Part shown: positions 1 to 58,395 of the stretch, piece after piece
How the letters are laid out: every line of letters starts with the position of its first letter
How positions within the stretch are numbered: the first letter of the stretch is position 1
Translations under genes and position numbers: made by a program
NCBI GenBank assembly: GCA_036172245.1
Contig: JAYWIR010000155.1
Location: forward strand, 1 to 58,395
Origin: Raillietiella orientalis
Taxonomy: Eukaryota
Reading direction: 5' to 3'
DNA length: 58,395 nucleotides
The notes under the pieces: generated by a model
Told to the model about the DNA's origin: nothing
What the model saw: the letters and a program-made list of their open reading frames with translations, nothing else
Databases searched by the model: none

Positions 1-300
1 CGCGTTGCAGGCTGCTACGGCGGGCGTGCCAGGACACGAGCTCGGCAATGGGGCCAGAGTCACCCTTTACGCTCTCAGCACCAACTCATAGTAGGTGCTG
101 AAGAGCAGGGGGCTGAGGCTATCTCCCTGCCTTATGCCCCGCCGCTTTGGAACGCCATGCACCTTCTGACTGCTGAAAGAGACGGAAATTATCCCATGGC
201 GCCAGCAGGAGCGCAGGTAGTTGATCAAGGAGGGTGGGAAGCCCATGCGACCCAGGAGCTCCAACAAAAGCCCCTGGTCAACACAGTCGAACGCCTTGTG
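1..300 (-). pseudogene. Host non-LTR ORF2 fragment (RT domain), interrupted at HKAFD by element A1
   Basis: Minus strand encodes HKAFDCVDQ...RRGIRQGDSLSPLLF (RT motifs). Homology stops abruptly at 300. Confidence 0.9.
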
Positions 301-394
301 CGCTCCAGGGTGGACGTGTTTTCTCGGTGCCCCTCGTGCCAGGAAGTCTCCCCCAGTTCAAGCGTCGTGTGGTTCGGTGGTCGATCAGGCAGCG

Positions 395-2069
395 ATGCCT
401 GACGCGACCACCAGGGATGGCCAGGGGGCAGCGGCAACGCCGCCCCCAGAGGCGATGGAGAGCCAGTGGGAGGAGGCAACGTCGCCCATAGAGGCGATGG
501 AGGTGGGGGCATCCGCCCCCACAGAATCGGTCCCCGCTTTAGCGCGGGCGTGGAGCGCCGCTGTGTCGGCTCCATCGCCCGCAGCCGAGGCGGAATTGTC
601 GGCCTAAGTGGAGGAGGCGTACATTTCTTCATTTTTCTACAAGGTAGGCAATTTATATTCTTTAGAGATCGCCCGCGCCTTCTAGAATGGCATGCGCGCT
701 CTCGATGTGAAAGAGGAAGAGCTTAGCGCTATGACCATCCGCAGAGGGGATCAGTACGTTAAGGTCATCTGCAAACGTGCAGAGCTGGCCCAACGACTGC
801 TTAAAACCCCCGTTGTGATGAAGACGCGCAGGCTTCTCCCCACTACGGCGGATCGCAGCATGGTGGTCCACCTGATAGGCGTGACCGCGCGAATGCGCAA
901 AGAACAGTTTCACGCCGCTTTGGAACAGTTTGGAACGGTCCACGCGCAGTGGACGAAAGTAAGTCCTTTCGAGGACTACACGTGGCTCCAACACGGCCTT
1001 ACTGCTACTCGCGTGACCGTTCGGGAGGGCTCCACTCTTCCCACAAACTGGTGGTCGAAGGCGAAACCGTCGACCTCTGGTATGTGGGGAAGCCGAAATA
1101 CTGTGGCTTCTGCAATACTTCGGGCCACCTCAAAAAGAGGTGCCCCAATGTGCAGTGACAAGTATGCGGCACAATGGGCCACACGAGGGAGGTGTGCCCA
1201 AAAGCAGCAGTGTGGGTGGTTACCAAGAAAAACCTTAAAAAACGCGCCCGGCTCCTGCAGAAAAGACTGGCGGCGAAACTGCCGCGAAGGCTGTGCCACC
1301 CGCGCCCAAGACCCAAGCCGCACCCGAGACCCTGGCGACCAACGCCGAAGAAGTTGAGGGAGCCGGCCAGGAGACTCAGTGGCAAGTGGCAACGGCCAAA
1401 AAATCAAAGAAGGAGAGGAGGATTGAAAAGAAAATCGCCTATCAACAGAAGATCAAAGAGCAGGGTAGCACGATAAATAAAGAGTGCAGCGTCGTTGTTA
1501 AACGCGTTCTCGATGTTGCCGAATGCTGCCGGAAAGAACTCGCCTCTACCGACGACCTCTTCTCTGTTGACACAGTCAATAGCGAATGGAGCGAGCCGGC
1601 GACAGCGTCCGTCATCGATACCACCATCGATGACGTAGCCTTCGCGCGAGCCGCGGAGGAGCTGGCAGCCTCGTTGCAGCCAGAACCCTCCAAGGCTGGT
1701 AAGAAGGCCGTAAGGCGTCCGGCCTACCCTCAGGAGTCCCCCACTTCCGACCTCGAGGTGGAGGCCGGAAGCGCAGCCCCTGTTTCCACGGCACCGCGCA
1801 AGAAGGCTAGACGTAATTTCACAAGGCCTAGGAAGCTCGTCTCCCCCGTCGAAGGGGAAGAGTTGGCTTCCGCAAGCGAGGGTGCCATGAGCGTAAGAGA
1901 CTCTCTGGACCCGTCGCCCGAGAGACTCCCACGCGCGGACACGGAGAGGATGGAGGGGGTGGAGGACGAACAGGTGCATCAGGTGCCTGAGAACGCCAAA
2001 ACCCCCATGGACATTCCGCCCGCCTCGCAAGAGGAGGGCTCTCCCACACCTTAATCTTCCCAGCAGTAA
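395..2069 (+). pseudogene. A1 ORF1, gag-like zinc-knuckle RNA-binding protein (stops and frameshifts)
   Basis: CGFCNTSGHLKKRC knuckle followed by a second degenerate knuckle. Pieces lie in ORFs 221-607, 692-1357, 949-1158 and 1293-2054. The in-frame TAA at 2067-2069 overlaps the ORF2 ATG. Confidence 0.85.
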
Positions 2070-5000
2070 TGCCGGGAATCTCCTCCCGCCGTCGTCTGCG
2101 CATCGCCGTTTGGAACGTGAACGCCATGACAGACGCCGGCTGGAGACGAGACATGGTCGCCCTTCTCGAGTCCTACCACCTTGCGCTGCTGCAGGAGATC
2201 CACGTGATCTCTGCAAAACAAGCGCAAGAGATCGAACGCATCTCCGGAGAGTGGCTATGGTACAGGTGTGGGAGAGCGAAGGGTTGCGGTGTCTCCTACC
2301 TGCTTCGGCCAGTCGTCGAGGCCGCGGCTCGGGGCGTGCGGTTCGACGATCACGGTCGTGTCGGCCAGCTGACTCTCAGGTGGTCCGACTCGATCGATCT
2401 GATCGTCACGAACGTGCACGCACCGAGCGGCGCGGACCTGATGACCAGGAGGGCGAGGAAAGAGTTTTTCCTTGCCCTCCATCGCGACTGGTTGACCGAG
2501 GCAGGCGTGCGGAATGCCCATCTGGTTGCAGGCGATTTTAACGTTCGTCTGAAACCGCATGGGCCGAATCACGAGCGTGACCTGGTCAACGAGGTGTGCG
2601 CGGCGGTGCACACTTGTAATTTGTTGGCCAGTGTACCAGGGATGGAGGACAACATCGATCACGTGTTCCTTGACGAACACCTGTGCACTCGTGTGGGCAG
2701 GCGCTGCAAGTTGCCGTGCGAGTTGTCCGACCATCGACCAATCGTGTTTGAAATCCATCCGCGCGAGAGGGGCCCCCCCTCGTCAGCGTGGCGTTTGCCA
2801 AGGGACTGGCAGAAGCTCCCGGACGCGACGGAACATCTCCGCACGTTTATACGGAGCTTTAGGATGCAGACATTTCAGGATTGGGACCGCTTTAAACGGT
2901 CGGTCCAGGAGTTCTGCGACCAGTTCCCACTGCGCCGCCTACCTGCAAGATTTGGGGACGGGTTACGTAACGAACGGGCCTATCTGCAGGCTCGCCGTTA
3001 CGCCAGGATCCCCGACATCCGCAGGCTGGCGGAATACAAAGGGGGAGCCGAAAGGCAATCCTGGCTCTCAGGATCAGACAGCTTGCTGGACGACCAGGGC
3101 CGGGAGCATTCGGCACCCGCTCAGATCCGCGGTTTGCTGCGGCGTTTTTACTCCTCCTTGTACGCAAGAACGCCTCCCGAGCGGAATTTCTCACGAATCC
3201 TGCTTTCGAAAGGCGCTCCTGCGATCTGTAAAGAGGAGAAAAAGTCCGTCGACGAGTCTTTCACGATGGGCGAGATCATCTCGGCCATCGGAAAGCTCAA
3301 GAGGCAAAAGGCTCCAGGGGAGGACGGCCTGTCCGCGGAGTTTTATCAAACTAACGCGGCTGAACTAACCCCCCTGGTACATCAACTCACCTTGCTGATA
3401 CGCGAGACAGGTGACGTTTCCGCCTCGTTTCGTTCGGCAAAGGTGCGGCTTCTCCCTAAGGGAGGAGATCTGAGGAGCATGAACAACTGGCGTCCCATCA
3501 CAATAGTGAATGCGGATGCCAAGTTGATAGCTAAGGTTTGGGCTGAGCGTTTGGGACGGGTTGCAAACGCCTTCATCAGCCCGGAACAGACGTATGCTGT
3601 TCCGGGGCGAAGCATGGAGGCGAACCTGTTCCACGCTTCCACCTGGCTAGGGCTCCAACACGAAAGCGGCTTGATGCGAACAGGGAATTCGGGTAGTCCG
3701 TCATTCATGCGACGGATGTTCAAATGGTGGAGGGAGCACTTGCGGTCGCTGTCGACTTGCGAAAAGCATTCGATTGCGTAAACCAGAATCTGCTGCTGAA
3801 GCTTTTGGAACGCTTGGGCTTCCCGGCCTCATTATTAACCTATCTGCGCTCTAGCTGGCGCGATTCGCAAATCAATGTAACTTTCAGCGGGAATATTGTT
3901 CACGGCGTGCCGGTGCGACGTGGGATCCGGCAAGGAGACAGCCTGAGCCCCTTGCTTTTCAGTACCTACTTTGAGTTTGTACTGAGAGCGTACAGGGAAA
4001 CTCTGGCGCACCTGCCGCCTGAATGCGCCGGAACGCCTGCGGTTTCAGCATATGCAGACGACCTCCTGCTACTGCTCTCTATGTCCACCCCGGCTTCGGC
4101 GGTCGAGAAGTTCTTCGAAATGCTGAATCGAGGAACCGGGCTTACGGTGAACAGGGCGAAGTCGTCCGTGATAGCAGTTGGTGCGGCGTGGGCAGGGCAG
4201 CAGCACTGGTTCCGTTTGGGGATCCTCACGGTGAGGTACTTCAAGTATCTTGGTGTGCCGTTGTTGGACTACTCCCCTGCGGAAGCGTGGTCCGGCTGCC
4301 TTCAAAAAGTAGAGACGGCGATCAACCCGCTCCGAGGCGGCAGGTTTTTCCTGCCTGAACGGGCCGCGGTTTGGAACATGTTCGCGGCTCCTGTCCTCCG
4401 TTCCCTGCTGCTTGTTTGCCCCCCCACCGAAAGGATCAAAAAGCGGACGAAGGTCCTCCTCCGTATCGCCGTTTGGGGCAACAAGAGGCCCCTAGTCCGC
4501 CTGAAGGACTTGCGCGCTCCGTGTCGGGACTGTGGTCTCGGCCTCCTTACATTGGAGCGGCTGGAGCTGCATTTCCAGTTCTGGATTTTGGCACTTGTGC
4601 CGGAGTTGTGGTGCACCGGTTGGTGCGTCCCTGCACTTCTCCTCCTCCAGCAAACCACCGGCAAGACGGGACTTACGTCGTTTCTTGCACTCCATCGAAG
4701 CCGCATCAACCGATGTGGGCTTCAGCTACGGAGGGTGGTTGCGCTGGCAAGGAGAAATCAAGGATGGATCACCTGTCTCCCCGCGAACGGTAGTGCCTGG
4801 TTGCAGAAAACCGTTCGTACGTGGGGACAGTTCGGCATGCAACCCTCCCATCAGGAACGAAGGTTCCTGTTTGGGTGTTACAGAAGTTGCACGCTCCGTG
4901 AGATCCTGGAGGATCATAAGAAGAGAGCGTGGTCAGGAAGAACCCTCCTCGCTGCTGCGCTGGACTCCCTAGTGGAACATCAGGACAGCGATGCTGCGGC

Positions 5001-5515
5001 GAAGTGGGAGGTTACAATCAAAATCTCCGGGAAGGAGAAGAAGCAGAGAGAGTGGAAGACGGGCCAGCTAACTGATGCTGCAACCCCGAGTACGCCTCCT
5101 AATGGACTTCTGCGCTGGGGAGCGCTGCTGTATGTTCCGATTAAACATGTGAAGTGGCCCCCGATTCCTATGAACACTTTCATCCTCCCCCTAAAATGGC
5201 AACAGTTTCCCGTTGCAGCACTGGGGACTACCCTGCAACGCCCGTCGACACCACTGGACTTGGGGAGCGGTGGATCCCAATTGTGTAAGGTGCGGGGAAC
5301 GGGAGTCCCTCCCGCACCTCCTAGTGGATCGTGATGCCCTTCGGCCCCTTTGGTTCCGCTTTGCCGCGGCCATCGGTATCCCTTGCAGCAACCCCAGGGA
5401 CGCACTAAAAGCCTTCTTCGTTGCCGACGCCCTGCGGCCAGCGTCCTCGATAGCAGCCTTGTGCTGCCTTCGAGGGATCGTCGCCGCCTGGAGCACGGCG
5501 ACGGGAGGACAGAGA
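2069..5515 (+). pseudogene. A1 ORF2: APE endonuclease, reverse transcriptase, C-terminal zinc finger (frameshifted)
   Basis: APE motifs WNVN, LQE, AGDFN, IDHVF, SDH. RT motifs KAPGEDG, WRPIT, DLRKAFD, GIRQGDSLSP, YADD, KYLG. Zinc finger CVRCGERESLPHLL. Frameshifts near 3720 and 5210. Confidence 0.92.
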
Positions 5516-6361
5516 GAAGATGATGAGCGGCTGGACCATGGGAGAGTTGACAGATGCAACGACCCCTAGTCTCCAGCCGCGTGGATTCAGAAGATGGGGC
5601 GAGCTGCTCGGCATTCGATTGGATGACCTGAAGTGGCCCCCGGTTCTACTTGGATCCAGGATTCTCCCCCTGAAGTGGCAAGAATCGGCGCTTCTGTGGC
5701 TGCATTGGGGTCTACCCTGCAACGCGCGCCGCTTCCACTGGACGCGGTGAAGAGTAAATCCTGCGTGTGCCAGGTGTGGGAAGCGGGAGTCGCTCTTATA
5801 CCTCTTAGTTGAATGCCATGCCGTCGAGATTCTTTGGGATCGTCTGAAAACGGCCCTCCGGATACCGGATGGTGGCAATGTTGAATGTATCTTCAGTCTT
5901 GTCTTCGTGCGGGACGCCCTCAGTCCAGCCGCAGCCCTGGCAGCACTTTGCTGAATTCGTGGTATCGTGGCGGCCTGGAGTGATAACGAAGATGAAGACT
6001 GCATCGTGAGGGACGTCATCGAGTGTGCTTCTCGCTTCCTGCAGAGAGCTACCCGATGGCCCCACCTAGGAAAGCTGAAAATGGAACTAGAAGGCATCCT
6101 GCAAAGGATGGGCGCTCCCAGCAGTTTTCTGTGATGTCTTCCCGGCCCTCCAAACTTTTTTTTTTTTGTGGTATGTTTTTCTGTTCTAGTTTATTTTTGT
6201 TTTTTCCCCCATCCCCCTCCACTGCCGAGAAGAGCCACACCGGGCTGCGTCCCGGTGTCCCGGCAGTTCCGGCATTCCGTGGCCGTCAGTGGGGCCTTGT
6301 ACCACGTTCTGTATTGCCCGTTGAAATGTTTTTTAATAAACGTTTCGGCGTATCCGGGTGG
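5516..6361 (+). mobile_element. B-type ORF2 C-terminus plus 3' UTR and terminus, fused to A1
   Basis: A second copy of the KWPP/LKWQ/CARC region resembles B3 from 19220 onward. It is followed by a T-rich 3' UTR and an AATAAA-hairpin end at 6335-6361. Confidence 0.8.
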
Positions 6362-6380
6362 CATCGCCGAATCCCTTGGC

Positions 6381-7160
6381 GAGTGGACGTGTTTTTCCTT
6401 CGCTCTCGAGTGAGTTAACAGGAAGAGGTTTTTTCTCTGTGTGTGTTCGTGTGGAACATCGTTGGTGTGCGATGGCAGCGATGTCTGAGGACACCACAAT
6501 AGAGGTAGGTGTGGGGAGGCTTGCCCTCCCTTACAGCCTACAGAATCAGAAGCGTCCGCCCCGGAAGCGCCCTCGCCGCCCAAGGCGAGGAGCTGGAGCG
6601 CCATGGTGGCCGCGCCGAGCGCGGAAACTAAGGTTGAGATGGCGGCCTACCGTTCAGCTGGGTACAAGCCCAGCTTGCTGTACCAGGTAGGTTTCTTATT
6701 TGATGGAAAAACGGCAAGCGCGTTTTCGAAAGCGCTCCAAAACGCCGGAGTTAAAGAACAAGATCTTCACGGCCTGTCCGTTCTCAGCGGAGGTCAGCGA
6801 GTCGAGGTGGTGTTCAAGGAGATCACCTTGGCTCAAAGTCTGATCACCAACCCGTTGAACGTCGACGGCTGCAAGATCCTGCCGGTGACGATGGACCGCT
6901 CCGTGGTGGTCCATTTCACTGGAATCACGAGTTGTATAACTCGCTCTGCGGTAGAACAAGAACTTCGAAAGTTCGGCGAGGTGCTCGCGCTGTGGCCTGA
7001 GCCAACAATCTTTAAAGGCTTCAATAGCCATTTCGGAGGCCAGGCTGAAGCGCGGGTAACCGTTAATAAGGACTGTGGGCTTCCCCACTAGCTGGAGGTC
7101 GCGGAAGAGGGCGTGGACCTCTGGTACGTGGGAAAGCTTCGGTATTGCGACTACTGCGAC
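6381..7160 (+). mobile_element. Copy B1: 5' UTR and N-terminal ORF1, truncated at the first zinc knuckle
   Basis: GGACGTG at 6385. ORF 6603-7091 (GYKPSLLYQVG...DRSVVVH) is homologous to the other ORF1s. Confidence 0.85.
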
Positions 7161-9437
7161 CTGACCTAGACGCGAAGCGAATAGCCCGACAAGCAAATTG
7201 GCGTCCGTATTCACAAAAGTTATCAGACGCCAGTTGTTCAGATTTCTGAGATCTCCTCCTTTCGAAAGAAGCGTCACTCTGGCTGTCGGAAAGGAGGCGG
7301 GAACATCGCATTCGTCTCCGATCAGCCTGATCAACTTAAGCAGCAAGGGTTCCAGCTTTTCTGCGAAGCTCTAAAAGAACTCCGCGGGCAAGCCGTCTTC
7401 CCCAGGAGCTTTCCACCTCTTGAGCCTTTTGATACCGGGGAGAATTTCTACGGTGTTAAGATGCTCGTCGAGGCTTAACGATTATTCCTCCTTCGTTATC
7501 GAAGCATCAAACGGAAGAAAGCGTCGAGAGGCATCTTGATCTGAGGGCGCCGTGGAGTAAAGGGAATTATAATCACCACGCACGAGATTAAGTTCCGACG
7601 CCGGAGACGGACATTTCTTGCCGTGGCCGTCCAGAAAGCTGTTCAATACGGATTGCCATGCTTAAAGTTCGGGCCCGGCTCGGTAGTGGTCCAGGCGACG
7701 GACATCAGGGGTTCTCTCTTTCTGACGGGCCTGTCAATAGACTCGATGGTTGCAAGGACCATCGTCGAACCCTGGAGGCAGGCGTCCCAGAGAAAACTGC
7801 TCGCAGAACTCCCGGATCGAGGCCTTAAACAGGTCTTAACCCTCGAATACCGGGCCGAAGGTTGCAAGGGCCCTCGAGAAATCCCGGGGGCGGGCGGTTA
7901 AAGCGAACTGCTCGCAGAACATCCGGACGGAGGCCTTAAAAAGGTTTCAATTCCAAAGACTCTTGAGCGTGACGCCTTTCAGGAATTCATGAAGGTGTTC
8001 CTATGCTGCTGAGAGTCGCGTTCAGTCCCCCGGCACACGACACTCCCTGGATGGAGGTCTGTTGTTGCGAAACCTCATCTCGAAATTTAGCCGGGAATGG
8101 TCCGACAGCGTCGACGCGATCTTCCCCCGTTTGCCGGCCCGTGAACACAAGTGAGCGTCCAGGAAGACGTGGACGATGTTGCGGACAATTCTTTCACCTG
8201 CAAACAGGTTCAGCACACGCATGGCGCCGCAGAACTCGTTCATCGCGTTCTCTTGTGTTTCATGTTCACCAGTTCGCAGTCGAAGATTGAGAACTCCTGT
8301 TATCAGGTGAGCCTTTCGCACGTTCGTGTTCGCCACACAGTCGCGTTCCAGGGATTCAAGCAGCCTGGTACGGTTGCTATATCCCTTTTGACCGGTATGG
8401 GCGTACACATTCGTGAAGATCAGATGGATCGAGACGGAGCAGCCGAAAATCAGCTGAGCAACCCGATCGACGTCATCGAAGCGCACGCCTTTCACGGCAG
8501 CGTCGATGGCTGGCTTGACGAAGAACGCGACTGCGCAGGTGTTGCGGAGGCCGCATTGCCGGTACATCCCACCCCCCGCGATCGACTTGATCTCCTGGAC
8601 GTCTGCCGCGAAGATCACGTGGATCTCCTGCAGCCGGTCAGGTTGAGTTCATGCAAAGTGTCGGCTGTACCTCGCCTGTTACCGTCGTCGCGCACCCCGT
8701 TGACATTCCAACAGGCCGCGCGGATCCGACGGCGACTGGCGAGCCCACGTTGTACTCCGGGAAAAGTGGCAGTCCGGCGTCCGCCACCTACCAGGGCAAG
8801 ATGCTAGGTGGAGGAGGAGGGTCAGGTGGTGAAGGCACATAATCCCCCTCCTGCATGGGTAACAGCGCGCCGAGCGCTGTTACCGATGCAGGTGGGGTCG
8901 CACCTATCTGTTGACCCTCCTTAATGGAGGCGGGCTGTTCAGGGTCGGCGACTGCAGGGAGGACTTTACCTACCTGCTCACCCTTCACCATGGGGTGGCC
9001 TTCTCGACAACTTCGGAACGTTGGAATTCCTCCTTTGGGGTTCCCACGCTGGCGACGGCTTCCGTGTCCTCCTCCTCGCTGGAGGAGGGGAAGCACCTCC
9101 TGGGCTTCTGGGACTTGCGTTGCGACTTTCTAGGGGGTGCCTTGGAGGAGGAGGAGCTGCTTCCGGCATCTAGGATTAACTCACCTGAAGAGGCCTTCTT
9201 TGCAGGATCCGGCTTTCGTACGGCCTTGCGCGAGGGGTTCTCCCGCTCGGCCAGCGTCACCGCGAGCTCCTGTGCCGCCTCTGCCAATGCGACGTCCTCT
9301 ACTTCGAAGAACGCGTCGCGCAGCTCACCCTCTGTGTAAACCGGAGGTTCGCAGTCGCGAGCCTTGGGCGCAGCGGAAACGGCGAGGGGAGGCTCGTCGC
9401 TCCAGGTGGCAGCCTCGGGAACGGCGATGCGTTCGAT
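7155..9437 (-). mobile_element. Copy B2 internal fragment: ORF1 C-terminus (9437-8755), APE and RT N-terminus (8750-7155), degenerate
   Basis: ORFs 8985-9443, 8022-8618 (APE) and 6696-7346 (KGGDLRNLNNWRLIT). Confidence 0.85.
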
Positions 9438-9885
9438 TTTCACCCAAATTTCTCCAAGTCGTTTATTGAAAAATAAACTTTATAATGAAATTATGTATGG
9501 CTGTGGGAATGCTCCAGCCAGAAGCGAAGAACCACAGAGCCTGTCAATTCACCGGTTCCTAGACCGGTATGGTCCACCAAGGCAGCAGGGGAAAAGGAAA
9601 AAACCAAAAACTAAACAAAAAAGACAAAGGGTGGGAGGGAACGGGAAGGGATCACTGATGCTGCTGGGGCCGCATCATGCCTCTCAGGATGCAGGCAAGC
9701 TCTTGTTTGATGTGAACATCCAGGTGGGGCCATCGCGACGCCCTCCTCAGGAATTGGGAGGCGCACTGGATGGCGTCCTGATCGCTAGGTCCTCCCGTCG
9801 CAGTGCTCCATGCGGCTACGATCGCACAAAGGCAGCACAAGGCTGCTATCGAGGACGCTGGCCGAAGAGCGTCGACAACGATGCA
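9438..9885 (-). mobile_element. A1-type 3' end fragment (ORF2 C-terminus, 3' UTR, terminus)
   Basis: Encodes DALRPASSIAALCCL...ASRWPHL. A degenerate AATAAA-hairpin end lies at 9467-9438. Confidence 0.85.
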
Positions 9886-11479
9886 AGATTCCAGTTTCTG
9901 AACACCCCTAGCAAACAACGGTTAAGAGCACTCTTAACGACTCTGGCGTCGGCGAAGGCTGTCAGACGGTACAGGCGAGAAGAAAGCCCTAGAGTACCGA
10001 ACGAAGCAAAAGGAAAAAGAAAACGCAGCGCAAAAAACCGTGCCGCGAAAAACTTCGCGCTTGTACGGTAAAAATAGAGCGTGTGGAGTCACTCGCTGTC
10101 GCCACCGGGGGAGCAATCTCCACCCTCGAGTCCGCCGAAGCGGCGACGGACGATGGCGAACCATCTGGAAGGAAAGAGGAGGAACTGAGCGCCTCGCTCG
10201 ACGCGATCGAGGAAGCCGCCTTCCAGCAGGCGGTGGAAGAACTCGAGGCAGAACTGCAAGGCCTTGAGAAGGACACTCGGAAAGGCTTACGAAGGCCGGC
10301 CGCGAGGAAGGCTCCGGAGGTAGGTGAGGCCGATCCGGACGGCGAAAGTGCGTCCTCTTCAGCGAAGGCGCCACCAAAGGAGACGGGACGTAAGTCTCAG
10401 AATCCCAGGAGGCGCATCCGGATCAATAAGGAGGCGGATGGATCCGCCCCCGAAGGGGAAGCCGGCAGCGTGGGAGGCGAGTTTGGGAAGCTCTCATTTC
10501 TAGACACCGTGCAGCTGGCGACCCCCATGGATGAGGAATTACAGGTGGGTGAAACCCCCCTTCCTCTGCACGGCCCTGACGAAGACTCGGCCTCAATGGA
10601 GGAGGGAGTAGCGGAGCGCGACGCACCCCCTCCTCCCAGCGTCCCACCCGACAAGGTGGCAGGTGCTTTATTGCCTCTTTCCCAGGATTAACACCTGGGC
10701 TTGCCTGTCGTTGTACGATCCGCGTAGCCTGCTGGAACGTCAACATGCTGCGCGACGACGGTAACAGGCGGGATACGGCCGACACCCTGCGCGACTTTGA
10801 ACTGGCGCTCCTGCAGGAGATCCAAGTGTTCTCCGCGGAGAACGTCCAGGAGATCGAGAGGATCGCAGGAGGTCGTCTGTTTTTGCAATGCGGCGCTCGC
10901 AACACCTGTTGCGTCGCCTTCATCATGAAACCAGCAGTCGTTTCCTTCGAAAAGGACGTACGCTTCGACAACGACAGTCGGGTTGACCAGCTCATCCTTA
11001 GGTGATCCGACTCGATCGACGTTGTCGTGACCAATGTGTACGCTCCGAGCGGAGGTTGCGGGTACAAGGAAGGTTCCCGGTTCCTTGAATCCCTGAAGCG
11101 CGACTGGCTGACGGATACAAACGTGCGCAAATTGCATCTGATCAGTGGCGATTTCAACATTTGCCTGGTCTCAGGTGTGCCATTCGGGAAAAAAGACGCA
11201 GTTAACGAGCTGTGCGCTGCTATGCACACGCGCGACTGGTTGGGGGACCTACCGTAAATGGTCCAAAGCGTGCACCACGTCTTCCTTGACTCCAACCTGT
11301 GCCCACGAGTCGGCAGACGAGGGAAACTTTCGTCGACGTTATCGGACGATTTCCGGTTGATATTCAAGGTTATGCCTCGCGACAAAGGACCACCATCCAG
11401 GGCGTGGCGTCTGCCCGGCGACTGGACGCGCATCTCAGGTGCGGCGAAACATCTACTCCAAGTACTAAGAGGCGTGATC

Positions 11480-11493
11480 CTCCGGAATCTCCA
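11480..11493 (+). repeat. Target-site duplication of A2 (left copy; right copy at 17027-17040)
   Basis: Exact 14-bp direct repeat CTCCGGAATCTCCA. Confidence 0.95.
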
Positions 11494-11706
11494 TTGAAAC
11501 CCGGGTGCGCCGGGACGTTCATTCTCACGAATAAACTTATACAATCTGTGACTGGACCAGTAGTCCAGCCACGCCCTGGAAAGATATAGCCTGCCGGGCT
11601 ACCGGTGCGCAGACCGGCGCGGTCGACCTCGGCAGCAGAGGGGAGGGGGAACGAAACAAAAAGAAAACAAATAAGAAACAAAAATCAGGGAGGGAGCGAA
11701 AAGATA

Positions 11707-14700
11707 TCACAGTCTGCTGGGAGGGTTCGTCATCCTCTGGAGGATGCCGGCAAGCTGTTTCTGCTTGTGTGGTTCCAGATCGAGCCATAGCGTCGCCATC
11801 CTGAGGAAACGGGCGGCATACACGTTGGCATCCCTGTCGCTAAATCCTCCCGTCGCTTGCTCTATGCCACGAAGATCCCGCGTAGGCAGCACAGGGCTGC
11901 AAGCGAGACCGCTGGAGGCAGGGCGTCACGGACGAAGTGGGGGCGCAAAGCGTCTCTAAGGTTGCCTCCGGGGATCCCCAGGGCTGCGGCAAAGCCTTCC
12001 CACAAGGGACGGAGGGCAACATAATCCACTAACAGGTGGGGGAGGTATTCCCTCTCCCAGCACCTGACACAATTAGGGTTGACACCCCCCCGCGTCCAGT
12101 GGTGTCGGCGGGCGTTGCAAGGAAGCCCCCAATGCAACAATATCAGTGCCGACTGTTGCCACTTCATAGGGAGGGTGCGCGAGTCCATGAGCACCGGAGG
12201 CCACTCGAGATGTTCCTCTGGAACATCCAGTAACTCTCCCCAACGGAACAGTCCATTTGGGGTGGTCGTCGGGATCGCAGCGTTGGTGAGCTGACCCGTT
12301 CTCCAATCTCCGATCTTCTTTGCCCTCTTGGCGATCTTCACAGTTACCTCCCATTGTGCCGCGACGTCGCTGCCCAGATGTTCCCGTAGGGTAGGCAGTA
12401 CCGCAGCAAGGGAGGTTCTTTGTGCCCACGCTCTCCTTCGGGGATTCTCGATGATTCCTCGGAGCGTGCGGCCGTCATGCGGCCCGAACAGAGCTATTCG
12501 CTCGTGTTGCGTGCTCTGCTCCTGAATCATCGCCCACGTGCGGACGGTTTCCTGCAACCAGGCAGGACCGTCCGCGGGGCGTACAAGGATCCGCGCCGAG
12601 TTGTTCTTCACGAGCTTGGCCGCCCTCCGAAGTTGAAGTCCGCAGTGGCAGATGGGGCTTCGGAGTGCAAAGTAGGACGAGAGTCCCGCATTGCCGGTGG
12701 CCCGCTCGACGAGGAGACATGCAGGGAGGCACCAAGGGGTGCACCAATTTCCTGCCATAAAGGCAACAACTCGGAACTGGAGCTGTAGCTCCAGTCGCTC
12801 CAACGTCAGGAGGCCCAGACCACCATCCCGACGAGGAGCGCACAAGTCCGAAAGACGGACTCGGGGCCTCCCTCTGCCCCAAAGGGCGATCCTCAGGAGG
12901 TCCTTCGTCCTCTTCTTTGACTCCGCTGAGGGGGAGCAAACAAAAAGCAAGGGGCGCAGGAGGGGGGCCGCAAACGCGTTCCAGGCCGCGGCCCGTTCCT
13001 GCAGGTAGAACCTGCCGTCCTGGAACGGGCCGATCGCCGCCTGAGCCTTCTGAAGGCAGCCGGACCACGCTTCCTCAGGGCAGTAATCCCCCAACGGCAC
13101 ACCAAGGTACTTGAAGTACCTCACCGTGGGGATCCCCAAACGGACCAGTCCTGCTGCCCTGCCCACGTCGCTACGACTGGCATTACGGACGACTTCGCCC
13201 TGTTCACCGTCAGTCCTGTTCCACGACTCAGCAGGTCTAAGAAGTCCTCGACCGCCGAGGCCGGGGTGGACATAGGCAGCAGCAGCAAAAGATCGTCCGC
13301 GTATGCCGAAACCGCAGGCGTACCGGGGCAATCGCACGTCAGGTGCGCAAGAGTCTCCCTGTACGCTCTCAGCACCAATTCGAAAAAGGCGCTAAAGAGC
13401 AGGGGGCTCAGGCTGTCTCCCTGCCGTATGCCGCGTCGCACCGGTACTCCGTGCACCGTTTGCCCGCTGAAAAGAACATTAATGAGCGCGTCGCGCCAGC
13501 TGGATCGCAGGTAGGCCAACAAAGAGGCCGGGAAGCCCAAGCGTTCCAGAAGCTCCAGCAGGAGATTCTGGTCGACGCTGTCGAATGCTTTACGCAAGTC
13601 GACAGCGACCGCAAGTGCTCGCTTCCCCACCCGACCGTTCCGTCTCCCGCCAACGGACGCACTGGAATTCCGGCTGCTCAATAAGCCCCTTCCTTGTTGG
13701 AGCTCTAACCATGTGGAAGCGTGGAACAGGTTCGCCTCCATACTTTGCCCGGGAACAGCATATGTCTGTTCCGAGCTGATGAAGATGTTGGCGACCCGTC
13801 CCAGACGCTCTGCCCACATCCTGGCTAGCAACTTGGCGTCCGCATTCACTATTGTGATGGGACGCCAGTTGTTCATGCTCCTAAGGTCTCCTCCCTTAGG
13901 GAGGAGCCGCACCTTTGCTGAACGAAACGAGGTGGGAACGTCACCTGTTTCGCGGATCAGCAAGGTGAGCTGATGTACCAGGGGAGTAAGCTCTGCCGCG
14001 AAAGTTTGATAAAATTCCGCAGGCAGGCCGTCCTCCCCTGGAGCCTTTCGCCTCTTGAGCTTTCCGATGTCCGAGATGATCTCGCCCATCGTGAAAGGCT
14101 CGTCGAGGTTCCTTTTCTCCTCCTCCCCGATTGCTGGAGCACCTTCCGGAAGCAGAAGTCGTGAGACAGCCTGCTCCGGAGGCGCCCTGGCGTACAGGGC
14201 GGAGTAAAATTTCCTCACTATCCCGCGTTTCTGAGCGGGAACCGAGTGCTCCCGGCCCTGGTCGTCCAGCAAGCTGGCCGAACCGGATTGCCAGGCTTGC
14301 CTCTGGGCTCCCGCTCGATACTCTGCTAACCTGCGCATGTCGGAAGTTCTCGCGTAACGTCGGGCCTGAAGATAGCGCCTTTCGTTACGCGGCCCCTCCC
14401 CAAATCCCGCAGGTAGGCGATGCAGAGGGAACTGGTCGCAGAACTCCTAGACCGACCGCTTGAAGAGGTCCCAGTCCTGAAGTGTCTGCATCCTGAAGCT
14501 CCGAATAAACGCGCGGAGGTGCTCCGCCGCGTCGGTGAACTTCAGCCAGTCCCCTGGCAGACGCCACGCTGACGAGGGGGGGCCCTTGTTGCGCGGACGC
14601 ACTTCGAACATAATCCGACCATGGTCCGACAGCTCGGATGGTTCCTTGCCGCGCCTGCCCACCCTAGAGCATAGTTGCTGATCAAGGTACACGTGATCGA

Positions 14701-15283
14701 TGCTTTCCATGGCCGTGTCCCCGGCCAACAAGTTGCGCGTGTTCATTTCTGCGCACAACTCGTTGACGCGGTCGTTCAGTGTATCCGGCGCACCTGAAAG
14801 CAGGCGCAGATTGAAATCACCTGCGATCGGGTGCGCTTTGCGAACTCCTGCATCGGTCAGCCAATCGCGTCTCAGGGCAAGGTAGAATTCCCTTCTTGCC
14901 TTCGCCTTCAACGCCTTATTTTTGCTAGGAGCGTATAGGTTGGTGACTACCAGGTCGATAGAGTCGGACCAGCTGAGAGTCAGCTGACCGACGCGACCTG
15001 CGTCATCGAACCGAACGTCCTTTATTGCGGCGTCGATGGCTGGCCGAAGCAGGAAGGCGAAACCGCTTGATTTCGCGGTGCCGCAACGCCACAACAGCCG
15101 CCCACCCAAGATACGTTCGATCTTCTGGGCTTGATCTGCGGAGATCACGTGGATCTCCTGCAGCAGCACCAGGTCGAAGGATGCCAGGGTGGCGGCCACG
15201 ACACGCCTCTTGCTGTCGTCGCTTAGCCCGTTCACGTTCCAACAGGCGATCAGAAGACGACGCCGAGAGGCGATTCCCGGCAT
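11707..15283 (-). pseudogene. A2 ORF2 (APE-RT-zinc finger) with a stop and frameshifts
   Basis: ORFs 14447-15283 (APE), 13121-14338 (RT, YADD), 11862-13337 and 11707-11892. Confidence 0.92.
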
Positions 15284-16941
15284 TATGGCTGGGAAAGTGG
15301 CGTCGCGGCACCTGCCGCGGGGCAGGTGTAGGAAAGGTCCATCGGTACGAGGACCATCGGAACGAGGACGGAGGCCTCTTCAGGCGCCTGGGGTACCTGT
15401 TCGGCCTCCATCCTCACCATCTCCTACGTGTACGAGCGTGGAATTCTCTCGGGCGACGGGTCCCGGGAGTTTCCCACGCTCATGGCACCCTCGCTACCGG
15501 AAGCCATCTCTTCCCCTTCGTCGGGGGAGACGATCTTCCGGGGCATTGTGGACTTTCGTCCTGCCTTTTTGCGGGGTGCCGCGGAGATGGATGCTGTGTT
15601 TCCGGCCTTCAGCTCGGGGTCGGAAGTGGCCGACTCCTGAGGGGAAGCCGTACGCCTGACGGCCTTCTTGCCAGCCTTGGGGGCAACCGGCTGCAACGAG
15701 GCAGCCAGCTCCTCCGCGGCGCGCTCGAAGGCGACGTCATCGAGCGTGGGCTCGATGACGGACGCCGCCGCCTCGCTCCCCTCCTTGTTGACTTTGTCAA
15801 CGGAGGGTTGATCAGGGGCAGCAGCGAGTTCTTCAGCGCCGCATTCGTCGATGGCGGGAATCCGCTCTACAACGACGCAGCAGCTTTTAATTTTATCGCG
15901 GCGCAGAGCGGTTTCACTCTGTTTCGCCACGTTGTTTACCTTCTTATGGGAGTTTTTCTTGGGGTCGACCTTCTGCCACCCTGGCTCTTGACCCTCGCCC
16001 TCGACCTTTTCGGCGTTTTTCGCCGAAGTCTCGGGTCTGGCCTTCGCCTTGGTGGCGGAGGTGATCTTTTTAGCAGCAGCACGAGCTGGCAGCTCCTTTC
16101 TCTTTTTTGCCGCGCGCTTTCTCGCGTTTTTCGCGGACACGACGCGGACTGTGTTTTGGGGGCACACCAGACTGGTGTGCCTGGCTTGTTTGCATTGCTG
16201 GCACTGCACGCTCGGACACCTCATTTTAAGGTGACCAAAGCTGCTGCAGCAGGCGCAAACCTTGGGTTTCCCCACGTACCACACGTCAACGGATTCACCG
16301 TTGACGGTGAGTTTGTGGGGAATCTCACATCCCTCGCGAACCGTCACTCGCGCTGCACGCGGGCCGCCAAGCAACCCATCGTAATCGACAAAAGGAGTAG
16401 GCTTTCCCCACAGCGCGTGGACAGTTGGGAATTTTTCCAATTCGTTCCGGACGGCCTCCTCCGTCATCCGGAACGTGATGCCGGTCAGGTGAATGATCAC
16501 CGATCGGTCTTCAGTTATTGGGAGAAGCCTCCGGCTGCCCATACATGCAAGGGTTCGCAGAAGTCTCTGCGCAAGAGGTGCCTCCTTGCAGATAACTTCA
16601 ACAAATTGACCCTTGCTTCTGACGGACATAGCCAGAAGCTCCTCTTTCTGTACGCCGAGAACGAGCATCGCCTGTGAGAAGGCGCGCGCGTTCTTGGGAG
16701 AATATAGACCGCCTACCTTATATAGAAGGGGTGGGTTATGCCCCTCCTCCAGGTAAGCGCGCATTCTCGATATAGCTGCTGGCGTAGGTGCCGCAGCCAC
16801 GGCGTTCCAAGCCCTGGGTAGGGCCGGGGGCGCATCCGTGCTGGCGGGAGCCTCCACTGATGCAAGAGCCCCCATCTCCATCTGCTCCGGGGGCAATGAG
16901 GTCATCGCCTTCGGATCCTCACCGGTGGTGGTATCAGGCAT
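15283..16941 (-). pseudogene. A2 ORF1, zinc-knuckle protein (505 aa open, then premature stop)
   Basis: ORF 15424-16941 contains CACCSSFGHLKMRC and CQQCKQARHTSLVC. TAATG stop-start at 15285-15281. Confidence 0.88.
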
Positions 16942-19900
16942 TTCTGCCTAATCCTCCACCCACACCACGCACAAGCACCAACGGAAATGGAACTCAGGAG
17001 CAACGAAAAGACACGTCCGCTGGACGCTCCGGAATCTCCAGGACTGGGACCCCATAAAGGCCTCGGTCCGCGAGTTCTGCGAGGAGTTCTCTGTGCACCG
17101 CCTTCCCCGGGGATTTAGTGAGGAAACATGCAACGAAGGAACGTATTTGCACTACCATCGTTTCGCGAGGACCCCTGACATCGGTCGCTTGCCGAGTACA
17201 ATGCCTGGGCCAAGCGTCAGGACTGGCAAAACCGGGCCGTCTTGCGTGCTGGACGACCTGGACCAGGAATACTCGGACCCGGCATCTATACGTCGCCTGG
17301 TGCGTGGATTTTACTCCTCTTTACGCCAGGGTACCTGCTGAGTGGGACGTCTCGCGGCGCTTGCTTCCAGATGGAGCCCCGGCCATAGGGCAGGAAAAGA
17401 AAGAAAGCCTTGACGATCCTGTTACGACCGATGAAATCATCACCGCTATTAAAAGGCTCAAGAAACGTAAGGCGTCAAGAAAGGATGGCCTGCCGGCGGA
17501 GTTCTTGGAGTGCTTCTTTGCAGACATGACCCTCCTGGTGCTCCAATTGACACAACTGATCCGAAACGAAGGCGATGTTCCCGCTTCGTTTCGGTTAGCC
17601 AGGGTGAGGCTCCTTCCTAAAGGAGGAGACCTTAGCAAATTATGCAACTGGCGTCCGATCACGATTGTGAACACGGACTCCAAGCTGCTGGCTTAACTGT
17701 GAGCTGCGCGTCTGGGGCGGGTAGCCGACAGCTTCGTCAGCCTGGAACAGACGTACGCTGTCCTCGGGCGAAGCATGGAAGTGAACCTGTTCTTTGCCAG
17801 CACATGGTTCCATGTGCAACGCGAGAAAAATCTAGAAAAAAAACGGAATTTCGACAAAGATGATTGGAGGGCGCCAGCGAAGCAAGTAAGGAACGACTAA
17901 GAAAAGAAGAGGGCTCTAGCGATCGCATTCGATCTGCACAAAGCGTTCGATTGCGTGGACCAGAAACTTTTTCAGGAGCTTCTAAATCGCATGGGCTTCC
18001 CGGACACCTTAACGGCCTACCTGCGCGCCTGCTGGCGCAATGCGAAAATCAACTTGTTTTTTAGAGGACAGCACGTGTTAGGCGTGCCGGTGAGGCGCGG
18101 CTCCTGGCAGGGCGACAGCCTTAGTCCACTGCTCTGTAGCACCTATTTCAAACTGGTGCTCAGAGCATACAGGGTGACATTGGCTGGCCTGCCAAGCTCG
18201 TGTCCAGGGACGCCGGCCGTGTCGGCGTATGTTGACGAACTTTTGCTCCTGCTGCCCATGTCAGCCCCGGCTTCGGCAGTCGAAGATTTCTTCGACTTGC
18301 TGAGCCGTAAGACAGGATTACGGGTGAGCAGAACCATGTCATCGCTGGTTGCGGTTGGTGCAAAGTGGGCAGGACGACCTGATTGAATTTGCCTGGGGAT
18401 CCCCACGGAGAGGTACTGGAAGAACCTCGACGTTCAGTTAGGGGACTTCTACCAGTCAGAAGCCTGGTCAAGTCGTCTCCGAAAATTGTAGTCAGCGATC
18501 GGCCCGTTTCTGCAAGGCAAGCTTCACTTGCTGGAACGGGCTGCGGTGTAAAACGCGTTCGCAGCCTCTTTCCTTCACCCTCTGCTTTTTGTTTGCCCCG
18601 CATCCCGTGAACTGAAAAAAAGAACAAAGGACCTTGTACGCAACGCCCTGTGGGGCGGCCGGAGGCCTCGTTTGCCTTTAAAGGATTTGAGCTCTTTACA
18701 TCGGGACGGAGGTCTGAGCGTCCTCACGATGAAGCGAATGGAAACACAACTGCGGTGGCGTACTCTAGCCATCGCAGCGAAAATGTGGAAAACGTCTTGG
18801 TGCGTGCAAGCTTGCTCGTTCGCTAGACCTGTGTCCGAGACTGAAGGACTTGCGTCTTTTCTTCTGTGCAGCAGCCGTAAAATAAGAAGATGCGAACTTC
18901 TCCTGGGACGCATGGTCACCCTGGCGAAGGAGAACGGGTAAATGGCCTGCAGCCCCGCCAACTCCAGCGCATGGCTAGAAGAAACAGTTGGAACGTGGGC
19001 AAAGTTAAAAGACATCAGTAAAGAATCCTGCAACCGCCTGCGCACAGGCATCTACACCCGCTGTATGCTGCGAAACATGATGGTGTGTCCCGCCAGAAGA
19101 ACTTTGGCGGAAAAAACTCCACTGGCCACGGCGCTGCCCTTCCTACGAAGGGCGCTTCAAAACAGCCGGAAGCCGAGATGGCAAGATTCCTTCCAGATAG
19201 CGGGCAAGGAGAAGGATCTAAGCGGGTGGACAATGAGGTGACTGGCAGACGCCACAACCTCAAGCGTTCATCCGCATGAAATACGGAGATGGGGTGAGCT
19301 GCTTGGCATCCCGGCGGATGACCCAGTGTAGCCCCTGTTATTTGGAGACGCATCCACTCTCCTCCTCAAGTGGCAGAAAACGGCGCTGTTGTTGGTGCAC
19401 TGAGGTCTTCCTTGCAGCGCGCGCCGCCATCCCTCCCCCATCTGTTAGCGGACTGCGCTGCCCTCCGGCTTTTTTGGGAACGTTATGCTACGACCCTCTC
19501 TATGCCGGACGGCAGTACCCCTAGAGACGCTGTGAGACTCCTCTTCGTGCGAGACGCCCTGTCACCAGACTCAACACTGACAGCGCTCTGTTGCCTCCAA
19601 TTTATTGTGGCCGCCTGGTGCGGAGCCAACAGAGGAAGCAGCGACAGGGACCCCATCGTACACGCGCGTCGCTACCTGCGAATCGCAATTTGCTTGTCCC
19701 ATCTGGGAGCTATGACGAGGGAACTCGAGGGTTTCCTGGAAAGGATAGTCTCTTCCTCTAGCTGGTTGTGATCCCTTCCCGGCTCATCAAATAGTTTCTT
19801 TTTGTTATTTGATTTATTTTTTTTTTGTTTTACCCCCTATCCCGTCCGCTGCCGAGAAGGACAAGCTGTACGCAGAACCGGCTTCCTGGCAGGTCCCATA

Positions 19901-19977
19901 GAATTATGGCCGTAGCGGGACCTGATACCGTAATGTAAAGTGTTTTTTAATAAACGCCCCGGTGTGACCAGGTGAAG

Positions 19978-20700
19978 GCTCCCCAGGTCCACTGTTGTCG
20001 ACAGGCGTTGCAGGGGAGTCCCCAGTAATGCAACAGGAATGCCGACTCTTGCCATTTTAAGGAGAGGTTGGAAGTGTTCATAAGAACCAGGGGTCACTTC
20101 AGATATTGTATCGGAACATCGAGCAGCGCTCCCTAGCGATGAAGTCCCTTGGAAGGCGTACTCGGGGTCGCAGCATCAGTTAGCTGGCCCGTCTTCCACT
20201 CTCTCTGCTTCTTCTCCTTTCCGGAGATTTTTATTCTGACCGCCCACTTCGCCGCAAAATCGCTGTCCTGATGTTCCACTAGGGAGTCCAGCGCAGCAGC
20301 GAGGAGGGTTCTTCCTGACCACGCTCTCTTCTTATGATCCTCCAGGATCTCACGGAGCGTGCAACTTCTGTAACACCCAAACAGGAACCTTCGTTCCTGT
20401 TGGGAGGGTTGCATGCCAAACTGTCCCCACGTGCGAACGGTTTCCTGCAACCAGGCACTACCGTTCGCGGGGAGACAGGTGATCCATCCTTGATTCTTTC
20501 TTGCCAGCGCAGCCACCCTCGGTAGCTGAAGCCCACATCGGTTGATGCGGCTTCGATGAAGTGCAAGAAACGACGGAAGTCCCGTGTTGCCGGTGGCTTG
20601 CTGAAGGAGGAGACGTGCATGGACTCACCAACAGGTGTACCACAACTCCGGCACAAATGCCAAAATCCGGAACTGGAGCCGCAGCTCCTGCCGCTGCAAT
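19978..20700 (-). mobile_element. A1-type ORF2 fragment (post-RT region)
   Basis: ORF 20133-20516 is nearly identical in translation to A1 4740-5115. Confidence 0.88.
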
Positions 20701-21800
20701 GTTAATAGGCCGGTCTTTCTCCTCTGCGAATGGACCTTAAATTACTTTTCTGGCCGCAAAATGTTGCCAGCCCTGTTCCTTTTCCATTACTGCGGAAGGT
20801 TTAGCTTTTGGGGTTTTGCTTCCGGAGGTTGAGGTGCTCGCAGCTTCTGCCGGCCACCTTCCGCCCTAGGTCTTGCGACCTTCAAGTCACGTTTCCCCTG
20901 CGCTTCCTTGGCGGCAGGGGAAACCGCAGTGGGGCGCTTGCGGCACACAAGCCGAATGTGGCTTTTCTTCCAGCACAGGTGGCACTGTATGTTAAGACAC
21001 CTCTTACGGAGGTGTCTTACGGCATCACAGTAGCCGCAATATCATGGTTTTCCCACGTACCAGAGATCCACGCTCTCCAGCGGGACCTTTAGTTTGTGGG
21101 GAAGTTCACAATTCTCTTTTGCGGTGACCCACGCTGCAGCCTGACAACGAAAAATGCTATTGTAGCCGTCGAAAATAATGCATTTGAGCCACAGTGCGTG
21201 CACCTCGCCGAACTTTCGGAGTTCTTCTCCGACCGCAGAGCGAGTCATGCGGCTGCTAATGCCGGTCATGTGGACCACCACGGAGAGATCCATTGAAACC
21301 GGCAAGATCTTTCGACCGTCAACGTTTAGCGGAGCATGGATCAGGCGGTGGGCCAAGATGACGTCTTTGCACACCATCTCGACCCACTGCTCGTCGCTGA
21401 GGACGGAGAGTCCGTCAAGATACTTTCCCAGTATGTTCGTTTTTTGCAGTGTGCTGCTAAAGGCGCGTTCAGTCCGGCCTTAAACAAGTTGCCTACCTGG
21501 TAGACGAGCGATAACTTGTACACGGATGCTTTGTATGCGGCCATCTCCGCCATGGCTTCCTCGCTGGGCGCTGTCACCAAGGCGCTCCATGTCCTCTACG
21601 TGGCCAGGGATGACTCCGAGGCGGATGCCCCTAATGCTGCAGGCTGCAAGGGTGGCCATGCCTCCCTCACGCCTACTTTCATCGCGGTGTCTTCGAGCTT
21701 CGTAGCCATCGGAGACCGACGATGCACACAGAACAACATACACAAGAAAAAACTCTTTGCTACGACTCTTTTGGAAATGAAGGAAAAACACGTCATTCCC
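20701..21800 (-). mobile_element. B-type copy: 5' UTR and ORF1 N-terminal half with knuckles, degenerate
   Basis: GACGTG at 21794-21789. ORFs 21341-21580 and 21042-21377 (DLWYVGKP). Confidence 0.85.
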
Positions 21801-22006
21801 ACCTTCCTTGAGGGGGCTGGCTGCAAAGAGGCAGCCAGCTCCTTCGCCGCTCGCGCGAAGGCTTTGTCATCGATGGTGAGGTCGATGACGAACGCCGCAG
21901 CCGGCTCCCTCCCCTCGCTGTTGACAGAGTCAACAGAGGGGTTGTCGTTCGTAGCGGCAAGTTCTTTCTTGCAGCAGTCAGGAATACGCTCCACGATAAC
22001 GCTGCA
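21801..22006 (-). mobile_element. A-type ORF1 remnant between two insertions
   Basis: CSVIVERIPDCCKKELAA...AFARAAKELAASLQPAP matches A1 1485-1690. Confidence 0.8.
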
Positions 22007-25000
22007 CGGACGTGTTCTGTGTTGCTCCTCGAGCGTGATTTCTTTCCGTCTTCTTGTGTGTGGTGTGCCCCAGTGCGTCACTGGGATGTCCACGGAGCCC
22101 CTGCAGGTAAAATGGATGTGTAGGCTGCTACTGGCAGTGAAGAGTCTACTCCAGATGTCCGGTCCGCCTCTGATTCTTGTGTCTCGCCACCTGCGAGAAG
22201 CTTCGCCGCCTTCCTCAAGGAGGCGGCAGCCAACGGAGCACCGCCCGACAAAGCAAAGCTGCAGGCATATGCAGCCCATGGCTACAATTTTGCGCTCTGC
22301 TATCCGCTCAGTGCTGCTATCTCCGACAAGGTCGGAGAAAATTTATGGAACGACCTTTTGCGCGTCGTGGTCCGACAGGACGACCTCCTGGCAGTCATGC
22401 CGGTTAACGCGCTTGGACACTGGCAGGTGCACTGCAAAGAGGCATTCCTACTCCAGCGCCTTCTCCGCACCCCGCTAAACATACGCGGGAAGAAGGTCGT
22501 CCCGACGGCCATGGACCAGTCGTTCGTGGTCCGATTGTTCGCCGTCCAGGTGGACACGCCCGATCGCGTGCTCGTCGGTGCACTTAGTGCATTCGCCACG
22601 GTGCACGCACTGAGGAGAGCAGACAATCCGATCAAAAGGATTGCATCTTTCTCCAGCGGACTTGCCATGACGCGTGTCATCATGGCGGATAGGAGGCAAA
22701 TGCCTCCGCACTTGCAGGTGGGCGATGCGATCGTCCACCTTAAATTTGCCGGTCAGCGACCGGCTTGCGGCATTTGCGGTGCTGAGGGCCACCGTCCATT
22801 GACGTACCCTTCTCGCCACTGCTGCTATTATAAACAGCTCGGCCACTTCCTTTGAGAGTGCGCTGAGCTCAACAGAAAGCGGCAGGCGTAAAGCCGCCAA
22901 CAATCTACCCCGTCCGCGCCGAAAGAATCCCCCGTTGTACCACGGTAGAAATCGGGCGCGAAGGGCAGGACATAATCGAGTGGCGGTCTCGCGCTAAAGG
23001 GCGCGGTTGCTTCTGGGAAGCAATCATCTTAGACAGCCGCGAAGCCGGGAAAGATGCCACATCGCCCTGGGGGCCAATCGTCCCCTCCGATGCAGCCCAA
23101 CTGTGCGGGCAGGCACTCAATGGATGCTGCTGAACCGTCCGCGTGCGCTTGCGCGTCCAGCGGAACACTCGGGAAACCGTGCGAAGCACCCTCGAAGCTG
23201 CCTCTGAACGGAAGTCTCCACCTACGGCGTGGGTGATCACGTCTTCCACGCCGAAGGCACGAGCAACGAAGGCTGCAATAGCGCCTCGCGGGACGACGGC
23301 AATGACCGCCGTTTCGCCCGCATCGGCTAAGGAGCAGGTGCAGTGCGTGATGGGGACAGAGCCGTCTCCCGTCGCGAGCTCGAAACCTGAGCCGGCATCG
23401 CAGGCCAAGCAATTGAGGGAGGCGTAGGCCTTCCAGGAGGACGTCCCCGACGCAGGCTAGACTCGGGTCTCCAGGACGACCACAAAGAGGAAGAAGAAGG
23501 TTGACCCTTCAATATTCCTCATCCTTCAGGTGGGTGGGAGACAGAAGAGAAGCACGCCAAAGAAGGTGCGAACCAAGGAACGCACTACGGCTGCGTGCTC
23601 TATCTCTGTCGCTTCGCACGTGAGGGCGGCTGCGGAAACCCGTGATGCTGGCTGCGAGACTGGCAAAACGCCAGTCTCGCGCCAGGCACTCGGACTCCGA
23701 GGTGGAGTCCGAGTGCAAACAAACGGAGCGCGCATCCCGGGGTAAGCCGGTAACGCGGCGGGCTAAAGTGCGAAAGCACGAGCCTGTTGCCGGAGGCGGT
23801 TCCGGCTCCTGCACGAAGACCAAGGCGAAGATCCTTGGCTCCCAGGACTCAGCTAAGCGCGATGTGGCGGCGAACGGGAGCGATTCCGCTTCCCAATCCG
23901 CTCTTCTACCAGCTGATTCCTCGCCGGACGGAGCGAGGAGCACGCCGTCATGTCCGCAGCAGTAATGCGTGGACTCGCGTCCGCTCGTCGCGTCAGCGTG
24001 GCCTGTTGCAATGTCAACGGGCTGCGTGATGCTGACGAAAGGCGGACGGTAGCCAACGCTTTGCGTGCGTTCGATCTGGTGCTGCTGCAGGAGGTACATA
24101 CCATATCCGAACGGCAGGCATCGGATCTGGAAGAGCGCGCGGGCGGGACGCTACACTGGCGGCAATGCTCCGCGCACACGTGCGGAGTCGCGTTCTTCGT
24201 CGGAAGCAGGGTGACGGAGGCGGTGCGGAACGTTTGTTTTGACGAGGAAGGTCTTGTGGGCAAACTAATCCGCAAGTGGTCCGAATCGATCGACCTGGTC
24301 GTTAGGAACATCTACGCGCCGAGCGGCTACCGGCATTACGCCCAGCGACTCGCATTCCTGGGTGGCCTGCGAAGCCGCTGGCTAGCTGACTCCGGCCCTA
24401 ACGTGGCGCACCTCCTTGCAGGAGACTTCAACGTCCACCTGCTAACAGAGGAGAGATGCCGCTTGAGGGAGAAGCAACTGGTGAGCGAGGTATGCGCGTG
24501 CGTGCGCGTGCAAAACTTGCTTGCTGGTGAGCCCGGGATGGAGAGATCGCCGGACTATGCGTTCCTCGATGAACACCTGCTTTCACGAGTAGGTCGAAGA
24601 TGACGCCTGCTGTCCGCGATTTCAGATCATGCGAGACTGCATTCCGAGCTCCTCCCGCTTGACAAAGGGCCTCCGATGAATGTCTGGAGGTTGCCGGCCG
24701 ACTGGCTTGGCAATTCGTAGGCGGTGGAGCATCTTCGCCAACACCTCCGCTGCTTCGCCATCCGTGAACTTGATTTTCACCCGGTTGCGCCGGGACGTCT
24801 GTTCTTTTAAATAAAACAAACGTTGGTGGCTGACCAGGTGGTCCGGCCACGCACTGGTATACAAAATTAAGCCTGCCGGTTCACCGGTTCGTATTCCGGC
24901 ACGGTCCACCGCGACAGCAGAGGGGCCAAGGACAAAACAAAAAATAAAAAAAAAAAAGAAATATATGAAATCAAGATCTAAGGGCCACGGGAAGGGATCA

Positions 25001-28000
25001 CGGTCCGCTGTGGGGCCGCTACATCCTTTGCAGGATGCAGGCAAGCTGTTTTTGGATGTTTGAATCCAGATGGTTCCATCCTGTTGCCTTCCGCATAAAT
25101 TCGGCTGCGCACTGGACGGCACCCTTATCGCGAGGTCCTCCCGTTGCTTTGCTCCATGCAGCGACGATCCCGCGAAAGCAGCACAGAGCTGCTAACGCGG
25201 CCGAGGGCCAAAGGGTGTCGCAAACGAAGAGGGATCTGATTGCGTCTCTGGGGTTGCCACAGGGGTTACCGATTGCCGCTGCAAAGCGGTTCCAAAGGGG
25301 CCGAATAGCCACACAATCCAAAAGGAGGTGAGTGAGAGAATCCCGTTCTCCACACCTCGCACAATTAGGGCTCAACGCTCCCCAGGTCCAATGGTGTCGG
25401 CCGACGTTACAGGGGAGTCACCAAAGCAGCAACAATAGCGCCGACTCCTGCCATTTTAAAAGGAGAGTGGAGGTGTTCATCAGCACCGGGGGCCACTTTA
25501 ATTGTTCCCGCGGAACATTAAGCAGCTCGCCGCAGCGCGAAAGTCCAATAGGGGTGGTAGTCCGGGCCGCGGTATCGCAGAGAATTCCCGTCTTCCATTT
25601 CCCGATCTTTTTCTCCGTACCAGAGATCTTCATGTAAACATCCCATTTCGCAGCAGTGTTGCTGTTTAAATGTTCCGCGAGCGCATACAGCATTGTAGCG
25701 AGGGAAGTTTTTCTTGCCCACGCTCGTTTTTGGGGGTTCTCCAGGACCTCTTGGAGCGTCAGGCGGTCATTACGGGCGAAGAATTGTTTCAGCCCTTGTT
25801 GGGTGCGTTGCTGGTTGCTCATTGCCCACGTCTGAAACGATTCCTGCAGCCATGCAGGTCCGTTAACGGGGCGACAGCAGAGCCATGCTGCGTTCTTCCT
25901 CATCAGGTCAGACACTCTCAAGCCCTGTTCCCCGACTTAGCAGGTCGAACAACTATTCGACCGCCGATGCGGGGCTGGACATAGGGAGCAACAGCAGTAG
26001 GTCGTCCGCATATGCTGACACCGCGGGCGTACCGGGATAGTCGCGCCGCAGGTGCTCTAGAGTTTCCCTGTACGCTCTCAGTACCAACTCGAAGTAGGTA
26101 CTGAAGAGCAAGGGACTCAGGCTGTCTCCCTGCCGTATGCCGTGTCGCACCGGTACGCTCTGCACGGTGTATCCACTGAAAAAGATCTGGATGAGCGCGT
26201 CGCGCCAGCAGGATCGCAGGTAGGTCAGCAAAGAGACCGGTAATCCCAAGCGTTCCAGGAGCTCCATGAGAAGCCTCTGGTCGACACAGTCGAATGCTTC
26301 ATGCAAATCGACTGCGACTGCGAGGGCTCCCTCCCCCCTTATCCATCCCGTTTCCTCGCGGCGGACATTCCGAAAGTCCGGTTGCCCATCCTGACTCTTT
26401 CCTGCTGGAGCGTGAAGAAGGTGCTGGCGAGGAACAGGTTAGCATCCATGCTCCGCCTGGGAACAGCATATGTCTGCTCCGGGCTAATAAAGCTTTCCGC
26501 TAACCGCCTCAGGCTGTCAGCCCACAATTTCGCCAGCAACTTGGCGTCCACGTTCATCACGGTAATCGGCCGCCAGTTGCTCATGCTCCGAAGGTCTCCT
26601 CCCTTAGGGAGGAAACGCACCTTCGGCGAACGAAACGAGGTGGGGACGTCGCCCGTTTCGCGGATCAGCAAGGAAAGTTTCTTCACCAGAGGAGTGAGCT
26701 CTGCCGCGAAACATTGAAAAAATTCCGCTGGCAGGCCGTCCTCCCCTGGAGCCTTCCGCCTCTTGAGCTTTCCGATGGCCGAGATGATCTCGCCCATCGT
26801 GAAAGGCTCGTCGAGGGTCTTTCTATCTGATATCTCCCTGATCGCCGGAGCGATTTCCGAAAGAAGAAGTCGCGAGACATCCCGTTCCGGTGAAGCGCGC
26901 GCGTACAGGGAGGAGTACAATTTATTTAATAAGCCTTTTACGTGGGCGGGGGCCGAGTGCTCCGAACCCTAGTCGTCCAGTAATTTGGCCGACACGGATT
27001 GCAACGCCTGCTTTTCGTCTCCAGCACAGTATTCGACTAGCCTGCGTACGTCTTGTGTTCGCACGTAACATCGAGATCGTAAATACCATCTCTCGTTACG
27101 CACGCTTTCACCAAACCCGGCAGGCAGGAGGTTTATAGGGAACTCGTCGCAAAAATTCCGTACCGAGCGCTTGAAGCGGTCCCAGTCCTGAAGCGTCTGC
27201 AACCTGAAACCTTGTGTGAATCCGCGGAGATGCTCCGCGGCTTCCCGAAGTTTCAGTCAGTCCCCCGGTAAGCGACACGCAGATGACGGAGGACCCCTAT
27301 CGCGTGGGCGCACCTCGAGTACGATCCCGTCATGGTCCGACAGTTCCGACGGTAACTTCCCGCGCCTGCCCACGCGTGAGCATAGGTGCTGGTCAAGAAA
27401 CACGTGATCTATGCTGTCGGTTATTTCCGGACCTCCCGCGAACAAGTTGCGCGTGTGCATCTCTGCGCACAGCTCGTTCACGCGGTCGCGAAGTGTGTCG
27501 GACGCACATGACAGCAAACGCAGGTTAAAGTCACCTGCGATTAGGTGCGCTTTGCGCACTCCCGCTTCGTCCAGATATTCGCGCCTCAAGGTAAGGAAGA
27601 AATCTCTCCTTGCCTTTGCCCTTAACGCGTCGCTGCCGCTTGGGGCGTACACGTTGGTAATGACCAGATCGATGGAGTCGGACCATCTGATGGTCAACTG
27701 CCCGACGCGTCCGGCACTATCAAACCGTACGCCCTTTGCCGCAGCGTCGACAGCTGGACGAAGAAAAAACGCGACACCGCAAGATTTAAGGGTGCCGCAA
27801 CGCCACAGCAGCCGTCCACCCGAGATACGCACGATCTCCGTTGCTTGATCTGCGGAGATCACGTGGATCTCTTGCAGCAGCACCAGGTCGAACGATGCCA
27901 GGGTGAAGGCCACGTCTCGCCTCTTGCCTTCGCCGGTTAGCACGTTTACGTTCCAACAGGGAATCCGCAGACGGCGGAAAGAGGCGATTTCTGGCATTAA

Positions 28001-29866
28001 GGCTGGGAACGTGACATTGCAGCACTTGTCAAGTGACAGGAGGGAGGGATGAGTAAGGGGACCGCGGCCATCTCAGGCACTTGAAGCACCTGGGGCACAG
28101 ACTCTACCCTTTCCCTCCCTCCGGAGTTGCAGCGTGAGGTTACCTATCGAAAAGAGTCCCCGGAGTTCCCCACTGTATTGGCACGCTCGCTTCTTTCAAT
28201 TATCTCTCTCTTTTCCACGGACGGGATAATTACGCGGGTAGCCTTCTTCGTGCGATTGGCCTTCGGGCAAGAGGCCGCGATGCCGCAGGCTGTGTTTTCC
28301 GCCTCTGCGTCAGAGTTCGGAATCTCCGACTTCTTGATCGGAGTAAGCAGCCTTGAGGCCTTTTACGTGGATTTAAGGGGACGCCTTTGAGCGAGCTCCT
28401 CCGCCGCTCGCTCAAAAGCGACGTCGTCGAGCATGCGTTCGACGCAGGACGCCACCGCCGGGTCGATAGCCTTTGTCATTAATTTGGCGGAGTGCTGAGA
28501 GTTGGCAGCGACGAAGGCAATTTTGACGTTCTGTTCGACCGCAGGAATGCGCTTGATGACGACAGAGCAGCGTTTGATCTTTTCGCGACGCGGCAAATTC
28601 TCGCTGCGTTTCGCGACATTGTTTTTTGCTTCCTTGAGGCTTTTGTGCCTCTTGGATTTTACTGCATGCCATCTAGGTTTTTGGCTGTTTTCCTCGACCT
28701 TGTCCGAGTTTTCTAACATCTCGGAGCTGACCTTCACCTGGGGCACGATAGTTGTTTTTCGAGCGGCGGCTCTCCCTCGGGCTGCCTGAACTCGTCTTTT
28801 TCTCGCCACGCGCTTCTTCGCATTCGGTGCGGACGCGACGCGGACTTCATTTTGCGGGCACACTGGAAGTGTGTGCCCGGGTTGCTTGCATTGCTTGCAC
28901 TGCAAGTGGGGGCACCTTTTTTTCAGGTGACCTGAAGTACTGTAATGCCCGCAGAAATGCGGCTTACCGACATACCAGATGTCAGCGGGTTCGCCGTTGA
29001 CCTCCAGCTTGTTAGGTAGGAAGCAACCCTCGCAAACCGTGATGCGCGCGAAAGCCATACCGCAATTCAGGAGATCGTACTCCCAAAAGGGAGTCGGCCT
29101 TTTCCACAACGCGTGGACAGTTCCAAATTTAACTTGTTCCTTTCGGACAGCCTCTTCGGCCATCCGAAAGGTGATTCCGAGGAGGTGGATCACGATAGAT
29201 CTATCCTCCGTGATGGGGAGAAGCCGGCAATTCCCTAAGGGAACAGCTGTACGGAGCAGACGCTGGGCAAGACTTGCTTCTGTGCAAATCACCTCAATGT
29301 ACTGTCCACCACTCCTGATGGTCCTCGCCAAGAGATCCTCCTGTGGTACTTTGAGGGAGTGCATCGCTTTCGAGAAAGCGCGCGCACTCTCAAAGGTGTA
29401 AAGGTTGCCTACCTTGTAGAGTAGAGGGGGATTGTACTTCTCCTCCAGGTAGGCTTTTAACTCATCCGCAGCCGCTTCCGTTGGCACCGCAGCCACGGAA
29501 CACCAGCTTCTTCCTAGCAAGATAGTCGCTTCTGTGGGGGCGGTTTCCCCCACATCCATTGATTCAGGAGGCGACATAGACGTCGCCCGCTCCTTAACAT
29601 TGGTGGTGGTCCCAGGAATTGCTGCCTAGCCGCCACCGAATCCACTGGCACTCCAAGAAAAAAGAAAAAAAAAAATAAAACCACAAACGCTCAAGAGCGA
29701 AACAAAAACCCGTCCGCTCTCGCTTGAGGACTGGTAAGATCTGAAAAAATCGTTCCGGGAGTTCTGCTTCCGGTTTCCCTTGCACCTGCTTCCTCAAGGC
29801 TTCAAACAGGGTGTCGCGAACAGCAGATCCTTTCTGCAGGCGCGTACCTCCTTCAAATCTCCTCTG
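22007..29866 (+). mobile_element. Copy C0 (own sequence 22007-24773 and 29723-29866), split by A3 and truncated by B4
   Basis: GGACGTG at 22008, ORF1 knuckle CGICGAEGH, TAATG at 23963-23967, APE ORF 23950-24603. ORF2 resumes LEDW*DLKKS at 29723. Confidence 0.85.
24774..29722 (-). mobile_element. Copy A3, both termini present, internal deletion downstream of YADD
   Basis: ORF1 28363-29577, APE 27257-27997, RT 26339-26920 and 25953-26306, zinc finger 25019-25375, 3' hairpin 24803-24774. Flanked by CTTGA at 24769-24773 and 29723-29727. Confidence 0.9.
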
Positions 29867-31177
29867 TGGAGAGAGGACGTGCTTCTCCTGCGCTGCGCCT
29901 GCGTGGCAAGGCGAGTAGTTTTTTTCTTGAGTGGTTTGTGCGTGCACATCGTCGGTGTCCGATAGCAGCGTTGCCAGAGGATATCTCGATGGAAGTAGGC
30001 ATGAGAGAGGCTTGTTCGTCCCCACAGCCTACTGGATTAGGAGCATCCGCCCCGGAATCGTTCGGCAACGCCGAGGTCATCGAGCGCCATGGCGGCCGCG
30101 TCTAGCGTGGAAGCCATGGCCGAGATGGAAGCCTATTAGAAAGCGGGGTATAAAGCCTCGCTAGTCTACAAGGTAGGCAACCTTTTCGATGGGCGAAATG
30201 CACGCGCCTTTACAAAGGCGCTGCAGAACGCCAATATCTTCGAAAAAGATCTTGACGGCCTCTGCGTCCTCAGCGGCGGGCAGCGGGTCGAGGTGGTATG
30301 CAAGGATATCAGCTTGGCACGACGCCTGATCACCGACCCGCTAATCTTTGATGGTCGGAAGATCTTGCCGGTGACGATGGACCGCTCGGTGGTGGCCCAT
30401 CTCACTGGGATCTCCAATCGCATGACTAGGTCAGCGGATCGCGAACAGTTGCAAAAGCACGCAGAAGTGAACGCGTTGTGGCCGAAGTCCACGATTTTCC
30501 AAGGCTACAATAGCCTTTTCGGAGGTCAAGCTGCGGCGCGTATCACCGCAAAAGAGGGTAATGCGCTTCCCCACAAGCTGTAGGTCTGCCAAGAAGCGGT
30601 GGACCTCTGGTAAGTGAGGAAACGCCAATTTTGTGGCTACTGCAATGCAGTAGGGCATCTACGAAAAAGGTGCCCAAACATTGTGTGCCACCTATGCGGC
30701 GAAAAGGGTCACGTTCGGCGCGTGTGCCCCAAACGACTCACCCCGGTGCCCCCTGCCGCCAAAAAGACGCAGGGAGAACGTGGAAAGCTGGTAGAAAGAC
30801 CAGCTCGCGAAAATGGCCGTTCCCAACAGCCAGCCTCCCTTCCTCCAGTACAGACGTCGGAGAAAGGAGCACCCGTGAACGCGGAAATAAACGAGGGTTG
30901 GCAGCTGGTTCACGCCAGAAAAGAAAAAAAAAAGAAAGTGATGCCAGAAGAAAAGTCGGAGAAGAAAACTGCCGGCAACAAGAAAAAAGCCGCGCCCCTT
31001 TCAAAAAAAAAACAACTTCGCGAATGCTCGGTGGCACTGGAACGCTTAGCCGTTTCTGTCGAGGCCGCCCGAGGCAATGTTCAGCAAACAGCTGATACTG
31101 AAGCGATGAATACTCGCGTGGACGAGCCCATTCTACGTTTAGAGGGTGAGACGCGTGACTCGCGCGCCGACAGCCAG

Positions 31178-31348
31178 GATGCCGCGCTCGATAAAGTCGC
31201 GGAGGTGCCCGCGGCAACGTTCGCCGTCAACGATGACGCCCTGCTCGATAAGGTCGCGGAGCAGCCCGCGGCAACGTTCGCCGCTGGCGAAGACGCGGCC
31301 TTCGAGAAAGCGGCGAAGCAGCTCGCAGCAACGATCGCCGAGCGCGAA
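31178..31348 (+). repeat. Three in-frame 57-bp (19-aa) tandem repeats in B4 ORF1
   Basis: DAALDKVAEVPAATFAVND / DALLDKVAEQPAATFAAGE / DAAFEKAAKQLAATIAERE. Confidence 0.9.
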
Positions 31349-32305
31349 ACCTCGTCGCGCAAGGGCGTACGCAGGTCGGCTCCGACGAAGAAGGCCCCCG
31401 CAGGTAAGTGCGACCTGGGGGCAGGAAGCGCATCCTCCTCCTCGAACACACGCTCCAGGAAGTCGGGACGCAAGTTCCAGAAACCCAGGAGGCGCCTCCC
31501 CTCGAACAGCGAGAAGGAGAAGCCGGGAAGAAGCGGCAGCGTGGGAATCCTGGAAGGGGGACACCCAACGCCAGGCAGCCGCCGAGTCGGCCACCCCCAT
31601 GGAGGAGGGTGAGCAGGGGAGTGGAGTACTCTTTGCAGTCGCGGAACCTGAGCAGCCCTAACCCTTGGAGGAGGGCGAACAGGTAGGCGCGACTCCACCT
31701 GCAGGTGATCCGGCCGACGCGCCGGTACCGATGGAGGAGGAGGAACAGGTGCCTTCAGTACCTGTCCCCCCTCCCCCTCCACCTAGCGTCCTGCTTCAGC
31801 AGGTAACGGACGCCGCATCGCCGTTTTCGCTGGACTAACACCTGGGCTCGCCAGTCGCCGTGGGATTCGCGCGACCTGTTGGAACGTCAACGGGCTGCGC
31901 GACGACGGCAACAGGCGAGATACAGCCGACAGCCTGCGTGAGCTCGACCTGGCGCTGCTGCAGGAGAATTACGTGATCGCCGCGGCAGACGCCCAGGAAA
32001 TCGAGACGATCCCGGGGTGTCGGTTGTATTGGCGATGCGGCCTCCGCAACACCTGCGGGGTCGCGTTCTTCGTGAAGCCGGCCATCGACGCTGCCGTAAA
32101 GGGCGCGCGGTTTGATGACGACGGTCGGATCGGTCAGCTGATTCTCAGCTGGTCCGACACGATCGACCTTATCGTCACAAACGTGTATGCCCCTGCGTCA
32201 AACAGGGGTACCGCGACCGCATTAGGCTGCTGGAAACCCTGAAGCGCGACTGGCTGGCGGATACCAATGTGCGAAAGGCTCACCTGATAGCGGGAGATTT
32301 CAATC

Positions 32306-32330
32306 GAGTGTGGACGTGTTTTTCTTCGCT
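32306..32330 (+). promoter_or_regulatory. Conserved element 5' motif GGACGTGTTTT (representative copy), putative internal promoter element
   Basis: Present within ~12 nt of 13 5' junctions across groups A, B and C. Function is inferred. Confidence 0.5.
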
Positions 32331-32383
32331 CTCGACACCGTGCATTCATCCGCTTCATCTTGGCGTCGTACATTTTGACGACG

Positions 32384-34306
32384 ATGTCGACCCAACTTGA
32401 AGCTACTGAAGTTGGAGGAACAGCATCCGGATCTGCAATCGCGGAACCGACGGCCGCCTACACTTCGCCTTTCTCGCGAATGGAGAGAAGTTTTGCTGAC
32501 GTTGCTGCCACAGCAGCCGTCAAAGGGAAACCACTCGACGAGTCGGAGTTGCGGGCGTACGTAGCCCAAGGCTATAGACCTGCTCTCCGATATAAGGTGA
32601 GTGGTTTTCTTTCTGCGCGCGACGGGAATCAGTTCAACGATGAACTGACCCGTGTTGGCGTGCGGGAGAAGAACCTTCTCGCCATTATGCCCGTAGAAGA
32701 CATGGGCTATTTCAAGGTGCGTTACAAAGACGCTTCACTTGTGCAACGCTTGCTGCGCACCCCGTTGTCGATCCGTGGCCAGAAGGTCTTCCCGGCCGCC
32801 ATGGACCACTCATTTGTGGTGCAGATTTTCGACATCGAGTCGGAAATCTCCGATACTGATATTCGGAACGCGTTGGCGAAATTCGCCACGGTCCATGCGC
32901 TGTGGAGGGTGCGTAGCAACCTCAAGGACTTCCCGTCCATACACAGCGGAGTCGCTGGAATCCGGCTTACAATGCCGGAGCGCCGTCTGCTGACCACCAA
33001 ACTACAGGTGAAAGACACAGTCGTTCACCTGTGGTTCGTGGGCAAAGTAAAAACGTGCGAGCAGTGCGGGAAGGAGGGGCATTGTTTGGATAAATGCCCC
33101 TCTGGAAAATGCCGTTATTGCAAACTATCCGGGCACCAATTGAAAAATTGCCCGGATCTTTTGCGAAAAAAGGCAGCCGCGGAGCTCCATTTTAAAAAAC
33201 AAAGCGCGGATAAAAAGAAAAAATCTGCGAAAAACCTGGAGACCCCACGGCAGAAATTCAGTAAAAACGCGAGGCGGAATGTCGCCCCAAAGCAGCAGGA
33301 AACCTCGCACGCGAAGCCCTGCGCACCCCCTCTCGCAGCAGGGGAGCCGCAAAAGAAAGGTTGCGGGGAATCCGAAGCAATGGTAAGTCCCCCTAGGCGC
33401 AATAGCTGTCCTTCCCAAGCACGCCCGGCTCTCTCGGAGTTCGAGCAACCGGCGGGGACGCCAATGGACAACGACGGAAACGACACTTCCAGTACCGTCA
33501 GATCCATTCCTTCACCTCCTGCAGTGGCTGAGAAGCCCAAATCGGGTAAGAAGGGTTGTTACGTGTCGACTTCGAAAGTCGGCAAAAAAAACTCCGCGTC
33601 GCGATCCAACACCGCGGAAGCGGAGAAAAATCTCACGCCGTCGCAGTCGGAGAGCAAGCTCTCGACTGGCGCGGATGCCATGCCAACGAAGGGATTAAAA
33701 GCCCTTCCGAAAGCAGCGTCCATGACGAGCGTGTCGGAGCCATCGAAAGTGCTCCCGTCCAAAGACGCGGATGGCTTCAAAGATGGCCATGGAGCACAAT
33801 CTTTATTTACGGCGCCACGCGAAGTGAGGAACCGTAATGAAGTAAAGAAGACTTCAGCAAAGGTCCCTCGTGCAACTGCGCGTGAGCACGCTGAAAACGC
33901 GCGCGCCGGGAAAGCAGCCGTCACCAAAAGCGATGCTCTGGTGACGGAAAACGAAAACAGGACAGCTGTCAATCCAGCAGAACCTGTCACTGCTTCGCGG
34001 AAGGCCGAAACCCGATCGGACATGCGCCGGTCGGACTCCGAAATGGATGCCGTTCCGATCACCGAGACGAGGACAACTCGTTCGAAAGCGTGTGCGCGCC
34101 GATCAAAAGTAGGCAGCCAGGCAACGCTCGCCGCGAAGCAACGCGAAGTCTCCACGAAACCCGACGGGGTTCAGCCTGGTGTGGAGGCATTACATGCATG
34201 AAGCACGACAGAGGACGGTGGCGACCGTCCCCTCCAGCTAGTCGTGCTGCTCGCCGTCTGCTCGCCGCATAAAGCGAGCAAAAAGCCGCCACCTTCCCAG
34301 CAGTAA
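32384..34306 (+). pseudogene. C1 ORF1 zinc-knuckle protein; open to 34201, where TGA replaces the TGC seen in C2
   Basis: CEQCGKEGHCLDKC and CRYCKLSGHQLKNC knuckles, long K/S/A-rich tail. TAATG at 34304-34308. Confidence 0.88.
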
Positions 34307-37300
34307 TGCGGGGAATCGCGTCTTCTCGTCGTCTGTCCGTAACGTGTTGGAACGTGAACGGACTGCAGAACGACGAGAAGAGGCGATTAGTAGCCAACGC
34401 CCTGCGCCCCTTCGACCTCGCGCTGCTGCAGGAGATTCACGTAATCTCCGACGAGCAGGCAGCCGAAATCGAGGAGCACGCAGGCGGAACGCTACATTGG
34501 CGGTGCGGCGGCGCACACACGTGCCGCGTCGCGTTCCTCGTAAGAGGGAAAATGGCAGAAGCGGTGCGTAGTGTTCGTTTCGATGACAACGGAAGGATAG
34601 GCCAGCTTGTCATCAAGTGGTCCGAGTCCATCGATCTCGTCGTTACGAACGTCTACGCGCCAAGTGGCTCTCGCTACCTCGAAGAAAGAGTAGCTTTCTT
34701 TGGTGAAGTGCAGAGCCAGTGGCTCAACAACTCCGGCTTCCAAGTGGCGCACCTCTTCGCTGGGGACTTCAACGTCCGCCTGCTCTCCGACGATTAAAGC
34801 CGCCCGAGGGAGCGCGCGCTGCCCATCGAGATGTGCGCGTCCGTGCACGCCGCCAACTTGATGGTCTGCGAACCTGGAATGGAAAGATCGCTCGATCACG
34901 TTTTCCTCGATGAAAACCTGCATTCGCGTGTGGGTAGGAGAGGAAGATTGTTGACTGAGCTTTCTGACCACCACAGGTTGGAGTTTGAGATCCTTCCGCC
35001 AGGCAGGGGGCCTCCGTTGCAAAGCTGGAGGATGCAGGCGGATTGGCTTAGCCAACCGGAAGCTGCGGAGCATCTACGTGGATACCTCCGGGGCTTTGCC
35101 ATTCAAGAACTTGCGGACTGGGACGATCTCAAAAGATCTGTCCGCGAGTTCTGTTGCCAATTCCCCTTGCACCGGCTTCCACGCGGTTTCGGAGAGGGCG
35201 TGGCCAACAGTAGAGACTTTCTGCAGGCCCGCACGTTTTCGAGACGCGCGGATGTCGGGCGTCTCGCAGAGTACAAGGCGAGGGCCGAGCGCCACGTCTG
35301 GCAGTCCGGAGCAGCATACCTGTTGGACGACAAGGGCCAGGAATGTTCGGCCCCAGCCGAAGTACGCCGCATTGTGAGACGCTACTACTCCTCGCTCTAC
35401 GCGGAATCCCCGACGGAGGATATTCTTTCTGAGATACTCCTGTCTCAGGATGCTCGTGTTGTCGGCGAGGAGGACCGCGAACGTCTCGACGAGCCCTTCA
35501 CGGCGGATGAATTTTCGTCCGCCATCGCTGGGCTGAAGAGACGGAAGGCGCCAGGCGAGGATGGGCTCCCTGCAGAGTTTTATCAGTGCTTTGCAGTGGA
35601 GCTAATTCCATTGATGCTTAAACTCGCGACGCTGATGAGTGAATCCGGGAATGTCCCTGATTCCTTCCGCTCAGCGAAGGTGCGTCTCCTGCCGAAAGGC
35701 GGAGACTTGCGCCAACTTAACAACTGGCGTGCGATCACCTTGGTGAACTCGGACGTCAAGTTGTTTTCCATGCTGTGGGTCGCGCGGTTAGGAAGAATCG
35801 CGGAATCTGTGGTGAGCCCGGAACAAACCTACGCGATTCCGGGACGATCCATGGAGGCGAACATCGTTTTCGCGCGTACATGGATGCAGCTGCAGGAAGT
35901 TGTGGCGCAGCAAAGCCAGGCTGCTGCGAAAGTCACTGCCGCAGGCAAAAAGAACAGGCGCCGACGGCGGGAGGGAACGCCAGGTGCCTTGGCGGTCGCG
36001 GTCTATCTCCACAAGGCGTTCGACTACGTAAACCAGAAGCTGCTTTTGGAGCTTATGGAACGCCTTGGGTTCCCAAAGCAACTCCTGCTGTATTTGCGCG
36101 CGTGCTGACGCCACGCGCTAACCTGCATCACTTTCAGCGGCTGCCGCGTGTATGGTATTCCCGTTCGTGGGGGCATCCGACAGGGCGACAGCTTAAGCCC
36201 GTTGCTCTTCAGCATCTTCTTTGAGTTGGTGCTAAGAGCATACAGGCTGACGCTGTCTCACTTGCCAAGCTCATCCCCGGTAACGCCTGCCGTGGCTGCC
36301 TACGCTGATGACCTGCTTCTTCTGCTCCCCATGTCCACCCCGGCGTCCAGTGTCGAGGATTTCTTCAACCTGATTCGTCGGGGAGCGGGCGTGAGCGTGA
36401 ACAGAGAGAAGAGCGTGGTCGTTCCTGTGGGTACGTCGTGGGAGGGGCAGTCCGACTGGATCCGCCTGGGGATCCCCACGGGCGTGTACTTTAAGTACCT
36501 TGGCGTTCCGTTGAGCGCTTTCGGCGCAGCCGAAGCGTGGGCGGACTGTCTTCAGAAAGCAGAGTTGGCCATCAGCCCGTTCTTTAACGGCAAGTTTACC
36601 TTGCAGGAACGGGCGACTATTTGGAACACCTTTGTGGCCCCCCTCCTCCGTCCCCTGTTTTTTGTTTTGGACCCCCCCTATGCGGCAAAACAGCGGGCTA
36701 AGCGCCTGCTCATAACGCTCTCTGGGGTCCGACGAGATCCAATATCCGCCTTAAAGATTTGTCAGCTCCGCGTCGGGATGCTGGTTTGGGTATCCTGACA
36801 ATGGAGCGAATCGGACTGCAGGTGCAGTTCCGACTGCTGGCATTGTGTGCCCAGCTATGGACATCCCCTGTGTGTGTGCCAGCTCGCATTCTCCTGCGAA
36901 GATGCGCCGGCAGCGGAGGATTTCTCTCGCTTTTGCTGGGCACTCAATACAGGAAGCGGGGTTTCGGTTTCCCATTGCGGCAGTTGACCGCACTTCTGGA
37001 AGCACACTCTTGGATCTCCTGCCGCCCAATGAACTTTGAAGCTTGGCGGCAGGAGTCTGTTGAATCCTGGACGGCGTTCCAAGGAATACGCCCTGAAGAT
37101 CTTCGCCCCCTGCGCCAATTTTTTCCACGATCCTTGGAAGAAGTACTGCAGGACGAGGTGAAGTTTTCTACACTGGCTGCCACGCCTCTTGCCGCAGCGC
37201 TGTCTGCCCTCAGGGCAAGAAACGACAGTTACCAACCGGCGAGGTGGGAGGTTTCCTGCACGATAGCGGGAAGAACCAAACTCCTTGGCACCTGGAAGAC

Positions 37301-37898
37301 AAGTGAGTTGGCGGACGCAGCCACTCCTCGTGTTACTGCAAAGGGACTCCTCCGGTGGGCAGAAGAACTTGCTGTCACCCCCGAAGAACTTGTAGTCCCT
37401 CCACAGTGTATGGACAGTTCGCTGCTCCCCCTTGCTTGGAAACAAGCCGTGCTGCTTTTCGTTCACTGGGGTTTTCATTGCAACGAGCGTTGGCATCGTG
37501 ACTCCGGGGGACTTGCGTCTGCGAACTGCGTTCGGTGCGGATCGACGGAGTCGATTCCCCACCTACTTCTGGACTGCGGTGTCCTACAAGGACTGTGGCG
37601 TAGGCTGGCAACAGCACTATTGCATCATGTGGACACCGCAAGAGACTTGCTGCGACGATTTTTCACGCCGAGCGGGCTTTCACTAAGCGCAAGGATTGCA
37701 ACCAAGGGTTGCATACGCGCGATAGTTTCCTTTCGCCAGGCGTTGGTAATCGACGGACAGCACCAAGAGGTAATCAGCAAAGCATCCTTCTACATGGGAG
37801 CATCCGCTAGATGGCCTCATTTGACAGAGGAGACAAAGAGGAATCTCGCCGCAATACACCGCCGGATTACACACCCTCAGCAGCGGCCAACCCGGTGA
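34306..37898 (+). pseudogene. C1 ORF2 (APE-RT-zinc finger), two stops and a frameshift
   Basis: ORFs 34306-34797, 34831-36108, 36148-36798 (YADD) and 36759-37898 (CVRCGSTESIPHLLLDC). Confidence 0.92.
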
Positions 37899-38181
37899 TC
37901 ATTGCCCTACCCTCCATAAACTAAATTTGTATTTTCTTTTCACACCCGCGTCCCCATAGGCTCCGGAACATTTTAGATGCTCATCGTATTAATCCCCGTG
38001 AGTACGGAGCCTAACCAAAAACCCGTTACCCTTCCCTCCAGTTTTTGATTTTTGTTTGTTTCCCCTCATTCCCCCCACGCTGCGAGCGGTTTGTTTACCA
38101 GGCCTGCGTGCCGGTAATTTTTCTATATTCTCTGTCGTTCTCTTGGTTGAAAACATTGTCCCTGACCAGTTTATTATTATT

Positions 38182-38211
38182 AATAAACGCCCCGGCGTGA
38201 CCGGGTGATAA
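38182..38211 (+). terminator. Conserved element 3' terminus: AATAAA followed by a CCCGG-N5-CCGGG hairpin and a 2-4 nt A tail (representative copy)
   Basis: Ten recognisable copies occur at element ends. A role in 3'-end formation or RT recognition is inferred, not shown. Confidence 0.6.
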
Positions 38212-38220
38212 ATTTCAATC

Positions 38221-41200
38221 GAGTGGGGACGTGTTTTTCTTTGCTCTCGTCTCCGTGCTTTCATCCGCTTCATCTTGGCGTCGTACATTTTGACGACGAT
38301 GTCGACCCAACTTGAAGCTACTGAAGTTGGAGGAACAGCATCCGGATCTGCAATCGCGTAACCTACGGCCGCCTCCACTTCGTCTTTCTCGCCAATTTAG
38401 AGTTTTGCTGACGTTGCTGCCACAGCAGCCGTCAAAGGGAAACCACTCGACGAGTCATGGTTGCAGGCATACGTAGCCCAACACTATAGACCTGCTCTCC
38501 GATATAAGGTGAGTGGTTTTCTTTCTGCGCGCGACGGGAATCAGTTCTACGATGAACTGACCCGTGTTGGAGTGCGGGTAGAGGACCTTCTCGCCATTAT
38601 GCCCGTAAATGACATGGGCTATTTCAAGGTGCGGTGCAAAGACGCTGCACTTGTGCAAAGCTTGCTGCGCACCCCGTTGTCGATCCGTGGCCAGAAGGTC
38701 TTCCTGGCCGCCATGTACGACTCATTTGTGGCGGAGAATTTCGACATTGAGTCGGAAATCTCCGATATTGATATTCGGAACGCGTTGACGTAATTCGCCA
38801 CGGTCCATGCGCTGTGGAGGGTGCGTAGCAGCCTCAAGGACTTCCCGTCCATACACAGCGGAGTCGCTGGAGTCCGGCTTACAATGCCTGACCGCCGTCT
38901 GCTGCCCACCAAACTACAGGTGAAAGACACGGTCGTTCACCTGCGGTTCGTAGGCAAAGTAAGAACGTGCGAGCAATGAGAAAAGGAGGGGCATTGTTAG
39001 GATAAATGCTTTTCTGGGAAATGCCGTTATTGCAAACTGACCAGGCACCAATTGAACAATTGCCCGGATCTTTTGCGAAGAAAGGCAGCCGCAGAGCTCG
39101 ATCTTAAAAAACAAAACGCGGATAAAAAGAAAAAATCTGCGAGAAACCTGGAGATTCCACGGCAGAAATTCCGAAAAAACGCGAGGCGGAATGTCGCCCC
39201 AAAGCAGCAGGAAACCTCGCAAGCGAAGCCCGGCGCGCCCCCTCTCGCGGCAGGGAAGCCGCAAAAGAAAGGGTGCGGGGAATCCGGGGCAATGGTAAGT
39301 CCCCCTAGGCGCAATAGCTGTCCTTCATAAGCACACTCAGCTCTTTCGGAGTTTTAGTAACCGGCGGGGACGTCAATCGACAACGGAGGTAAGGACACTT
39401 CCAGTACCGTCAGATTCATTCCTCCACCTCCTGCAGTGGCTGAGAAGCACAAATCGGGTAAGAAGGGTTATGCCGTGTCGACTTTGAAAGTCGGCAAAGA
39501 AAAATCCGCGTCGAGATCCAACACCGCGAAAGCGGAGAAAAATCTCATGCCTTCGCAGTCGGATAGCAAGCTCTCGACTGGCGCGGATGCCATGCCAACG
39601 AAGGGATTAGAAGCCCTTCCGAAGGCACGGTCCATGACGAGCGTGTCGGAGCTATCGAAACTGCTCCAGTTTAAAGACGCGGATGGCTTCAAAGATGGCA
39701 ATGGAGCACAATCTCCATTTATGGCACCACGCGAAGTGAGCAACCGTTATGAAGAAAAGAAGATTTCAGCAAAGGTCCCTCGTGCAGCTGCGCGTGAGCA
39801 CGCTGAGAACACGCGCGTCGGAAAAGCAGCCGTCACCAAAAGCGTTGCTCTGGAGACGGAGAAATACAACAGGACAGCCGGAAATCCAGCAGAACCTGTC
39901 ACTACTTCGCGGAAGGCCAAAACCCGATCGAACCTGCGCCGGTCGGACTCCGAAATGGATGCCGTTCCGATCACCGAGACGAGGACAACTCGTTCCAAAG
40001 CGTGTGCGCGCCGATCAAAAGTAGGCAGCCAGGCAACGCTAGCCGCGAGGCCACGCGAAGTCTCCACGAAACCCGACGGGGTTAAGCCCGGCGTGGAGGC
40101 ATTACATGCATGCAGCACGACAGAGGACGGTGGCAACCGTCCCCTCCAGCCAGTCGTGCTGCTCGCCGTCTGCTCGCCGGATAAAGCGAGCAAAAAGCCG
40201 CCACCTTCCCAGGAGTAATGCTGGGAATCGCGTCTTCGCGTCTTCTGTCCGTAACGTGTTGGAACGTGAACGGACTACAGAACGACGAGAAGAGGCGATT
40301 AGTAGCCAACGCCCTGCGCCCCTTCGACCTCCCGCTCCTGCAGGAGATTCACGTACTCTCCGACGACAAGGCAGTTGAAATCGAGGAGCGCGCAGGCGGA
40401 ACGCTACATTGGAGGTACGGCGGCGCACACACGTGCGGCGTCGCGTTTCTCGTAAGAGGAGAAATGGCGGAAGCGGTGCGTAGTGTTCGTTTCGATGACG
40501 ACGGACGGATAAACCAGCTTGTCTTCAAGTGGTCCGATTCCATCGATCTCATCGTTACAAACGTCTACGCGCCCAGTGGCTCTCGCTACCTCGAAGAAGG
40601 AGTAGCTTTGTTTGGTGAGGTGCAGAGACACTGCCTCAACAACTCCGGCTTCCAAGTGGCGCACCTCGTCGCTGGGGACTTCAACGTCCGCCTCCTCTCC
40701 GACGATTGGAGCCGCCCGAGGGAGCGAGCGCTGCCCATCTAGATGTGCGCGTCCGTGCACGCCGCCAACTTGATGGTCAGCGAACCTGGAATGGAAGGAT
40801 CGCTCAATCACGTATTCCTCGATGGAAACCTGCATTCGCGTGTGGGTAGCAGAGGAAGATTGTTATATAGGCTTTCCGACCACCACAGGTTGAAGTTTGA
40901 AATCCTTCCCCCAGGCAGGGGGCCTCCGTTGCAGAACTGAAGGATGCGGGCGGATAAGCATAGCCAACCGGAGGCTGCGGAGCATCTACTTGGATACCTC
41001 CGAGGCTTTGCCATTCAAGAACTTGCGGACTGGGACGATCTCAAGAGATCTGTCCGCGAGTTCTGCTGCTAATTCCCCTTGCACCGGCTTCCACGCGGAT
41101 TCGGAGAGGGCGTGGCCAACAGCAGAGACTTTCTGCAGGCCCGCACGTTTTCGAGACGCGCGGATGTCGGGCGTCTCGCAGAGTACAAGGGGAGGGCCGA

Positions 41201-44123
41201 GCGCCAGGTCTGGCAGTTCGGAGCAGCATGCCTGTTCGAAGACAAGGGCCAGGAATGTTCGGCCCCAGCCGAAGTACGCCGCATTGTGAGACTCTACTAC
41301 TCCTCGCTGTACGCGAAATCCCCGACGAAGGATATTCTCTCTGAGATACTCCTGTCTCAGGATGCTCGTGTTTTCGGCGAGGAGGAACGCGAACGTCTCA
41401 ACGAGCCCTTCAGGGCGGATGAATTTTCGTCCGCAATCGCTGGGCTGAAGAGACGAAAGGCGCCAGGCGAGGATGGACTCCCTGCATAGTTTTATCAGTG
41501 CTTTGCAGTGGAGCTCATTTCCTTGATGCTGAAACTCGCGACGCTGATCAGTGAATCCGGGAATGTCCCGGATTCCTTCCGCTCAGCGAAGGTGGGTCTC
41601 CTGCCGAAAGGCGGAGACTTGCGTCAACTTAACATTTGGCGTCCGATCACCTTGGTGAACTCGGACTTAAAGTTGTTTTCCAAGCTGTGGGTCGCGCGGC
41701 TAGGAAGTATCGCGGAATCTGTGGTGAGTCCGGAACAAACTTACGCGGTTCCGGGACGATCCATGGAGGCGAACATCCTTTTCGCGCGTACATCGATGCG
41801 GCTGCAGGAACTTGTGGCGCAGCAAAGCCATGCTGCTGCGAGAGTCACTGCCGCAGGCAAGAAGAACAGGCGCCGACGGCAGGAGGGAACGCCAGGTGCC
41901 TTGGCGGTCGCGGTCTATCTCCACAAGGCGTTCGACTGCGTAAACCAGAAGCTGCTTTTGGAGCTTATGGAACGCCTCGGGTTCCCAAAGCAACTCCTGC
42001 TGTATTTGAGCGCGTGCTGGCGCCACGCGCTAACCTGCATTACTTTCAGCCGCTGCCGCGTGTATGGTATTTCCGTTCGTAGGGGCATCCGACAAGGCGA
42101 CATCTTAAGCCCGTTGCTCTTCAGCATTTTCTTTGAGTTGGTGCTAAGAGCATACAGGCTGACGCTGTCTCACTTGCCAAGCTCATCCCCGGTAACGCCT
42201 GCCGTGGCTGCCTACGCTGATGACCTGCTTCTCATGCTCCCCATGTCCACAAAGGGGTCAAGTGTCGAGGATTTCTTCGACCTGATTCGTCGGGGAGCGG
42301 GCGTTAGCGTGAACAGAGAGAAGAGCGTGGTCGTTCCTGTGGGTACGTCGTGGGAGCGGCAGTCCGACTGGATTGGCCTGGAGATCGCCACGGGCGGGTA
42401 CTTTAAGTACCTTCGCGTTCCGTTGAGCGCTTTCGGCGTAGCCGAAGCGTGAGCGGACTGTCTTCAGAAAGCAGAGTTGGCCATCAACCCGTTCTTTAAC
42501 GGCAAGTTTACCTTGCAGGAACGGGCGACTTTTTGGAACACCTTTGTGGCCCCCCTCCTCCGTCCCCTGTTTTTTGTTTTGGACCCTTCTATGCGGCAAA
42601 ACAGCAGGCTAAACGCCTGCTTAGTAACGCTTTGTGAAGTACTGCGAGATCCAGGATCCGCCTTAAAGATTTGTAAGCTCCGCGTCGGGATCCTGGTTTG
42701 GGTATGTTGACAATGGAGCGAATCGGACTGCAGGTGCAGTTCCTACTGTTGGCACTGTGTGCCCTGCTATGGACATCCCCTTTGTGTATGTCAGCCCGCA
42801 TTCTCCTACGGAGATGCGCCGGCAGCGGAGGATTTCTCTCGCTTTTGCCGTGCACTCATTACAGGAAGAGGGGTTTCGGGATTCCATCGCGGCAGTTGAC
42901 CGCACTTCTGGAAGCACACTCGTGGATCTCCTGCCGCCCAATGAACTTTGAAGCTGGGCGGCAGGAGTCTGTTGAATCCTGAACGGCGTTCCAATAAATA
43001 CGCCCTGAAGATCTTTGCCCCCCGCGCCAATTTTTTCCACGATCCTTGGAAGAGGTACTGCAGGACGAGAGTAGGTTTTCTACCCTGGCTGCCACGCCTC
43101 TTGCCGCAGCGCTGTCTGTTTTCAGGGCAAGAAACGACAGTAACCAACCGGCGAGGTGGAAGGTTGCCTGCACGATAGCGGGAAAAACTAAAATCCTTGG
43201 CGCCTGGAAGACGAGTGAGTTGGCGGACGCCGCCACTCCTCGTGTTAATGCAAAGGGACCCCTCCGGTGGGCAGAAGAACTTGCTGTCACCCCCGAAGAA
43301 CCTGTAGTCCCTTCACAGTGTATTGACAGTTCGCTGCAGCCCCTTGCTTGGAAACAAGCCGTGCTGCTTTTCGTTCATTCGGGTTTTTAGTGCAACGAGC
43401 GTTGGCATTGTGACTCCGGGGAACTTGCGTCTGCGATCTGCGTTCGGTGCGGATCGACGGAGTTGATTCCGCACCTACTTCTGGACTGCGGTGTACTACA
43501 AGGACTGTGGAGTAGGCTGGCAACAGCACTAATGCATCCCGTGGACACCGCAAGAAACTTGCTGGGACGATTCTTCACGCCGAGCGGGATGTCACTAAGC
43601 GCAAGGATTGCAACCATCGGTTGCATACGCGCGATAATTTCCGTTAGCGAGGCGTTAGTAATTAACGGACAGCACCAAGAGGTAATCAGCAGAGCATCCT
43701 TCTTCATGGAAGCATCCGCTAGATGGCCTCATTCGACAGAGGAGACAAAAAGGAATCTCGCCGCAATACACCGCCGGTTTACACACCATCAGCAGCGTCC
43801 AACCCGGTGATCATTGCCCTACCCTCCATAAACTAATTTTGTATTTTCTTTTTACACCCGTGTCCCCATAGTCTCCGGAATATTTTAGGTGCTTATCGTT
43901 TAAATCTCCGTGAGTACGGAGCCTAACCAAAAACCCGTTACCCTTCCCTCCAGTTTTTGATTTTTGTTTGTTTCCCCTCATTCTCCCCACGTTGCGAGCA
44001 GTTTGTTTACCAGGCCTGCGTGCCGGTAATTTTTCTATGTTCTCTGTCGTTCTGTTGGTTAAGGACATTGTCCTTGACCAGTTTAATATTATTAATATAC
44101 GCCCCGGCGTGACCGGGTGATAA
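38221..44123 (+). mobile_element. Full-length copy C2, head-to-tail with C1 and more degenerate
   Basis: Colinear with C1 at an offset of ~5915 bp. ORF1 38299-40218 and ORF2 40218-43810 carry many stops. Followed by ATTCCAATC at 44124-44132. Confidence 0.95.
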
Positions 44124-45375
44124 ATTCCAATCTCCGCCTGCTAACAGGTGAGCCTGAAACACAAGAGAACGCGATGAACGAGTTGTGCGCCGCCATGCGT
44201 GCGCGCAACTTGTTCGCGGGTCAGAAGGGAATGGTCCACAGCATCGACCACGTCTTCCTCGACGCTGACCTGTGTTCACGGCTCGGGAAACGGGAGAGGG
44301 TTGCCTCGACGCTGTCGGACCATTCCCGGCTAATTTTCGAGTTGAGGCCTCGCGACAAAGGACCGCCATCCAGGGAATGGCGTGTCATCGGGGACTGAAC
44401 GCGCCTTTTAGGTGCACAGGTACACCTTCGTGAATACATGAGATGCGTCACGCACCGGAATTTGCAGGACTGCGACCTTTTTAAGGAATCGGCCCGCGAG
44501 TTCCGCGAGCAGTTCCCCCTGGATCGCCTGCCCCCCGGATTTCGCGAGGGTGCTTGCAACCATTGAGCCTATTTACAGGCTCGTAAGTACGAGAGAACCC
44601 CTAATGTCCGTCGCTTGGCCGAGTACCGCGCTGGGGCCGAACGCTTAACCTGGCAATCCGGGTCGGCCAGCTTGCTGGACAACCAGGGCCTGGAATGTTC
44701 GTCCCCGACGTCGGTACGGCATCTCGTGAGAAGATTTTACTCATGCCTCTGCGCCAGGACGCCTCCGGACCAAGATGCCTCTCGGCGCTTGTTCCCGGAT
44801 GGTGCCCCGGCAATAGGGGAAGAGGAGTCGGTCAGCCTCGACGAGCCTTCCACTACCGGCGAAATTCTCGTTGGTATCAGAAGGCTCAAGAAACGTAAGG
44901 CGTCATTGGAGGACGGCTTGCCCGCGGAGCTCTTTCAGTGCTTTGCGGAAGAGCTTGCCCCTCTGCTGCACTTGTTGACAAGACTGAACCGATACGAAGG
45001 CGATGTTCCCGCCTCGTTTCGGTCAGCCAGTGTGAGGCTCCTACCGTCAGGGGGAGACCTCAGGAAATTGCACAACTGGCGTCGGATGACCATCATGAAC
45101 ACGGACGCCAAGTTGCTAGCAGGGATATGGGCTTCGCGTTTAGGGCAGGAGGCAGAGTCCACAATTAGCCAACACAGACCTATGCTGTTCCAGGGCGAAG
45201 TATGGATGCCAACCTCTTATTCGCAAGCACGTGGATGCACCTGCAAAGGAGAGAAAAGAAAGGAAAAGGGAAAATTGGCAACCCCACATTGGGGCCGCCA
45301 GCATGCCTGGGAAGGGATCCCGGCGCGGGGAAGGTATCCCTAGCGTTCGCAGTCGATTTCCATAAGGCGTTTGAT

Positions 45376-46343
45376 TTTCACCCGGATTTCGCCGGGGCGT
45401 TTATTGTAAAATAAACTTTTACAAAGACATGAGGTGGCTGGACCAATGCTCCAGCCACGCACGAAGAAACACAGAGCCTGCCGGGTCACCGGTTCTCAGA
45501 ACGGTACGGTCCACCACGGCAGCGGGGGAAAGGGGAAAAACAAAAAACAAAACAAAAAAGAAAAGAAAAGTAGGGAGGGTAAGGGAAGGGATCACAGTTG
45601 CTGGTGGGGCCGTTGCAAACTTTGCAGTATGCCGGCAAGCTCCTTCTGTATTCCTGGATCCAGGTTGGGCCATCGGGACGCCCTCCTCAGGAACTGGGAG
45701 GCTGGCTGGATGGCACCCTGGTCGGGTTGTCCTTCCGTAGCCTTGCTCCAAGCGGTGACGATCCCGCGTAGGCAGCACAAAGCTGCTAACGAGACCGGTG
45801 GCCGAAGAGCGTCGGCAACGAAGAGGGCTTTCAGTGCGTTCCTGGGGTTGCCGCAGGGGATTCCGATGTCCGCGGCAAAGCAGAACCAAAGGGGTTGAAG
45901 GGCAACACAATCCACTAGCAGGTAGAGGAGGGACTCCCGTTCCCCAAACCTGACGCAATTGGGGTCCACCGCTCCCCAGGTCCAGTGGTGCCGGCGGGCG
46001 TTGCAGGGGAGTTTCGAGTGCTGCAACAGGAGAGCCGACTCCTGCCATTTTAAGGGGAGGGCGGAAGTGTTCATGAACACCGGGGGCCACTTCAGATGTT
46101 CAATGGGAACATCGAGCAGCGCGCCCCAGCGCAGAAGTCCATTGGGAGGCGTAATCGGGGTCGCAGCGCCTGTTAACTGCCCGTCTTTCACTCTCCTATC
46201 TTCTTCTCCTTTCCCGAGATTGTTACTGTATCCACCCACTTCGCCGCAACATCGCTGTCCAGATCTTCCATCAGGGAGGGCAGCGCAGCAGCGAGGGGGG
46301 TTCTTCCTGCCCACGCTCTCTTCTTTGGATCCTCCAGGATCTC
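45376..46343 (-). mobile_element. A1-type 3' portion (ORF2 C-terminus, 3' UTR, hairpin terminus)
   Basis: ORF 45592-46314 (HHWTWGAVDPNCVR). The terminus AATAAACGCCCCGGCGAAATCCGGGTGAAA abuts the B4 HKAFD codons. Confidence 0.9.
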
Positions 46344-46700
46344 CCGCACGCCAACACGGGTCAGTTCATCGTTGAACTGATTCCCGTCGCGCGCAGAAAG
46401 AAAACCACTCACCTTATATCGGAGAGCAGGTCTATAGCCTTGGGCTACGTATGCCCGCAACTCCGACTCGTCGAGTGGTTTCCCTTTGACGGCTGCTGTG
46501 GCAGCAACGTCAGCAAAACTCTTAATTGACGAGAAAGACGAAGTGGAGGCGGCCGTAGGTTCCGCGATTGCAGATCCGGATGCTGTTCCTCCAACTTCAG
46601 TAGCTTCAAGTTGGGTCGACATCGTCGTCAAAATGTACGACGCCAAGATGAAGCGGATGAAAGCACGGAGACGAGAGCGAAGAAAAACACGTCCGCACTC
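46344..46700 (-). mobile_element. Copy C3: 5' end and start of ORF1 only
   Basis: Near-identical to C1 32306-32668 (MSTQLEATEVGG...VGVRE). Fused to the A1-type 3' portion. Confidence 0.9.
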
Positions 46701-49011
46701 GATTGAAATCTCCCGCTATCAGGTGAGCCTTTCGCAGGCTCGTGTTCGCCAGCCAGTCGCGCTTCAGGGATTCAAGCAGCCGATTACGGTTGCTGTATCC
46801 CTTTTGACCGGTTGGGGCGTACACATTCGTGACGATCAGATCGATCGAGTCAGCCCAGCCGAGAATCAGCTGACCGACCTGACCGTCGTCATCGAAGCGC
46901 ACGCCCTTTACGGCAGCGTCGATGACCGGCTTCACGAAGAACGCGACCCCGCAGGTGTTGCGGAGGCCGCATCGCCAATACAACCGACACCCCGGGATCG
47001 TGTCGATCTCCTGGACGTCTGCCGCGGTGATCACGTGGATCTCCTGCAACAGGGCCAGGTCGAACTTTCGCAGGGTGTCGGCTGTATCTCGCCTGTTACC
47101 GTCGTCGCGCAGCCCGTTGACATTCCAACATGCAGCGCGAATCCGACGGCAACTGGCGTGCCCAGGTGTTAGTCCTGGGAAAACGGCGATGCTGCGTCCG
47201 ACACCTGCTGGGGCGCGACGCTAGGTGGAGGAGGAGGGGGGTCAGGTGCTGAAGGCACCTGGTCCCCCTCCTCCATCGGTGCCGGCGCGTCAGCCGGATC
47301 ACCCGCACGTAGAGTCGCGCCTACCTGTTCGCCCTCCTCCATGGGGGCGGGCTGTTCAGGGTCGGCGCCTGCAGGGGACACTTCACCTTCCTGTTCACCC
47401 TCCCCCATGGGGGAGGCCGGATCGACGGCTTCCGAGCGTGGGAATTCCTCCTCCGAATTTCCCACGCTGGCGACGGCTTCCGTCTTCTCCTCCTCGCTGG
47501 TGGAGGGGAGGCGCCTCCAGGGCTTCTGGGACTTGCGTCCCGACTTCCTGAAGGGTGCCTCCGAGGAGGAGGATGTGCTTCCGGCCCCTAGGTCTAACTC
47601 ACCTGTGGGGGCCTTCTTCGCCGGAGCCGGCCTTCGCACGGCCTTGTGCGAGGGGTTCTCATGCTTGGCCAGCGTGACCGCGAGCTCCTCCGCCGCCTGC
47701 GCGAACGCGGCGTCCGCGGCTTCTACCGCCGCTATGTCGCGCGGCTCACCCTCTGTGTAAACAGAGGGTTCGCCGTCGCGAGCCTCGGGCGCAGCGGAAA
47801 CGGCAAGGGGAGCATCGACGCTCCGGGTGGCAATCTCGGGAACGACGATTCGTTCCAGTGCCAGCGTGCACTCGCGCAGAGTTTTCGAGCGTGGACCGGG
47901 TGTTTTCGGCTTACCGGCCGTGTTGCGCTCTTTGCTCTCAGCAAGTGGAAGTTTCCTTGGCTTTCTGGCCTCTACAAGCTGCCATCCCTCTTCGCCTTTC
48001 ACCGTTTCAGAAGTTTTATCCTCCGGCTTACGCGCCGGAGGTTGAGGTGTTGGCAGCTTGTGCTGGCCCTTTTCTACTTAAGGTCCAGAGACCTTTGAAG
48101 CACGTTTCCCCTGCGCTTTTTTCGCGGCAGGGAGAACCTGTGTGGGGCATTTGGGACACACGCGCCGAATGTGGCCCCGCTCCCCGCACAAATGGAATTG
48201 TATATTGGGACACCTTTTACATAGGTGTCCCACGGTATCACAATGCCCGCAATACCAGGGCTTCCCTACATTCCACAGGTCGACGTTTTCTTGCGCCACC
48301 TGTAGTTTGTGAGAAAGCCCACAGTTCTCCCGTACGGTGACCCGCGCTGCAGCCTGCCCACCCAAAAGGCTATCGAAGCCGTCGAAAATGGAGGGTTTCG
48401 GCCATAGTGCGTGCACCTCACCGTACCTTCTTAATTCCTCACCAACCGCTGACAGCATCATGCGGCTGGTAATGCCAGTCATGTGGACCACCACGGAGCG
48501 GTCCATTGATACTGGCAGGATCTTGCGGCCGTCTACGTTCAGCGGCGCATGGATTAGGCGGTGAGCCGAGGTGACATCTTTGCAGACCACCTCGACCCGC
48601 TGCCCGCCGCTGAGGACGGAGAGGCCGTCCAGATCCTTCTCGGTAACATTCGCGGCCTTCAACGCTTTGCTGAAGGCGCGCGCTGTCCGGCCGTCGAACG
48701 AGTTGCCTACCTGGTAGACAAGCGATGGCTTGTACCCGGAGGCCTTGTATGCTGCCATCTCCGCCAAGGCTTTTGCACTGGGCGCGGCCACCATGGCGCT
48801 CGATGTCCTCGGCGTGGCCGGGGATGATTCCGGGGCGGCTGCCCCTGCTCCAGTAGGCTGTGGGGGCGAACTAGTCTCCCCCACTCCCACCTCCATCGCG
48901 GTGTCCTCTGGCGTCGTGGCTATTAGACACCGACGATGTACACAAAACACCGCACACAAGAAAGCGCTTTCCTACTACCCTTTAAGGAGTGAAGGAAAAA
49001 CACGTCCTCCA
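46701..49011 (-). mobile_element. Copy B5: 5' UTR, ORF1 and APE up to AGDFN
   Basis: GGACGTG at 49007-49001. ORFs 48078-48959, 47169-48002 and 46606-47049. Confidence 0.9.
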
Positions 49012-50455
49012 ACTGGCCGTAAAGGGGCTGGCTGCAACGATACAGCAAGCTCCTCAGCCGCACGCTCGAAGGCGGCGTCATCGATCACGGTCACGATGAC
49101 GGACGCTTCCGCCGGTTCGTTCCCCACGCTGTTGACATTTTTAACAGTGGGTTGCTCGTCGGTAGCAGCGATTTCTACCTTGAGGCGTTTGGCGGGGACG
49201 CGTTCCACGACGACGGTGCATTCTTTGAAATTCTCGCTAACCTGCTGTTTTTTATTTTTGTAGGCGAGCTTTTTTTCAATTTGTCGTTCTTTCTTTGACT
49301 TTTTTTTCTTTTTGGCTGTGACTTCTTGCCATTCCGACACCTGACCGCTTTTGTCGATCTTTTCGGCATTGGTTGCCGGGGTGTCGGCTGAGGCCGGGAC
49401 CACGGGAGTGGGTGGTACAGCTTGAGCGGCAGCCTTCGCCGCCAGTTTTTTCTGTAACAGCCGCGCGCGTTTTTTTAGGTTCCTCGCGAAAACCACGCGC
49501 ACAGCGGATTGTGGACACACTTCCTTCGTGTGGCCCATTCTCACGCATACCACGCACTGTACGTTGGGGCACCTCCTTTTGAAGTGTACCGACGTGTTAC
49601 AGAAGCCACAGTATTTTCGCTTCCTTACGTACCAGAGGTCGACGCTTTCTCCGCCGACCACCAGTTTGTGGGGAAGGGTAAAGCCCTTGCGAACAATCAC
49701 ACAAGCAGCCGTGAGGCCGCACTCAACTGTGGTATAGTCCTCGAAAGGACAAGGCTTGGTCCATACTGCATGGACCGTGCCTTCTTTTCCCAACGCGGCG
49801 CGTAACTGTTTTTTATGCATCCGCGTGGTAACTCTTAAAAGGTGGACCACCATACTGTGGTCCGCCGTAACGGGAAGGAGCCTGCGTGTCTCCATTACCA
49901 CGGGGGTTATATGCAGACGTTGGGCCAGATCTGCATGTTGGCAGATCACCTCTACGTACTGCCCCCCGCTACGAATGGTCATAGCGCAGAGCTCCTTCTC
50001 TTTAACATCGAGAGCGCGCATCCCCTTCGAAGAAACGCGCGCACTCTCAGAAGAATGCAAATTTCCTACCTTGTAGAATAGTGATGGGTGATACCCCTCT
50101 TCCACATAGGCAGATTATTCCTCCGCGGCTGCAGTCGATGGCGCCGACACGACGACGCCGTGCGCTCGCGCTGCAGCAAGGACCGGTTTTGTGGGGGCGA
50201 ACGCCCCCACCTCCTTCGCCACTGAAGGCGACGTTGCCGCCGCCTCCTGGCACTCCACCTTCTCTACAGGCGAAGTTGCCGCCGCCACCTGGCACTCCAA
50301 TTTCTTCAGGAGGCGGTGGCAACGTCGCCTTCTGACACGCACTGGTGGTCGTGTCACGCATTCCTGCCTGATCGACCACCACCACACACGAAGCCTACAC
50401 CTAGGGACGGTTCCCGGCACGAGGAGCACCGAGGAAACACGTTCGCTCTAGCCGA
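49012..50455 (-). mobile_element. Copy A4 (A1-type): 5' UTR and ORF1, truncated by B5
   Basis: ORF 48975-50105 is homologous to A1 ORF1. The 5' end GAACGTG at 50444-50438 abuts the RKAFD codons of D1. Confidence 0.9.
50233..50316 (-). repeat. 42-bp tandem duplication in the A4 ORF1 N-terminus
   Basis: GTTGCCGCCGCC(T/A)CCTGGCACTCCA occurs at 50233 and 50275, encoding ECQVAAATSP / ECQEAAATSP. Confidence 0.8.
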
Positions 50456-52620
50456 CGTAAAGCTTTCGACTGCGTCGACGAGCCGCTCCTTCTGGAGCTC
50501 CAGCAACGCTTGGGATTTCCGGCCGTCTTCCTGGCCTACCTGCGCTCCTGCTTGCGCTTCGCTCTAATAAACATCTCTTTCAGCGGACGGCACGTGTACG
50601 CCGTGCAGGTTCGGCGTGGCATAAGGCAGGGTGACAGTCTGAGCCCCTTGCTCTTCAGCATCTACTTCGAGCTGGTGCTGAGGGCATACAGGTAGAGTCT
50701 GGCAACCCTGCCAAGCTCGTGTCCCGGCACGCCTGCCGTGTCGGCCTACGCCGATGACCTTCTGCTCCTGCTCCCCGGGTCCACCCTGGCGTCGCCGCTC
50801 CAAGATTTCTTTGAGTTGCTGCGCCGCGGGACAAGCCTCGAGGTGAACAGAGAGAAATCTTCCATCGTTCCAACATCAACACTACTTTTAAACAATACGG
50901 CGTAAGCCGGACGGTCGGACTGGATCCGCTTAAGGATACCCACGGGCAGGTGCTTTAGTTACCTGGGCGTTTCGTTGAGGGACTTCTGCGTTGCAGAAGC
51001 CTGATCCGACCGTCTCCAAAAGGTGGAGTTGGCGATCGGCCCGTTCCGGAGCGGCAAGTTTTATTTGCAGGAGCGGGCCGCGGTGTGGAACGCGTTCGCG
51101 GCCCCCCTCCTTCGCCCCCTACTTTTCGTTTGCCCCGCCCCTCCCATGATACAGAGACGGACCGAAGCCCTCTTGAGGACTGCTCATTGGGGAACAGCGA
51201 TGTCGCGAGACCGATTCAAAGACTTGTGCGCTCCACGCAGGGATGGTGGCTTAAGCCTCCTTACGTTGGAGCGCATCCAACTACAGACAACACTTCGGAA
51301 GTTAACCCTTGCGGCTAGCTTATGGATGACGCTATGGTGCGATCCGGCACGGCTCCTCGCCAGAAGAGCGACCGGCTGCGAAGGATTGTCCTCGATCCTC
51401 GTGGCCTACCAGCGCAGCCTCTCCAACTGTGGCCCCGATTTGCGCCAGATGGTCGCCCTGATCAGGGAGAATACCTGGATCTCTTGCATCCCCGCGAACT
51501 GCACTGCCTTACTTTAAGAGTCAGCTTCCGCGTGGGCTAAGATCAACGGCACGAGCGAGGCGGAATACAACTGCCTACGACGAGGACCGTACGCTCGACA
51601 GCCGCTGCAGGAGATTATCAACATGCCCCGGAAGTTTCTGTGGGCTTCTTTCAGCCCCCTTGCCCCCGTTCTGTCCTCGCTAAAAAACACTAGGAGCAGC
51701 AACGAGCGGGCATCGTGGGAAGTGTCCTGCCTCATCCGAGGCAGGAAAAAACCTTTAAAGGCGTGGACGACTCGGGAGCTCACGGACCCTGCCACCCCGA
51801 GCGTCCCGCCTCACGGACTTGCGCGCTGGGGAGTGCTGCTCGTGATACCTCCGGAGGAGGTGAAGTGGCCCCCAGCGTGTTGGGATTGCGACACACTTCC
51901 GTTGAAGTGGCAGGAGACGGCGTTGCTATTTCTGCACTGGGGACTGTTAAGCAGAGCACACCTGTCTCACTGGACACTGGGGAATGTGGATGCCCGCTGT
52001 GTCGAGTGCGGAGAAAGAGAAACCTTCCCGCATCTCACCCTCGAGTGTGTCGCCCTGGATGGACTCTGGAGTCGAATCGCCCCAATCCTCCATCTTCCAG
52101 TAGGCGACCCTAAGGAAATTTACCGTCGCCTCTTTCTGCGTGACGGCCTGCGCCCCGCTGCGTCTCTAGCAGTCCTTTGCTGCGTGCGCGGCATTGTGCA
52201 AAGGTGGCACGCTAGAAGAGGGCCAAGATGCAGGGACGCCATCCACTGGACGACGATCTCTGTTTAGAGACGGCGACAAGGTGGCGTCTACCTTTCACGA
52301 TAAAAACTGAACTTGACTGCATCCTCAACAGGATGCGGAGGACCGAACCAGGCGCTCAGTGATCCCTTCCCTGCCCCCCCCTTTCCCCATACAACTGTTT
52401 CCCCCCTCGTTATCGCTCTTTTTGTTTGTTTTTGTTTTAGTTTTCCCTTCCCATGCGTCTCGGGAATAAACCTAACCGGTCTATGCACCGGCATCCGACA
52501 CGTCAAGCAAGGTGGGAGAACCCAGTGTTTCCCCACAGAAAACATATTTTTAAAGACTATATTATCTAAGTTTTGTAAAAAATTAGAATAATAAATGCCC
52601 CGGCATATCCGGGTGACAAA
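50456..52620 (+). mobile_element. Copy D1: ORF2 from RKAFD to the 3' terminus
   Basis: RKAFDCVD, GIRQGDSLSP, YADD and CVECGERETFPHLTLEC. Hairpin terminus at 52590-52620. Confidence 0.9.
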
Positions 52621-54407
52621 CGTCGGCCGCGCCCGAGCACTCCAGGCCCTGGTCGTCCAGCAGACAAGTTGCTCCTGACTGCCACATCTGGCGCTCGGCC
52701 TTGGCCTTGTACTCCGCAAGGTACCGGACGTCCGGGCATCGGGAGAATTGGCGAACCTGCAGAAACTCTCTGCTGTTGGCCACGCCTTCCCCGAAGCCAC
52801 GGAAAAGCAGGCGCAAGGGGAACCGGCTGCAGAACTCGGGGACAGATCTTTTCAGATCGTCCCAGTCCTCGAGCTCGCGAACGGCCAAGGTCCGGAGATG
52901 CTGGCGGAGGTGCTCCGCAGCCACCGAATTTCTCAGCCAGTCGGCCGGCAACCTCAAGACGTGCGTCGGAGGGCCCTTGCCAGGCGGGAGTAGCTCAAAT
53001 TCCAGCTTGTATTGGTCGGAAAGCTCGGACGGCACGGGACCTCTTCGACCCACCCGACAATGTAGGTGATCGTCGAGGAACACATGGTCTGGCAAAGCAC
53101 GCATACCGGTATCGTGGGTCAGCAAATTCGAGGCTACGGACATGGAGGTGGGTTCCTCGCCCCGTCCGGCGAGGCATCGGCCGGGAGCACGGCGGATGAG
53201 GTAGCGAAAGCGCTTCCTGTCACCGCTGAGCCGCTCGCGGCTGGCTTGGTGGAGTCGAGGACCATTGCCTCGGGCTCCGAGGAGCATCGGGAACCGTTCC
53301 CGTCATAAAACTCTTGCCTGGCAAGTTTTGGCTTCCGCGCAGCTCTGGCGTTGACCGGGGCTTGGCGAGCCTAAGCGCTGCCCTCGAACTCTACCTCGGA
53401 GTCCGAACTGCGCGCGCGCTGCGGGCGTTTTGTTTGCCTCCTTTTTTGCTGGCAGCCCGGAGCTGGTCCAGCACTCTTACAGAGTGCCTTCGTTGACGAT
53501 CCCTCTTTCGGGATCACGACTTCGGCAGCTCCCCTCTCGTCGCGGGTGCTTGCGGCGGCGCGCGCGGCGGCAGCAGAGGGTTTTTCTTGCGCCTTCTTTG
53601 GCGCGCGGGGCTGCCTCTTCATCTCGCCTACCTTTTTGATTGAAAAGTGGGAAGGATCGTGCGGTTTTCTCTCCTTCTTCCTTCTTCCAACAAAGGTCTG
53701 GCCATCCTCGCCTCCTTCCGGTTTGCCTCGGTTGGGCGCGAGGGCTTCCAGGGTCCTTCGAATCCTTTCCAAGGCATCGGATACGGCGATGGAGGCCAGT
53801 GTCTCCTTCACCACGTCTGCCTTCCGCACCTTCTTACCGGAAGGTGCAAGCAGAGTGGCGCGCGACCCCTTTTTCGACCCTCTGGTGGTCTTTCCGGGCG
53901 TGTCACCGCTATTTCGCTCCGGAGCGAAGGAGGATGGAAGCGGCTGTTTTGCAACTTGCTCGATGTTATCGGCGGGCTGGGTCGCTCGGGGCTTCACTAA
54001 AGCAGTTTGGAGAAGCTTCTTGTCATTTCGCGCGGGGTTTTGTGGAGCATTGCTCCGAAAATCACCTAAGCAAGCGGACTTTTCACTTCTCCGCTGCCAA
54101 TCCTCGTTCGCGCCGGATTTCTTCCCCGACGACGGGGCGGATGGAGTCGGCGCGGACGGCGATGTTGCGGGGAGGTTTTCCGCCCTCCTTATTCGTTTTA
54201 GTTTGGCGCACTCGTTAATCGAGTGGCCGAGCAGCTTTCAGTATCGGCAACCGCGTGTTGGGCACTTCCGCGGACGGTGGCCCTCCTTCCAGCAGTTGCC
54301 GCAAGCAAGGGTTTGCCCGGCAAACCGGAAATAGACGACGACGTCACCGAGGAGGATCTGGGAAGGCATGAGCCTCCGGTCGTCCATGGTGAAGCGCGCC
54401 GTGGCGA
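52621..54407 (-). mobile_element. Copy C4 (C-like) fragment: ORF1 knuckles and tail fused by deletion to late APE/linker
   Basis: CGNCWKEGHRPRKC and CRY*KLLGHSINEC on the minus strand near 54200-54305. ORF 52583-53287 contains DHVFLDD...ELSD...ELEDWDDLKRS. Confidence 0.8.
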
Positions 54408-56524
54408 TTTACAACCGGATGTGCGGGGCATTTATTTCTTTGAAATGAAAATACATGAAATGTCGCGTGGCGAACTCGAAGGTTCTTTACTCCAATACAG
54501 CTTGCTGGTTACCGGCTTCATGCCGGAGACGTCCTTTCGACGCGCGGGGATGAGAAATAAAGAAAAACAAAAAGAAACAAAAAGTTCAATTGTGGGGGGG
54601 AACAAATGTTGTAGGGATGGGAGGGCGGGGAAGGGATCACGGTGCGCGTGGACAGGTCATCTAGATCCTATTCAGGATCCGCACGAGCTCAGTCCTTTCA
54701 GCGCCTAAGTGGCGCTACTTGCAGACACTGCGTGCGAAAAGGCGAGTCCATCGTAAGGCGCTGCCAGTTGGCTGACGTCTTCTTCTGGTGGCGTTCCGAG
54801 CCGCCACGATCCCTCAAATGCAGCAGAGGATTGCTACAGAAGCGGGGTAGGACAGGGCGTCACTACAGAAGAGGCGCCTGCAAACGTCCTTGATGCCGCA
54901 TCCGCGCAAGTCCAGGATCGTCGTTAGGCGATCCATAAAGGGCTGATGGAACTGCATCCAATGAGAAGGTGGGGAAAGGTCTCTTTTTCCCCGCCCCGGT
55001 CGCACTGGGGATCCACAGCCCCCCCGGGTGGTTTGGTACAGGCGTGGTTTACAGGGTAAACCCCAATGCATTACAAGCAACGCCACCTCCTGCCATTTGA
55101 GGGGGAAGGACCCACTGTTCCAGGACGCTGGGGGTCACTTCATCTCCTCCGGAGATATTCCGAGTAGCACGCTTCAGCGTGGAATTCCGTTGGGCGGGAC
55201 ACTCAACGTTGCAGCGTCAGCTAGCTGCCGAGATGTCCACCTCTTTATCGATTGTGTCCTGCCACCTATGGTGCAGGACACGGTCCATTTCTTTTGCTCG
55301 CTACTGTCCCTGGCACTCACAAGGAAGGGCAGCACTGGAGCGAGAAAGGGTTATCAAGGCCCACAGCAGCTTCTCGTGGGACTGCACGATCTCCTGCAGC
55401 GTCCAGCGAGCATGCCTTTTCAGGCAAGTGTTCCTTGTTCCCGCCGGAACGTGGATCTTCTCCCAGGTGGAGACTGACTCGTACAACCAGGCAGAGTAGT
55501 TCCCTGGATGGCAGCAGATCCAGGCGTTTTCCCGGACCGCAACGAAGATGCGTCGCAGCATAGAGCCACAGTGTGCTCTACTGCAGACGCGCGCAGACAG
55601 AAATGACAAAAGTCCGCCGGATCCGCAGGCTCGTTTGGCCAGGAGGCGTGCTGGAACGCAACAAGGCGTGTTCCACAGTTCTGCCGCGAGAGCGAGAGTC
55701 CTAAACTGTAGTTGCACTTCCATGCGCTACAGCGTAAGAACGCCAAGTCCTCCGTCCTTACGTGGAGCGCACAAGTCTTTGAGCCTCACACGGGACCTCC
55801 CTTTGCCCCAAAGGACTGTCCTCAGGAGGCCCGCTGCTCGTTTACGGATGAAGTAAGGGACGGGGCACACAAAAAGTAGGGGGCGAAGAAGGGGGGCCGC
55901 AAACGCGTTCCACACCGCGGCCCGTTCCTGCAAGTAAAGCTTGCTTTCTTGGAACGGACCGGTCGCCAACGCTGCCTTTTGGAGACGGTCGGACCAGGCT
56001 TCTGCTGCGCAGAATTCCCCCATCGGAACGCCTAGGTACTTGGAGCACCTGTCCGTGGGGATCCCCAAGCGGATCCAATCCGACCGTCCAGCCCACGCCG
56101 AGCCGGTACAAGTTATGGACGACTTCGCCCTGTTCACCTCCAGGCCCGTCCCGCGGCGCAGCAACTCGAAGAATACCTCGAGCGCACTCGCCAGGGTGGA
56201 CCCGGGAAGCAGCAGCAGAAGATCGTCTGCATAGGCCGACACGGCAGGCGTGCCGGCACACGAGCTCGGCAGGGTTGCCAGAGTTACCCTGTATGCCCTC
56301 AGCACAAACTCGAAGTACATGCTACAGAGCAAGGGGCACAGGATGTCAGCTTGCCGGATGCCGCGGCGCACTGGCACGCCGCACACGTGTCGGCCGCTGA
56401 AACCAATATTTATGTACGCGTTGCGCCAGCAGGAGCGCAGGTAAGACTGGAGAAAGGACAAGAAACCCAGGCGTTCCAGGAGCTTTAGATAGAGATCCTG
56501 GTCGACGCAGTCGAACGCCTTGTG
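54408..56524 (-). mobile_element. Copy D2: ORF2 from HKAFD to the 3' terminus
   Basis: ORF 55727-56857 includes HKAFDCVDQ...YADD...KYLG. Terminus AATAAATGCCCCGCACATCCGGTTGTAAA at 54436-54408. Confidence 0.9.
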
Positions 56525-57659
56525 CGCTCTAGGGTGGACGTGTTTTCTCGGTGCTCCTCGTGCCAGGAAGTCCCCTTTCAGTGCAAGCGTCGTGTGGTTC
56601 GGTGGTCGATCAGGCAGCGATGCCTGACGCGACCACCAGGGATGGCCTAGGGGCAGCGCCAAAGCCGCCCCCAGAGGCAATGCAGAGCCAGGGGGCGGCG
56701 GCAACGTCGTCCCCGGAGGCGATGGAGGTGGGGGCATCCGCCCCCACAGAATCGGTCCCCGCTGCAGCGCGGGCGTGAAGCGCCGTTGTGTCGGCGCCAT
56801 CGCCTGCAGCCGAAGCGGAATTGTCGGCCTATGTGGAGGAGGGATACAACCCCTCATTGTTCTACAAGGTAGGCAATTTATATTCTTTGGAGAGCGCGCG
56901 CGCCTTCTCGAAGGGCATTCGCGCTCTCGATGTGAAAGAGGACGAGCTTAGCGCTATGACCATCCGCAGCGGGGGTCAGTACGTTGAGGTCATCTGCTAA
57001 CATTCAGAGCTAGCCCAACGACTGCTTAAAACCCCCGTTGTGATGAAGAGGCGCAGGCTTCTCCCCACTACGGCGGACCGCAGCATTGTGGTCCACCTGT
57101 TAGGCGTGACGGCGCAAATGCGCAAAGAACAGGTTCGCGCAGCTTTGGAACAGTTTGGAACGGTTCACGCGCAGTGGACGAAAGTTAGTCCTTTCGAGGA
57201 CTACACGGGGCTGCAACACGGCCTCACTGCTGCGCGCGTGACCGTTTGAAAGGGCTGCACTCTTCCCCACAAACTGGTGCTCGAAGGCGAAACCGTCGAC
57301 CTCTGGTATGTGGGGAAGCCGAAATACTGTGGCTTCTGCAATACGTCGGGCCACCTCAAAAAGAGGTGTCCCAATGTGAAGTGCCAAGTATGCGGCACAA
57401 TAAGCCACACGAGGGAGGTGTGCCCAAAAGCAGCAGTGCGGGTGGCTTCCAAGAGAAACTTTTAAAAACGCGCCCGGCTTCTGCAGAAAAGGCTGGCGGC
57501 GAAAGCTGCCGCGAAGGCTGCGCCACCCGCGCCCAAGACCCAGGCCGCACCCGAGACCCCATCGACCAACACCGAAGAAGTTGAGGGAGCCGGCCAGGAG
57601 ACTGGGAGGCAAGTGGCAACGGCCAAAAAATCAAAGAAGGAGAGGAGGATGGAAAAGAA
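56525..57659 (+). mobile_element. Copy A5 (A1-type): 5' UTR and 5' part of ORF1, truncated
   Basis: Closely colinear with 301-1433. GGACGTG at 56536, ATG at 56620, knuckles CGFCNTSGHLKKRC and CQVCGTISHTREVC. Confidence 0.9.
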
Positions 57660-58395
57660 CTCCGGTCCCCTTCTCGGCGGAGATCAACCAAGGGCCAGTA
57701 GGAAGAAAAGAGTCCGGGATGGACTTCGATGCATCTCAGGTTTCTACTCAGAGCATGCGACACGGAGAAGGCAGAGAGACGATCCTCTCTCCGAGAGCAT
57801 CGCCTCAGGCCTGACCCAAAGAAGGAAGGGGTTTTCTTTTTTTTTCCCTTGGTTCGCTAACTGTCGCGCGCCTGGCGGCTCACGCAGCTCTTTCACACTA
57901 TTCCACGCCACCCGAGGGTGCGGGTAATTCTTCAAGATACTCTGTGAGGGAGCTACCCTATGAATCCAGGGCGGCCTCTGTAGGAGGGAATCCCGTTCCT
58001 CTCATGCCTAGGGAGGGATCCCCGAAGGGAAACCTCCACCCTCGTTGTCTTTGAAGAAAGCCCCGAAGGGAATTGACTTCCTTATTCTCTCCGGAAGAAC
58101 CCCCAGAGGAGTCCGTTTCATTTTTTCTCCTCCTGAGGGGAACCGCTCCTGTTTGCTCCTCTGAAGAGAAATCCGAACGGACCTTTCCGAATTTCCCCAG
58201 AAGGGCGCTTCCGAAAGAAGACAGGACGCTTTTTTGCACTCAGGAGAGGTTGCGTCAATCCACCAGCTCCATGATAAGAGACGGTGGGTCCCCGTACAAA
58301 GGAGGGATCCGCTCCATTGCACAACCGGAGGGGAACTCCGAAGGAAACCGGACTCCTTGATTATGCTTCCTGGAAGGACGCCTAGGGTCGACTCC
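57660..58395. other. Unassigned non-LINE sequence rich in G/C/A/T runs
   Basis: No similarity to the elements and no convincing ORF. CCGAAGG-like and GGGAA/TTCCC words recur. Confidence 0.4.

Follow-up and report, generated by a model that had tools for sequence, protein, structure and literature searches.

The 58,395-nucleotide stretch of Raillietiella orientalis DNA analyzed here (the window) is a nest of related non-LTR (LINE-type) retrotransposons, each 5 to 6 kb long and combining an APE endonuclease with a reverse transcriptase (RT), and the junctions between these elements recur at homologous nucleotides. We consider sequence-specific, target-primed insertion into sibling elements to be the best reading of the data, with a probability of about 75%, and endonuclease specificity to be its likely cause. 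The anatomy of the elements, the recurrence of their junctions, the target-site duplications, and the fact that the events were independent are established from the window itself; all data come from this single window, which was chosen for looking like such a nest.

Anatomy of the nested elements

About 89% of the 58-kb window is self-similar, and each mapped terminus within it adjoins another element (Table 1). The elements fall into three or four clades, A, B (with H1), C, and D, of which at least three are sibling clades. A Pfam scan of 55 ORFs placed PF03372 (Exo_endo_phos) over the cut-off in six and PF00078 (RVT_1) over it in six, with nine at an E value of ≤0.001, and APE and RT were found within the same element. 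ORF1 carries CCHC knuckles (zf-CCHC scores 25.5 bits in B3, the cut-off being 20.8), and ORF2 comprises the APE endonuclease, a linker, and RT; zf-RVT, a zinc-binding domain placed C-terminal to RT in the L1/Tx1 group, matched at 24.4 and 17.2 bits, both under the cut-off of 27.5. The best solved-structure match to the linker and N-terminal part of RT was human L1 ORF2p (E = 3e-26, compared with 3e-4 for R2), and R2Bm and L1 scored alike over the RT core. The best database relatives were about 30% identical, with the exception of one metagenome protein at 73%, and none of the database matches listed was Zepp by name. The APE and RT domains and the L1 structure match agree with the L1/Tx1-like label of the initial annotation insofar as the elements are APE- and RT-bearing LINEs of the L1/Tx1 kind, placement in either clade being putative.

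The 5' start is conserved (GGACGTGTTTTTC), and full-length 5' ends were found in 13 copies (A1, A1', A1'', A2, A3, C1a, C1b, C1c, B1 to B4, and H2), with X and F3 being 5' truncated. At the 3' end, AATAAA is followed by a hairpin, CCCGGCGnnACCGGG, and at most a short tail (such as TGAAAATC, TGATAA, or TGACAAA), with the flank directly after; poly(A), the tail characteristic of the L1 clade, was absent from all of the 3' ends read in the window (about 10 copies). Target-site duplications of 14, 9, and 5 to 6 bp accompany 5' truncation and dissimilar 5' and 3' termini that lack terminal repeats; variable-length duplications, 5' truncation, and absence of terminal repeats are hallmarks of target-primed reverse transcription.

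Table 1. Elements and element parts mapped in the window
Element	Position	Strand	Description	Evidence
D0	1-300	-	Host RT fragment; begins at H codon of HKAFD (300), exits window's left end	tblastn, orf2b residues 22-118 at 300->10; junction sequence
A1	301-5510	+	A clade; full-length 5' end, ORF1, ORF2 (APE+RT, one frameshift near 3700-3780); 3' UTR broken at 5510	
F3	5511-6360	+	3' part of divergent element, 5' truncated; AATAAA and hairpin 3' end	
Spacer after F3	6361-6376		16 nt	
B4	6377-7157	+	B-clade 5' part (5' UTR, ORF1); end is non-TPRT junction with B1	
B1 downstream part	7155-9434	-	ORF1 end, APE, RT to ORF2 residue about 525; GDFN 8285-8289 intact	
X 3' part	9435-9881	-	A1-like, 90% identical to A1, 5' truncated; 3' end in B1 ORF1 at CACTG|GAACGC	
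H1 left part	9882-11493	+	B-like; APE to linker residue 296; left 14-bp duplication copy 11480-11493	
A2	11494-17026	-	Complete A-clade element, antisense at H1 linker site	
H1 right part	17027-19974	+	Right duplication copy 17027-17040; KAFD intact at 17940; hairpin 3' end at 19974	
X 5' part	19975-20712	-	ORF2 C-terminal residues 282-503; parted from X 3' part by H1	
B1 5' part	20747-21794	-	Full-length 5' end 21794; sense in A ORF1, about 10 nt past SLQPAP	
F13	21800-22007	-	A1-like ORF1 remnant (residues about 72-152) between B1 and H2 insertions	
H2 left part	22008-24773	+	C clade; full-length 5' end (GGACGTG...), ORF1, APE to linker site	
A3	24774-29722	-	Complete A-clade element, antisense at H2 linker site; 5-6-bp duplication	
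H2 right part	29723-29866	+	ORF2 residues 291-341; cut by B3 5' end	
B3 left part	29867-32305	+	Full-length 5' end to GDFN	
C1a	32306-38220	+	Complete C-clade element, sense at GDFN of B3; range takes in duplication 38212-38220	
C1b	38221-44132	+	Second complete C1 copy, tandem; 92.6% identical to C1a	
B3 right part	44133-45375	+	Past GDFN through HKAFD inclusive	
A1t	45376-46346	-	A1-type 3' part; 3' end adjoins HKAFD of B3; other end is deletion junction	
C1c	46340-46700	-	First about 360 nt of C1 copy, at GDFN of B2	
B2	46701-49007	-	Full-length 5' end to GDFN; sense in ORF1 of A1'	
A1'	49011-50455	-	A1-type 5' part, 75% identical to A1; full-length 5' end adjoins RKAFD of D	
D	50456-52620	+	Host, RKAFD to hairpin 3' end, which is antisense within G near residue 379 of G ORF2	
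G	52621-54405	-	C-clade fragment (ORF1 to ORF2 residue 379) between D and D' 3' ends; linker site 52873 intact	
D'	54406-56524	-	Host, HKAFD to 3' end	
A1''	56525-57659	+	A1-type 5' part, 91.8% identical to A1; similarity stops at 57659	

Recurrence of junctions at homologous sites

Self-BLAST breakpoint clusters and the sequences themselves identified all 11 of the junction coordinates proposed in the initial annotation as real breakpoints joining non-homologous parts of different elements. That annotation had sorted them into four recurrent classes, with A1-type copies in the RT motif (H/R)KAFD of their hosts (300, 45376, 50455, and 56525), A2 and A3 in the linker L(Q/E)|DW of B and C hosts (11494 and 24774), C1-type copies in the APE motif GDFN of B hosts (32306, 38221, and 46700), and a B subgroup in SLQPAP of A ORF1 (21800 and 49011); each class was found at these coordinates, the last with a correction given below, and the recurrence of junctions at homologous sites is thus confirmed. 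Positional enrichment was assessed within the window against a random model in which 19 junction events were drawn uniformly along a 5.5-kb host, in either of two orientations, and coincidence meant ±2 nt: 0.08 coincident pairs were expected and 6 to 9 were observed, and none of 200,000 simulations reached 6 or more.

At the KAFD site, A1-type elements lie antisense to the host. The three full-length 5' ends (301, 50455, and 56525) adjoin the first codon of the motif in identical junctions, and the single 3' end adjoins its last codon in B3; together, the 5' (n = 3) and 3' (n = 1) junctions imply a duplication of 12 to 15 bp. Of the five A1-type junctions, four fall on the copy of GCGTTC in KAFD, and the fifth, that of X, falls on a look-alike, CACTG|GAACGC.

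A2 and A3 occupy the linker site antisense, with both host flanks kept and the nick at the same position (CA|GGACTGG and GA|GGACTGG). The 14-bp duplication of A2 is exact (14/14), whereas that of A3 is 5 to 6 bp. Uninterrupted element G provides an empty site, and CAGGACTGG-type linker sites are present but unoccupied in G, A2, and A3. The two hosts belong to different clades, H1 being B-like and H2 being of clade C.

C1 copies enter the GDFN codons of B hosts in the sense orientation with a 9-bp duplication. In B3, two stand in tandem, and ATTTCAATC is found at 32297-32305, again at 38212-38220, and with one mismatch at 44124-44132; C1c is in B2, and the uninterrupted GDFN of B1 represents an empty site for C1. 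C1a and C1b themselves carry AAGGCGTTCGAC as in the occupied hosts, yet these sites are unoccupied. These vacant sites and the vacant linker sites count against the insertion model, as do contigs from run X1 in which different flanks follow a C1-like 3' end (loose end, 38213; joint, 38212->47006).

In A ORF1, the 5' ends of B1 and B2 are no more than about 2 nt apart, so that the shared spot stood up; its placement inside SLQPAP did not, as the junctions are roughly 10 nt past those codons. Only the 5' junctions are visible for these two copies.

Singletons account for 9 of the approximately 19 junction events: B3 (at H2 residue 341), B4, D and D' (which meet G at separate positions), H1 in X, H2 in F13, F3, X, and the point at 57659 where similarity stops. 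Within the window, the B and D lineages are not uniformly site specific, four other places being occupied by B3, B4, D, and D'. Junctions 7155/7157 and 46340/46346 are rearrangements rather than insertions.

The high repeat content of the region, and the fact that only 6 of the 490 run X1 contigs aligned to the window were at least 99% identical, would suit an assembly artefact in which repeats were misjoined at conserved motifs. We find this scarcely credible: non-homologous parts meet at the junctions, a 5' or 3' end against an interior position of the host, often in antisense, and the target-site duplications and empty sites are not products of misjoins. Regional targeting is unlikely in our estimation but deserves more weight. 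A chromatin or tethering factor, as proposed for centromeric LINEs, would steer insertion to the island, the endonuclease motif would be short and loose, and exact recurrences would arise because there are few such motifs in GC-rich elements. Three observations fit such a process: the entire window is made of these elements, singletons form about half of the junction events, and the linker duplication varies in length. However, the window contains 72 copies of GCGTTC and 7 of AGGACTGG, and yet one homologous copy was hit repeatedly, to the exact nucleotide and in one orientation, and the three A1 5' junctions are identical.

Independent insertions rather than copied composites

Junctions could also recur by inheritance, if segmental or inverted duplication of a few ancestral host-insert composites had been followed by decay. 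Host and insert would then be equally diverged, and this is what we found for D0/D hosts and A1/A1' inserts (p = 0.32), for D/D' hosts and A1'/A1'' inserts (p = 0.44), and for the A-ORF1 pair, in which the F13/A1' hosts are 70.0% and the B1/B2 inserts 75.7% identical (p = 0.11); moreover, the composites at 49309-52035 and 57629-54967 are inverted relative to each other, with 71.6% identity over 2.7 kb. Against it, divergence was very unequal elsewhere. For KAFD, the D0/D' hosts are 70% identical and their A1/A1'' inserts 92% (87/291 versus 93/1132 differences; p = 2e-19); for the linker, the values are 53% and 70% (400/848 versus 1465/4884; p = 8e-22); and for GDFN, they are 84% and 97% (159/999 versus 12/357; p = 2e-11). 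Because host flanks diverge far more than inserts, segmental duplication fails for these three classes out of the four. Groupings of hosts and of inserts are also incongruent, D and D' being the closest hosts and A1 and A1'', which are in D0 and D', being the closest inserts, and the hosts of A2 and A3 come from different clades. Finally, between-lineage divergence bears the mark of purifying selection, with dN/dS of 0.19 to 0.42 rather than about 1 (0.5 to 0.7 for young same-lineage copies).

Inherited composites, which the initial annotation had named as a possible refutation, are therefore disfavored in the window and, in our judgement, highly improbable, and the sequence comparisons support independent site-specific insertion as the probable origin of the recurrent junctions. 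Where host and insert are equally diverged, as in the A-ORF1 pair and in two KAFD pairs out of three, independence is suggested only by dN/dS and tree incongruence. The sense junction in A ORF1 admits one further account, in which a chimeric A-5'::B transcript formed on a single occasion and its retrotransposition as one unit copied the junction. The restriction of visible junctions to the 5' side and the similar divergence of flanks and inserts would accord with it, but F13 is closer to free A1 (80.6%) than to the host A1' (70.0%; p = 0.03), and A1' has a normal full-length 5' end and occupies the customary A1 target; we regard a single chimeric origin as very unlikely.

Comparison with known site-specific and self-nesting LINEs

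R1/R2-type LINEs, which are specific for rDNA, insert with nucleotide precision into conserved, multicopy, functionally constrained sequence. The window elements resemble them in nucleotide-exact insertion, precise 5' junctions, and tandem copies at one site but differ in that the target is the catalytic-motif-coding DNA of other retrotransposons rather than a host gene and, from R2, in that their APE is of the L1 type whereas R2 has a restriction-like endonuclease.

Among Tx1-clade LINEs with specific targets are Tx1L in the DNA transposon Tx1D, Tx1-Mar in Mariner-N4_AMi, Tx1-9_AMi in Harbinger, and Tx1-8_Crp and Tx1-4_AMi in LTR retrotransposons (PMC4494074). As in the window, these are APE-type elements at a fixed position in another transposon family, with specificity credited to the endonuclease and with tandem double insertions (PMC4494074). 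Insertion into a multicopy target at four recurrent sites is Tx1-like behavior, not proof of clade. In contrast to these Tx1 elements, the targets in the window are coding sequences of sibling LINE lineages, possibly including an element's own lineage, and several lineages target one another reciprocally.

Zepp and ZeppL, L1 LINEs of green algae, likewise form GC-rich, LINE-only clusters by insertion into existing copies (PMC3446292, PMC8226300), and the self-similarity and adjoining termini of the window are of this type. Zepp targets existing copies, and its arrays are described as consisting mostly of 3' ends owing to frequent 5' truncation (PMC8226300). Unlike those arrays, the window retains its 13 full-length 5' ends, and, compared by description, its elements differ from Zepp in lacking a poly(A) tail and in comprising several diverged lineages whose fixed sites differ. 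The poplar centromere-colonizing LINE Celine is also nested in other transposons, where it mostly resides, and in itself (PMC11288735). Duplications and flanks are unique to each copy of Celine, which indicates regional targeting (PMC11288735), whereas the window insertions are at fixed nucleotides.

Proposed mechanism and implications

We suggest that the endonuclease of each lineage nicks a defined sequence inside sibling genes and that target-primed reverse transcription follows. The A1 lineage would cut ...GGCGTTC|GAC..., the coding sequence for KAFD in RT motif A, and the A2/A3 lineage (C/G)A|GGACTGG, where the linker residues (Q/E)DW are encoded, both entering antisense; C1 would cut within GATTTCAATC, which specifies DFN in the endonuclease, and enter in sense; and one B subgroup would enter A ORF1 at a single fixed spot. 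With no targets outside such elements, new copies would land in old ones, building a transposon-only island and disrupting the targeted copies. The reciprocal relations put forward in the initial annotation hold, with A in B, D, B-like H1, and C-like H2, C1 in B, and B in A; additional insertions place C-like H2 and B-like H1 in A and B3, D, and D' in C-like elements. Its further proposals, that the protein constraint of each motif is what is exploited and that the host comes to no harm, are conjectural; in cross-family nucleotide conservation, the KAFD target window ranks in the top 2.7% and the linker in the top 4.6%, but GDFN only in the top 26% (combined p = 0.014).

A closed guild, in which the endonuclease of each sibling lineage evolved to cut the motif-coding DNA of the others (KAFD, GDFN, and linker DW), is a tentative extension to which we give somewhat less than even odds. 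If it holds, relatives would constitute at once a renewable safe haven and competitors disabled by each insertion, and Zepp- or centromere-type islands would assemble themselves through mutual homing; recurrent insertion into the genes of relatives may explain the self-assembly of transposon-only islands. A targeted lineage could then escape by synonymous change only. Such escape is hinted at by GCA in all three A elements, compared with GCG or GCT in occupied hosts, and by the GDFN of C1 itself, which differs from its target at third codon positions only.

Structure and classification of the elements

The window has a G+C content of about 58% throughout its 58,395 bp, and in a self-comparison only 6,423 bases (11%) had no second copy within it, most of them in the latter, rapidly evolving half of ORF1. 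A Pfam scan of 55 open frames of at least 200 codons (E <= 0.001) placed an Exo_endo_phos (APE) domain in 6 frames and RVT_1 in 9, with 6 of the latter above the gathering score; a CCHC knuckle exceeded the cut-off in one ORF1, and zf-RVT scored slightly below it in one C-terminal piece. For the linker and the N-terminal part of the reverse transcriptase (RT), the best match among solved structures was human L1 ORF2p (E = 3e-26). Together these matches mark the elements as APE-type LINEs, probably of the L1/Tx1 kind. Trees built from the APE, mid-ORF2, and RT parts resolved clade A (A1, A2, and A3), clade B (B1 to B3, with H1 as sister), and clade C (C1a, C1b, H2, and G); D and D', of which only the RT half is known, formed a separate pair and may represent the 3' half of B-type elements.

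Out of billions of proteins, the search returned just one close relative, P0016, a 619-aa RT on a 2,870-bp JGI metagenome contig that is 73% identical to the RT of A2; the lineage is therefore present in an environmental sample too. Other database relatives were about 25 to 37% identical, and all eight loci from a metagenome scan were just 27 to 32% identical.

Recurrent junctions between elements

The initial annotation proposed that these lineages insert site-specifically into one another's conserved coding motifs. Every junction was read with the ORF2 at 1991-5331 as a common ruler, and recurrence was confirmed at four sites: the RT motif (H/R)KAFD, the linker (Q/E)-DW, the APE motif GDFN, and a position in the ORF1 of A elements (see the table). 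Taken together, the 5' and 3' ends at the KAFD site imply a duplication of 12 to 15 bp; in alignment, KAFD corresponds to residues 603 to 606 of human L1 ORF2p, three residues past D600, which we take to be the motif-A catalytic aspartate. The 3' ends of A2 and A3 are joined to their hosts at one common step (CA/GGACTGG and GA/GGACTGG, the slash marking the junction), and G provides an uninterrupted counterpart of this linker site, as B1 does for the GDFN site. The B elements in A ORF1, said to lie in the SLQPAP codons, do share one spot in two A elements, but that spot is some 10 nt past those codons.

Junctions, element termini, and their positions in the window
Feature	Position	Orientation	Description
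KAFD site, 5' ends	301, 50455, 56525	Antisense to host	Full-length 5' ends of three A1-type elements, exactly beside the H/R codon of (H/R)KAFD
KAFD site, 3' end	45376		A1-type copy, adjoins the D codon of HKAFD of B3
Linker site, A2	11494-17026	Antisense	Splits B-like H1; exact 14-bp duplication
Linker site, A3	About 24774-29722	Antisense	Splits C-clade H2; 5-6-bp duplication
GDFN site, C1a and C1b		Sense	In tandem in B3; flanked by ATTTCAATC
GDFN site, C1c			In B2, at the nucleotide identical to the C1a/C1b site in B3
A ORF1 site		Sense	Full-length 5' ends of B1 and B2, at most about 2 nt apart
GGACGTG(T)nC starts	301-330, 22008-22040, 29867-29900, 32306-32340, 38221-38255, 56525-56555		5' starts of full-length copies
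GGACGTG(T)nC starts	17000-17026, 46670-46700, 48975-49007, 50425-50455	(-)	5' starts of full-length copies
3' ends	6330-6360, 9435-9480, 11494-11540, 19930-19974, 24775-24820, 38170-38211, 44080-44123, 45376-45420, 52575-52620, 54406-54450		Readable 3' ends

About 19 junction events were counted, and 10 of these fall in the four recurrent sites (A1, A1', A1'', and A1t at KAFD; A2 and A3 at the linker; C1a/b and C1c at GDFN; B1 and B2 in A ORF1). The other nine are singletons: B3 at residue 341 of H2, X (an A1-like copy) in the ORF1 of B1, the 5'-truncated element F3, H1 in X, D in G, D' in G, B4, H2 in the A1-like ORF1 remnant F13, and the break at 57659. Under a model of uniform placement, 0.08 coincident pairs were expected by chance, and six or more arose in none of 200,000 simulations; nine were observed, a count that falls to six should A1' and A1t represent a single insertion. 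The predicted recognition sequence is longer than a hexamer; GCGTTC is present at 72 places in the window. X is the sole A1-like copy off the KAFD site, and its position, CACTG/GAACGC, resembles the KAFD target on the element strand, CAGTC/GAACGC.

Independence of the insertions

Shared junctions could instead descend from duplication of a few ancestral composites, which would leave host and insert equally diverged and their trees congruent. Divergence was unequal in three classes: at KAFD, hosts D0 and D' differ at 87/291 positions and inserts A1 and A1'' at 93/1132 (p = 2e-19); at the linker, hosts H1 and H2, which fall in different clades in the trees, differ at 400/848 and inserts A2 and A3 at 1465/4884 (p = 8e-22); and at GDFN, hosts B3 and B2 differ at 159/999 and inserts C1a and C1c at 12/357 (p = 2e-11). 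The closest pair of KAFD hosts is D and D', whereas the closest pair of inserts is A1 (in D0) and A1'' (in D'), and the groupings are thus incongruent. Between lineages dN/dS was 0.19 to 0.42, and the divergence therefore arose in functional elements rather than in decaying duplicates; the young same-lineage pairs C1a/C1b, X/A1, and A1/A1'' are about 8 to 10% apart, with dN/dS values of 0.5 to 0.7. Elsewhere the expectation of equal divergence did hold, namely, for D0/D with A1/A1' (p = 0.32), for D/D' with A1'/A1'' (p = 0.44), and for the A ORF1 class (p = 0.11). Independence of the last class is argued from the dN/dS of 0.25 between B1 and B2 and from the host remnant F13, which over about 175 nt is 80.6% identical to A1 but 70.0% identical to the other host, A1' (p = 0.03).

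The count at KAFD depends on whether B3 (29867-45375) and D (50456-52620) are separate hosts, since a single A1 insertion may have divided one element into the two. The parts are arranged and oriented as this would require, but the putative duplication matches at just 10 of 15 positions, and the outer flanks (H2 sense and G antisense) are at odds with a single insertion; KAFD events accordingly number three or four. The data establish the anatomy of the elements, their junctions, and the independence of the events, and they partly support the initial annotation's reading of reciprocal site-specific insertion.

Possible roles of protein constraint and self-immunity

The part of that reading that invokes protein constraint fared less well. 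When the 12-nt windows at the targets were ranked among 3,047 windows by cross-family nucleotide conservation, KAFD fell in the top 2.7%, the linker in the top 4.6%, and GDFN in the top 26% (combined p = 0.014), which is suggestive, but not compelling, for exploitation of the constraint on the target motif. Synonymous changes may also protect A1 and C1 from their own insertion: in their own KAFD codons, all three A elements carry GCA (3763, 13591, and 26299) where occupied hosts carry GCG or GCT (297, 45364, and 56521), and the GDFN of C1 itself, GGGGACTTCAAC (34762 and 40674), differs from its target, GGAGATTTCAAT (32293 and 46713), only at third codon positions. Such self-immunity is just a hint because the linker target core is present in A2 and A3 themselves.

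Shared termini and a proposed mechanism

In every clade, full-length copies share a conserved GGACGTG(T)nC start, which might act as an internal promoter or as a signal for 5' processing; an Rfam scan returned nothing, with no recognisable 5' ribozyme, and a tRNA scan likewise returned nothing. In A3, positions 29660-29705, some 30 nt in from the 5' end, hold a long T/A-rich tract (on the element strand, TTTATTTTTTTTTTTCTTTTTTC) that A1 and A2 lack. At readable 3' ends, all clades share a module of AATAAA followed by the GC inverted repeat CCCGGCGnnACCGGG (5 bp, CCCGG...CCGGG, as read directly) and, in most copies, by a short tail, which is TGAAAATC in three A copies and TGATAA, TGACAAA, or TTTCAA in others; poly(A) is absent at all readable 3' ends. 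This shared poly(A)-less module suggests stringent recognition of the 3' end by the RT, and its AATAAA suggests that polyadenylation in the organism relies on an AAUAAA-type signal. The putative 3' hairpin of X (9435-9470) has CTTGG...TTGGG in place of the usual arms, and the mismatches between 45361-45375 and 50456-50470, the putative duplication, are partly CG to TG/CA; CpG decay at both places would fit cytosine methylation of the island.

We propose that the APE of each lineage would nick its target sequence-specifically, that priming of reverse transcription would then take place at the 3' end, with its hairpin and no poly(A), and that a second cut would give rise to the duplications seen; the offset of this cut would be fixed for A1 and C1 but variable for A2/A3. 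The endonuclease is the probable cause of specificity by analogy with what is established for R1/Tx1-type elements (PMC4494074).

Relation to known systems

LINEs are known that specifically target rRNA, snRNA, or tRNA genes, microsatellites, telomeres, or one of a few transposon families, and self-nesting LINE clusters are known in green algae, where they mark putative centromeres. Tx1-clade LINEs target DNA transposons and LTR elements (PMC4494074), Zepp and Zepp-like LINEs reportedly insert into copies already present and form clusters (PMC3446292 and PMC8226300), and Celine nests in other transposons with unique flanks (PMC11288735), in contrast to the fixed positions seen here. Our search of the full-text literature, with the original Zepp papers and supplements outside its scope, retrieved no account in which several sibling LINE lineages reciprocally home to one another's fixed coding positions. 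What is new in this single window is thus the reciprocal, multilineage system, in which siblings home to fixed nucleotides in each other's catalytic-motif-coding DNA. Reciprocal homing would give a concrete sequence-level mechanism for the growth of LINE-only islands, and the system is a case of transposon-versus-transposon competition, comparable to homing elements in conserved active-site codons. The three natural endonuclease/target pairs would also serve the study of APE specificity reprogramming.

Additional observations

In the window, B3, B4, D, and D' have no recurrent site, and the target core is present yet unoccupied in C1a, C1b, G, A2, and A3. Two junctions reflect rearrangement: B4 (+) meets B1 (-) at 7155/7157, and a deletion joins C1c to A1t at 46340/46346. 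The 16-nt spacer that follows F3 (6361-6376) was considered as B ORF1 beside the X insertion and rejected, as it shares only a 9-mer that is also present elsewhere. Within 50456-56524, D (+) and D' (-) are convergent, the 3' end of each being inserted in one of the two ends of the single C-clade fragment G (52621-54405), one insertion being antisense at about ORF2 residue 379 and the other sense within ORF1; the two flanks at these junctions have CGGC(C)GCGC in common.

The run survey listed no RNA runs with related sequence and one public DNA run, X1 (35% of sampled words), which yielded 490 related contigs, 299 of them less than 90% identical and just 6 at least 99% identical. Among these contigs are C1-like 3' ends joined to other flanks; the consensus of one such flank had no match in the window. 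Similarity to all elements ends at 57659, inside the ORF1 of A1''; the last 736 bases (57660-58395), without a long open frame or another copy in the window, may be the island edge or an unrelated repeat, and 57819-57855 matches high-depth contigs of a further run, X2.

Follow-up and report, generated by a model that had tools for sequence, protein, structure and literature searches.

A-type LINEs adjoining the KAFD codons of other LINEs in a nested cluster of Raillietiella orientalis

A nested cluster of LINEs

The stretch of DNA analysed here (the window) comprises 58,395 nt, positions 1–58,395 of Raillietiella orientalis contig JAYWIR010000155.1, and all counts reported below are counts within this one window. 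The G+C content of the window is 57.4%. Intra-window repeats cover 51,935 of its 58,395 nt (89%), and Pfam searches together with a local tblastn map of the window showed that the repeats are APE-type non-LTR retrotransposons. Each element is built of an ORF1, followed by an endonuclease (Exo_endo_phos) and a reverse transcriptase (RVT_1), and ends in a Cys-rich region at the C-terminus. APE and RT are both present in ORF2, as indicated by the Pfam matches to Exo_endo_phos (4.1e-10 for A1 and 3.8e-13 for B) and to RVT_1 (8.7e-17 for A1 and 2.8e-22 for B). Matches to zf-RVT stayed under the Pfam cut-off (E values 0.0045 and 0.0081, 17–18 bits vs 27.5). ORF1 gave no Pfam match, and the translated ORF1 of A5 displays two CX2CX4HX4C knuckles.

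In the protein search the sole close relative was P0001, a fragment with 66% identity. The named matches were a 'LINE-1 reverse transcriptase homolog' and plant L1-like proteins (23–31% identity), and the Atlas look-up returned generic APE/RT clusters. Judged by its domains and by these distant protein matches, the superfamily is assigned to the L1-like APE-type LINEs. Rfam, applied at the gathering score, found no family in the window and thus no 5′ ribozyme of a known family, and a tRNA scan of the window found no tRNA.

All lineages share a 5′ terminal core (...GGACGTGTTTTTC...) and a 3′ terminus of the form AATAAACGCCCCGGCG-nnn(n)-CCGGGTGAAAA without poly(A). The 3′ end of all lineages carries AATAAA, a short GC hairpin (CCCGG-loop-CCGGG) and GTGAAAA (e.g. 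at 45375–45405, 38182–38211 and 32306–32330). The A-type 5′ terminus reads CGCTCYAGGGTGGACGTGTTTTC... Terminus profiles located 13 5′ ends and 10 3′ ends. No fewer than four families are represented, with 13 complete 5′ termini. Each of the 13 5′ ends and each of the 10 3′ ends adjoins another LINE, so that the window is a nested LINE-only cluster, as known for Zepp and ZeppL. In the ORF1 tree clade A comprises A1, A5 and A4 (support 100/99), clade B comprises B and B2 (82/95), clade F four copies (100/99) and clade U the copies U1 and U2 (100/100), with V and W as sisters of U.

Neither intra-window repeats nor matches to LINE proteins are found in three segments (22963–23796, 53297–54106 and 57660–58395), the last of which ends A5 at position 57659. 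At 6335–6400 a spacer of 19 nt (CATCGCCGAATCCCTTGGC) separates the 3′ end of copy D from a true F-type 5′ end, so that elements of different families stand head to tail.

A-type junctions at the KAFD codons

The A-type LINE A1 (301–5511, plus strand), recognized by Pfam and by its ORF1 translation, is complete at its 5′ end and contains a 5′UTR, an ORF1 that combines an RRM-like part with two CCHC knuckles, and the APE, RT and Cys-rich C-terminal regions. The copy breaks off at 5511, roughly 350 nt short of the full 3′ end, and its alignments with the other copies end at 5509–5511. Upstream of A1 lies host H1 (1–300, minus strand), an RT fragment which extends from the H of HKAFD downstream and runs off the window (tblastn of 10–300 on the minus strand against the 3′ half of the A1 RT, aa 22–118, 71%). 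A similar arrangement occurs near the other end of the window, where A5 (56525–57659, plus strand), an A-type 5′ part made up of 5′UTR and ORF1 and 91.8% identical to A1, is followed by unrelated sequence. Its host, H5 (54409–56524, minus strand), is an RT gene extending from HKAFD to the 3′ end (tblastn 55250–56521, minus strand, aa 23–441), although the match to its 3′ terminus (54409–54465) is weak.

The third A-type 5′ end belongs to A4 (49017–50455, minus strand, 5′ end at 50455), a deeper member of the A clade, of which the part from the 5′UTR to about aa 152 of ORF1b is present. Host H4 (50456–52619, plus strand) continues from RKAFD to its own 3′ end in a single frame (tblastn 50456–51916, aa 22–503), with the 3′ terminus motif at 52590–52615. 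The F-type ORF2 called F-left (44124–45374, plus strand; tblastn 44129–45378) extends from aa 184 of APE to ...HKAFD (GA), and is joined to an A-type 3′ part (45375–46349, minus strand) that comprises the C-terminal ORF2 and the 3′UTR, ends ...AATAAACGCCCCGGCGAAATCCGGGTGAAAA and is 84% identical to A1. In the tree of the RT 5′ part F-left groups with the F-type copy E5 (100/99).

The first-pass annotation had described four junctions between A-type elements and antisense RT codons, and all four strings were found where it had placed them. Junction 1 (286–310) reads GTCGAACGCCTTGTG|CGCTCCAGGG and junction 2 (56510–56534) reads GTCGAACGCCTTGTG|CGCTCTAGGG; at junction 3 the host sequence from 50456 onward is CGTAAAGCTTTCGAC, and the 3′ junction (45361–45385) reads CATAAGGCGTTTGAT|TTTCACCCGG. 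Pfam and tblastn identified the flanks as RT genes that run antisense to the A-type element. The host RT begins with the H/R codon of (H/R)KAFD, from its first base, at each of the 5′ junctions (300/301, 56524/56525 and 50455/50456), and at 45375 it stops with ...HKAFD. A-type LINEs thus adjoin, in antisense orientation, the (H/R)KAFD codons of other LINEs. A degenerate pattern composed of antisense KAFD and the A-type 5′ end (at most one mismatch) had three matches in the window and none in each of 100 shuffled sequences.

The further suggestion that the four junctions lie in four different hosts is correct for the number of junctions, but the hosts may be only three, because 45375 and 50455 are ordered and oriented as the two ends of one insertion. 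These positions flank complementary halves of a plus-strand ORF2 (F-left, 44124–45374, and H4, 50456–52619), and the sequence between them is colinear on the minus strand, with an A-type 5′ part, an F-type element, a U-type 5′ end and an A-type 3′ part. On the simplest view of this geometry, 45375 and 50455 may be the ends of one A-type insertion that was rearranged later. Identity of the candidate duplication pair (45361–45374 and 50456–50469) was dropped as proof of a single event: 10 of the 14 positions are identical, the same as between the unrelated hosts H1 and H4 (10/14).

Target copies of 14 bp are found at 287–300 (H1), 56511–56524 (H5), 50456–50469 (H4) and 45361–45374 (F-left). Both sides of the A-type insert keep these 14 nt, though on no proven single copy. 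A target-site duplication (TSD) of about 15 bp had been proposed; retention of a short KAFD-codon block on both sides was borne out, and the length is better given as 14 bp (CAYAAGGCGTTYGA) by analogy with the B-type elements described below. At the 3′ junctions of B and B2 a T follows the host sequence ...CA or ...GA. As the host's own next base, read from the other flank, is G, the T belongs to the element (terminal ...AAAA or ...CAA). At 45375 the A-type 3′ end is preceded by CATAAGGCGTTTGA, and by the same reasoning the T after ...GA most likely belongs to the terminal GGGTGAAAA of the element. A 14-bp A-type TSD, CAYAAGGCGTTYGA, deduced across junctions of separate copies, is therefore more likely than one of 15 bp.

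The window contains two A-type 3′ ends, one at the KAFD site and the other at a look-alike octamer. The latter belongs to X (9437–9894, minus strand), whose 3′ end lies in the ORF1 region of an F-type element and is preceded by ...GATGCGTTCGA (9426–9436). Its uninserted paralogue, at 47855, has the sequence GATTCGTTCCAG and runs on without a break. The end at 9437, located at the octamer GCGTTCGA in ORF1, looks like an off-target insertion.

LINE 5′ inversions are common, and the partner of the A-type 5′ end was always an RT piece in inverse orientation, as would be produced if twin priming, 5′ inversion or template switching had joined an inverted RT piece to the element as a by-product of integration. 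Such an origin is hardly credible here: the sense part is full length from the true 5′ end, which leaves no upstream RNA to be inverted, the partner RTs come from other lineages and are only about 68–71% identical to A1's own RT, and the break falls at one fixed base across three lineage combinations.

The annotation had also noted, by eye, that the host flanks at junctions 1 and 2 are more diverged than the inserts, and had taken this as favouring independent insertions. Alignment confirmed the difference: the flanks (1–300 vs 56225–56524) are identical at 206 of 300 positions (68.7%), the inserts (301–1432 vs 56525–57659) at 1039 of 1132 (91.8%). The unequal divergence, however, applies to junctions 1 and 2 (68.7% vs 91.8%) and not to junctions 2 and 3, where host (76.1%) and insert (75.5%) are equally diverged. 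This equality, together with alignments that cross the junctions and with the presence of duplicated composites elsewhere in the cluster (20747–21971 vs 47962–49182, 72.6% for the host and 75.6% for the insert), is what would be seen if a single ancient insertion, a composite of an antisense RT fragment and an A-type element, had spread by segmental duplication or 5′ transduction and had later undergone gene conversion.

Substitution patterns argue against such a history. Host differences fall on the three codon positions as 124, 103 and 190 between H4 and H5 (417 in total, p=3.6e-7) and as 25, 22 and 47 between H1 and H5 (94 in total, p=0.0026), and this excess at third positions needs selection on an intact RT. 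Hosts must then have separated as working elements before each break. An RT broken by an antisense insert could not diverge under codon constraint, which disfavours duplication of a composite also for junctions 2 and 3. The ORF1 of the inserts shows the same bias, with 34, 33 and 84 differences between A5 and A4 (151 in total, p=3.9e-8) and 15, 12 and 29 between A5 and A1 (56 in total, p=0.012). In the RT tree H1 stands apart from H4 and H5, which form a group. With the contrast at junctions 1 and 2 (68.7% vs 91.8%), these results make spreading of one ancient composite quite unlikely. The reading of the junctions as independent insertions is upheld by the identities at junctions 1 and 2, by the codon-position excess and by the position of H1 in the RT tree; at least three independent A-type insertions have occurred at one base.

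Sister lineages at other ORF2 blocks

Element B (11494–17026, minus strand) is a complete B-type LINE, which lies antisense at the LRNLQDW codons of the APE–RT linker of host C (halves at 10652–11493 and 17027–19976). Its TSD is perfect over 14 of 14 bp (CTCCGGAATCTCCA at 11480–11493 and 17027–17040). The second B-type LINE, B2 (24774–29722, minus strand), occupies the homologous codons, IRELEDW, in host G (halves at 23941–24773 and 29723–29863), which is unrelated to host C, and has a TSD of only CTTGA. Hosts C and G are about 53% identical and fall into different families in the APE tree, whereas the inserts B and B2 are 64–68% identical. Both ends of both B-type copies are thus at the LxDW site (2/2). 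B and B2 form a pair in the APE tree (97/96), outside of which A1 stands on a long branch. Host C with the B element that it carries (9895–19976) is itself a 5′-truncated element, which lies antisense within the A-type copy X; about 150 nt of X are gone between the flanks (target deletion).

U1 and U2 (32306–44123, plus strand) are U-type LINEs that lie in tandem, in the sense direction, at the codons for GDFN (GGAGATTTCAATC) in an F-type APE. The 9-bp target is found before, between and after the two elements, as ATTTCAATC at 32297–32305 and 38212–38220 and as ATTCCAATC at 44124–44132. A third U-type 5′ end, U3 (46341–46700, minus strand, in the interval 46341–46709), is located in a different F-type copy, again at this GDFN site. 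In the comparison of U3 the hosts are identical at 838 of 999 positions (83.9%) and the inserts at 358 of 370 (96.8%). All three U-type 5′ ends are at GDFN (3/3). The F-type copy E5 carries an empty U-type target (8285–8294, minus strand), where the element is uninterrupted.

Two of the four F-type 5′ ends are located at one spot of A-type ORF1b, where host and insert are equally diverged. The duplicated composite mentioned above (20747–21971 vs 47962–49182) has 72.6% identity in the host and 75.6% in the insert. The twin composites (20747–22033 and 46702–50455, minus strand) consist of an A-type 5′ part extending to about aa 152 of ORF1b, a true F-type 5′ end and an A-type 3′ part. From their structure they may mark a fourth specific target or belong to an old family of chimeras, possibly non-autonomous.

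The perfect 14-bp TSD of B, the 9-bp TSD of the U-type elements and the empty U-type site indicate that these elements are real TPRT insertions. They also bear on the reliability of the assembly. False joins at a shared conserved 15-mer could arise in a region of such dense repeats. One public DNA run (X1) holds 14% of the words of positions 1–3000; no RNA run is listed. At 80% likeness 431 of its contigs were placed on 44000–58395, seven at ≥99% and 42 at 95–99% identity. These contigs are short and no bridging of the junctions is visible among the matches listed; likewise, the layout of X1, among the matches listed (6 of 330 loose ends and 8 of 456 pieces), does not include the junctions. 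One joint connects 45215 to 56525 on opposite strands, but its short side has only 33 letters, and it gives no more than a hint of an RT without interruption. Against an artefact stands the fact that the A-type 5′ end has no RT homology, so that k-mer collapse could not make the join between antisense RT and 5′UTR. Moreover, a difference between A1 and A5 (C/T) appears as early as 6 nt beyond the junction and others follow along their whole length, which means that at least two distinct copies carry the join, and the B and U insertions have clean TSDs. We consider an artefactual origin of the junctions very improbable.

Target specificity and comparison with known LINEs

The explanation that we favour, and think likely to be correct, is that the A-type element is a target-sequence-specific APE-type L1-like LINE aimed at the (H/R)KAFD codons in the RT of other LINE lineages. 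All three full A-type 5′ ends in the window share the same base and the same antisense orientation. The link between lineage and site was strict: A-type elements are at KAFD (3/3 5′ ends), B-type elements at LxDW (2/2) and U-type elements at GDFN (3/3 5′ ends). A KAFD-like motif was present in 18 of 19 distant homologues and GDxN in 13 of 19. Being near-universal, KAFD would offer a target that is both durable and multicopy.

According to the mechanism that we envisage, the A-type target would be the codon block of approximately CAYAAGGCGTTYGA in RT genes of LINE lineages of the same superfamily. The 3′-OH at the target would prime cDNA synthesis on the 3′ end of the element RNA (...CCGGGUGAAAA, no poly(A)), and the insert would thereby come to lie in antisense orientation relative to the host RT. 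Second-strand synthesis would be primed from another nick, made in the opposite strand at a distance of 14 bp, between the Leu and His/Arg codons. The predicted outcome is a full-length copy starting from one fixed base and a 14-bp duplication of KAFD codons. The positions of the nicks and the role of the endonuclease as reader of the target are inferred. The split of A1 from B and B2 in the APE tree is what would be expected if the endonuclease set the site, with which it is correlated.

Nine RT KAFD sites were found by motif, and five of them are unbroken; those at 36010–36024 and 41922–41936 carry the identical 15-mer. Shielding of the A-type's own KAFD codons by synonymous changes was considered and rejected, as the occupied site of H4 (CGTAAAGCTTTCGA) is one base from B's own site and two bases from A1's own. 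Metagenomes scanned with the 19-mer of the A-type 5′ end yielded two loci, both of them chance matches in unrelated bacterial-looking sequence, and a scan of genome contigs for the 3′ terminus yielded none.

The same nest could in principle be produced by targeting at the level of clusters or chromatin, if elements homed to LINE clusters, a behaviour suggested for Zepp/ZeppL and, in centromeres, for Celine, and a loose TYGA nick preference combined with local DNA features to generate hot spots, KAFD among them. In keeping with this, 89% of the window is LINE and every terminus found adjoins another LINE. F-type elements and C, D, H4, H5 and V insert at varied places, and 12 of the 17 GCKTTYGA octamers are empty; the five occupied ones comprise four of the seven in KAFD context and one of the ten elsewhere. 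Such loose targeting does not fit the common base and orientation of all three A-type 5′ ends or the separate sites of the B (2/2) and U (3/3) lineages, and even the off-target A-type end carries the octamer GCGTTCGA. The pattern is also the opposite of that described for Celine, a LINE of poplar centromeres. In the passages available from that report, Celine inserts mostly in other retrotransposons and in itself, forming nests, by regional targeting, with a unique TSD for each copy (PMC11288735), whereas A-, B- and U-type copies share their site to the base. As the whole explanation, cluster targeting is unlikely. Besides the sequence-specific targeting of KAFD by A-type elements, regional targeting at the cluster level may also act.

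Sequence-specific LINE targets are known in rRNA, snRNA and tRNA genes, microsatellites, telomeres and one class of DNA transposons, and the TSD of R1 is 14 bp. According to the literature, APE-type target-specific families belong to the Tx1 and R1 clades. The A-type element resembles LINEs of these clades (R1, TRAS/SART, Tx1L, Keno) in having APE and RT in ORF2 and independent copies at one sequence in one orientation, and also in its multicopy target and fixed staggered nicks, the latter being deduced for the A-type. It is unlike them in that its target is the protein-coding KAFD block (GDFN and LxDW for the sister lineages) in ORF2 of related LINEs, which the A-type hits in antisense orientation. 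Full-text searches, outside Repbase reports and subscription papers, brought up no LINE whose target is a conserved motif in the ORF2 of other LINEs.

Tx1L, a LINE that inserts within the DNA transposon Tx1D of Xenopus, is similar in using another mobile element as its specific target. The class of that target, a DNA transposon, is unrelated to LINEs, whereas in the present cluster codons for catalytic motifs of rival LINEs are hit and each insertion inactivates a competitor. 'Transposons' are named as a target class of specific LINEs in PMC4640811. The nested organization recalls Zepp of Chlorella and Coccomyxa and ZeppL of Chlamydomonas, L1-like LINEs which occur almost only as clusters of nested copies; the clusters are described, in the passages seen, as 1.5–42 kb long and GC-rich (PMC3446292). 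As portrayed there, Zepp arrays consist mostly of 3′ ends of 5′-truncated copies of one family, unlike the several families, full-length 5′ ends, fixed codon sites and TSDs of the present cluster. Those passages give no sequence-level target for Zepp, and the comparison is one of descriptions.

A broader interpretation, to which we give slightly less than an even chance, is that the window holds a guild of sister LINEs, each with an endonuclease directed against a different universally conserved codon block of rivals' ORF2: KAFD of RT in antisense, GDFN of APE in sense and LxDW of the linker in antisense orientation. This would be hyperparasitism of LINEs on LINEs, in which purifying selection on the catalytic motifs of competitors keeps the target, hits kill competitors and the LINE-only nest builds itself.

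If these interpretations are true, a LINE that reads the catalytic-motif codons of other LINEs would represent a new kind of 'safe haven'. The target could not mutate away without killing its owner, it would be renewed by bursts of competitors, and each insertion would disable a rival. Three sister lineages with three motif targets would constitute a natural series for the change of APE endonuclease specificity, and their endonucleases would be candidates for programmable site-specific integration tools. LINE-only nests mark centromeres in some algae. For nested LINE-only clusters, such as those of the Zepp type, the insertions described here would provide a sequence-level mechanism by which a cluster builds itself.

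Follow-up and report, generated by a model that had tools for sequence, protein, structure and literature searches.

At 9437/9438 of the window (the whole stretch of DNA analyzed, 58,395 nucleotides), an L1-like LINE of the A1 lineage (copy 1; minus strand, 5' truncated) meets with its 3' end the ORF1 of a second minus-strand LINE, H1, beside a sequence that resembles the site where this lineage lands in reverse transcriptase (RT) genes. Judged from the junctions in the window, A1 homes to the stretch of sister-LINE RT genes that codes for the motif KAFD, and copy 1 appears to be the lineage's one off-target event here. The choice of this landing site was very probably directed by sequence. 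We favor, with about even confidence, an ectopic target-primed reverse-transcription insertion of an APE-encoding A1 LINE in which the core was read by the element's endonuclease. This is a single event (n = 1), and the reader of the target may be either protein or RNA.

The junction in ORF1 and the KAFD sites

The off-target junction reads GGCGATGCGTTCGAT at 9423 to 9437, followed by TTTCACCC at 9438 to 9445, and the junction in the KAFD codons reads AAGGCGTTTGAT at 45364 to 45375, followed again by TTTCACCC at 45376 to 45383. The text spanning the first junction, GCGTTCGA+TTTTCACCC, recurs at the second (45367 to 45383), and the 17-mer GCGTTYGATTTTCACCC has exact matches only at 9429 and 45367, which bears out the claim of an earlier note that an A1-type 3' terminus lies here against a look-alike of the RT-site junction at 45375. 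Rightward of both junctions the sequence is, in reverse complement, one conserved LINE 3' end, which contains, in order, a stop codon, a 3'UTR of ~215 nt, AATAAA, a CCCGG..CCGGG palindrome, and GTGAAAA. The 3'UTRs at the 9437 and 45376 ends are 77.9% identical over 276 nt, and a 22-nt 3'UTR motif occurs only at these two loci (0 expected). The palindrome is conserved, although 0 of its 4 predicted pairs show a compensatory change, and we make no claim for a structured 3' stem-loop as an RT signal.

The A1-type copy ends in a fixed AAAA tail (TTTT on the plus strand; 9437 to 9440, minus strand), and the same four bases stand between GGGTG and the target in three copies (9441, 24778, and 45379). 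T9437 is the first base of this constant tail, the right-hand target copies of all three KAFD insertions read GAC, and the target duplication of the insertion at 24775 sets the junction after CTTGA. The junction itself stands as first described; its bar is better placed one base over, between GCGTTCGA and TTTTCACCC. The look-alike core GCGTTCGA occupies 9429 to 9436 of the plus strand, which is the antisense strand of the host ORF1, and the nick and the primer 3' end would lie after A9436. Copy 1 has the same register and AAAA tail as the junctions at 45375 and 24774.

The flank at 9315 to 9434 belongs to another LINE, as the C-terminal region of its minus-strand ORF1, with 87.5% identity over 120 nt to the ORF1 at 47737 to 47855 (H47), and copy 1 lies in it in the sense orientation, as had been claimed. 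Relative to the motif, the insert is oriented as it is on target; relative to the host gene, its orientation is the reverse of that on target. Its orientation tracks the motif and not the host gene, and the combination of motif and orientation at a site outside RT genes argues for a DNA-sequence-directed choice. The proposed use of this site as a control against duplication also held up: a non-RT site with the same motif, entered in the same orientation relative to it, argues against a copied composite.

A1 elements occupy three of the nine RT KAFD sites in the window, all antisense and at the same base. In the plus-strand host H3, the KAFD codons AAGGCGTTTGA(T) form the left target copy (45364 to 45375, plus strand), which X, an antisense A1-type element (45376 to 46349, minus strand), meets with its 3' end, and the right target copy, AAAGCTTTCGAC (50459 to 50470, plus strand), adjoins the X 5' end (~50458). 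Of their 14 bases, 4 are not shared, with the tail-side copy nearer the canonical sequence; CpG decay was dropped as a source of target-copy mismatches, the observed/expected ratio of CpG being 1.01. Identities to other elements gave no decision on the left and right halves of H3 as one element. The KAFD site of another, minus-strand host (283 to 297, minus strand) is occupied by the 5' end of a+, a full-length antisense A1 element (~298 to 5510) that is the closest relative of copy 1, and that of the minus-strand host j (56507 to 56521, minus strand) is occupied by the 5' end of a further antisense A1 element (56522 to the window end). These last two inserts are 91.6% identical, their hosts are 70.8% identical, and the KAFD hosts share 71 to 78% identity among themselves. 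It is because three of nine KAFD sites are filled, in hosts far more diverged than the inserts, that we regard A1 as a KAFD-homing element. The difference between 91.6% and 70.8% is an independent and stronger argument against duplication, and the sites record insertions that arose separately at one nucleotide position of a repeated target, as is typical of target-specific LINEs. Target duplications on target are 13 to 15 bp long. An A-type variant reads GCATTCGA.

ORF2 of a+, with the APE domain at its N-terminus (1991 to 2750), matches the Pfam families PF03372 (E 4e-10) and PF00078 (E 9e-17), both also found on element R, and the best solved relative is human LINE-1 ORF2p (E 3e-26). PF00098 (zf-CCHC; E 1.3e-5) was detected in the ORF1 C-terminal piece at 30614 to 31609; Pfam gave no match in the ORF1 piece beside the junction (8988 to 9479). 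With endonuclease and reverse transcriptase in ORF2 and CCHC in ORF1, these are probably APE-type L1-like elements. None of 10 3' ends carries a poly(A) or simple-repeat tail; 2 to 4 A-rich bases follow GGGTG, and these are AAAA in A1-type copies. Protein searches returned 1 and 4 relatives only, which yielded neither a clade placement nor further junctions. A scan of metagenome contigs for the A1 3' end pattern gave 0 loci, and a looser pattern gave 120 loci, 0 of them similar to the three A1-type 3' regions by blastn, indicating chance matches.

Base 9435 and the reading of the target

The comparisons demonstrate a real insertion of assigned lineage, in the same motif and register and with an orientation that follows the motif; from these we propose the following course. 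On target, the A1 machinery would meet its normal landing site, the KAFD-encoding DNA, and nick the strand 5'-..CAYAAGGCGTTCGA^C.. after GA. From the 3'-OH, cDNA would be primed at the fixed end of the element (..CCGGGTGAAAA); the target duplication would result from a second nick ~14 nt upstream. At the off-target site, the machinery would have met GCGTTC(G/C)A^GTGC on the antisense strand of H1 ORF1, nicked it in the on-target register, and again primed at the AAAA tail. This insertion would then have finished abnormally, with 5' truncation within ORF2 and the loss of ~70 bp of target without a duplication.

Whether the endonuclease reads the core, which we infer with no more confidence than its opposite, turns on a single base. 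Among the four homologous ORF1 sites of the window, the position of G9435 is C in three and T in one: the homologues read TCGTTCCA (47851 to 47858, minus-strand gene), GCGTTCCA (31038 to 31045), GCGTTCCA (ORF1 of X, ~49200), and ACGCTCTA (H2, ~10080). G9435 may therefore not be host sequence at all. Because T9437 falls in the AAAA tail and G9435 is C or T in all four homologues, only GCGTTC.A appears to be securely host. The earlier note had proposed that the endonuclease recognizes roughly GCGTTYGAY; the same motif does stand at the junction, but the last base of that word belongs to the element tail and G9435 is perhaps not host, so the formula was over-read. Nothing in the window assigns the reading to the endonuclease over pairing between nicked DNA and a read-through template RNA. 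G9435 may be a variant of H1, which would point to the endonuclease as the reader, or it may have been copied from read-through RNA carrying the canonical target, in which case RNA-DNA pairing, as in R1Bm, would be indicated. GA at 9435 to 9436 fits the canonical flank, unlike the four ORF1 homologues, and one synonymous host variant explains it equally well. Reading by the endonuclease requires that H1 had the synonymous Leu codon CTC instead of CTG, or that G9435 arose later. Empty sites of the H1 sublineage would be informative: GCGTTCGAG in some of them would favor reading by the endonuclease, and GCGTTCCAG in all of them would favor an RNA template. Likewise, if the bases that adjoin the tail at off-target sites equal the canonical flank (TCGAACGC..) despite a differing host lineage, they would be a footprint of read-through templating.

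RNA-guided priming is the alternative that survives best, and we consider it possible, if rather unlikely. Transcripts of KAFD-resident A1 copies would run a few bases into the flank (..GGGUGAAAAUCGAACGC..), and the H1 ORF1 DNA end ..GCGTTC-3' would pair with GAACGC; GA at 9435 to 9436 may then have been copied from the RNA, at a break that was imprecise or endonuclease independent. This would explain G9435 without a host variant, and the host homology does stop exactly at GAACGC, with the next bases (TC in element orientation) fitting the KAFD flank over the four ORF1 homologues. The missing poly(A), with just a fixed 4-A tail, the lack of a target duplication, and a ~70-bp deletion like that of atypical insertions are also consistent with it, as are the two target copies of X, which differ at 4 of 14 bases with the closer match on the tail side. 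However, such priming needs hypothetical read-through transcripts and a break 2 nt off the canonical nick, and AATAAA, 25 nt before the end, would favor cleavage at the tail (GGGUGAAAA) over read-through. It also leaves unexplained the similarity beyond the nick (A.TGC), a stretch that is incapable of primer-template pairing. The unoccupied homologue of the off-target site in ORF1 of H3 (31034 to 31045, minus strand) reads GCGTTCCAGTGC and agrees with the canonical GCGTTCGACTGC in 10 of 12 positions, a count that includes this stretch as inferred from homologues, the bases beyond the nick being deleted in H1 and known by homology only. Finally, two sister families share one landing base despite different primer-side sequences; such fixed-base landing suggests recognition by protein.

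A bolder form of the RNA-guided idea, which we put forward as improbable speculation, is that the landing site is remembered in RNA: transcription of each copy would extend a few bases into its flank, and this flank-derived tag would pair with nicked DNA and steer, or at least proofread, the next insertion. If so, a chance insertion into another conserved motif would give rise to a lineage with a new "address," which would explain a guild of sister LINE families with one fixed target each in the others' genes, and base 9435 would be the first footprint of an RNA-templated junction.

A random or weakly specific insertion that happened to fall beside a KAFD-like sequence is very unlikely. There is one event only, and GC-rich coding repeats have many short words in common: both strands together hold 114 occurrences of GCGTTY, and GCGTTC is simply the antisense of the Glu-Arg codons GAA CGC. 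Four further non-RT exact GCGTTYGA sites (2232, 24067, 28435, and 28570) are unoccupied, and so are the two homologous ORF1 sites. Yet the exact GCGTTCGA precedes just 9 of 116,774 positions on both strands of the window (7.7e-5 per position), which makes a chance origin of the look-alike appear unlikely, and even with ≤1 mismatch it precedes only 80 of them (6.9e-4 per position). The 12-mer at ≤2 mismatches has 14 sites, and for GCGTTY alone the chance per position is ~1e-3. The test was effectively prespecified, as copy 1 provides the sole A1-type 3' flank outside RT genes in the window (n = 1), and the junction has its register, tail, and orientation in common with those on target.

Structure of the insert and its host

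Copy 1 is split by a later insertion. Its proximal part (9437 to 9935, minus strand; right boundary approximate) comprises the 3'UTR and ORF2 end, with 77.9% identity to the 3'UTR at 45367 to 45640 and 90.3% to a+ at 5418 to 5510; by tblastn, 9661 to 9894 matches ORF2 reference positions 5360 to 5593. The intervening plus-strand, 5'-truncated LINE H2 (9936 to 19976) itself carries a full-length antisense LINE (11495 to 17021) flanked by a perfect 14-bp target duplication, CTCCGGAATCTCCA. The distal part of copy 1 (19977 to 20712, minus strand) is an ORF2 segment that ends in the 5' truncation at 20712; it is 90.3% identical to a+ (4539 to 5268) over 735 nt and 83.8% identical to X (45971 to 46346) over 377 nt. 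Both the element nearest to the distal part (a+, 90.3%) and the one compared in the 3'UTR (X, 77 to 78%) sit in KAFD sites.

H1 is present on both sides. The downstream part (7122 to 9436, minus strand) holds the ORF1 C-terminal region (~8800 to 9436) and the N-terminal APE/RT part of ORF2 (7122 to 8779), and the upstream part of ORF1 (20713 to 21596, minus strand) resumes directly beyond the copy 1 5' end, at 20712/20713. Here, 21596 to 20747 matches 48810 to 47962 at 75.9%, a match carried by eye to 20713, and 20747 to 21176 matches the adjacent upstream segment of H47 at 72.8%. Between the two parts, ~70 bp of host is absent, corresponding to 47926 to 47856 of the intact homologue, and comparison of the H1 flanks on both sides found no target-site duplication. 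Because H1 ORF1 continues beyond both ends, copy 1 is a true insertion. It is 5' truncated and has a complete 3' end placed precisely at a sequence resembling the canonical nick site; this argues against entry at a random break.

This arrangement bears on a secondary rearrangement, in which deletion, gene conversion, or segmental copying brought an A1 copy from an RT KAFD site up against H1 ORF1, leaving GCGTTCGAT as a remnant of the RT host. The nest does contain several internal deletions (for example, an R-type 5' part, at reference position 378, is joined to X, at 4844, at 46341 to 46349), and GAACGC could have served as a 6-bp microhomology. However, a deletion fusion would not yield H1 ORF1 on both sides, ~70 bp apart in the intact homologue, and no RT sequence lies left of 9429, so we consider this origin highly improbable. 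Least probable of all is a chimeric assembly join, for although the region consists of nested repeats only, its structure is coherent, with the insert collinear across the later nested insertion, both host flanks present, and the junction at the exact element terminus.

Related systems and significance

Atypical L1 insertions combine 5' truncation with deletion at the target site. Copy 1 resembles them in being 5' truncated, without a target duplication and with ~70 bp of target removed, and differs in its complete 3' end, which lies at the look-alike of a specific target and not at a T-rich site. Endonuclease-independent LINE insertions likewise lack duplications and delete target sequence, and they are often 3' truncated and show no preferred cleavage motif. 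Copy 1 shares the first two properties with them, whereas its 3' end is complete and at a nick look-alike. Among target-specific elements, Tx1L reportedly has the DNA transposon Tx1D as its target.

The Tx1 and R1 clades are APE-encoding, target-specific LINE groups, according to an excerpt of their description (PMC4640811). As in these clades, an element with APE and RT is found here at one nucleotide of a repeated sequence, and the target is multicopy and dispensable. In contrast, the target here is the conserved RT motif KAFD of sister LINEs, hit antisense, and the placement near any clade goes by the best solved relative (human L1 ORF2p) only. A limited literature search turned up no account of LINEs that home into the RT codons of other LINEs. 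R1Bm of Bombyx mori, as far as the excerpts extend, has an endonuclease that cuts both strands of its 28S target specifically (PMC1919474) and needs downstream target sequence for accurate initiation (PMC7265360). Its target may be read in either of two ways, by the endonuclease or by a target-derived RNA paired with nicked DNA, the same ambiguity that base 9435 presents here; it differs in belonging to another clade and targeting 28S rDNA, and the present element is known from sequence alone. Utopia includes weakly target-specific families that insert in U2-like sequences (PMC4640811, in part). In that account it is, like A1, a target-specific lineage found in sequences that merely resemble the canonical target, but with a restriction-like endonuclease and U2 snRNA genes as targets. 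Zepp and ZeppL are clustered, nested L1-type LINEs of green algae (PMC3446292 and PMC8226300, each in part). They form GC-rich islands of nested L1-type LINEs similar to the present one; the excerpts deal with how they cluster and nest and not with coding motifs as targets fixed to the nucleotide, and AATAAA and a 4-A tail are present in the elements of this window.

The case for LINE homing into coding motifs of sister LINEs otherwise rests on junctions in homologous genes, where composite copying or a feature of RT genes could mimic targeting. Copy 1, in a nonhomologous gene and in the opposite orientation, with the same 8-base core, register, and tail, provides an in-genome control that separates the DNA word from the gene context and reduces that word to about GCGTTC(G)A^(C/G)TGC. 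The origin of base 9435 would tell whether protein or RNA reads the target, and the RT site and the ORF1 site supply two concrete nicking substrates.

Other families in the window also keep to fixed positions. Two sister families land before GGACTGG though their primer-side sequences differ, and one sister family lands in GDFN codons. Around R and R2, three copies of the 8-bp ATTTCAAT occur. We rejected the idea that elements end in ..AATC (with GAT wholly element derived), because AAT(C) in R-type copies is part of this 8-bp target duplication of GDFN codons.

Nested LINEs and their usual landing site

Nested non-LTR retrotransposons on both strands are the sole content of the 58-kb window, whose G+C content is 53 to 61% and whose CpG observed/expected ratio of 1.01 indicates no depletion. 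The elements are laid out as ORF1 plus ORF2, with a CCHC knuckle (PF00098) found in the ORF1 of one family; the ORF2 domains are an apurinic-like endonuclease (PF03372) and a reverse transcriptase (RT; PF00078), and among solved structures human LINE-1 ORF2p is the best match (E = 3e-26). With tblastn, all copies were placed on a single intact element, R, which spans 32291 to about 38215. All 10 recognisable 3' ends share the order stop codon, UTR of about 215 to 330 nt, AATAAA, palindrome CCCGG-N-CCGGG, GTG, 2 to 4 A-rich bases, and target, and poly(A) is absent from every one. The palindrome is kept across elements, with compensatory change in none of its four predicted pairs.

Elements of A1, an L1-like lineage, usually land in the DNA encoding the RT motif KAFD of sister LINEs. 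Three of the nine KAFD sites in the window are occupied, always antisense and at the same base: the site at 283-297 by the 5' end of a+ (a full-length A1 element, 298-5510), that at 56507-56521 by the 5' end of an element running off the window (56522+), and that at 45364-45375/50459-50470 by both ends of X, an A1-type element. The inserts a+ and 56522+ share 91.6% identity over 1138 nt, compared with 70.8% between their hosts; X is 72 to 73% identical to these inserts, and its host is 73 to 78% identical to the other two hosts. The three occupations are independent hits and not duplicated composites. Two sister families insert before GGACTGG (11494/11495 and 24774/24775), and another inserts in the endonuclease GDFN codons; three occurrences of ATTTCAAT lie around the R-R2 tandem, and this GDFN family has another copy, its third, at 46700.

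The same word in another gene

The 3' end of copy 1, a 5'-truncated A1-type LINE, lies at 9437. Its junction is base for base that of the earlier note (GGCGATGCGTTCGAT at 9423-9437, then TTTCACCC), and the comparison junction of X reads AAGGCGTTTGAT at 45364-45375, then TTTCACCC. To the right of both lies the same kind of LINE 3' end in reverse complement; their 3'UTRs share 77.9% identity across 276 nt, and these two junctions are the only places in the window with a particular 22-nt UTR motif. The spacer from GGGTG to target is the same four A's in three copies (9441, 24778, and 45379). Since the target duplication at 24774 reads CTTGA and all three right-hand KAFD copies read ..TTCGAC, we placed the nick after GA, and T9437 and T45375 are therefore tail, not target. 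An ending in ..AATC was considered for the elements and rejected, because these bases belong to the duplicated target in the R family.

The left flank of 9437 belongs to another LINE, H1 (C-terminal region of ORF1, minus strand), and over 120 nt it shares 87.5% identity with the intact ORF1 of the copy H47 (47737-47855). At the site, H1 reads GCGTTCGA, then tail. The homologous position reads TCGTTCCAGTGC in H47, GCGTTCCAGTGC and ACGCTCTAT in two further LINE copies (H3 and H2, respectively), and GCGTTCCAC in X's own ORF1; thus, GCGTTC and A are host sequence. None of these four homologues carries G at the position of G9435, for which three readings remain: a synonymous CTC for the CTG Leu codon in H1, giving a perfect 8-mer; GA copied from a template RNA entering the canonical KAFD flank, paired with ..GCGTTC-3'; or a later mutation or untemplated base. 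Beyond the nick, the stretch is deleted in H1, and the H3 homologue has GTGC versus the canonical CTGC. Judging from the homologues, with H3 supplying the bases past the nick, the pre-insertion site would have shared 10 of 12 positions with the canonical 12-mer GCGTTCGACTGC, or 11 under the CTC reading.

In this one event outside RT genes, site choice tracks the DNA word and the direction in which it reads rather than the host gene: relative to their hosts, inserts are antisense in RT genes and sense in ORF1, but they lie on the same side of GCGTTC.A every time. The DNA-sequence recognition proposed in the earlier note is partly supported, as sequence-directed insertion with the same word hit in another gene, while its motif, GCGTTYGAY, is trimmed to about GCGTTC(G)A^. 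That note also named the endonuclease as the reader, one of two readings and one to which we give about an even chance: likeness to the canonical site extends past the nick, the register is unchanged relative to the on-target junctions, and sister families hit one base despite differing primer-side sequences. The other reading, that the word is read through RNA-DNA pairing, is possible but doubtful; base 9435, the lack of poly(A), the atypical finish of the copy 1 insertion, and the target copies of X, the tail-side one being closer to the canonical word, speak for it.

It is very improbable that copy 1 lies beside a KAFD-like word by coincidence. On both strands of the window, exact GCGTTCGA precedes 9 of 116,774 positions, and 80 with at most one mismatch; the 12-mer GCGTTCGACTGC with at most two mismatches has 14 sites (versus 8.1 in shuffled sequence), nine of them RT sites and one the H3 homologue of the off-target site. 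GCGTTY by itself is found 114 times. Apart from copy 1, the window has no A1-type 3' flank outside RT genes, which leaves little multiple testing. The core does not suffice, since the four other non-RT exact GCGTTYGA sites in the window are all empty; among the 11 exact sites, 3/6 in RT genes and 1/5 outside are occupied, numbers too small for comparison. As a single event, copy 1 is a useful control for the larger phenomenon rather than a discovery of its own.

Copy 1 within the ORF1 of H1

Copy 1 runs on the minus strand from 9437 to about 9935, is split there by the later plus-strand LINE H2 (about 9936-19976), and resumes at 19977-20712. Within H2 lies a full-length antisense LINE flanked by a perfect 14-bp duplication, CTCCGGAATCTCCA. 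The distal part of copy 1 is 90.3% identical to a+ over 735 nt and 83.8% identical to X, whose 3' end forms the junction at 45376; copy 1 is thus of the A1 type. Past its truncated 5' end (20712/20713), the ORF1 of H1 resumes directly with the part found upstream in H47, and about 70 bp (H47 47926-47856), present in H47, H3, and H2, are missing between the two H1 parts. These flanks show copy 1 to be a genuine insertion in ORF1, 5'-truncated and sense-oriented, with a target deletion and without a target duplication, in support of the earlier placement of an A1-type end, in sense, in the ORF1 of another LINE. The same ORF1 flanking copy 1 on either side is not what a deletion fusion or a copied RT junction would produce.

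Three minus-strand pieces, 10-297, 7122-9436, and 20713-21596, are collinear in reference coordinates and do not overlap, and they may be one host element, H1. If so, the A1 lineage would have hit H1 twice, with the full-length a+ lying antisense at KAFD and copy 1 in sense orientation in ORF1.

Known systems and other sites

Target-specific APE-type LINEs are described for the Tx1 and R1 clades, and weakly specific relatives inserting in target-like sequences for Utopia, in passages of one account (PMC4640811); the R1Bm endonuclease is described as sequence specific in part of another (PMC1919474). Zepp and ZeppL are nested L1-type clusters, and the relevant passages describe clustering, not fixed targets in coding motifs like those of the LINEs of the window (PMC3446292, PMC8226300). 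Our literature search returned no account of LINEs homing into RT codons of other LINEs, which is not proof of absence.

In the A-type elements (a+ and those ending at 11495 and 24775), the alanine of their own KAFD is GCA (GCATTCGA), and none of these three sites (3763-3774; 13580-13591 and 26289-26300, both minus) is occupied, versus three of the six GCG sites of B-/R-type elements (17940, 36013, 41925, and 45364; 56510 and 286, minus). The right-hand H3 KAFD copy at 50459 is an exception, with GCT instead of GCG. The difference in occupancy could reflect self-avoidance by the homing lineage, but the sites are far too few to tell (one-tailed p of about 0.24).

The target copies around X (45362-45375, CATAAGGCGTTTGA; 50457-50470, CGTAAAGCTTTCGA) differ at 4 of 14 bases, versus 14/14 and 7-8/8 identical bases in other families, and X retains long open frames despite this mismatch. 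Either the two halves of the host belong to different elements or RNA templated part of the tail-side copy. At 46341-46349, an R-type element (reference positions 1-378; protein 94% identical to R), which sits in the GDFN codons of H47, joins abruptly to X at its ORF2 end (reference position 4844). Such a join indicates a large internal deletion that took out the middle of X along with the 3' portions of two nested elements.

Three R-type 5' ends (32297-32309, 38212-38224, and 46697-46709, the last minus) begin right after GGAGATTTCAAT in the GDFN codons or its duplicated copy, and the tandem R-R2 pair fits a second hit on the duplicated target. ATCGCC follows the 3' ends of k (6360; 6361-6366, plus) and j (54412; 54401-54406, minus), which are not close relatives; this could be coincidence or a further preferred word. 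Another ORF1 landing site holds the 5' end of H47, in sense within the ORF1 of X (48998-49012, minus).

Follow-up and report, generated by a model that had tools for sequence, protein, structure and literature searches.

Why do two retroelements that lie in hosts of different groups adjoin the same nucleotide? In the window analysed here (the whole 58,395-nt stretch of DNA), LINEs of three related clades are nested, with LINE within LINE throughout. The original prediction, made from the letters alone, was that two elements, A2 and A3, interrupt the linker of hosts from two different families (B3 and C0, respectively), both antisense and immediately before GGACTGG. Duplication was held not to explain the match, and A2 and A3 were taken to be a sister lineage with a switched target. 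The features on which our analysis rests are collected in Table 1; in the sequences below, a slash outside brackets marks a junction or nick.

Table 1. Elements, domains, duplications and target motifs located in the window.
Feature	Position	Strand	Remarks
A2	11494-17026	minus	full-length clade-A APE+RT non-LTR element, 5533 nt
A2 ORF1	15424-16947	minus	
A2 APE	14447-15379	minus	PF03372, E 3.8e-13
A2 RT	13121-14446	minus	PF00078, E 2.8e-22
A2 C-terminal domain	11862-13391	minus	
A2 TSD, left copy	11480-11493	plus	CTCCGGAATCTCCA; end of host B3 APE-linker
A2 TSD, right copy	17027-17040	plus	CTCCGGAATCTCCA
GGACTGG in host B3	17041-17047	plus	D-W codons of LQDWD, directly 3' of putative first nick
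Host B3, APE part as far as linker	10658-11493	plus	clade B
Host B3, linker-RT-C-terminal-3' end	17041-19978	plus	clade B
A3	24774-29722	minus	clade-A element, both termini kept
A3 TSD, left copy	24769-24773	plus	CTTGA
A3 TSD, right copy	29723-29727	plus	CTTGA
GGACTGG in host C0	29728-29734	plus	directly 3' of putative first nick
Host C0, APE part as far as linker	23959-24773	plus	clade C
E1	298-5509	plus	KAFD-type clade-A element
KAFD-type 3' part	9437-9895	minus	continues at 19979-20712, B3 splitting the two
KAFD-type 3' part	45375-46349	minus	in RT of plus-strand host D
KAFD-type 5' part	56522-58395	plus	inserted in minus-strand host RT
Clade-C tandem g	32305-38211	plus	sense, inside GDFN codons of host D APE
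Clade-C tandem h	38220-44123	plus	sense, inside GDFN codons of host D APE

A2 interrupts the linker of host B3

With an APE, a downstream RT and a TSD, A2 fits the APE-type non-LTR elements of the L1 group, though it has no poly(A) as in L1 proper. The motifs GDFN, SDH and NxYAPS are present in the translation of its APE, for which human L1-EN was the nearest solved structure by sequence (2v0r_A, E 7.3e-06; 1vyb_A, E 2.9e-05), and the best matches among named relatives of its RT in a protein search were L1/Tx1-labelled proteins with 25-31% identity. The element is decayed: a stop codon interrupts the frame at 14444-14446, and the frame shifts between the RT and the C-terminal part. Its 3' end reads ...CCCGGCGCACCCGGGTTTCAA, and the TSD follows directly, with no poly(A) between.

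A repeat search of 11300-17200 returned six direct-repeat families, among which the 14-bp TSD was the sole pair with 100% identity, and showed the ends of A2 to be free of long terminal repeats, whether direct or inverted. A 13-nt perfect inverted repeat spanning the A2 3' junction was dropped, as 5.9 kb of sequence would yield one of this size by chance. When the element is excised together with a single repeat, the empty site CTCCGGAATCTCCA/GGACTGGGAC is rebuilt; translated in the host frame, it gives L R N L Q D W D. Both the exact duplication and the LRNLQDWD site predicted for B3 were borne out. Further downstream, the host ends in ...CCAGGTGAAGG, next to sequence that codes for the C-terminal part of a KAFD-type element on the minus strand.

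Sequencing data were also compared with this junction. One contig of run X1 passes from 11454 straight to 17027, apart from 25 other letters in between; it is a paralogous clade-B copy in which the linker site is uninterrupted. This was the sole informative joint among the 535 contigs of the run, which are short, are mostly less than 90% alike to the window (332/535) and come from a run containing 0.21 of the sampled window words. That contigs at least 99% alike to the window number only 12/535 could be taken to favour the junctions being assembly artefacts in a repeat-rich region. A mis-join, however, would not give a full-length element, family-typical termini and an exact 14-bp duplication, and we regard this explanation as extremely unlikely.

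A3 occupies the same position in host C0

A3 has lost internal sequence from the C-terminal region by deletion and carries several stops. Its termini are canonical for the family on both sides (5' CGAGAGCGGACGG, 3' ...CCGGGTGAAAA), with the TSD directly after the 3' end. The left junction reads ...CCGTGAACTTGA/TTTTCACCCGG and the right one ...CTCG/CTTGA/GGACTGG; both readings agree with the claim that only CTTGA is duplicated before GGACTGG in C0. CTTGA is host-encoded, since the relatives of C0 read CTCGAGGACTGG and CTTGCGGACTGG in the linker alignment.

In that alignment, whose 11 rows cover every one of the 10 APE-RT linker sites in the window (C0 being split), the A2 and A3 insertions fell in one column, directly 5' of GGA(C/T)TGG, and both were antisense to plus-strand host LINEs. 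The hosts belong to the B clade and the C clade, which are split 100/100 in the APE+RT tree, and the coincidence of 3' junctions in hosts of different groups, as first described, therefore stands. Within the window, 2/2 A2/A3-type copies use the linker site; linker events there number two only. The sequence AGGACTGG was found seven times in the window against 1.93 expected (at least seven in 0/100 shuffles). Two of the seven copies are occupied, both at linker sites, and five are empty (three linker sites and two elsewhere); the true recognition sequence would therefore be longer or other, and saturation is low.

Beyond the window, a metagenome scan, sequencing runs and a protein search yielded no further A2/A3-type copies. 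The scan did return 49 loci matching the pattern of the A2/A3-type 3' terminus, but these were discarded as chance matches, with blastn similarity to the window in 0/49 and bacterial-looking contexts in 49/49. The protein search gave one close relative only, P0001 (73% identity), which covers the RT alone and begins after the linker. P0050 is named 'TX1' by automatic label only.

The two insertions are independent

If a single ancestral insertion had been copied together with its host, by segmental duplication or conversion, and had then diverged, the common position would be inherited rather than targeted. Composite copying is present in the nest, where the segments 46340-46805 (minus) and 32201-32669 share 93.6% identity through host and insert alike, with A2 and A3 themselves only ~75-78% alike. 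For A2 and A3, duplication of one event is unlikely because the host flanks diverge more than the inserts: B3 and C0 share 64.1% (152/237) and 71.7% (76/106) of flanking positions, whereas the insert ends of A2 and A3 are 78.5% (179/228) and 76.0% (165/217) identical, and the hosts fall on either side of the 100/100 clade split. The TSDs also differ in length, 14 vs 5 bp, and in sequence. In addition, the A2 TSD is perfect despite an overall difference of ~25% between A2 and A3, and this is at odds with insertion before the two had split. The short terminal branch of A2 in the APE+RT tree (0.084 vs 0.20 for A3 and E1) fits this perfect TSD. Inheritance of the position is accordingly highly improbable, in keeping with the dismissal of duplication in the original prediction, and we confirmed that A2 and A3 are two independent insertions sharing the same first-nick (3') junction to the nucleotide.

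Other insertions in the nest share defined sites

A second group within clade A, the KAFD-type elements, inserts after GCGTTYGA, the DNA of the RT motif KAFD. The 5' end of E1 adjoins TCGAACGCCTT (287-297), where a minus-strand host RT (10-297) has its KAFD codons in reverse complement, and the 5' end of the element at 56522-58395 adjoins the same sequence (56511-56521) in another minus-strand host RT. For the element at 45375-46349, the 3' end adjoins AAGGCGTTTGA (45364-45374) in the RT of host D, and a matching 5' end lies at 50458 beside AAAGCTTTCGA (50459-50469). The element at 9437-9895 adjoins GCGTTCGA (9429-9436) with its 3' end, within ORF1 of a minus-strand clade-B element and not within an RT. 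All four events thus lie at GCGTTYGA-type sites (giving five junctions, as one event contributes two), three of them in RT and all three antisense, and 4/11 GCGTTYGA copies in the window are at KAFD-type junctions. The E1 and 56522 insertions are independent, since the inserts are 90.8% alike and their host flanks 76.6% alike. The fourth event, at a chance copy of the motif in ORF1, points to recognition of the DNA sequence rather than of a position in the host. A single degenerate consensus for the linker and KAFD sites was tried and rejected; since they agree at -4 (T) and -1 (A) only, we took them as two specificities.

A third site is used in the sense orientation by the clade-C tandem pair. 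Elements g and h are bounded by ATTTCAAT, ATTTCAAT and ATTCCAAT (32297-32304, 38212-38219 and 44124-44131), an 8-bp TSD, so that three junctions lie at ATT(T/C)CAAT. The upstream copy, g, has a shorter branch (0.008-0.011) than h (0.057-0.071) in both trees, as expected for repeated insertion at a regenerated site.

These parallels bear on a purely regional preference, for chromatin such as that of LINE clusters or centromeres, under which the common position of A2 and A3 would be coincidental. No common target was seen for the clade-B elements of the window (B3, D and E1'), and part of the nesting may therefore reflect regional rather than sequence preference; Zepp-type clusters are likewise described, in the accessible part of the literature on them, as nested insertions without a defined motif. 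By our own arithmetic, however, the odds that a second random insertion would strike an identical nucleotide, in the same orientation, within a ~5.5-kb element are ~1 in 11,000 per pair, and like coincidences occur at two more motifs, with four junctions at GCGTTYGA and three at ATT(T/C)CAAT. Regional targeting alone is thus quite improbable as an account of A2 and A3. Given the KAFD-type and g/h parallels, sequence-specific nicking may instead be a general habit of these elements.

The order of nesting was not reconstructable at several spots (the 5' vs 3' flank of D, 7143-7157, 46340-46349 and 53130-54800); these look like later deletions or rearrangements. A 113-nt duplication at 7728-7954 was seen by alignment only, with no report from Tandem Repeats Finder.

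At least one change of target occurred within clade A

A2, A3 and the KAFD-type elements form one clade A in both the APE+RT tree (100/100) and the tree of the 3' region (100/99). Since users of the linker and of the KAFD site are both in this clade, at least one change of target took place inside it. The 3' region tree gave (A2,(A3,(KAFD-type))), with 100/99 for the KAFD-type clade and 95/94 for A3 with the KAFD-type elements, whereas the APE+RT tree gave (A3,(A2,E1)) at 82/82. Counts of polarised sites, ordered A2+A3 : A2+E1 : A3+E1, were 35:28:10 for the APE, 26:36:19 for the RT and 26:23:30 for the C-terminal region, close to a trichotomy; by our own estimate, the difference between the APE, favouring A2+A3 (35:28), and the RT, favouring A2+E1 (26:36), is not significant. 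As the two trees and the site counts disagree, the branching order of A2, A3 and E1 is left undecided. Of the proposed sister lineage with a switched target, the target change is upheld by the common clade with KAFD-type users, but A2 and A3 were not monophyletic in either tree. On these trees, the linker target could just as well be the original one and the KAFD target the later.

How the linker site may be recognised

We consider it probable that A2 and A3 are clade-A L1-like elements whose endonuclease nicks a specific short stretch of linker-coding DNA in LINEs of this superfamily. The APE would nick the sense strand of the host element at 5'-...A/GGACTGG-3', and the freed 3'-OH would prime cDNA synthesis on the element RNA, as in the target-primed reverse transcription established for APE LINEs. 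The RNA would end in a CCCGG-N5-CCGGG hairpin with a 6-nt tail and no poly(A), and a cut of the opposite strand 5 to 14 nt away would leave a TSD of variable length. The insert would be antisense because the recognised strand is the sense strand of the host, and insertions would pile into LINE copies as a nested cluster because the L-Q/E-D-W motif is present in every family of the cluster, clade A included.

No poly(A) or simple-repeat tail was found at the 3' ends examined, including those of A2 and A3. The A2/A3-type terminus has the form CCCGGCGCA-N-CCGGG plus tail, the 3' end being conserved in sequence as CCCGG-N5-CCGGG with the 6-nt tail; a hairpin was predicted in 5/5 termini folded, with folding not better than shuffles (z -0.67 to -1.27) and no covariation. 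Five-prime termini are kept in at least 10 copies of the window (nine intact and one degenerate).

The site might instead be chosen by pairing of the nicked target with the RNA of the element or with a 3' flank added by read-through, so that a loose APE is followed by extension of annealed ends only. The KAFD-type insertions lend themselves to this explanation: their shared sequence, GCGTTYGA/, is on the primer side of the nick, the ectopic ORF1 site matches only the primer-side part, and a resident copy transcribed beyond its end would yield RNA carrying TCGAACGCCTT, able to pair with such a primer. For A2 and A3, however, the primer sides differ (...TCTCCA vs ...ACTTGA), neither is complementary to the 3' tail of the element (TTTCAA / TGAAAA), and the common GGACTGG is beyond the nick, where it cannot prime. 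Because the sequences upstream are CTCCA vs CTTGA and only the downstream GGACTGG is common, pairing does not explain the shared position, and we judge this alternative unlikely. We infer that the APE, rather than RNA pairing, reads the linker site, and the linker preference would be expected to hold genome-wide. The APE segment after GDFN differs among the elements compared (LRLLSGAPDTLNDRV vs VRLKPHGPNHERDLV vs LLSDDWSRPRERALPI).

Discussion

More tentatively, and with some doubt, the nest could be the work of a guild of related LINE lineages whose endonucleases are each tuned to a different ORF2 motif frozen by selection (GDFN, the L-Q/E-D-W linker or KAFD). LINEs would then parasitise LINEs, their own family included, at targets that cannot mutate away in active copies, specificity would switch within a clade, and a nested cluster that feeds its own growth, of the Zepp/centromere type, would arise as a by-product. 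If LINEs do read short conserved ORF2 codons, this would provide a simple, testable rule for cluster formation and a sequence-level mechanism for the nucleation and growth of LINE clusters. It would also represent a transposon-on-transposon competition in which purifying selection keeps the target from escape, and would offer a natural set of APEs that share closely related scaffolds but differ in specificity (three GC-rich sites), from which the loops that set the target could be learned.

Known targets of site-specific LINEs include rDNA, snRNA and tRNA genes, microsatellites, telomeres and DNA transposons. In a literature search that lay mostly outside subscription papers and Repbase reports, we found no report in which a LINE inserts at a defined coding motif of LINEs. 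Human L1 ORF2p has the same domain order as A2, APE-linker-RT. L1-EN cuts loosely at TTTT/AA-like sites and L1 primes on poly(A), whereas the elements of the window end in a hairpin and use defined, GC-rich sites.

Parallels are found among Tx1 elements. According to the accessible portion of the source, Tx1L of Xenopus inserts into the DNA transposon Tx1D and the crocodilian Tx1/SINEU-3 system into Mariner-N4_AMi, and Tx1-type target choice is ascribed to the endonuclease (PMC4494074). Each is an APE LINE of the L1 group with a defined site inside another transposable element (PMC4494074), although the target of A2 and A3 is not a DNA transposon but the coding sequence of LINEs of the same superfamily, their own family included.

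The Zepp/ZeppL L1 elements at the putative centromeres of green algae also form dense, GC-rich clusters of LINE in LINE. As far as the available descriptions go, Zepp arrays consist mostly of 5'-truncated 3' ends with poly(A) and are given no defined insertion motif, whereas in the window at least 10 copies retain the 5' terminus, poly(A) is lacking and several diverged families occur together, with insertion points at single nucleotides in conserved coding motifs.

Fixed position and orientation in a multicopy target are characteristic of the site-specific non-LTR elements R1 and R2 of arthropod rDNA, of which R2 uses a restriction-like endonuclease, and of TRAS and SART in telomeric repeats, and in these systems sister lineages use different sites. 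Their targets are multicopy genes or repeats of the host; in the window, by contrast, the transposons themselves supply the multicopy target.

Composition of the retrotransposon nest

Related non-LTR retrotransposon copies on both strands fill the 58.4-kb window almost end to end (GC 0.53-0.61). Compared with the window, the clade-A LINE A2 gave 27 matching pieces by blastn, and its four protein segments gave ~70 by tblastn. ORF1 carries Cys/His knuckles, as read from the translation, and matched no Pfam family. ORF2 encodes an apurinic-type endonuclease (APE; PF03372, E 3.8e-13), for which human L1-EN is the nearest solved structure (E 7.3e-06), a reverse transcriptase (RT; PF00078, E 2.8e-22) and a long C-terminal domain. 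In a 5.8-billion-protein collection, the RT had a single close relative (P0001, 73% identity); the remaining matches were ≤31% identical and L1/Tx1-like where named. Two trees of the window copies were built, with 13 and 12 rows, and the clade supports in the table are from the former.

Elements, hosts and junctions in the window
Feature	Position	Strand	Description
Clade A			A2, A3, E1 and fragments; support 100/100
Clade B			B3, D, b7.8k, K47k, H56k; support 93/100
Clade C			g, h, C0, j52k; support 100/100
A2	11494-17026	minus	bracketed by CTCCGGAATCTCCA at 11480-11493 and 17027-17040
B3, host of A2	APE 10658-11493; linker and RT from 17041	plus	continuous once A2 is taken out
A3	24774-29722	minus	in host C0 (plus); left flank ...ATCCGTGAACTTGA, right flank CTTGA-GGACTGG
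E1, KAFD subclade	298-5509	plus	
KAFD-subclade element	starts 56522		
KAFD-subclade element	5' end 50458		probable 3' part at 45375-46349
KAFD-subclade copy	9437-9895 and 19979-20712		
g and h, tandem	32297-44131		clade C, 92.6% alike; head to tail, in sense, within G-D-F-N codons of host D
g/h-type host-insert junction	46340-46805	minus	93.6% identical across host and insert
b7.8k, tandem duplication	7728-7954	minus	113 nt, 81/113 identical
Host D ORF1, tandem repeat	31186-31340		57 nt, 2.7 copies, 80% matches
ORF2 ends compared	11700-11870, 9640-9790, 45580-45730, 24980-25130		

Two insertions at one linker position

The CTCCGGAATCTCCA pair around A2 is the sole perfect direct repeat of ≥12 nt within 11300-17200. 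The ends of A2 agree with those of other full-length copies: the 5´ end, CGTCCAGC-GGACGTGTC..., has a motif common to nine termini, and the 3´ end, ...CCCGGCGCACCCGGG-TTTCAA, is the hairpin-plus-tail common to 3´ termini. Removal of A2 and one repeat restores CTCCGGAATCTCCA followed by GGACTGGGAC, encoding LRNLQDWD in the linker between APE and RT. Since the ends of A3 are canonical (5´ CGAGAGC-GGACGG, 3´ ...CCGGGTGAAAA), CTTGA is a 5-bp target-site duplication (TSD). When all ten linker sites in the window were aligned, CTTGA proved to be host sequence, with relatives of C0 reading CTCGAGGACTGG and CTTGCGGACTGG, and both insertion points shared one column, immediately 5´ of GGA(C/T)TGG. The repeat search and alignment thus bore out the coordinates, TSD and junctions of the original prediction.

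That prediction also held that the hosts belong to different groups and that duplication cannot explain the match, and several observations support independent events. B3 and C0 fall in different clades. Flank identity between them is 64.1% (152/237) and 71.7% (76/106), against 78.5% (179/228) and 76.0% (165/217) for the ends of A2 and A3, and the TSDs differ in length (14 and 5 bp). The perfect duplication and short terminal branch of A2 (0.084 vs 0.20) place its insertion long after the divergence of the two lines. In X1, the one public run sharing words with this stretch, a contig connects 11454 to 17027, with 11455-11479 replaced by 25 other letters; this clade-B paralog has an uninterrupted site and carries the 14-mer once. 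By our arithmetic, the chance that a second random insertion into a 5.5-kb element would fall on the same nucleotide in the same orientation is ~1 in 11,000.

We also noted that the duplication in b7.8k, a clade-B copy, has a first unit beginning at GGAATTG, the GGACTGG equivalent, exactly at the A2/A3 nick position. Any connection with an aborted insertion is conjectural, because an A2/A3-type TSD would not extend over the side that is duplicated here. Separately, the ORF2 frame of A3 and KAFD-type copies appears ~190 nt longer than that of A2, reaching a conserved ...GTGATCCCTTCCC; A2 stops earlier, so its C-terminal end was truncated by mutation.

Recurrence at other coding motifs

A subclade of clade A (support 100/99, 12-row tree) is joined to GCGTTYGA, the DNA of the RT motif KAFD, with 4 of the 11 copies in the window at such junctions. 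TCGAACGCCTT adjoins E1 and the 56522 element at their 5´ ends; at 45375 and 9437, 3´ ends adjoin ...GCGTTTGA and ...GCGTTCGA, respectively. Three events are antisense within K-A-F-D codons, each in a host RT. Identity is 90.8% between E1 and the 56522 element and 76.6% between their host flanks, and these events are therefore independent. Alignment with two other clade-B ORF1s placed the fourth copy in a clade-B ORF1 at a chance DNA occurrence of ATGCGTTCGA, with ~70 nt of target gone at the truncated 5´ side. Insertion at the motif in a protein context other than its usual one favors DNA sequence as the thing recognized.

The same 5´-truncated copy (9429-9437 and 20713), in ORF1 at a chance GCGTTCGA, was later split by B3, which then received A2, giving three nesting levels. 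The C-terminal coding end of E1 is interrupted (5509-6381) by a 5´-truncated clade-B copy (5510-6364); the 16 nt that follow may be left over from E1. Another element then starts at 6381 with its 5´ terminus intact and ends abruptly at ~7157 against a minus-strand RT.

Elements g and h are bounded by three copies of an 8-bp duplication (ATTTCAAT, ATTTCAAT and ATTCCAAT). In both trees the upstream copy has a much shorter branch and looks younger, as expected if the second element used a site regenerated by the first. Given its identity across host and insert, the third such junction may have arisen by copying of that event. Among the 3´ flanks in the window, clade-B elements had no common target. 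In host D, the extra 57-nt copies in ORF1 are absent from aligned clade-B ORF1s. Its 5´ flank is plus-strand C0 (RT ~aa 40; 29846-29880) and its 3´ flank a minus-strand clade-C copy (RT ~aa 68; 52620-53128); these cannot be one target, and a rearrangement or hidden junction is therefore present.

Target recognition

Because the pattern recurs twice more in the window, in the KAFD subclade and for clade C in GDFN, targeting is the best reading of the shared A2/A3 position. In the accepted model of APE LINE insertion, the first nick corresponds to the 3´ junction; for A2 and A3 this nick would lie on the host sense strand, between ...CTCCA and GGACTGGGAC and between ...CTTGA and GGACTGGTAA. Upstream of the nick the two targets have different sequences, both unable to pair with the tails of the elements (TTTCAA, TGAAAA); the part they share, GGACTGG, lies beyond the nick. 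Recognition by protein thus fits better than pairing between element RNA and target. The protein would be the APE, possibly aided by other ORF2 parts; the strand bearing the motif would set insert orientation, and the second cut would be imprecise (5 or 14 nt). AGGACTGG has seven copies in the window (1.93 expected), of which only the B3 and C0 linker copies are occupied; a true site of more than 8 nt is therefore probable, unless occupancy is just low. CCCGG-N5-CCGGG occurs in all termini ~6 nt from the end and folds as a hairpin in 5/5 tested, no better than shuffled sequence; it is likely an RT recognition element, as in stringent-type LINEs.

As A2, A3 and the KAFD-type elements all belong to clade A, at least one change of specificity took place within that clade. 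This part of the proposal of a sister lineage with a switched target stands, but A2 and A3 form no clade of their own in either tree, and A2/A3/E1 site patterns are near a three-way split. Across 282 APE columns, A2 and A3 agree against E1 in 58, whereas each of the two alternative patterns has 29. The densest such runs are an N-terminal one (columns 24-39) and one directly following GDFN (LRLLSGAPDTLNDRV / LRLLSCASDTLRDRV in A2/A3 vs VRLKPHGPNHERDLV in E1), where clade C reads LLSDDWSRPRERALPI with a two-residue insertion. The segment after N(V/L)YAPS, singled out beforehand, does differ (ALKAKARR/ALRAKARR vs LMTRRARK), but less densely than these runs. From sequence comparison, the differing stretches are candidate specificity determinants only, because the one KAFD-type APE compared is decayed.

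Comparison with known systems

Some LINEs are known to insert into other transposons: Tx1L into Tx1D, and a crocodilian Tx1/SINEU-3 system into a mariner (PMC4494074). For Zepp/ZeppL clusters, nesting of insertions within existing copies has been described. A literature search, with the original Zepp papers and Repbase outside its scope, returned no account of LINE lineages whose insertions fall on single nucleotides of conserved coding motifs within LINEs, and it is this feature, for which we found no earlier report, that appears new. The window is likewise a Zepp-like nest, but its elements do not share the poly(A) and mostly truncated copies of Zepp. In behavior, rather than by clade placement, they resemble site-specific APE LINEs of the Tx1/R1 type.

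Follow-up and report, generated by a model that had tools for sequence, protein, structure and literature searches.

Two full-length copies of an L1-like LINE in head-to-tail tandem within the endonuclease GDFN codons of another LINE in Raillietiella orientalis

In a stretch of 58,395 nucleotides of Raillietiella orientalis DNA (contig JAYWIR010000155.1; hereafter, the window), two full-length copies of one LINE, here called C, were found head to tail at a single spot in the endonuclease gene of another LINE, here called H, with three copies of a 9-bp target sequence flanking and separating them. The tandem was confirmed to be real. As a whole, its most satisfactory explanation, which we regard as probable, is that C targets the codons for the GDFN motif of H, and that the downstream copy, C2, inserted first, to be followed by the upstream copy, C1, at the 9-mer regenerated upstream of C2.

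All parts of the tandem are on the + strand. The first copy of the target-site duplication (ATTTCAATC, 32297..32305) lies within the codons GAT TTC AAT of the interrupted host, H1, and is followed by C1 (32306..38211; 5906 nt), by a second, identical copy of the duplication (38212..38220) that runs from the 3' end of C1 to the 5' end of C2, by C2 itself (38221..44123; 5903 nt), and lastly by a third copy of the duplication (44124..44132) that reads ATTCCAATC, with a single T>C change. The two units, of which C1 appears to be the younger and C2 the older, can be aligned with each other from end to end, giving 5472 matches, 430 mismatches (92.7% identity) and only three indels, of 3, 1 and 1 nt. 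An earlier note on this DNA had placed the three 9-mers at these positions and had claimed that excision of both units restores the host reading frame; both statements held, the host frame without C1 and C2 reading GCG GGA GAT TTC AAT C/TC CGC CTG CTA, i.e., AGDFNLRLL. It is to be noted that the 9-mer is not rare by itself: allowing up to one mismatch, the window contains 11 matches where 8.7 would be expected, and a count of 11 was reached in 27 of 100 shuffles. The weight rests on its position, flush with the ends of the two 5.9-kb units. In the uninterrupted host copy H3 (minus strand), the sequence corresponding to the upstream flank of H1 ends at 8285 and that corresponding to the downstream flank starts at 8293, such that the two flanks overlap by exactly 9 bp in this empty copy, which indicates a target-site duplication of that length.

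Three copies of the host family were delineated. The upstream part of H1 (29867..32296, +) comprises ORF1, in which a CCHC knuckle is encoded, and then an APE endonuclease from its N-terminus as far as the GDFN codons, with Pfam matches to zf-CCHC in 30614-31609 and to Exo_endo_phos in 31787-32239; its 5' limit is approximate, 29867 being the point where weak similarity to H-like copies starts. The downstream part (44133..45272, +) carries what remains of the endonuclease and the beginning of the reverse transcriptase (RT), as recognized by homology to H3 (44128-44561 against H3 8289-7860) and to the RT regions of other families; near 45340-45370 this part is truncated by another element. H2 (46701..48963, minus; Exo_endo_phos in 46609-47220, minus) adjoins a third C copy and is 84.4% identical to H1 over 31292-32305 (1017 nt). 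H3 (7860..9434, minus), recognized by homology to the H1 flanks, is the copy with the empty site. The occupied sites of H1 and H2 are identical over 36 bases, i.e., the 9-mer and the 27 nt upstream of it, whereas the empty site of H3 has four mismatches over the same bases: two in the 9-mer, which reads TTCTCAATC there (8293..8285), and two in the 27 nt, both within the 8 nt adjoining the 9-mer. The GDFN motif of a related, intact endonuclease of the window aligns with that of the human L1 endonuclease, its best match (E 7e-6), and we take the Asp and Asn of this motif to be catalytic residues of the APE endonuclease. As a general feature of the region, the window has a nested, LINE-only character, and 88% of its length is matched by a paralogue inside it.

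In C1, a 5'UTR of 78 nt (32306-32383) precedes an intact ORF1 (32384-34201), ORF2 (34306-37898) and a 3'UTR. ORF2 of C1 is interrupted by stops at 34795 and 36106 and by a 1-nt deletion after 36713; in C2, ORF1 has 8 premature stops and ORF2 has 10, i.e., 18 in all, one nucleotide is deleted at 42582-42583, and the stop codon of ORF1 is altered to TGC. Both copies end in ...GGGTGATAA without poly(A). A hairpin at this 3' end, CCCGG-CGUGA-CCGGG, present in both copies, was considered and set aside, since the 120-nt folds had unconvincing z values of -1.0 and -2.4. In C1, Pfam profiles placed Exo_endo_phos at 34273-34794 (E 1.1e-9) and RVT_1 at 36109-36795 (E 1.3e-8, above the cut-off), with a further RVT_1 match at 34798-36105 (E 8.5e-5) and a zf-RVT match at the C-terminus of ORF2 (E 0.0081), both below the cut-off. 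The ORF1 product (605 amino acids) has two CX2CX4HX4C knuckles that were spotted by eye in the translation, and neither a Pfam search at E<=0.01 nor a protein search with it returned a match. For ORF2, the best match in the PDB was human L1 ORF2p (E 1.4e-41), with R2 at E 1.8e-14; a protein search retrieved one sequence, P0002, at 58% identity, all others being at 26% or less, and the protein atlas matches were only to generic RT clusters that named neither a taxon nor a clade. Thus, by profile and PDB matches, ORF2 encodes an endonuclease followed by a reverse transcriptase, and C has a target-site duplication and no terminal repeats, as in non-LTR elements of the APE type. These features make it probable that C is an autonomous, two-ORF, L1-like non-LTR retrotransposon of the APE type, and this assignment forms part of the joint explanation offered here.

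A third C copy, C3 (46340..46700, minus), is represented in the window by its 5' 361-364 nt, recognized by homology to C1 and C2 and truncated by another LINE fragment at about 46340-46346. C3 adjoins ATTTCAATC (46709..46701) at the identical GDFN position in H2 and has the same orientation as its host. The C parts are 95.9% (to C1) and 96.5% (to C2) identical, against the 84.4% of the H1 and H2 flanks, from which it follows that C3 is a separate insertion and not a copied segment. Hence, C1 and C2 in H1 and C3 in H2 share both the nucleotide of insertion and the orientation, as a target-specific element would. Additional material came from X1, the only public sequencing run containing window sequence (share 0.54); no RNA run was listed among the public runs as containing it. 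Three X1 contigs link the C 3' end and the 9-mer to a downstream flank resembling that of H1, with 27 of 30 bases matching, and a contig of 3755 nt, with its start 30 nt inside the host flank, matches C1 at 98% identity (75 differences, no gaps), though instead of a paralogue it could represent an allele of C1 or its orthologue. Against specificity, two of the five X1 loose ends listed past the 3' end of C keep only 'AT' and then continue as unrelated sequence (CTCGGCCGCTCCTCCTGCAG, with no match in the window), and the GDFN site of a related family is empty in spite of a perfect 9-mer (14809-14817, minus). No contig of X1 spans a junction of C to C. Overall, the view that C integrates at one specific target in H is supported by C3 and the X1 contigs, i.e., by a small number of events when C1 and C2 are added. 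When metagenomes were scanned separately for an 18-base pattern taken from the 3' end of C, 16 loci were returned, which were dismissed as chance matches, as BLAST to C1 gave one 22-nt match and no C copy.

The relative age of the two units was judged from their lesions and from outgroups. The earlier note had seen more stops in C2 than in C1, had proposed that C1 re-inserted upstream of C2 at a later time, and had named the count of shared versus private lesions among its checks. The count agreed with the proposal: there are 18 premature stops in C2 versus 2 in C1, and none of the 20 stops (0/20) and neither of the two frameshifts (0/2) is common to both copies, such that, with one frameshift in each copy, the load is 3 lesions in C1 and 19 in C2 (binomial p = 8.6e-4). 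That each frameshift is private follows from an X1 contig that has neither deletion, as it retains the G missing in C1 after 36713 and lacks the deletion of C2. The 20 stops among 399 coding differences are consistent with neutral decay, in which 3.7-4.0% of random substitutions give a stop. Relative-rate tests gave the same direction, with changes at 40 (C1) versus 117 (C2) sites against in-window paralogous families (chi2 37.8), 44 versus 87 with C2 as the query (chi2 14.1), and 10 versus 30 against the external protein P0002 (chi2 10.0). The C2 branch thus has about three times more change than the C1 branch, as polarized, for 157 of the 430 differing sites, by outgroups whose identity is no more than 64-77% at the DNA level or 58% at the protein level. 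In base composition, G/C in C1 faces A/T in C2 at 212 of the differing sites and the reverse holds at 124 (p 1.8e-6), and the G+C content of C2 (54.97%) is below that of C1 (56.45%). Synonymous changes, 17 of 39 on the C1 branch and 31 of 117 on the C2 branch, showed an excess on C1 that was not significant (Fisher p 0.07), and were left out of the evidence because outgroup noise at third codon positions biases the split.

One result counts against unequal ages. In the first 363 aligned columns, which are the sole stretch where a third copy (C3) is available, C1 has 9 private differences plus one 3-nt indel and C2 has 12, near-equal numbers that a pair of equal age would be expected to have. 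On the side of two insertions, a 3-nt AGA is missing from both C2 and C3, which also have neighboring bases in common that take another form in C1. Since the pattern departs from the split of the 20 stops, only 2 of which fall on C1 (Fisher p 0.017), the private differences here probably reflect the source lineages of the copies. Taken together, the absence of shared lesions (0/22), the unequal load (3 versus 19) and the unequal branches support later re-insertion of C1; given that a single duplication produces copies of equal age, the unequal change favors two insertions, with C2 as the older, and disfavors an equal-age tandem duplication.

The latter deserves a closer look, since a single C insertion followed by duplication in place between the 9-bp repeats, through unequal sister-chromatid exchange or replication slippage and with independent decay thereafter, would yield exactly the observed order, TSD-C-TSD-C-TSD, and would also suit the similar private change in the first 363 columns and the fairly even identity of C1 and C2 along their length (90.2-95.6% per 500 nt). 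Nonetheless, this route predicts similar loads, whereas 3 and 19 lesions were counted with none in common; its equal branches were rejected by all three relative-rate tests, and exchange across merely 9 bp is in itself improbable. Moreover, C1 has 92.7% identity with C2 but 98% with the X1 contig, and if that contig is a paralogue, a closer relative of C1 exists elsewhere than its neighbor C2. Duplication in place is accordingly judged improbable. A further rival, which nothing in the window contradicts, is a single arrival of the pair, either from a read-through dimer RNA transcribed from a C-TSD-C tandem elsewhere, which would bring the internal 9-mer along, or through mobilization in trans of a dead C2 source; in both cases the decay could be older than the arrival, and the number of stops would be no clock for insertion at H1. 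However, a single arrival requires either an 11.8-kb template or the mobilization of a stop-rich copy, and LINEs usually show cis preference, which counts against the latter. The dimer RNA, for its part, presupposes an earlier tandem that would itself require a double insertion. Among the five loose X1 ends listed beyond the C 3' end, none continues into a C 5' end, although contigs break at repeats, and for that reason neither their sparse cover nor the missing C-to-C ends say anything about tandems elsewhere. We consider a single arrival unlikely.

An assembly artefact, in which one C copy was written twice or two loci were joined, also had to be weighed, because repeats assemble poorly and X1 cover is almost nil at 38216-38700. 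Yet, the two units differ at 430 sites and by three indels that are evenly spread, the outer junctions meet two halves of one host element that fit the empty site exactly, and the inner junction is clean, passing from the C1 3' end through the 9-mer to the C2 5' end. Such an artefact is thus very improbable. In agreement with a dimer built by double insertion, the 9-mer stands between units that have no common lesion and that are unequal in load and branch length.

For the favored reading, two successive insertions, the following steps are proposed. Target-primed reverse transcription would place C into the GDFN-coding stretch of the H endonuclease gene, with the bottom strand nicked directly 5' of the 9-mer and the top strand 9 bp downstream; nicks so spaced would lead integration to duplicate the 9-mer and leave a copy of the target on either side. 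In the first event, C2 would have entered H1. Much later, a second C RNA, derived from a somewhat different source copy, would have entered the upstream 9-mer, which still had the original host sequence on its 5' side, giving TSD-C1-TSD-C2-TSD. That the second insertion took the upstream copy hints that recognition requires sequence upstream of the 9-mer, and the specificity would reside in the C endonuclease.

A broader reading, which we offer tentatively and consider rather doubtful in its entirety, is that C is a dedicated parasite of H that reads 30-40 bp around the GDFN codons, makes use of the host promoter, and takes part in a contest of LINEs within an island. If so, the target of C would be kept constant by selection on active H endonuclease, while each insertion would split and kill the endonuclease of its host. 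R1 and R2 use the transcription of rRNA; C might similarly be transcribed from the host LINE promoter, given its 78-nt 5'UTR and its constant orientation with respect to the host. The window would then be a record of a contest between LINE families in a LINE-only, possibly centromere-like island, with tandem C arrays as an expected by-product. Programmable, RNA-templated insertion has natural examples in target-specific LINEs, and every new target is a further case in which to ask how an endonuclease of the APE type reads sequence. If a LINE selects the codons for the active site of a rival LINE, it would exemplify one mobile element that lives on another and disables it, and the pair of C2 followed by C1 would illustrate the reuse of a target regenerated by its own duplication, a proposed first step from a dispersed element to a tandem array. 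The significance of the case is that of a few copies in one window of 58,395 nt and in run X1.

In comparison with known systems, human L1 has loose TTTT/AA-like insertion sites and a poly(A) end. The best solved relative of C ORF2 is human L1 ORF2p (PDB 8sxt, 8uw3 and 8c8j; endonuclease 1vyb and 2v0r), but, unlike human L1, C ends without poly(A), and its three copies in the window are all at one site. A literature search, with most subscription journals and Repbase reports outside its scope, found no LINE reported to target the endonuclease codons of another LINE, which is weak evidence that none is in print. Nested and putatively centromeric clusters of L1-type LINEs are described for Zepp and ZeppL of green algae (PMC9940879; 10.1101/2025.03.28.645958), and the window is likened to these by its nested character alone, as a dense nest of almost only L1-like LINEs (PMC9940879). 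In the portions of these reports available to us, the Zepp clusters consist of one family, unlike the several LINE families of the window, and no fixed insertion site is described for Zepp or ZeppL, unlike C (PMC9940879; 10.1101/2025.03.28.645958). McGurk & Barbash (10.1101/158386) report tandem dimers of transposable elements that arise when a preferred target receives two insertions; among these are the R1 arrays of Drosophila, in which duplicated rDNA target sequence separates the units. The C units resemble these arrays in their head-to-tail arrangement, in the complete target-site duplication that separates them, in their strong site preference, and in the regeneration of the target; they differ in that the target is the coding sequence of another LINE instead of rDNA, and in that the tandem has just two units, which clearly differ in age and show no sign of later expansion (10.1101/158386). 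In the Tx1 and R1 clades, the targets listed for target-specific APE LINEs include transposons (PMC4640811), and Tx1L of Xenopus laevis is an APE-type LINE specific to the Tx1D transposon (PMC1919474). Like Tx1L, C is a two-ORF APE LINE found at one nucleotide of another mobile element, with fixed orientation and precise ends; unlike Tx1L, which targets Tx1D sequence, it occupies the catalytic-motif codons of a LINE endonuclease ORF (PMC1919474). Double insertion at a preferred site and LINEs that target transposons are both already known, and C is a further case.

APE-type non-LTR retrotransposons are densely nested in the window, 88% of which has a paralogous match elsewhere within it; its G+C content is 52-61%. 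When 136 long frames lying outside the C pair were searched with Pfam, endonuclease domains were detected in 6 and reverse transcriptase (RT) domains in 7, on both strands. Other young repeat pairs were also noted in the window, namely 9-1432 with 56233-57659 (87% identity) and 4539-5268 with 20712-19978 (90%), and since these are other LINE families, several families have been active in the nest. The two full-length copies of the L1-like element C stand head to tail, C1 at 32306-38211 (plus strand, 5906 nt) and C2 at 38221-44123 (plus strand, 5903 nt). The three copies of the target-site 9-mer reported in the earlier note were indeed found: ATTTCAATC occurs at 32297 and again at 38212, ATTCCAATC at 44124. 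It is to be noted that the 9-mer alone is not rare in the window (11 near-matches against 8.7 expected); its significance lies in the fact that its copies stand exactly at the three unit boundaries.

The interrupted host, H1, is a copy of LINE family H: its ORF1, of CCHC type, and the N-terminal half of its endonuclease are located 5' of C1, and the remainder of the endonuclease followed by the RT is located 3' of C2. When C1 and C2 were removed, the rejoined host frame was read directly as GCG GGA GAT TTC AAT C|TC CGC CTG CTA, i.e., AGDFNLRLL, as had been claimed. A third host copy, H3 (9434..7860, minus strand), is uninterrupted, and the H1 flanks matched it down to 8285 (upstream flank) and from 8293 (downstream flank); thus, they overlap by exactly 9 bp, which documents a true 9-bp target-site duplication. 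When a related endonuclease that is intact in the window was aligned with the human L1 endonuclease, the GDFN motifs of the two coincided; the Asp and Asn of this motif are presumably catalytic.

As read from C1, element C consists of a 5'UTR of 78 nt, an intact ORF1 (32384-34201, 605 aa), an ORF2 (34306-37898) with Exo_endo_phos and RVT_1 domains by Pfam, and a 3'UTR of 313 nt that lacks poly(A) and ends in ...GGGTGATAA in both C1 and C2. For ORF1, the Pfam search returned no match and the protein search no homologue among 8000 scored candidates; two CX2CX4HX4C knuckles, followed by a long lysine/serine-rich tail, were seen by eye in its translation. The closest solved structure to ORF2 was human L1 ORF2p (E 1.4e-41), R2 reaching only 1.8e-14, and a protein search of a large database retrieved one close relative, P0002 (58% identity), all others being at most 26% identical. 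The GDFN codons of C itself (GGGGACTTCAAC) are unlike those of the target. In both copies, a small hairpin, CCCGG-CGUGA-CCGGG, directly precedes the terminal UGAUAA (38187-38211 and 44099-44123), and the last 120 nt did not fold markedly better than shuffled sequence (z -1.0 and -2.4).

End-to-end alignment of C1 and C2 gave 5472 matches, 430 mismatches and three indels (3, 1 and 1 nt), or 92.7% identity, ranging over 90.2-95.6% per 500 nt; transitions and transversions were nearly equal (226 versus 204), and CpG decay was not prominent (29 versus 23 sites). A single tandem duplication would have produced two copies of equal age. In the ancestral frames, however, C1 has two premature stops (34795 TAA, 36106 TGA) against 18 in C2 (8 in ORF1, 10 in ORF2), in line with the excess in C2 noticed earlier. 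A 1-nt deletion is also private to each copy: after 36713, a G that C2 and a contig of the public sequencing run X1 carry is missing from C1, and in the codon corresponding to 36670, C2 has lost a base that is not missing in the same contig. Altogether, the lesions number 3 in C1 and 19 in C2 (binomial p 8.6e-4) and none is shared; the extensive sharing that the earlier note had named as the sign of duplication after insertion was not observed. The 20 stops in 399 coding differences are compatible with neutral decay, as a random substitution in these ORFs creates a stop in 3.7-4.0% of cases. Polarisation by paralogous families in the window gave agreement with C1 at 119 sites, with C2 at 35 and ties at 29 when C1 was the query, and 87, 44 and 39, respectively, when C2 was the query; the combined counts were 117 versus 40, the C2 branch being the longer. 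With P0002 as outgroup, 30 columns set C2 apart and 10 set C1 apart. Tajima-type tests yielded chi2 values of 37.8 for the combined counts, 14.1 with C2 as query and 10.0 with P0002. At differing sites, G/C in C1 faced A/T in C2 212 times against 124 in reverse (p 1.8e-6), the G+C content of C2 being lower. By these data, the decay of C2 is about three times that of C1 or more.

A three-way comparison with C3, a partial third copy, was possible solely in the first 363 columns, where 9 sites and a 3-nt indel set C1 apart, 12 sites set C2 apart and 1 sets C3 apart, all three differing at 2. C1 is thus not visibly younger at its 5' end, and this 10:12 split differs from the 2:18 split of the stops (Fisher p 0.017). 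Several of the C1 changes cluster with the indel, and an X1 contig of 3755 nt, 98% identical to C1, aligns to it gap-free and hence shares its indel state. We infer that the 5'-end differences reflect source lineages, C2 and C3 being of one kind and C1 and the X1 contig of another, which would fit two insertions; a synonymous excess on the C1 branch runs in the same direction but is not significant (p 0.07). The unshared lesions and unequal decay thus favor the proposal of the earlier note that C1 was re-inserted upstream of an older C2 over a recent tandem duplication, and two insertions at the same site, C2 older and C1 younger, are the probable history, a conclusion limited by the few C copies available.

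The opening bases of C3 (46700..46340, minus strand) are those of C1 and C2; it retains only the first ~361-364 nt and lies directly after ATTTCAATC within the GDFN codons of another host copy, H2, whose orientation it shares. Its identity to C1 and C2 is 95.9-96.5%, as compared with 84.4% between the flanks of H1 and H2 over 1017 nt; since the C parts are more alike than the flanks, C3 is a separate insertion and not a copied segment. The two occupied sites are identical over 36 bases, comprising 27 upstream and the 9-mer; in this stretch, the empty site of H3 differs at 4 positions. Two of the three H copies in the window carry C, and all seven other true GDFN sites (2531, 11147, 24421, 34762, 40674, 27535(-) and 14821(-)) lack it. 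One of these seven, in a related family, matches ATTTCAATC perfectly within its GDFN codons (GGTGATTTCAATCTGCGCC; 14809-14817, minus strand) and is nonetheless empty; its flanks are unlike the H target on both sides. C3 adjoins a same-strand fragment (45728-46346, minus strand) whose match, at 84% identity and in reverse orientation, is 4897-5511 (3' part of a LINE ORF2 located at 3697-5331); as neither the remainder of C3 nor the downstream half of H2 is present in the window, this spot was altered later, either by an insertion accompanied by a deletion or by a rearrangement. In at least three contigs of X1, the 3' end of C is followed by the 9-mer and then by sequence that agrees with the H1 downstream flank in 27 of 30 bases; at least two further contigs depart at the C 3' end, following 'AT', and continue as CTCGGCCGCTCC..., a sequence without a match in the window. 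Among X1 contigs at 38182 and 38213, two match C just over the final ~30 nt of its 3' end, with unrelated sequence before 38182; contigs sharing this tail could belong to another element, for instance a non-autonomous one.

Under the accepted scheme of target-primed reverse transcription, cleavage starts with a bottom-strand nick where the duplication will have its left edge, and a top-strand nick at the right edge follows. If C2 inserted first, the upstream 9-mer would have kept host sequence 5' of itself, the downstream 9-mer having the C 3' end there, and a younger C1 upstream would be expected if recognition requires upstream host sequence. The two 9-mers attributable to the second insertion are identical and the single change is in the oldest one, a pattern that agrees with the proposed order, being consistent but weak.

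No LINE targeting the endonuclease codons of another LINE was found reported in the literature searched, the coverage of which is incomplete for the field. Transposable element dimers arising from double insertion at a preferred site are described, including R1 arrays with duplicated rDNA target between units (10.1101/158386), as are LINEs of the APE type that insert at a fixed target, among them Tx1L, whose site is in the Tx1D transposon, 'transposons' being one target class (PMC1919474, PMC4640811), and nested clusters of L1-type elements in green algae (PMC9940879, 10.1101/2025.03.28.645958). The kind of event is already known, and it is the target that appears to be new.
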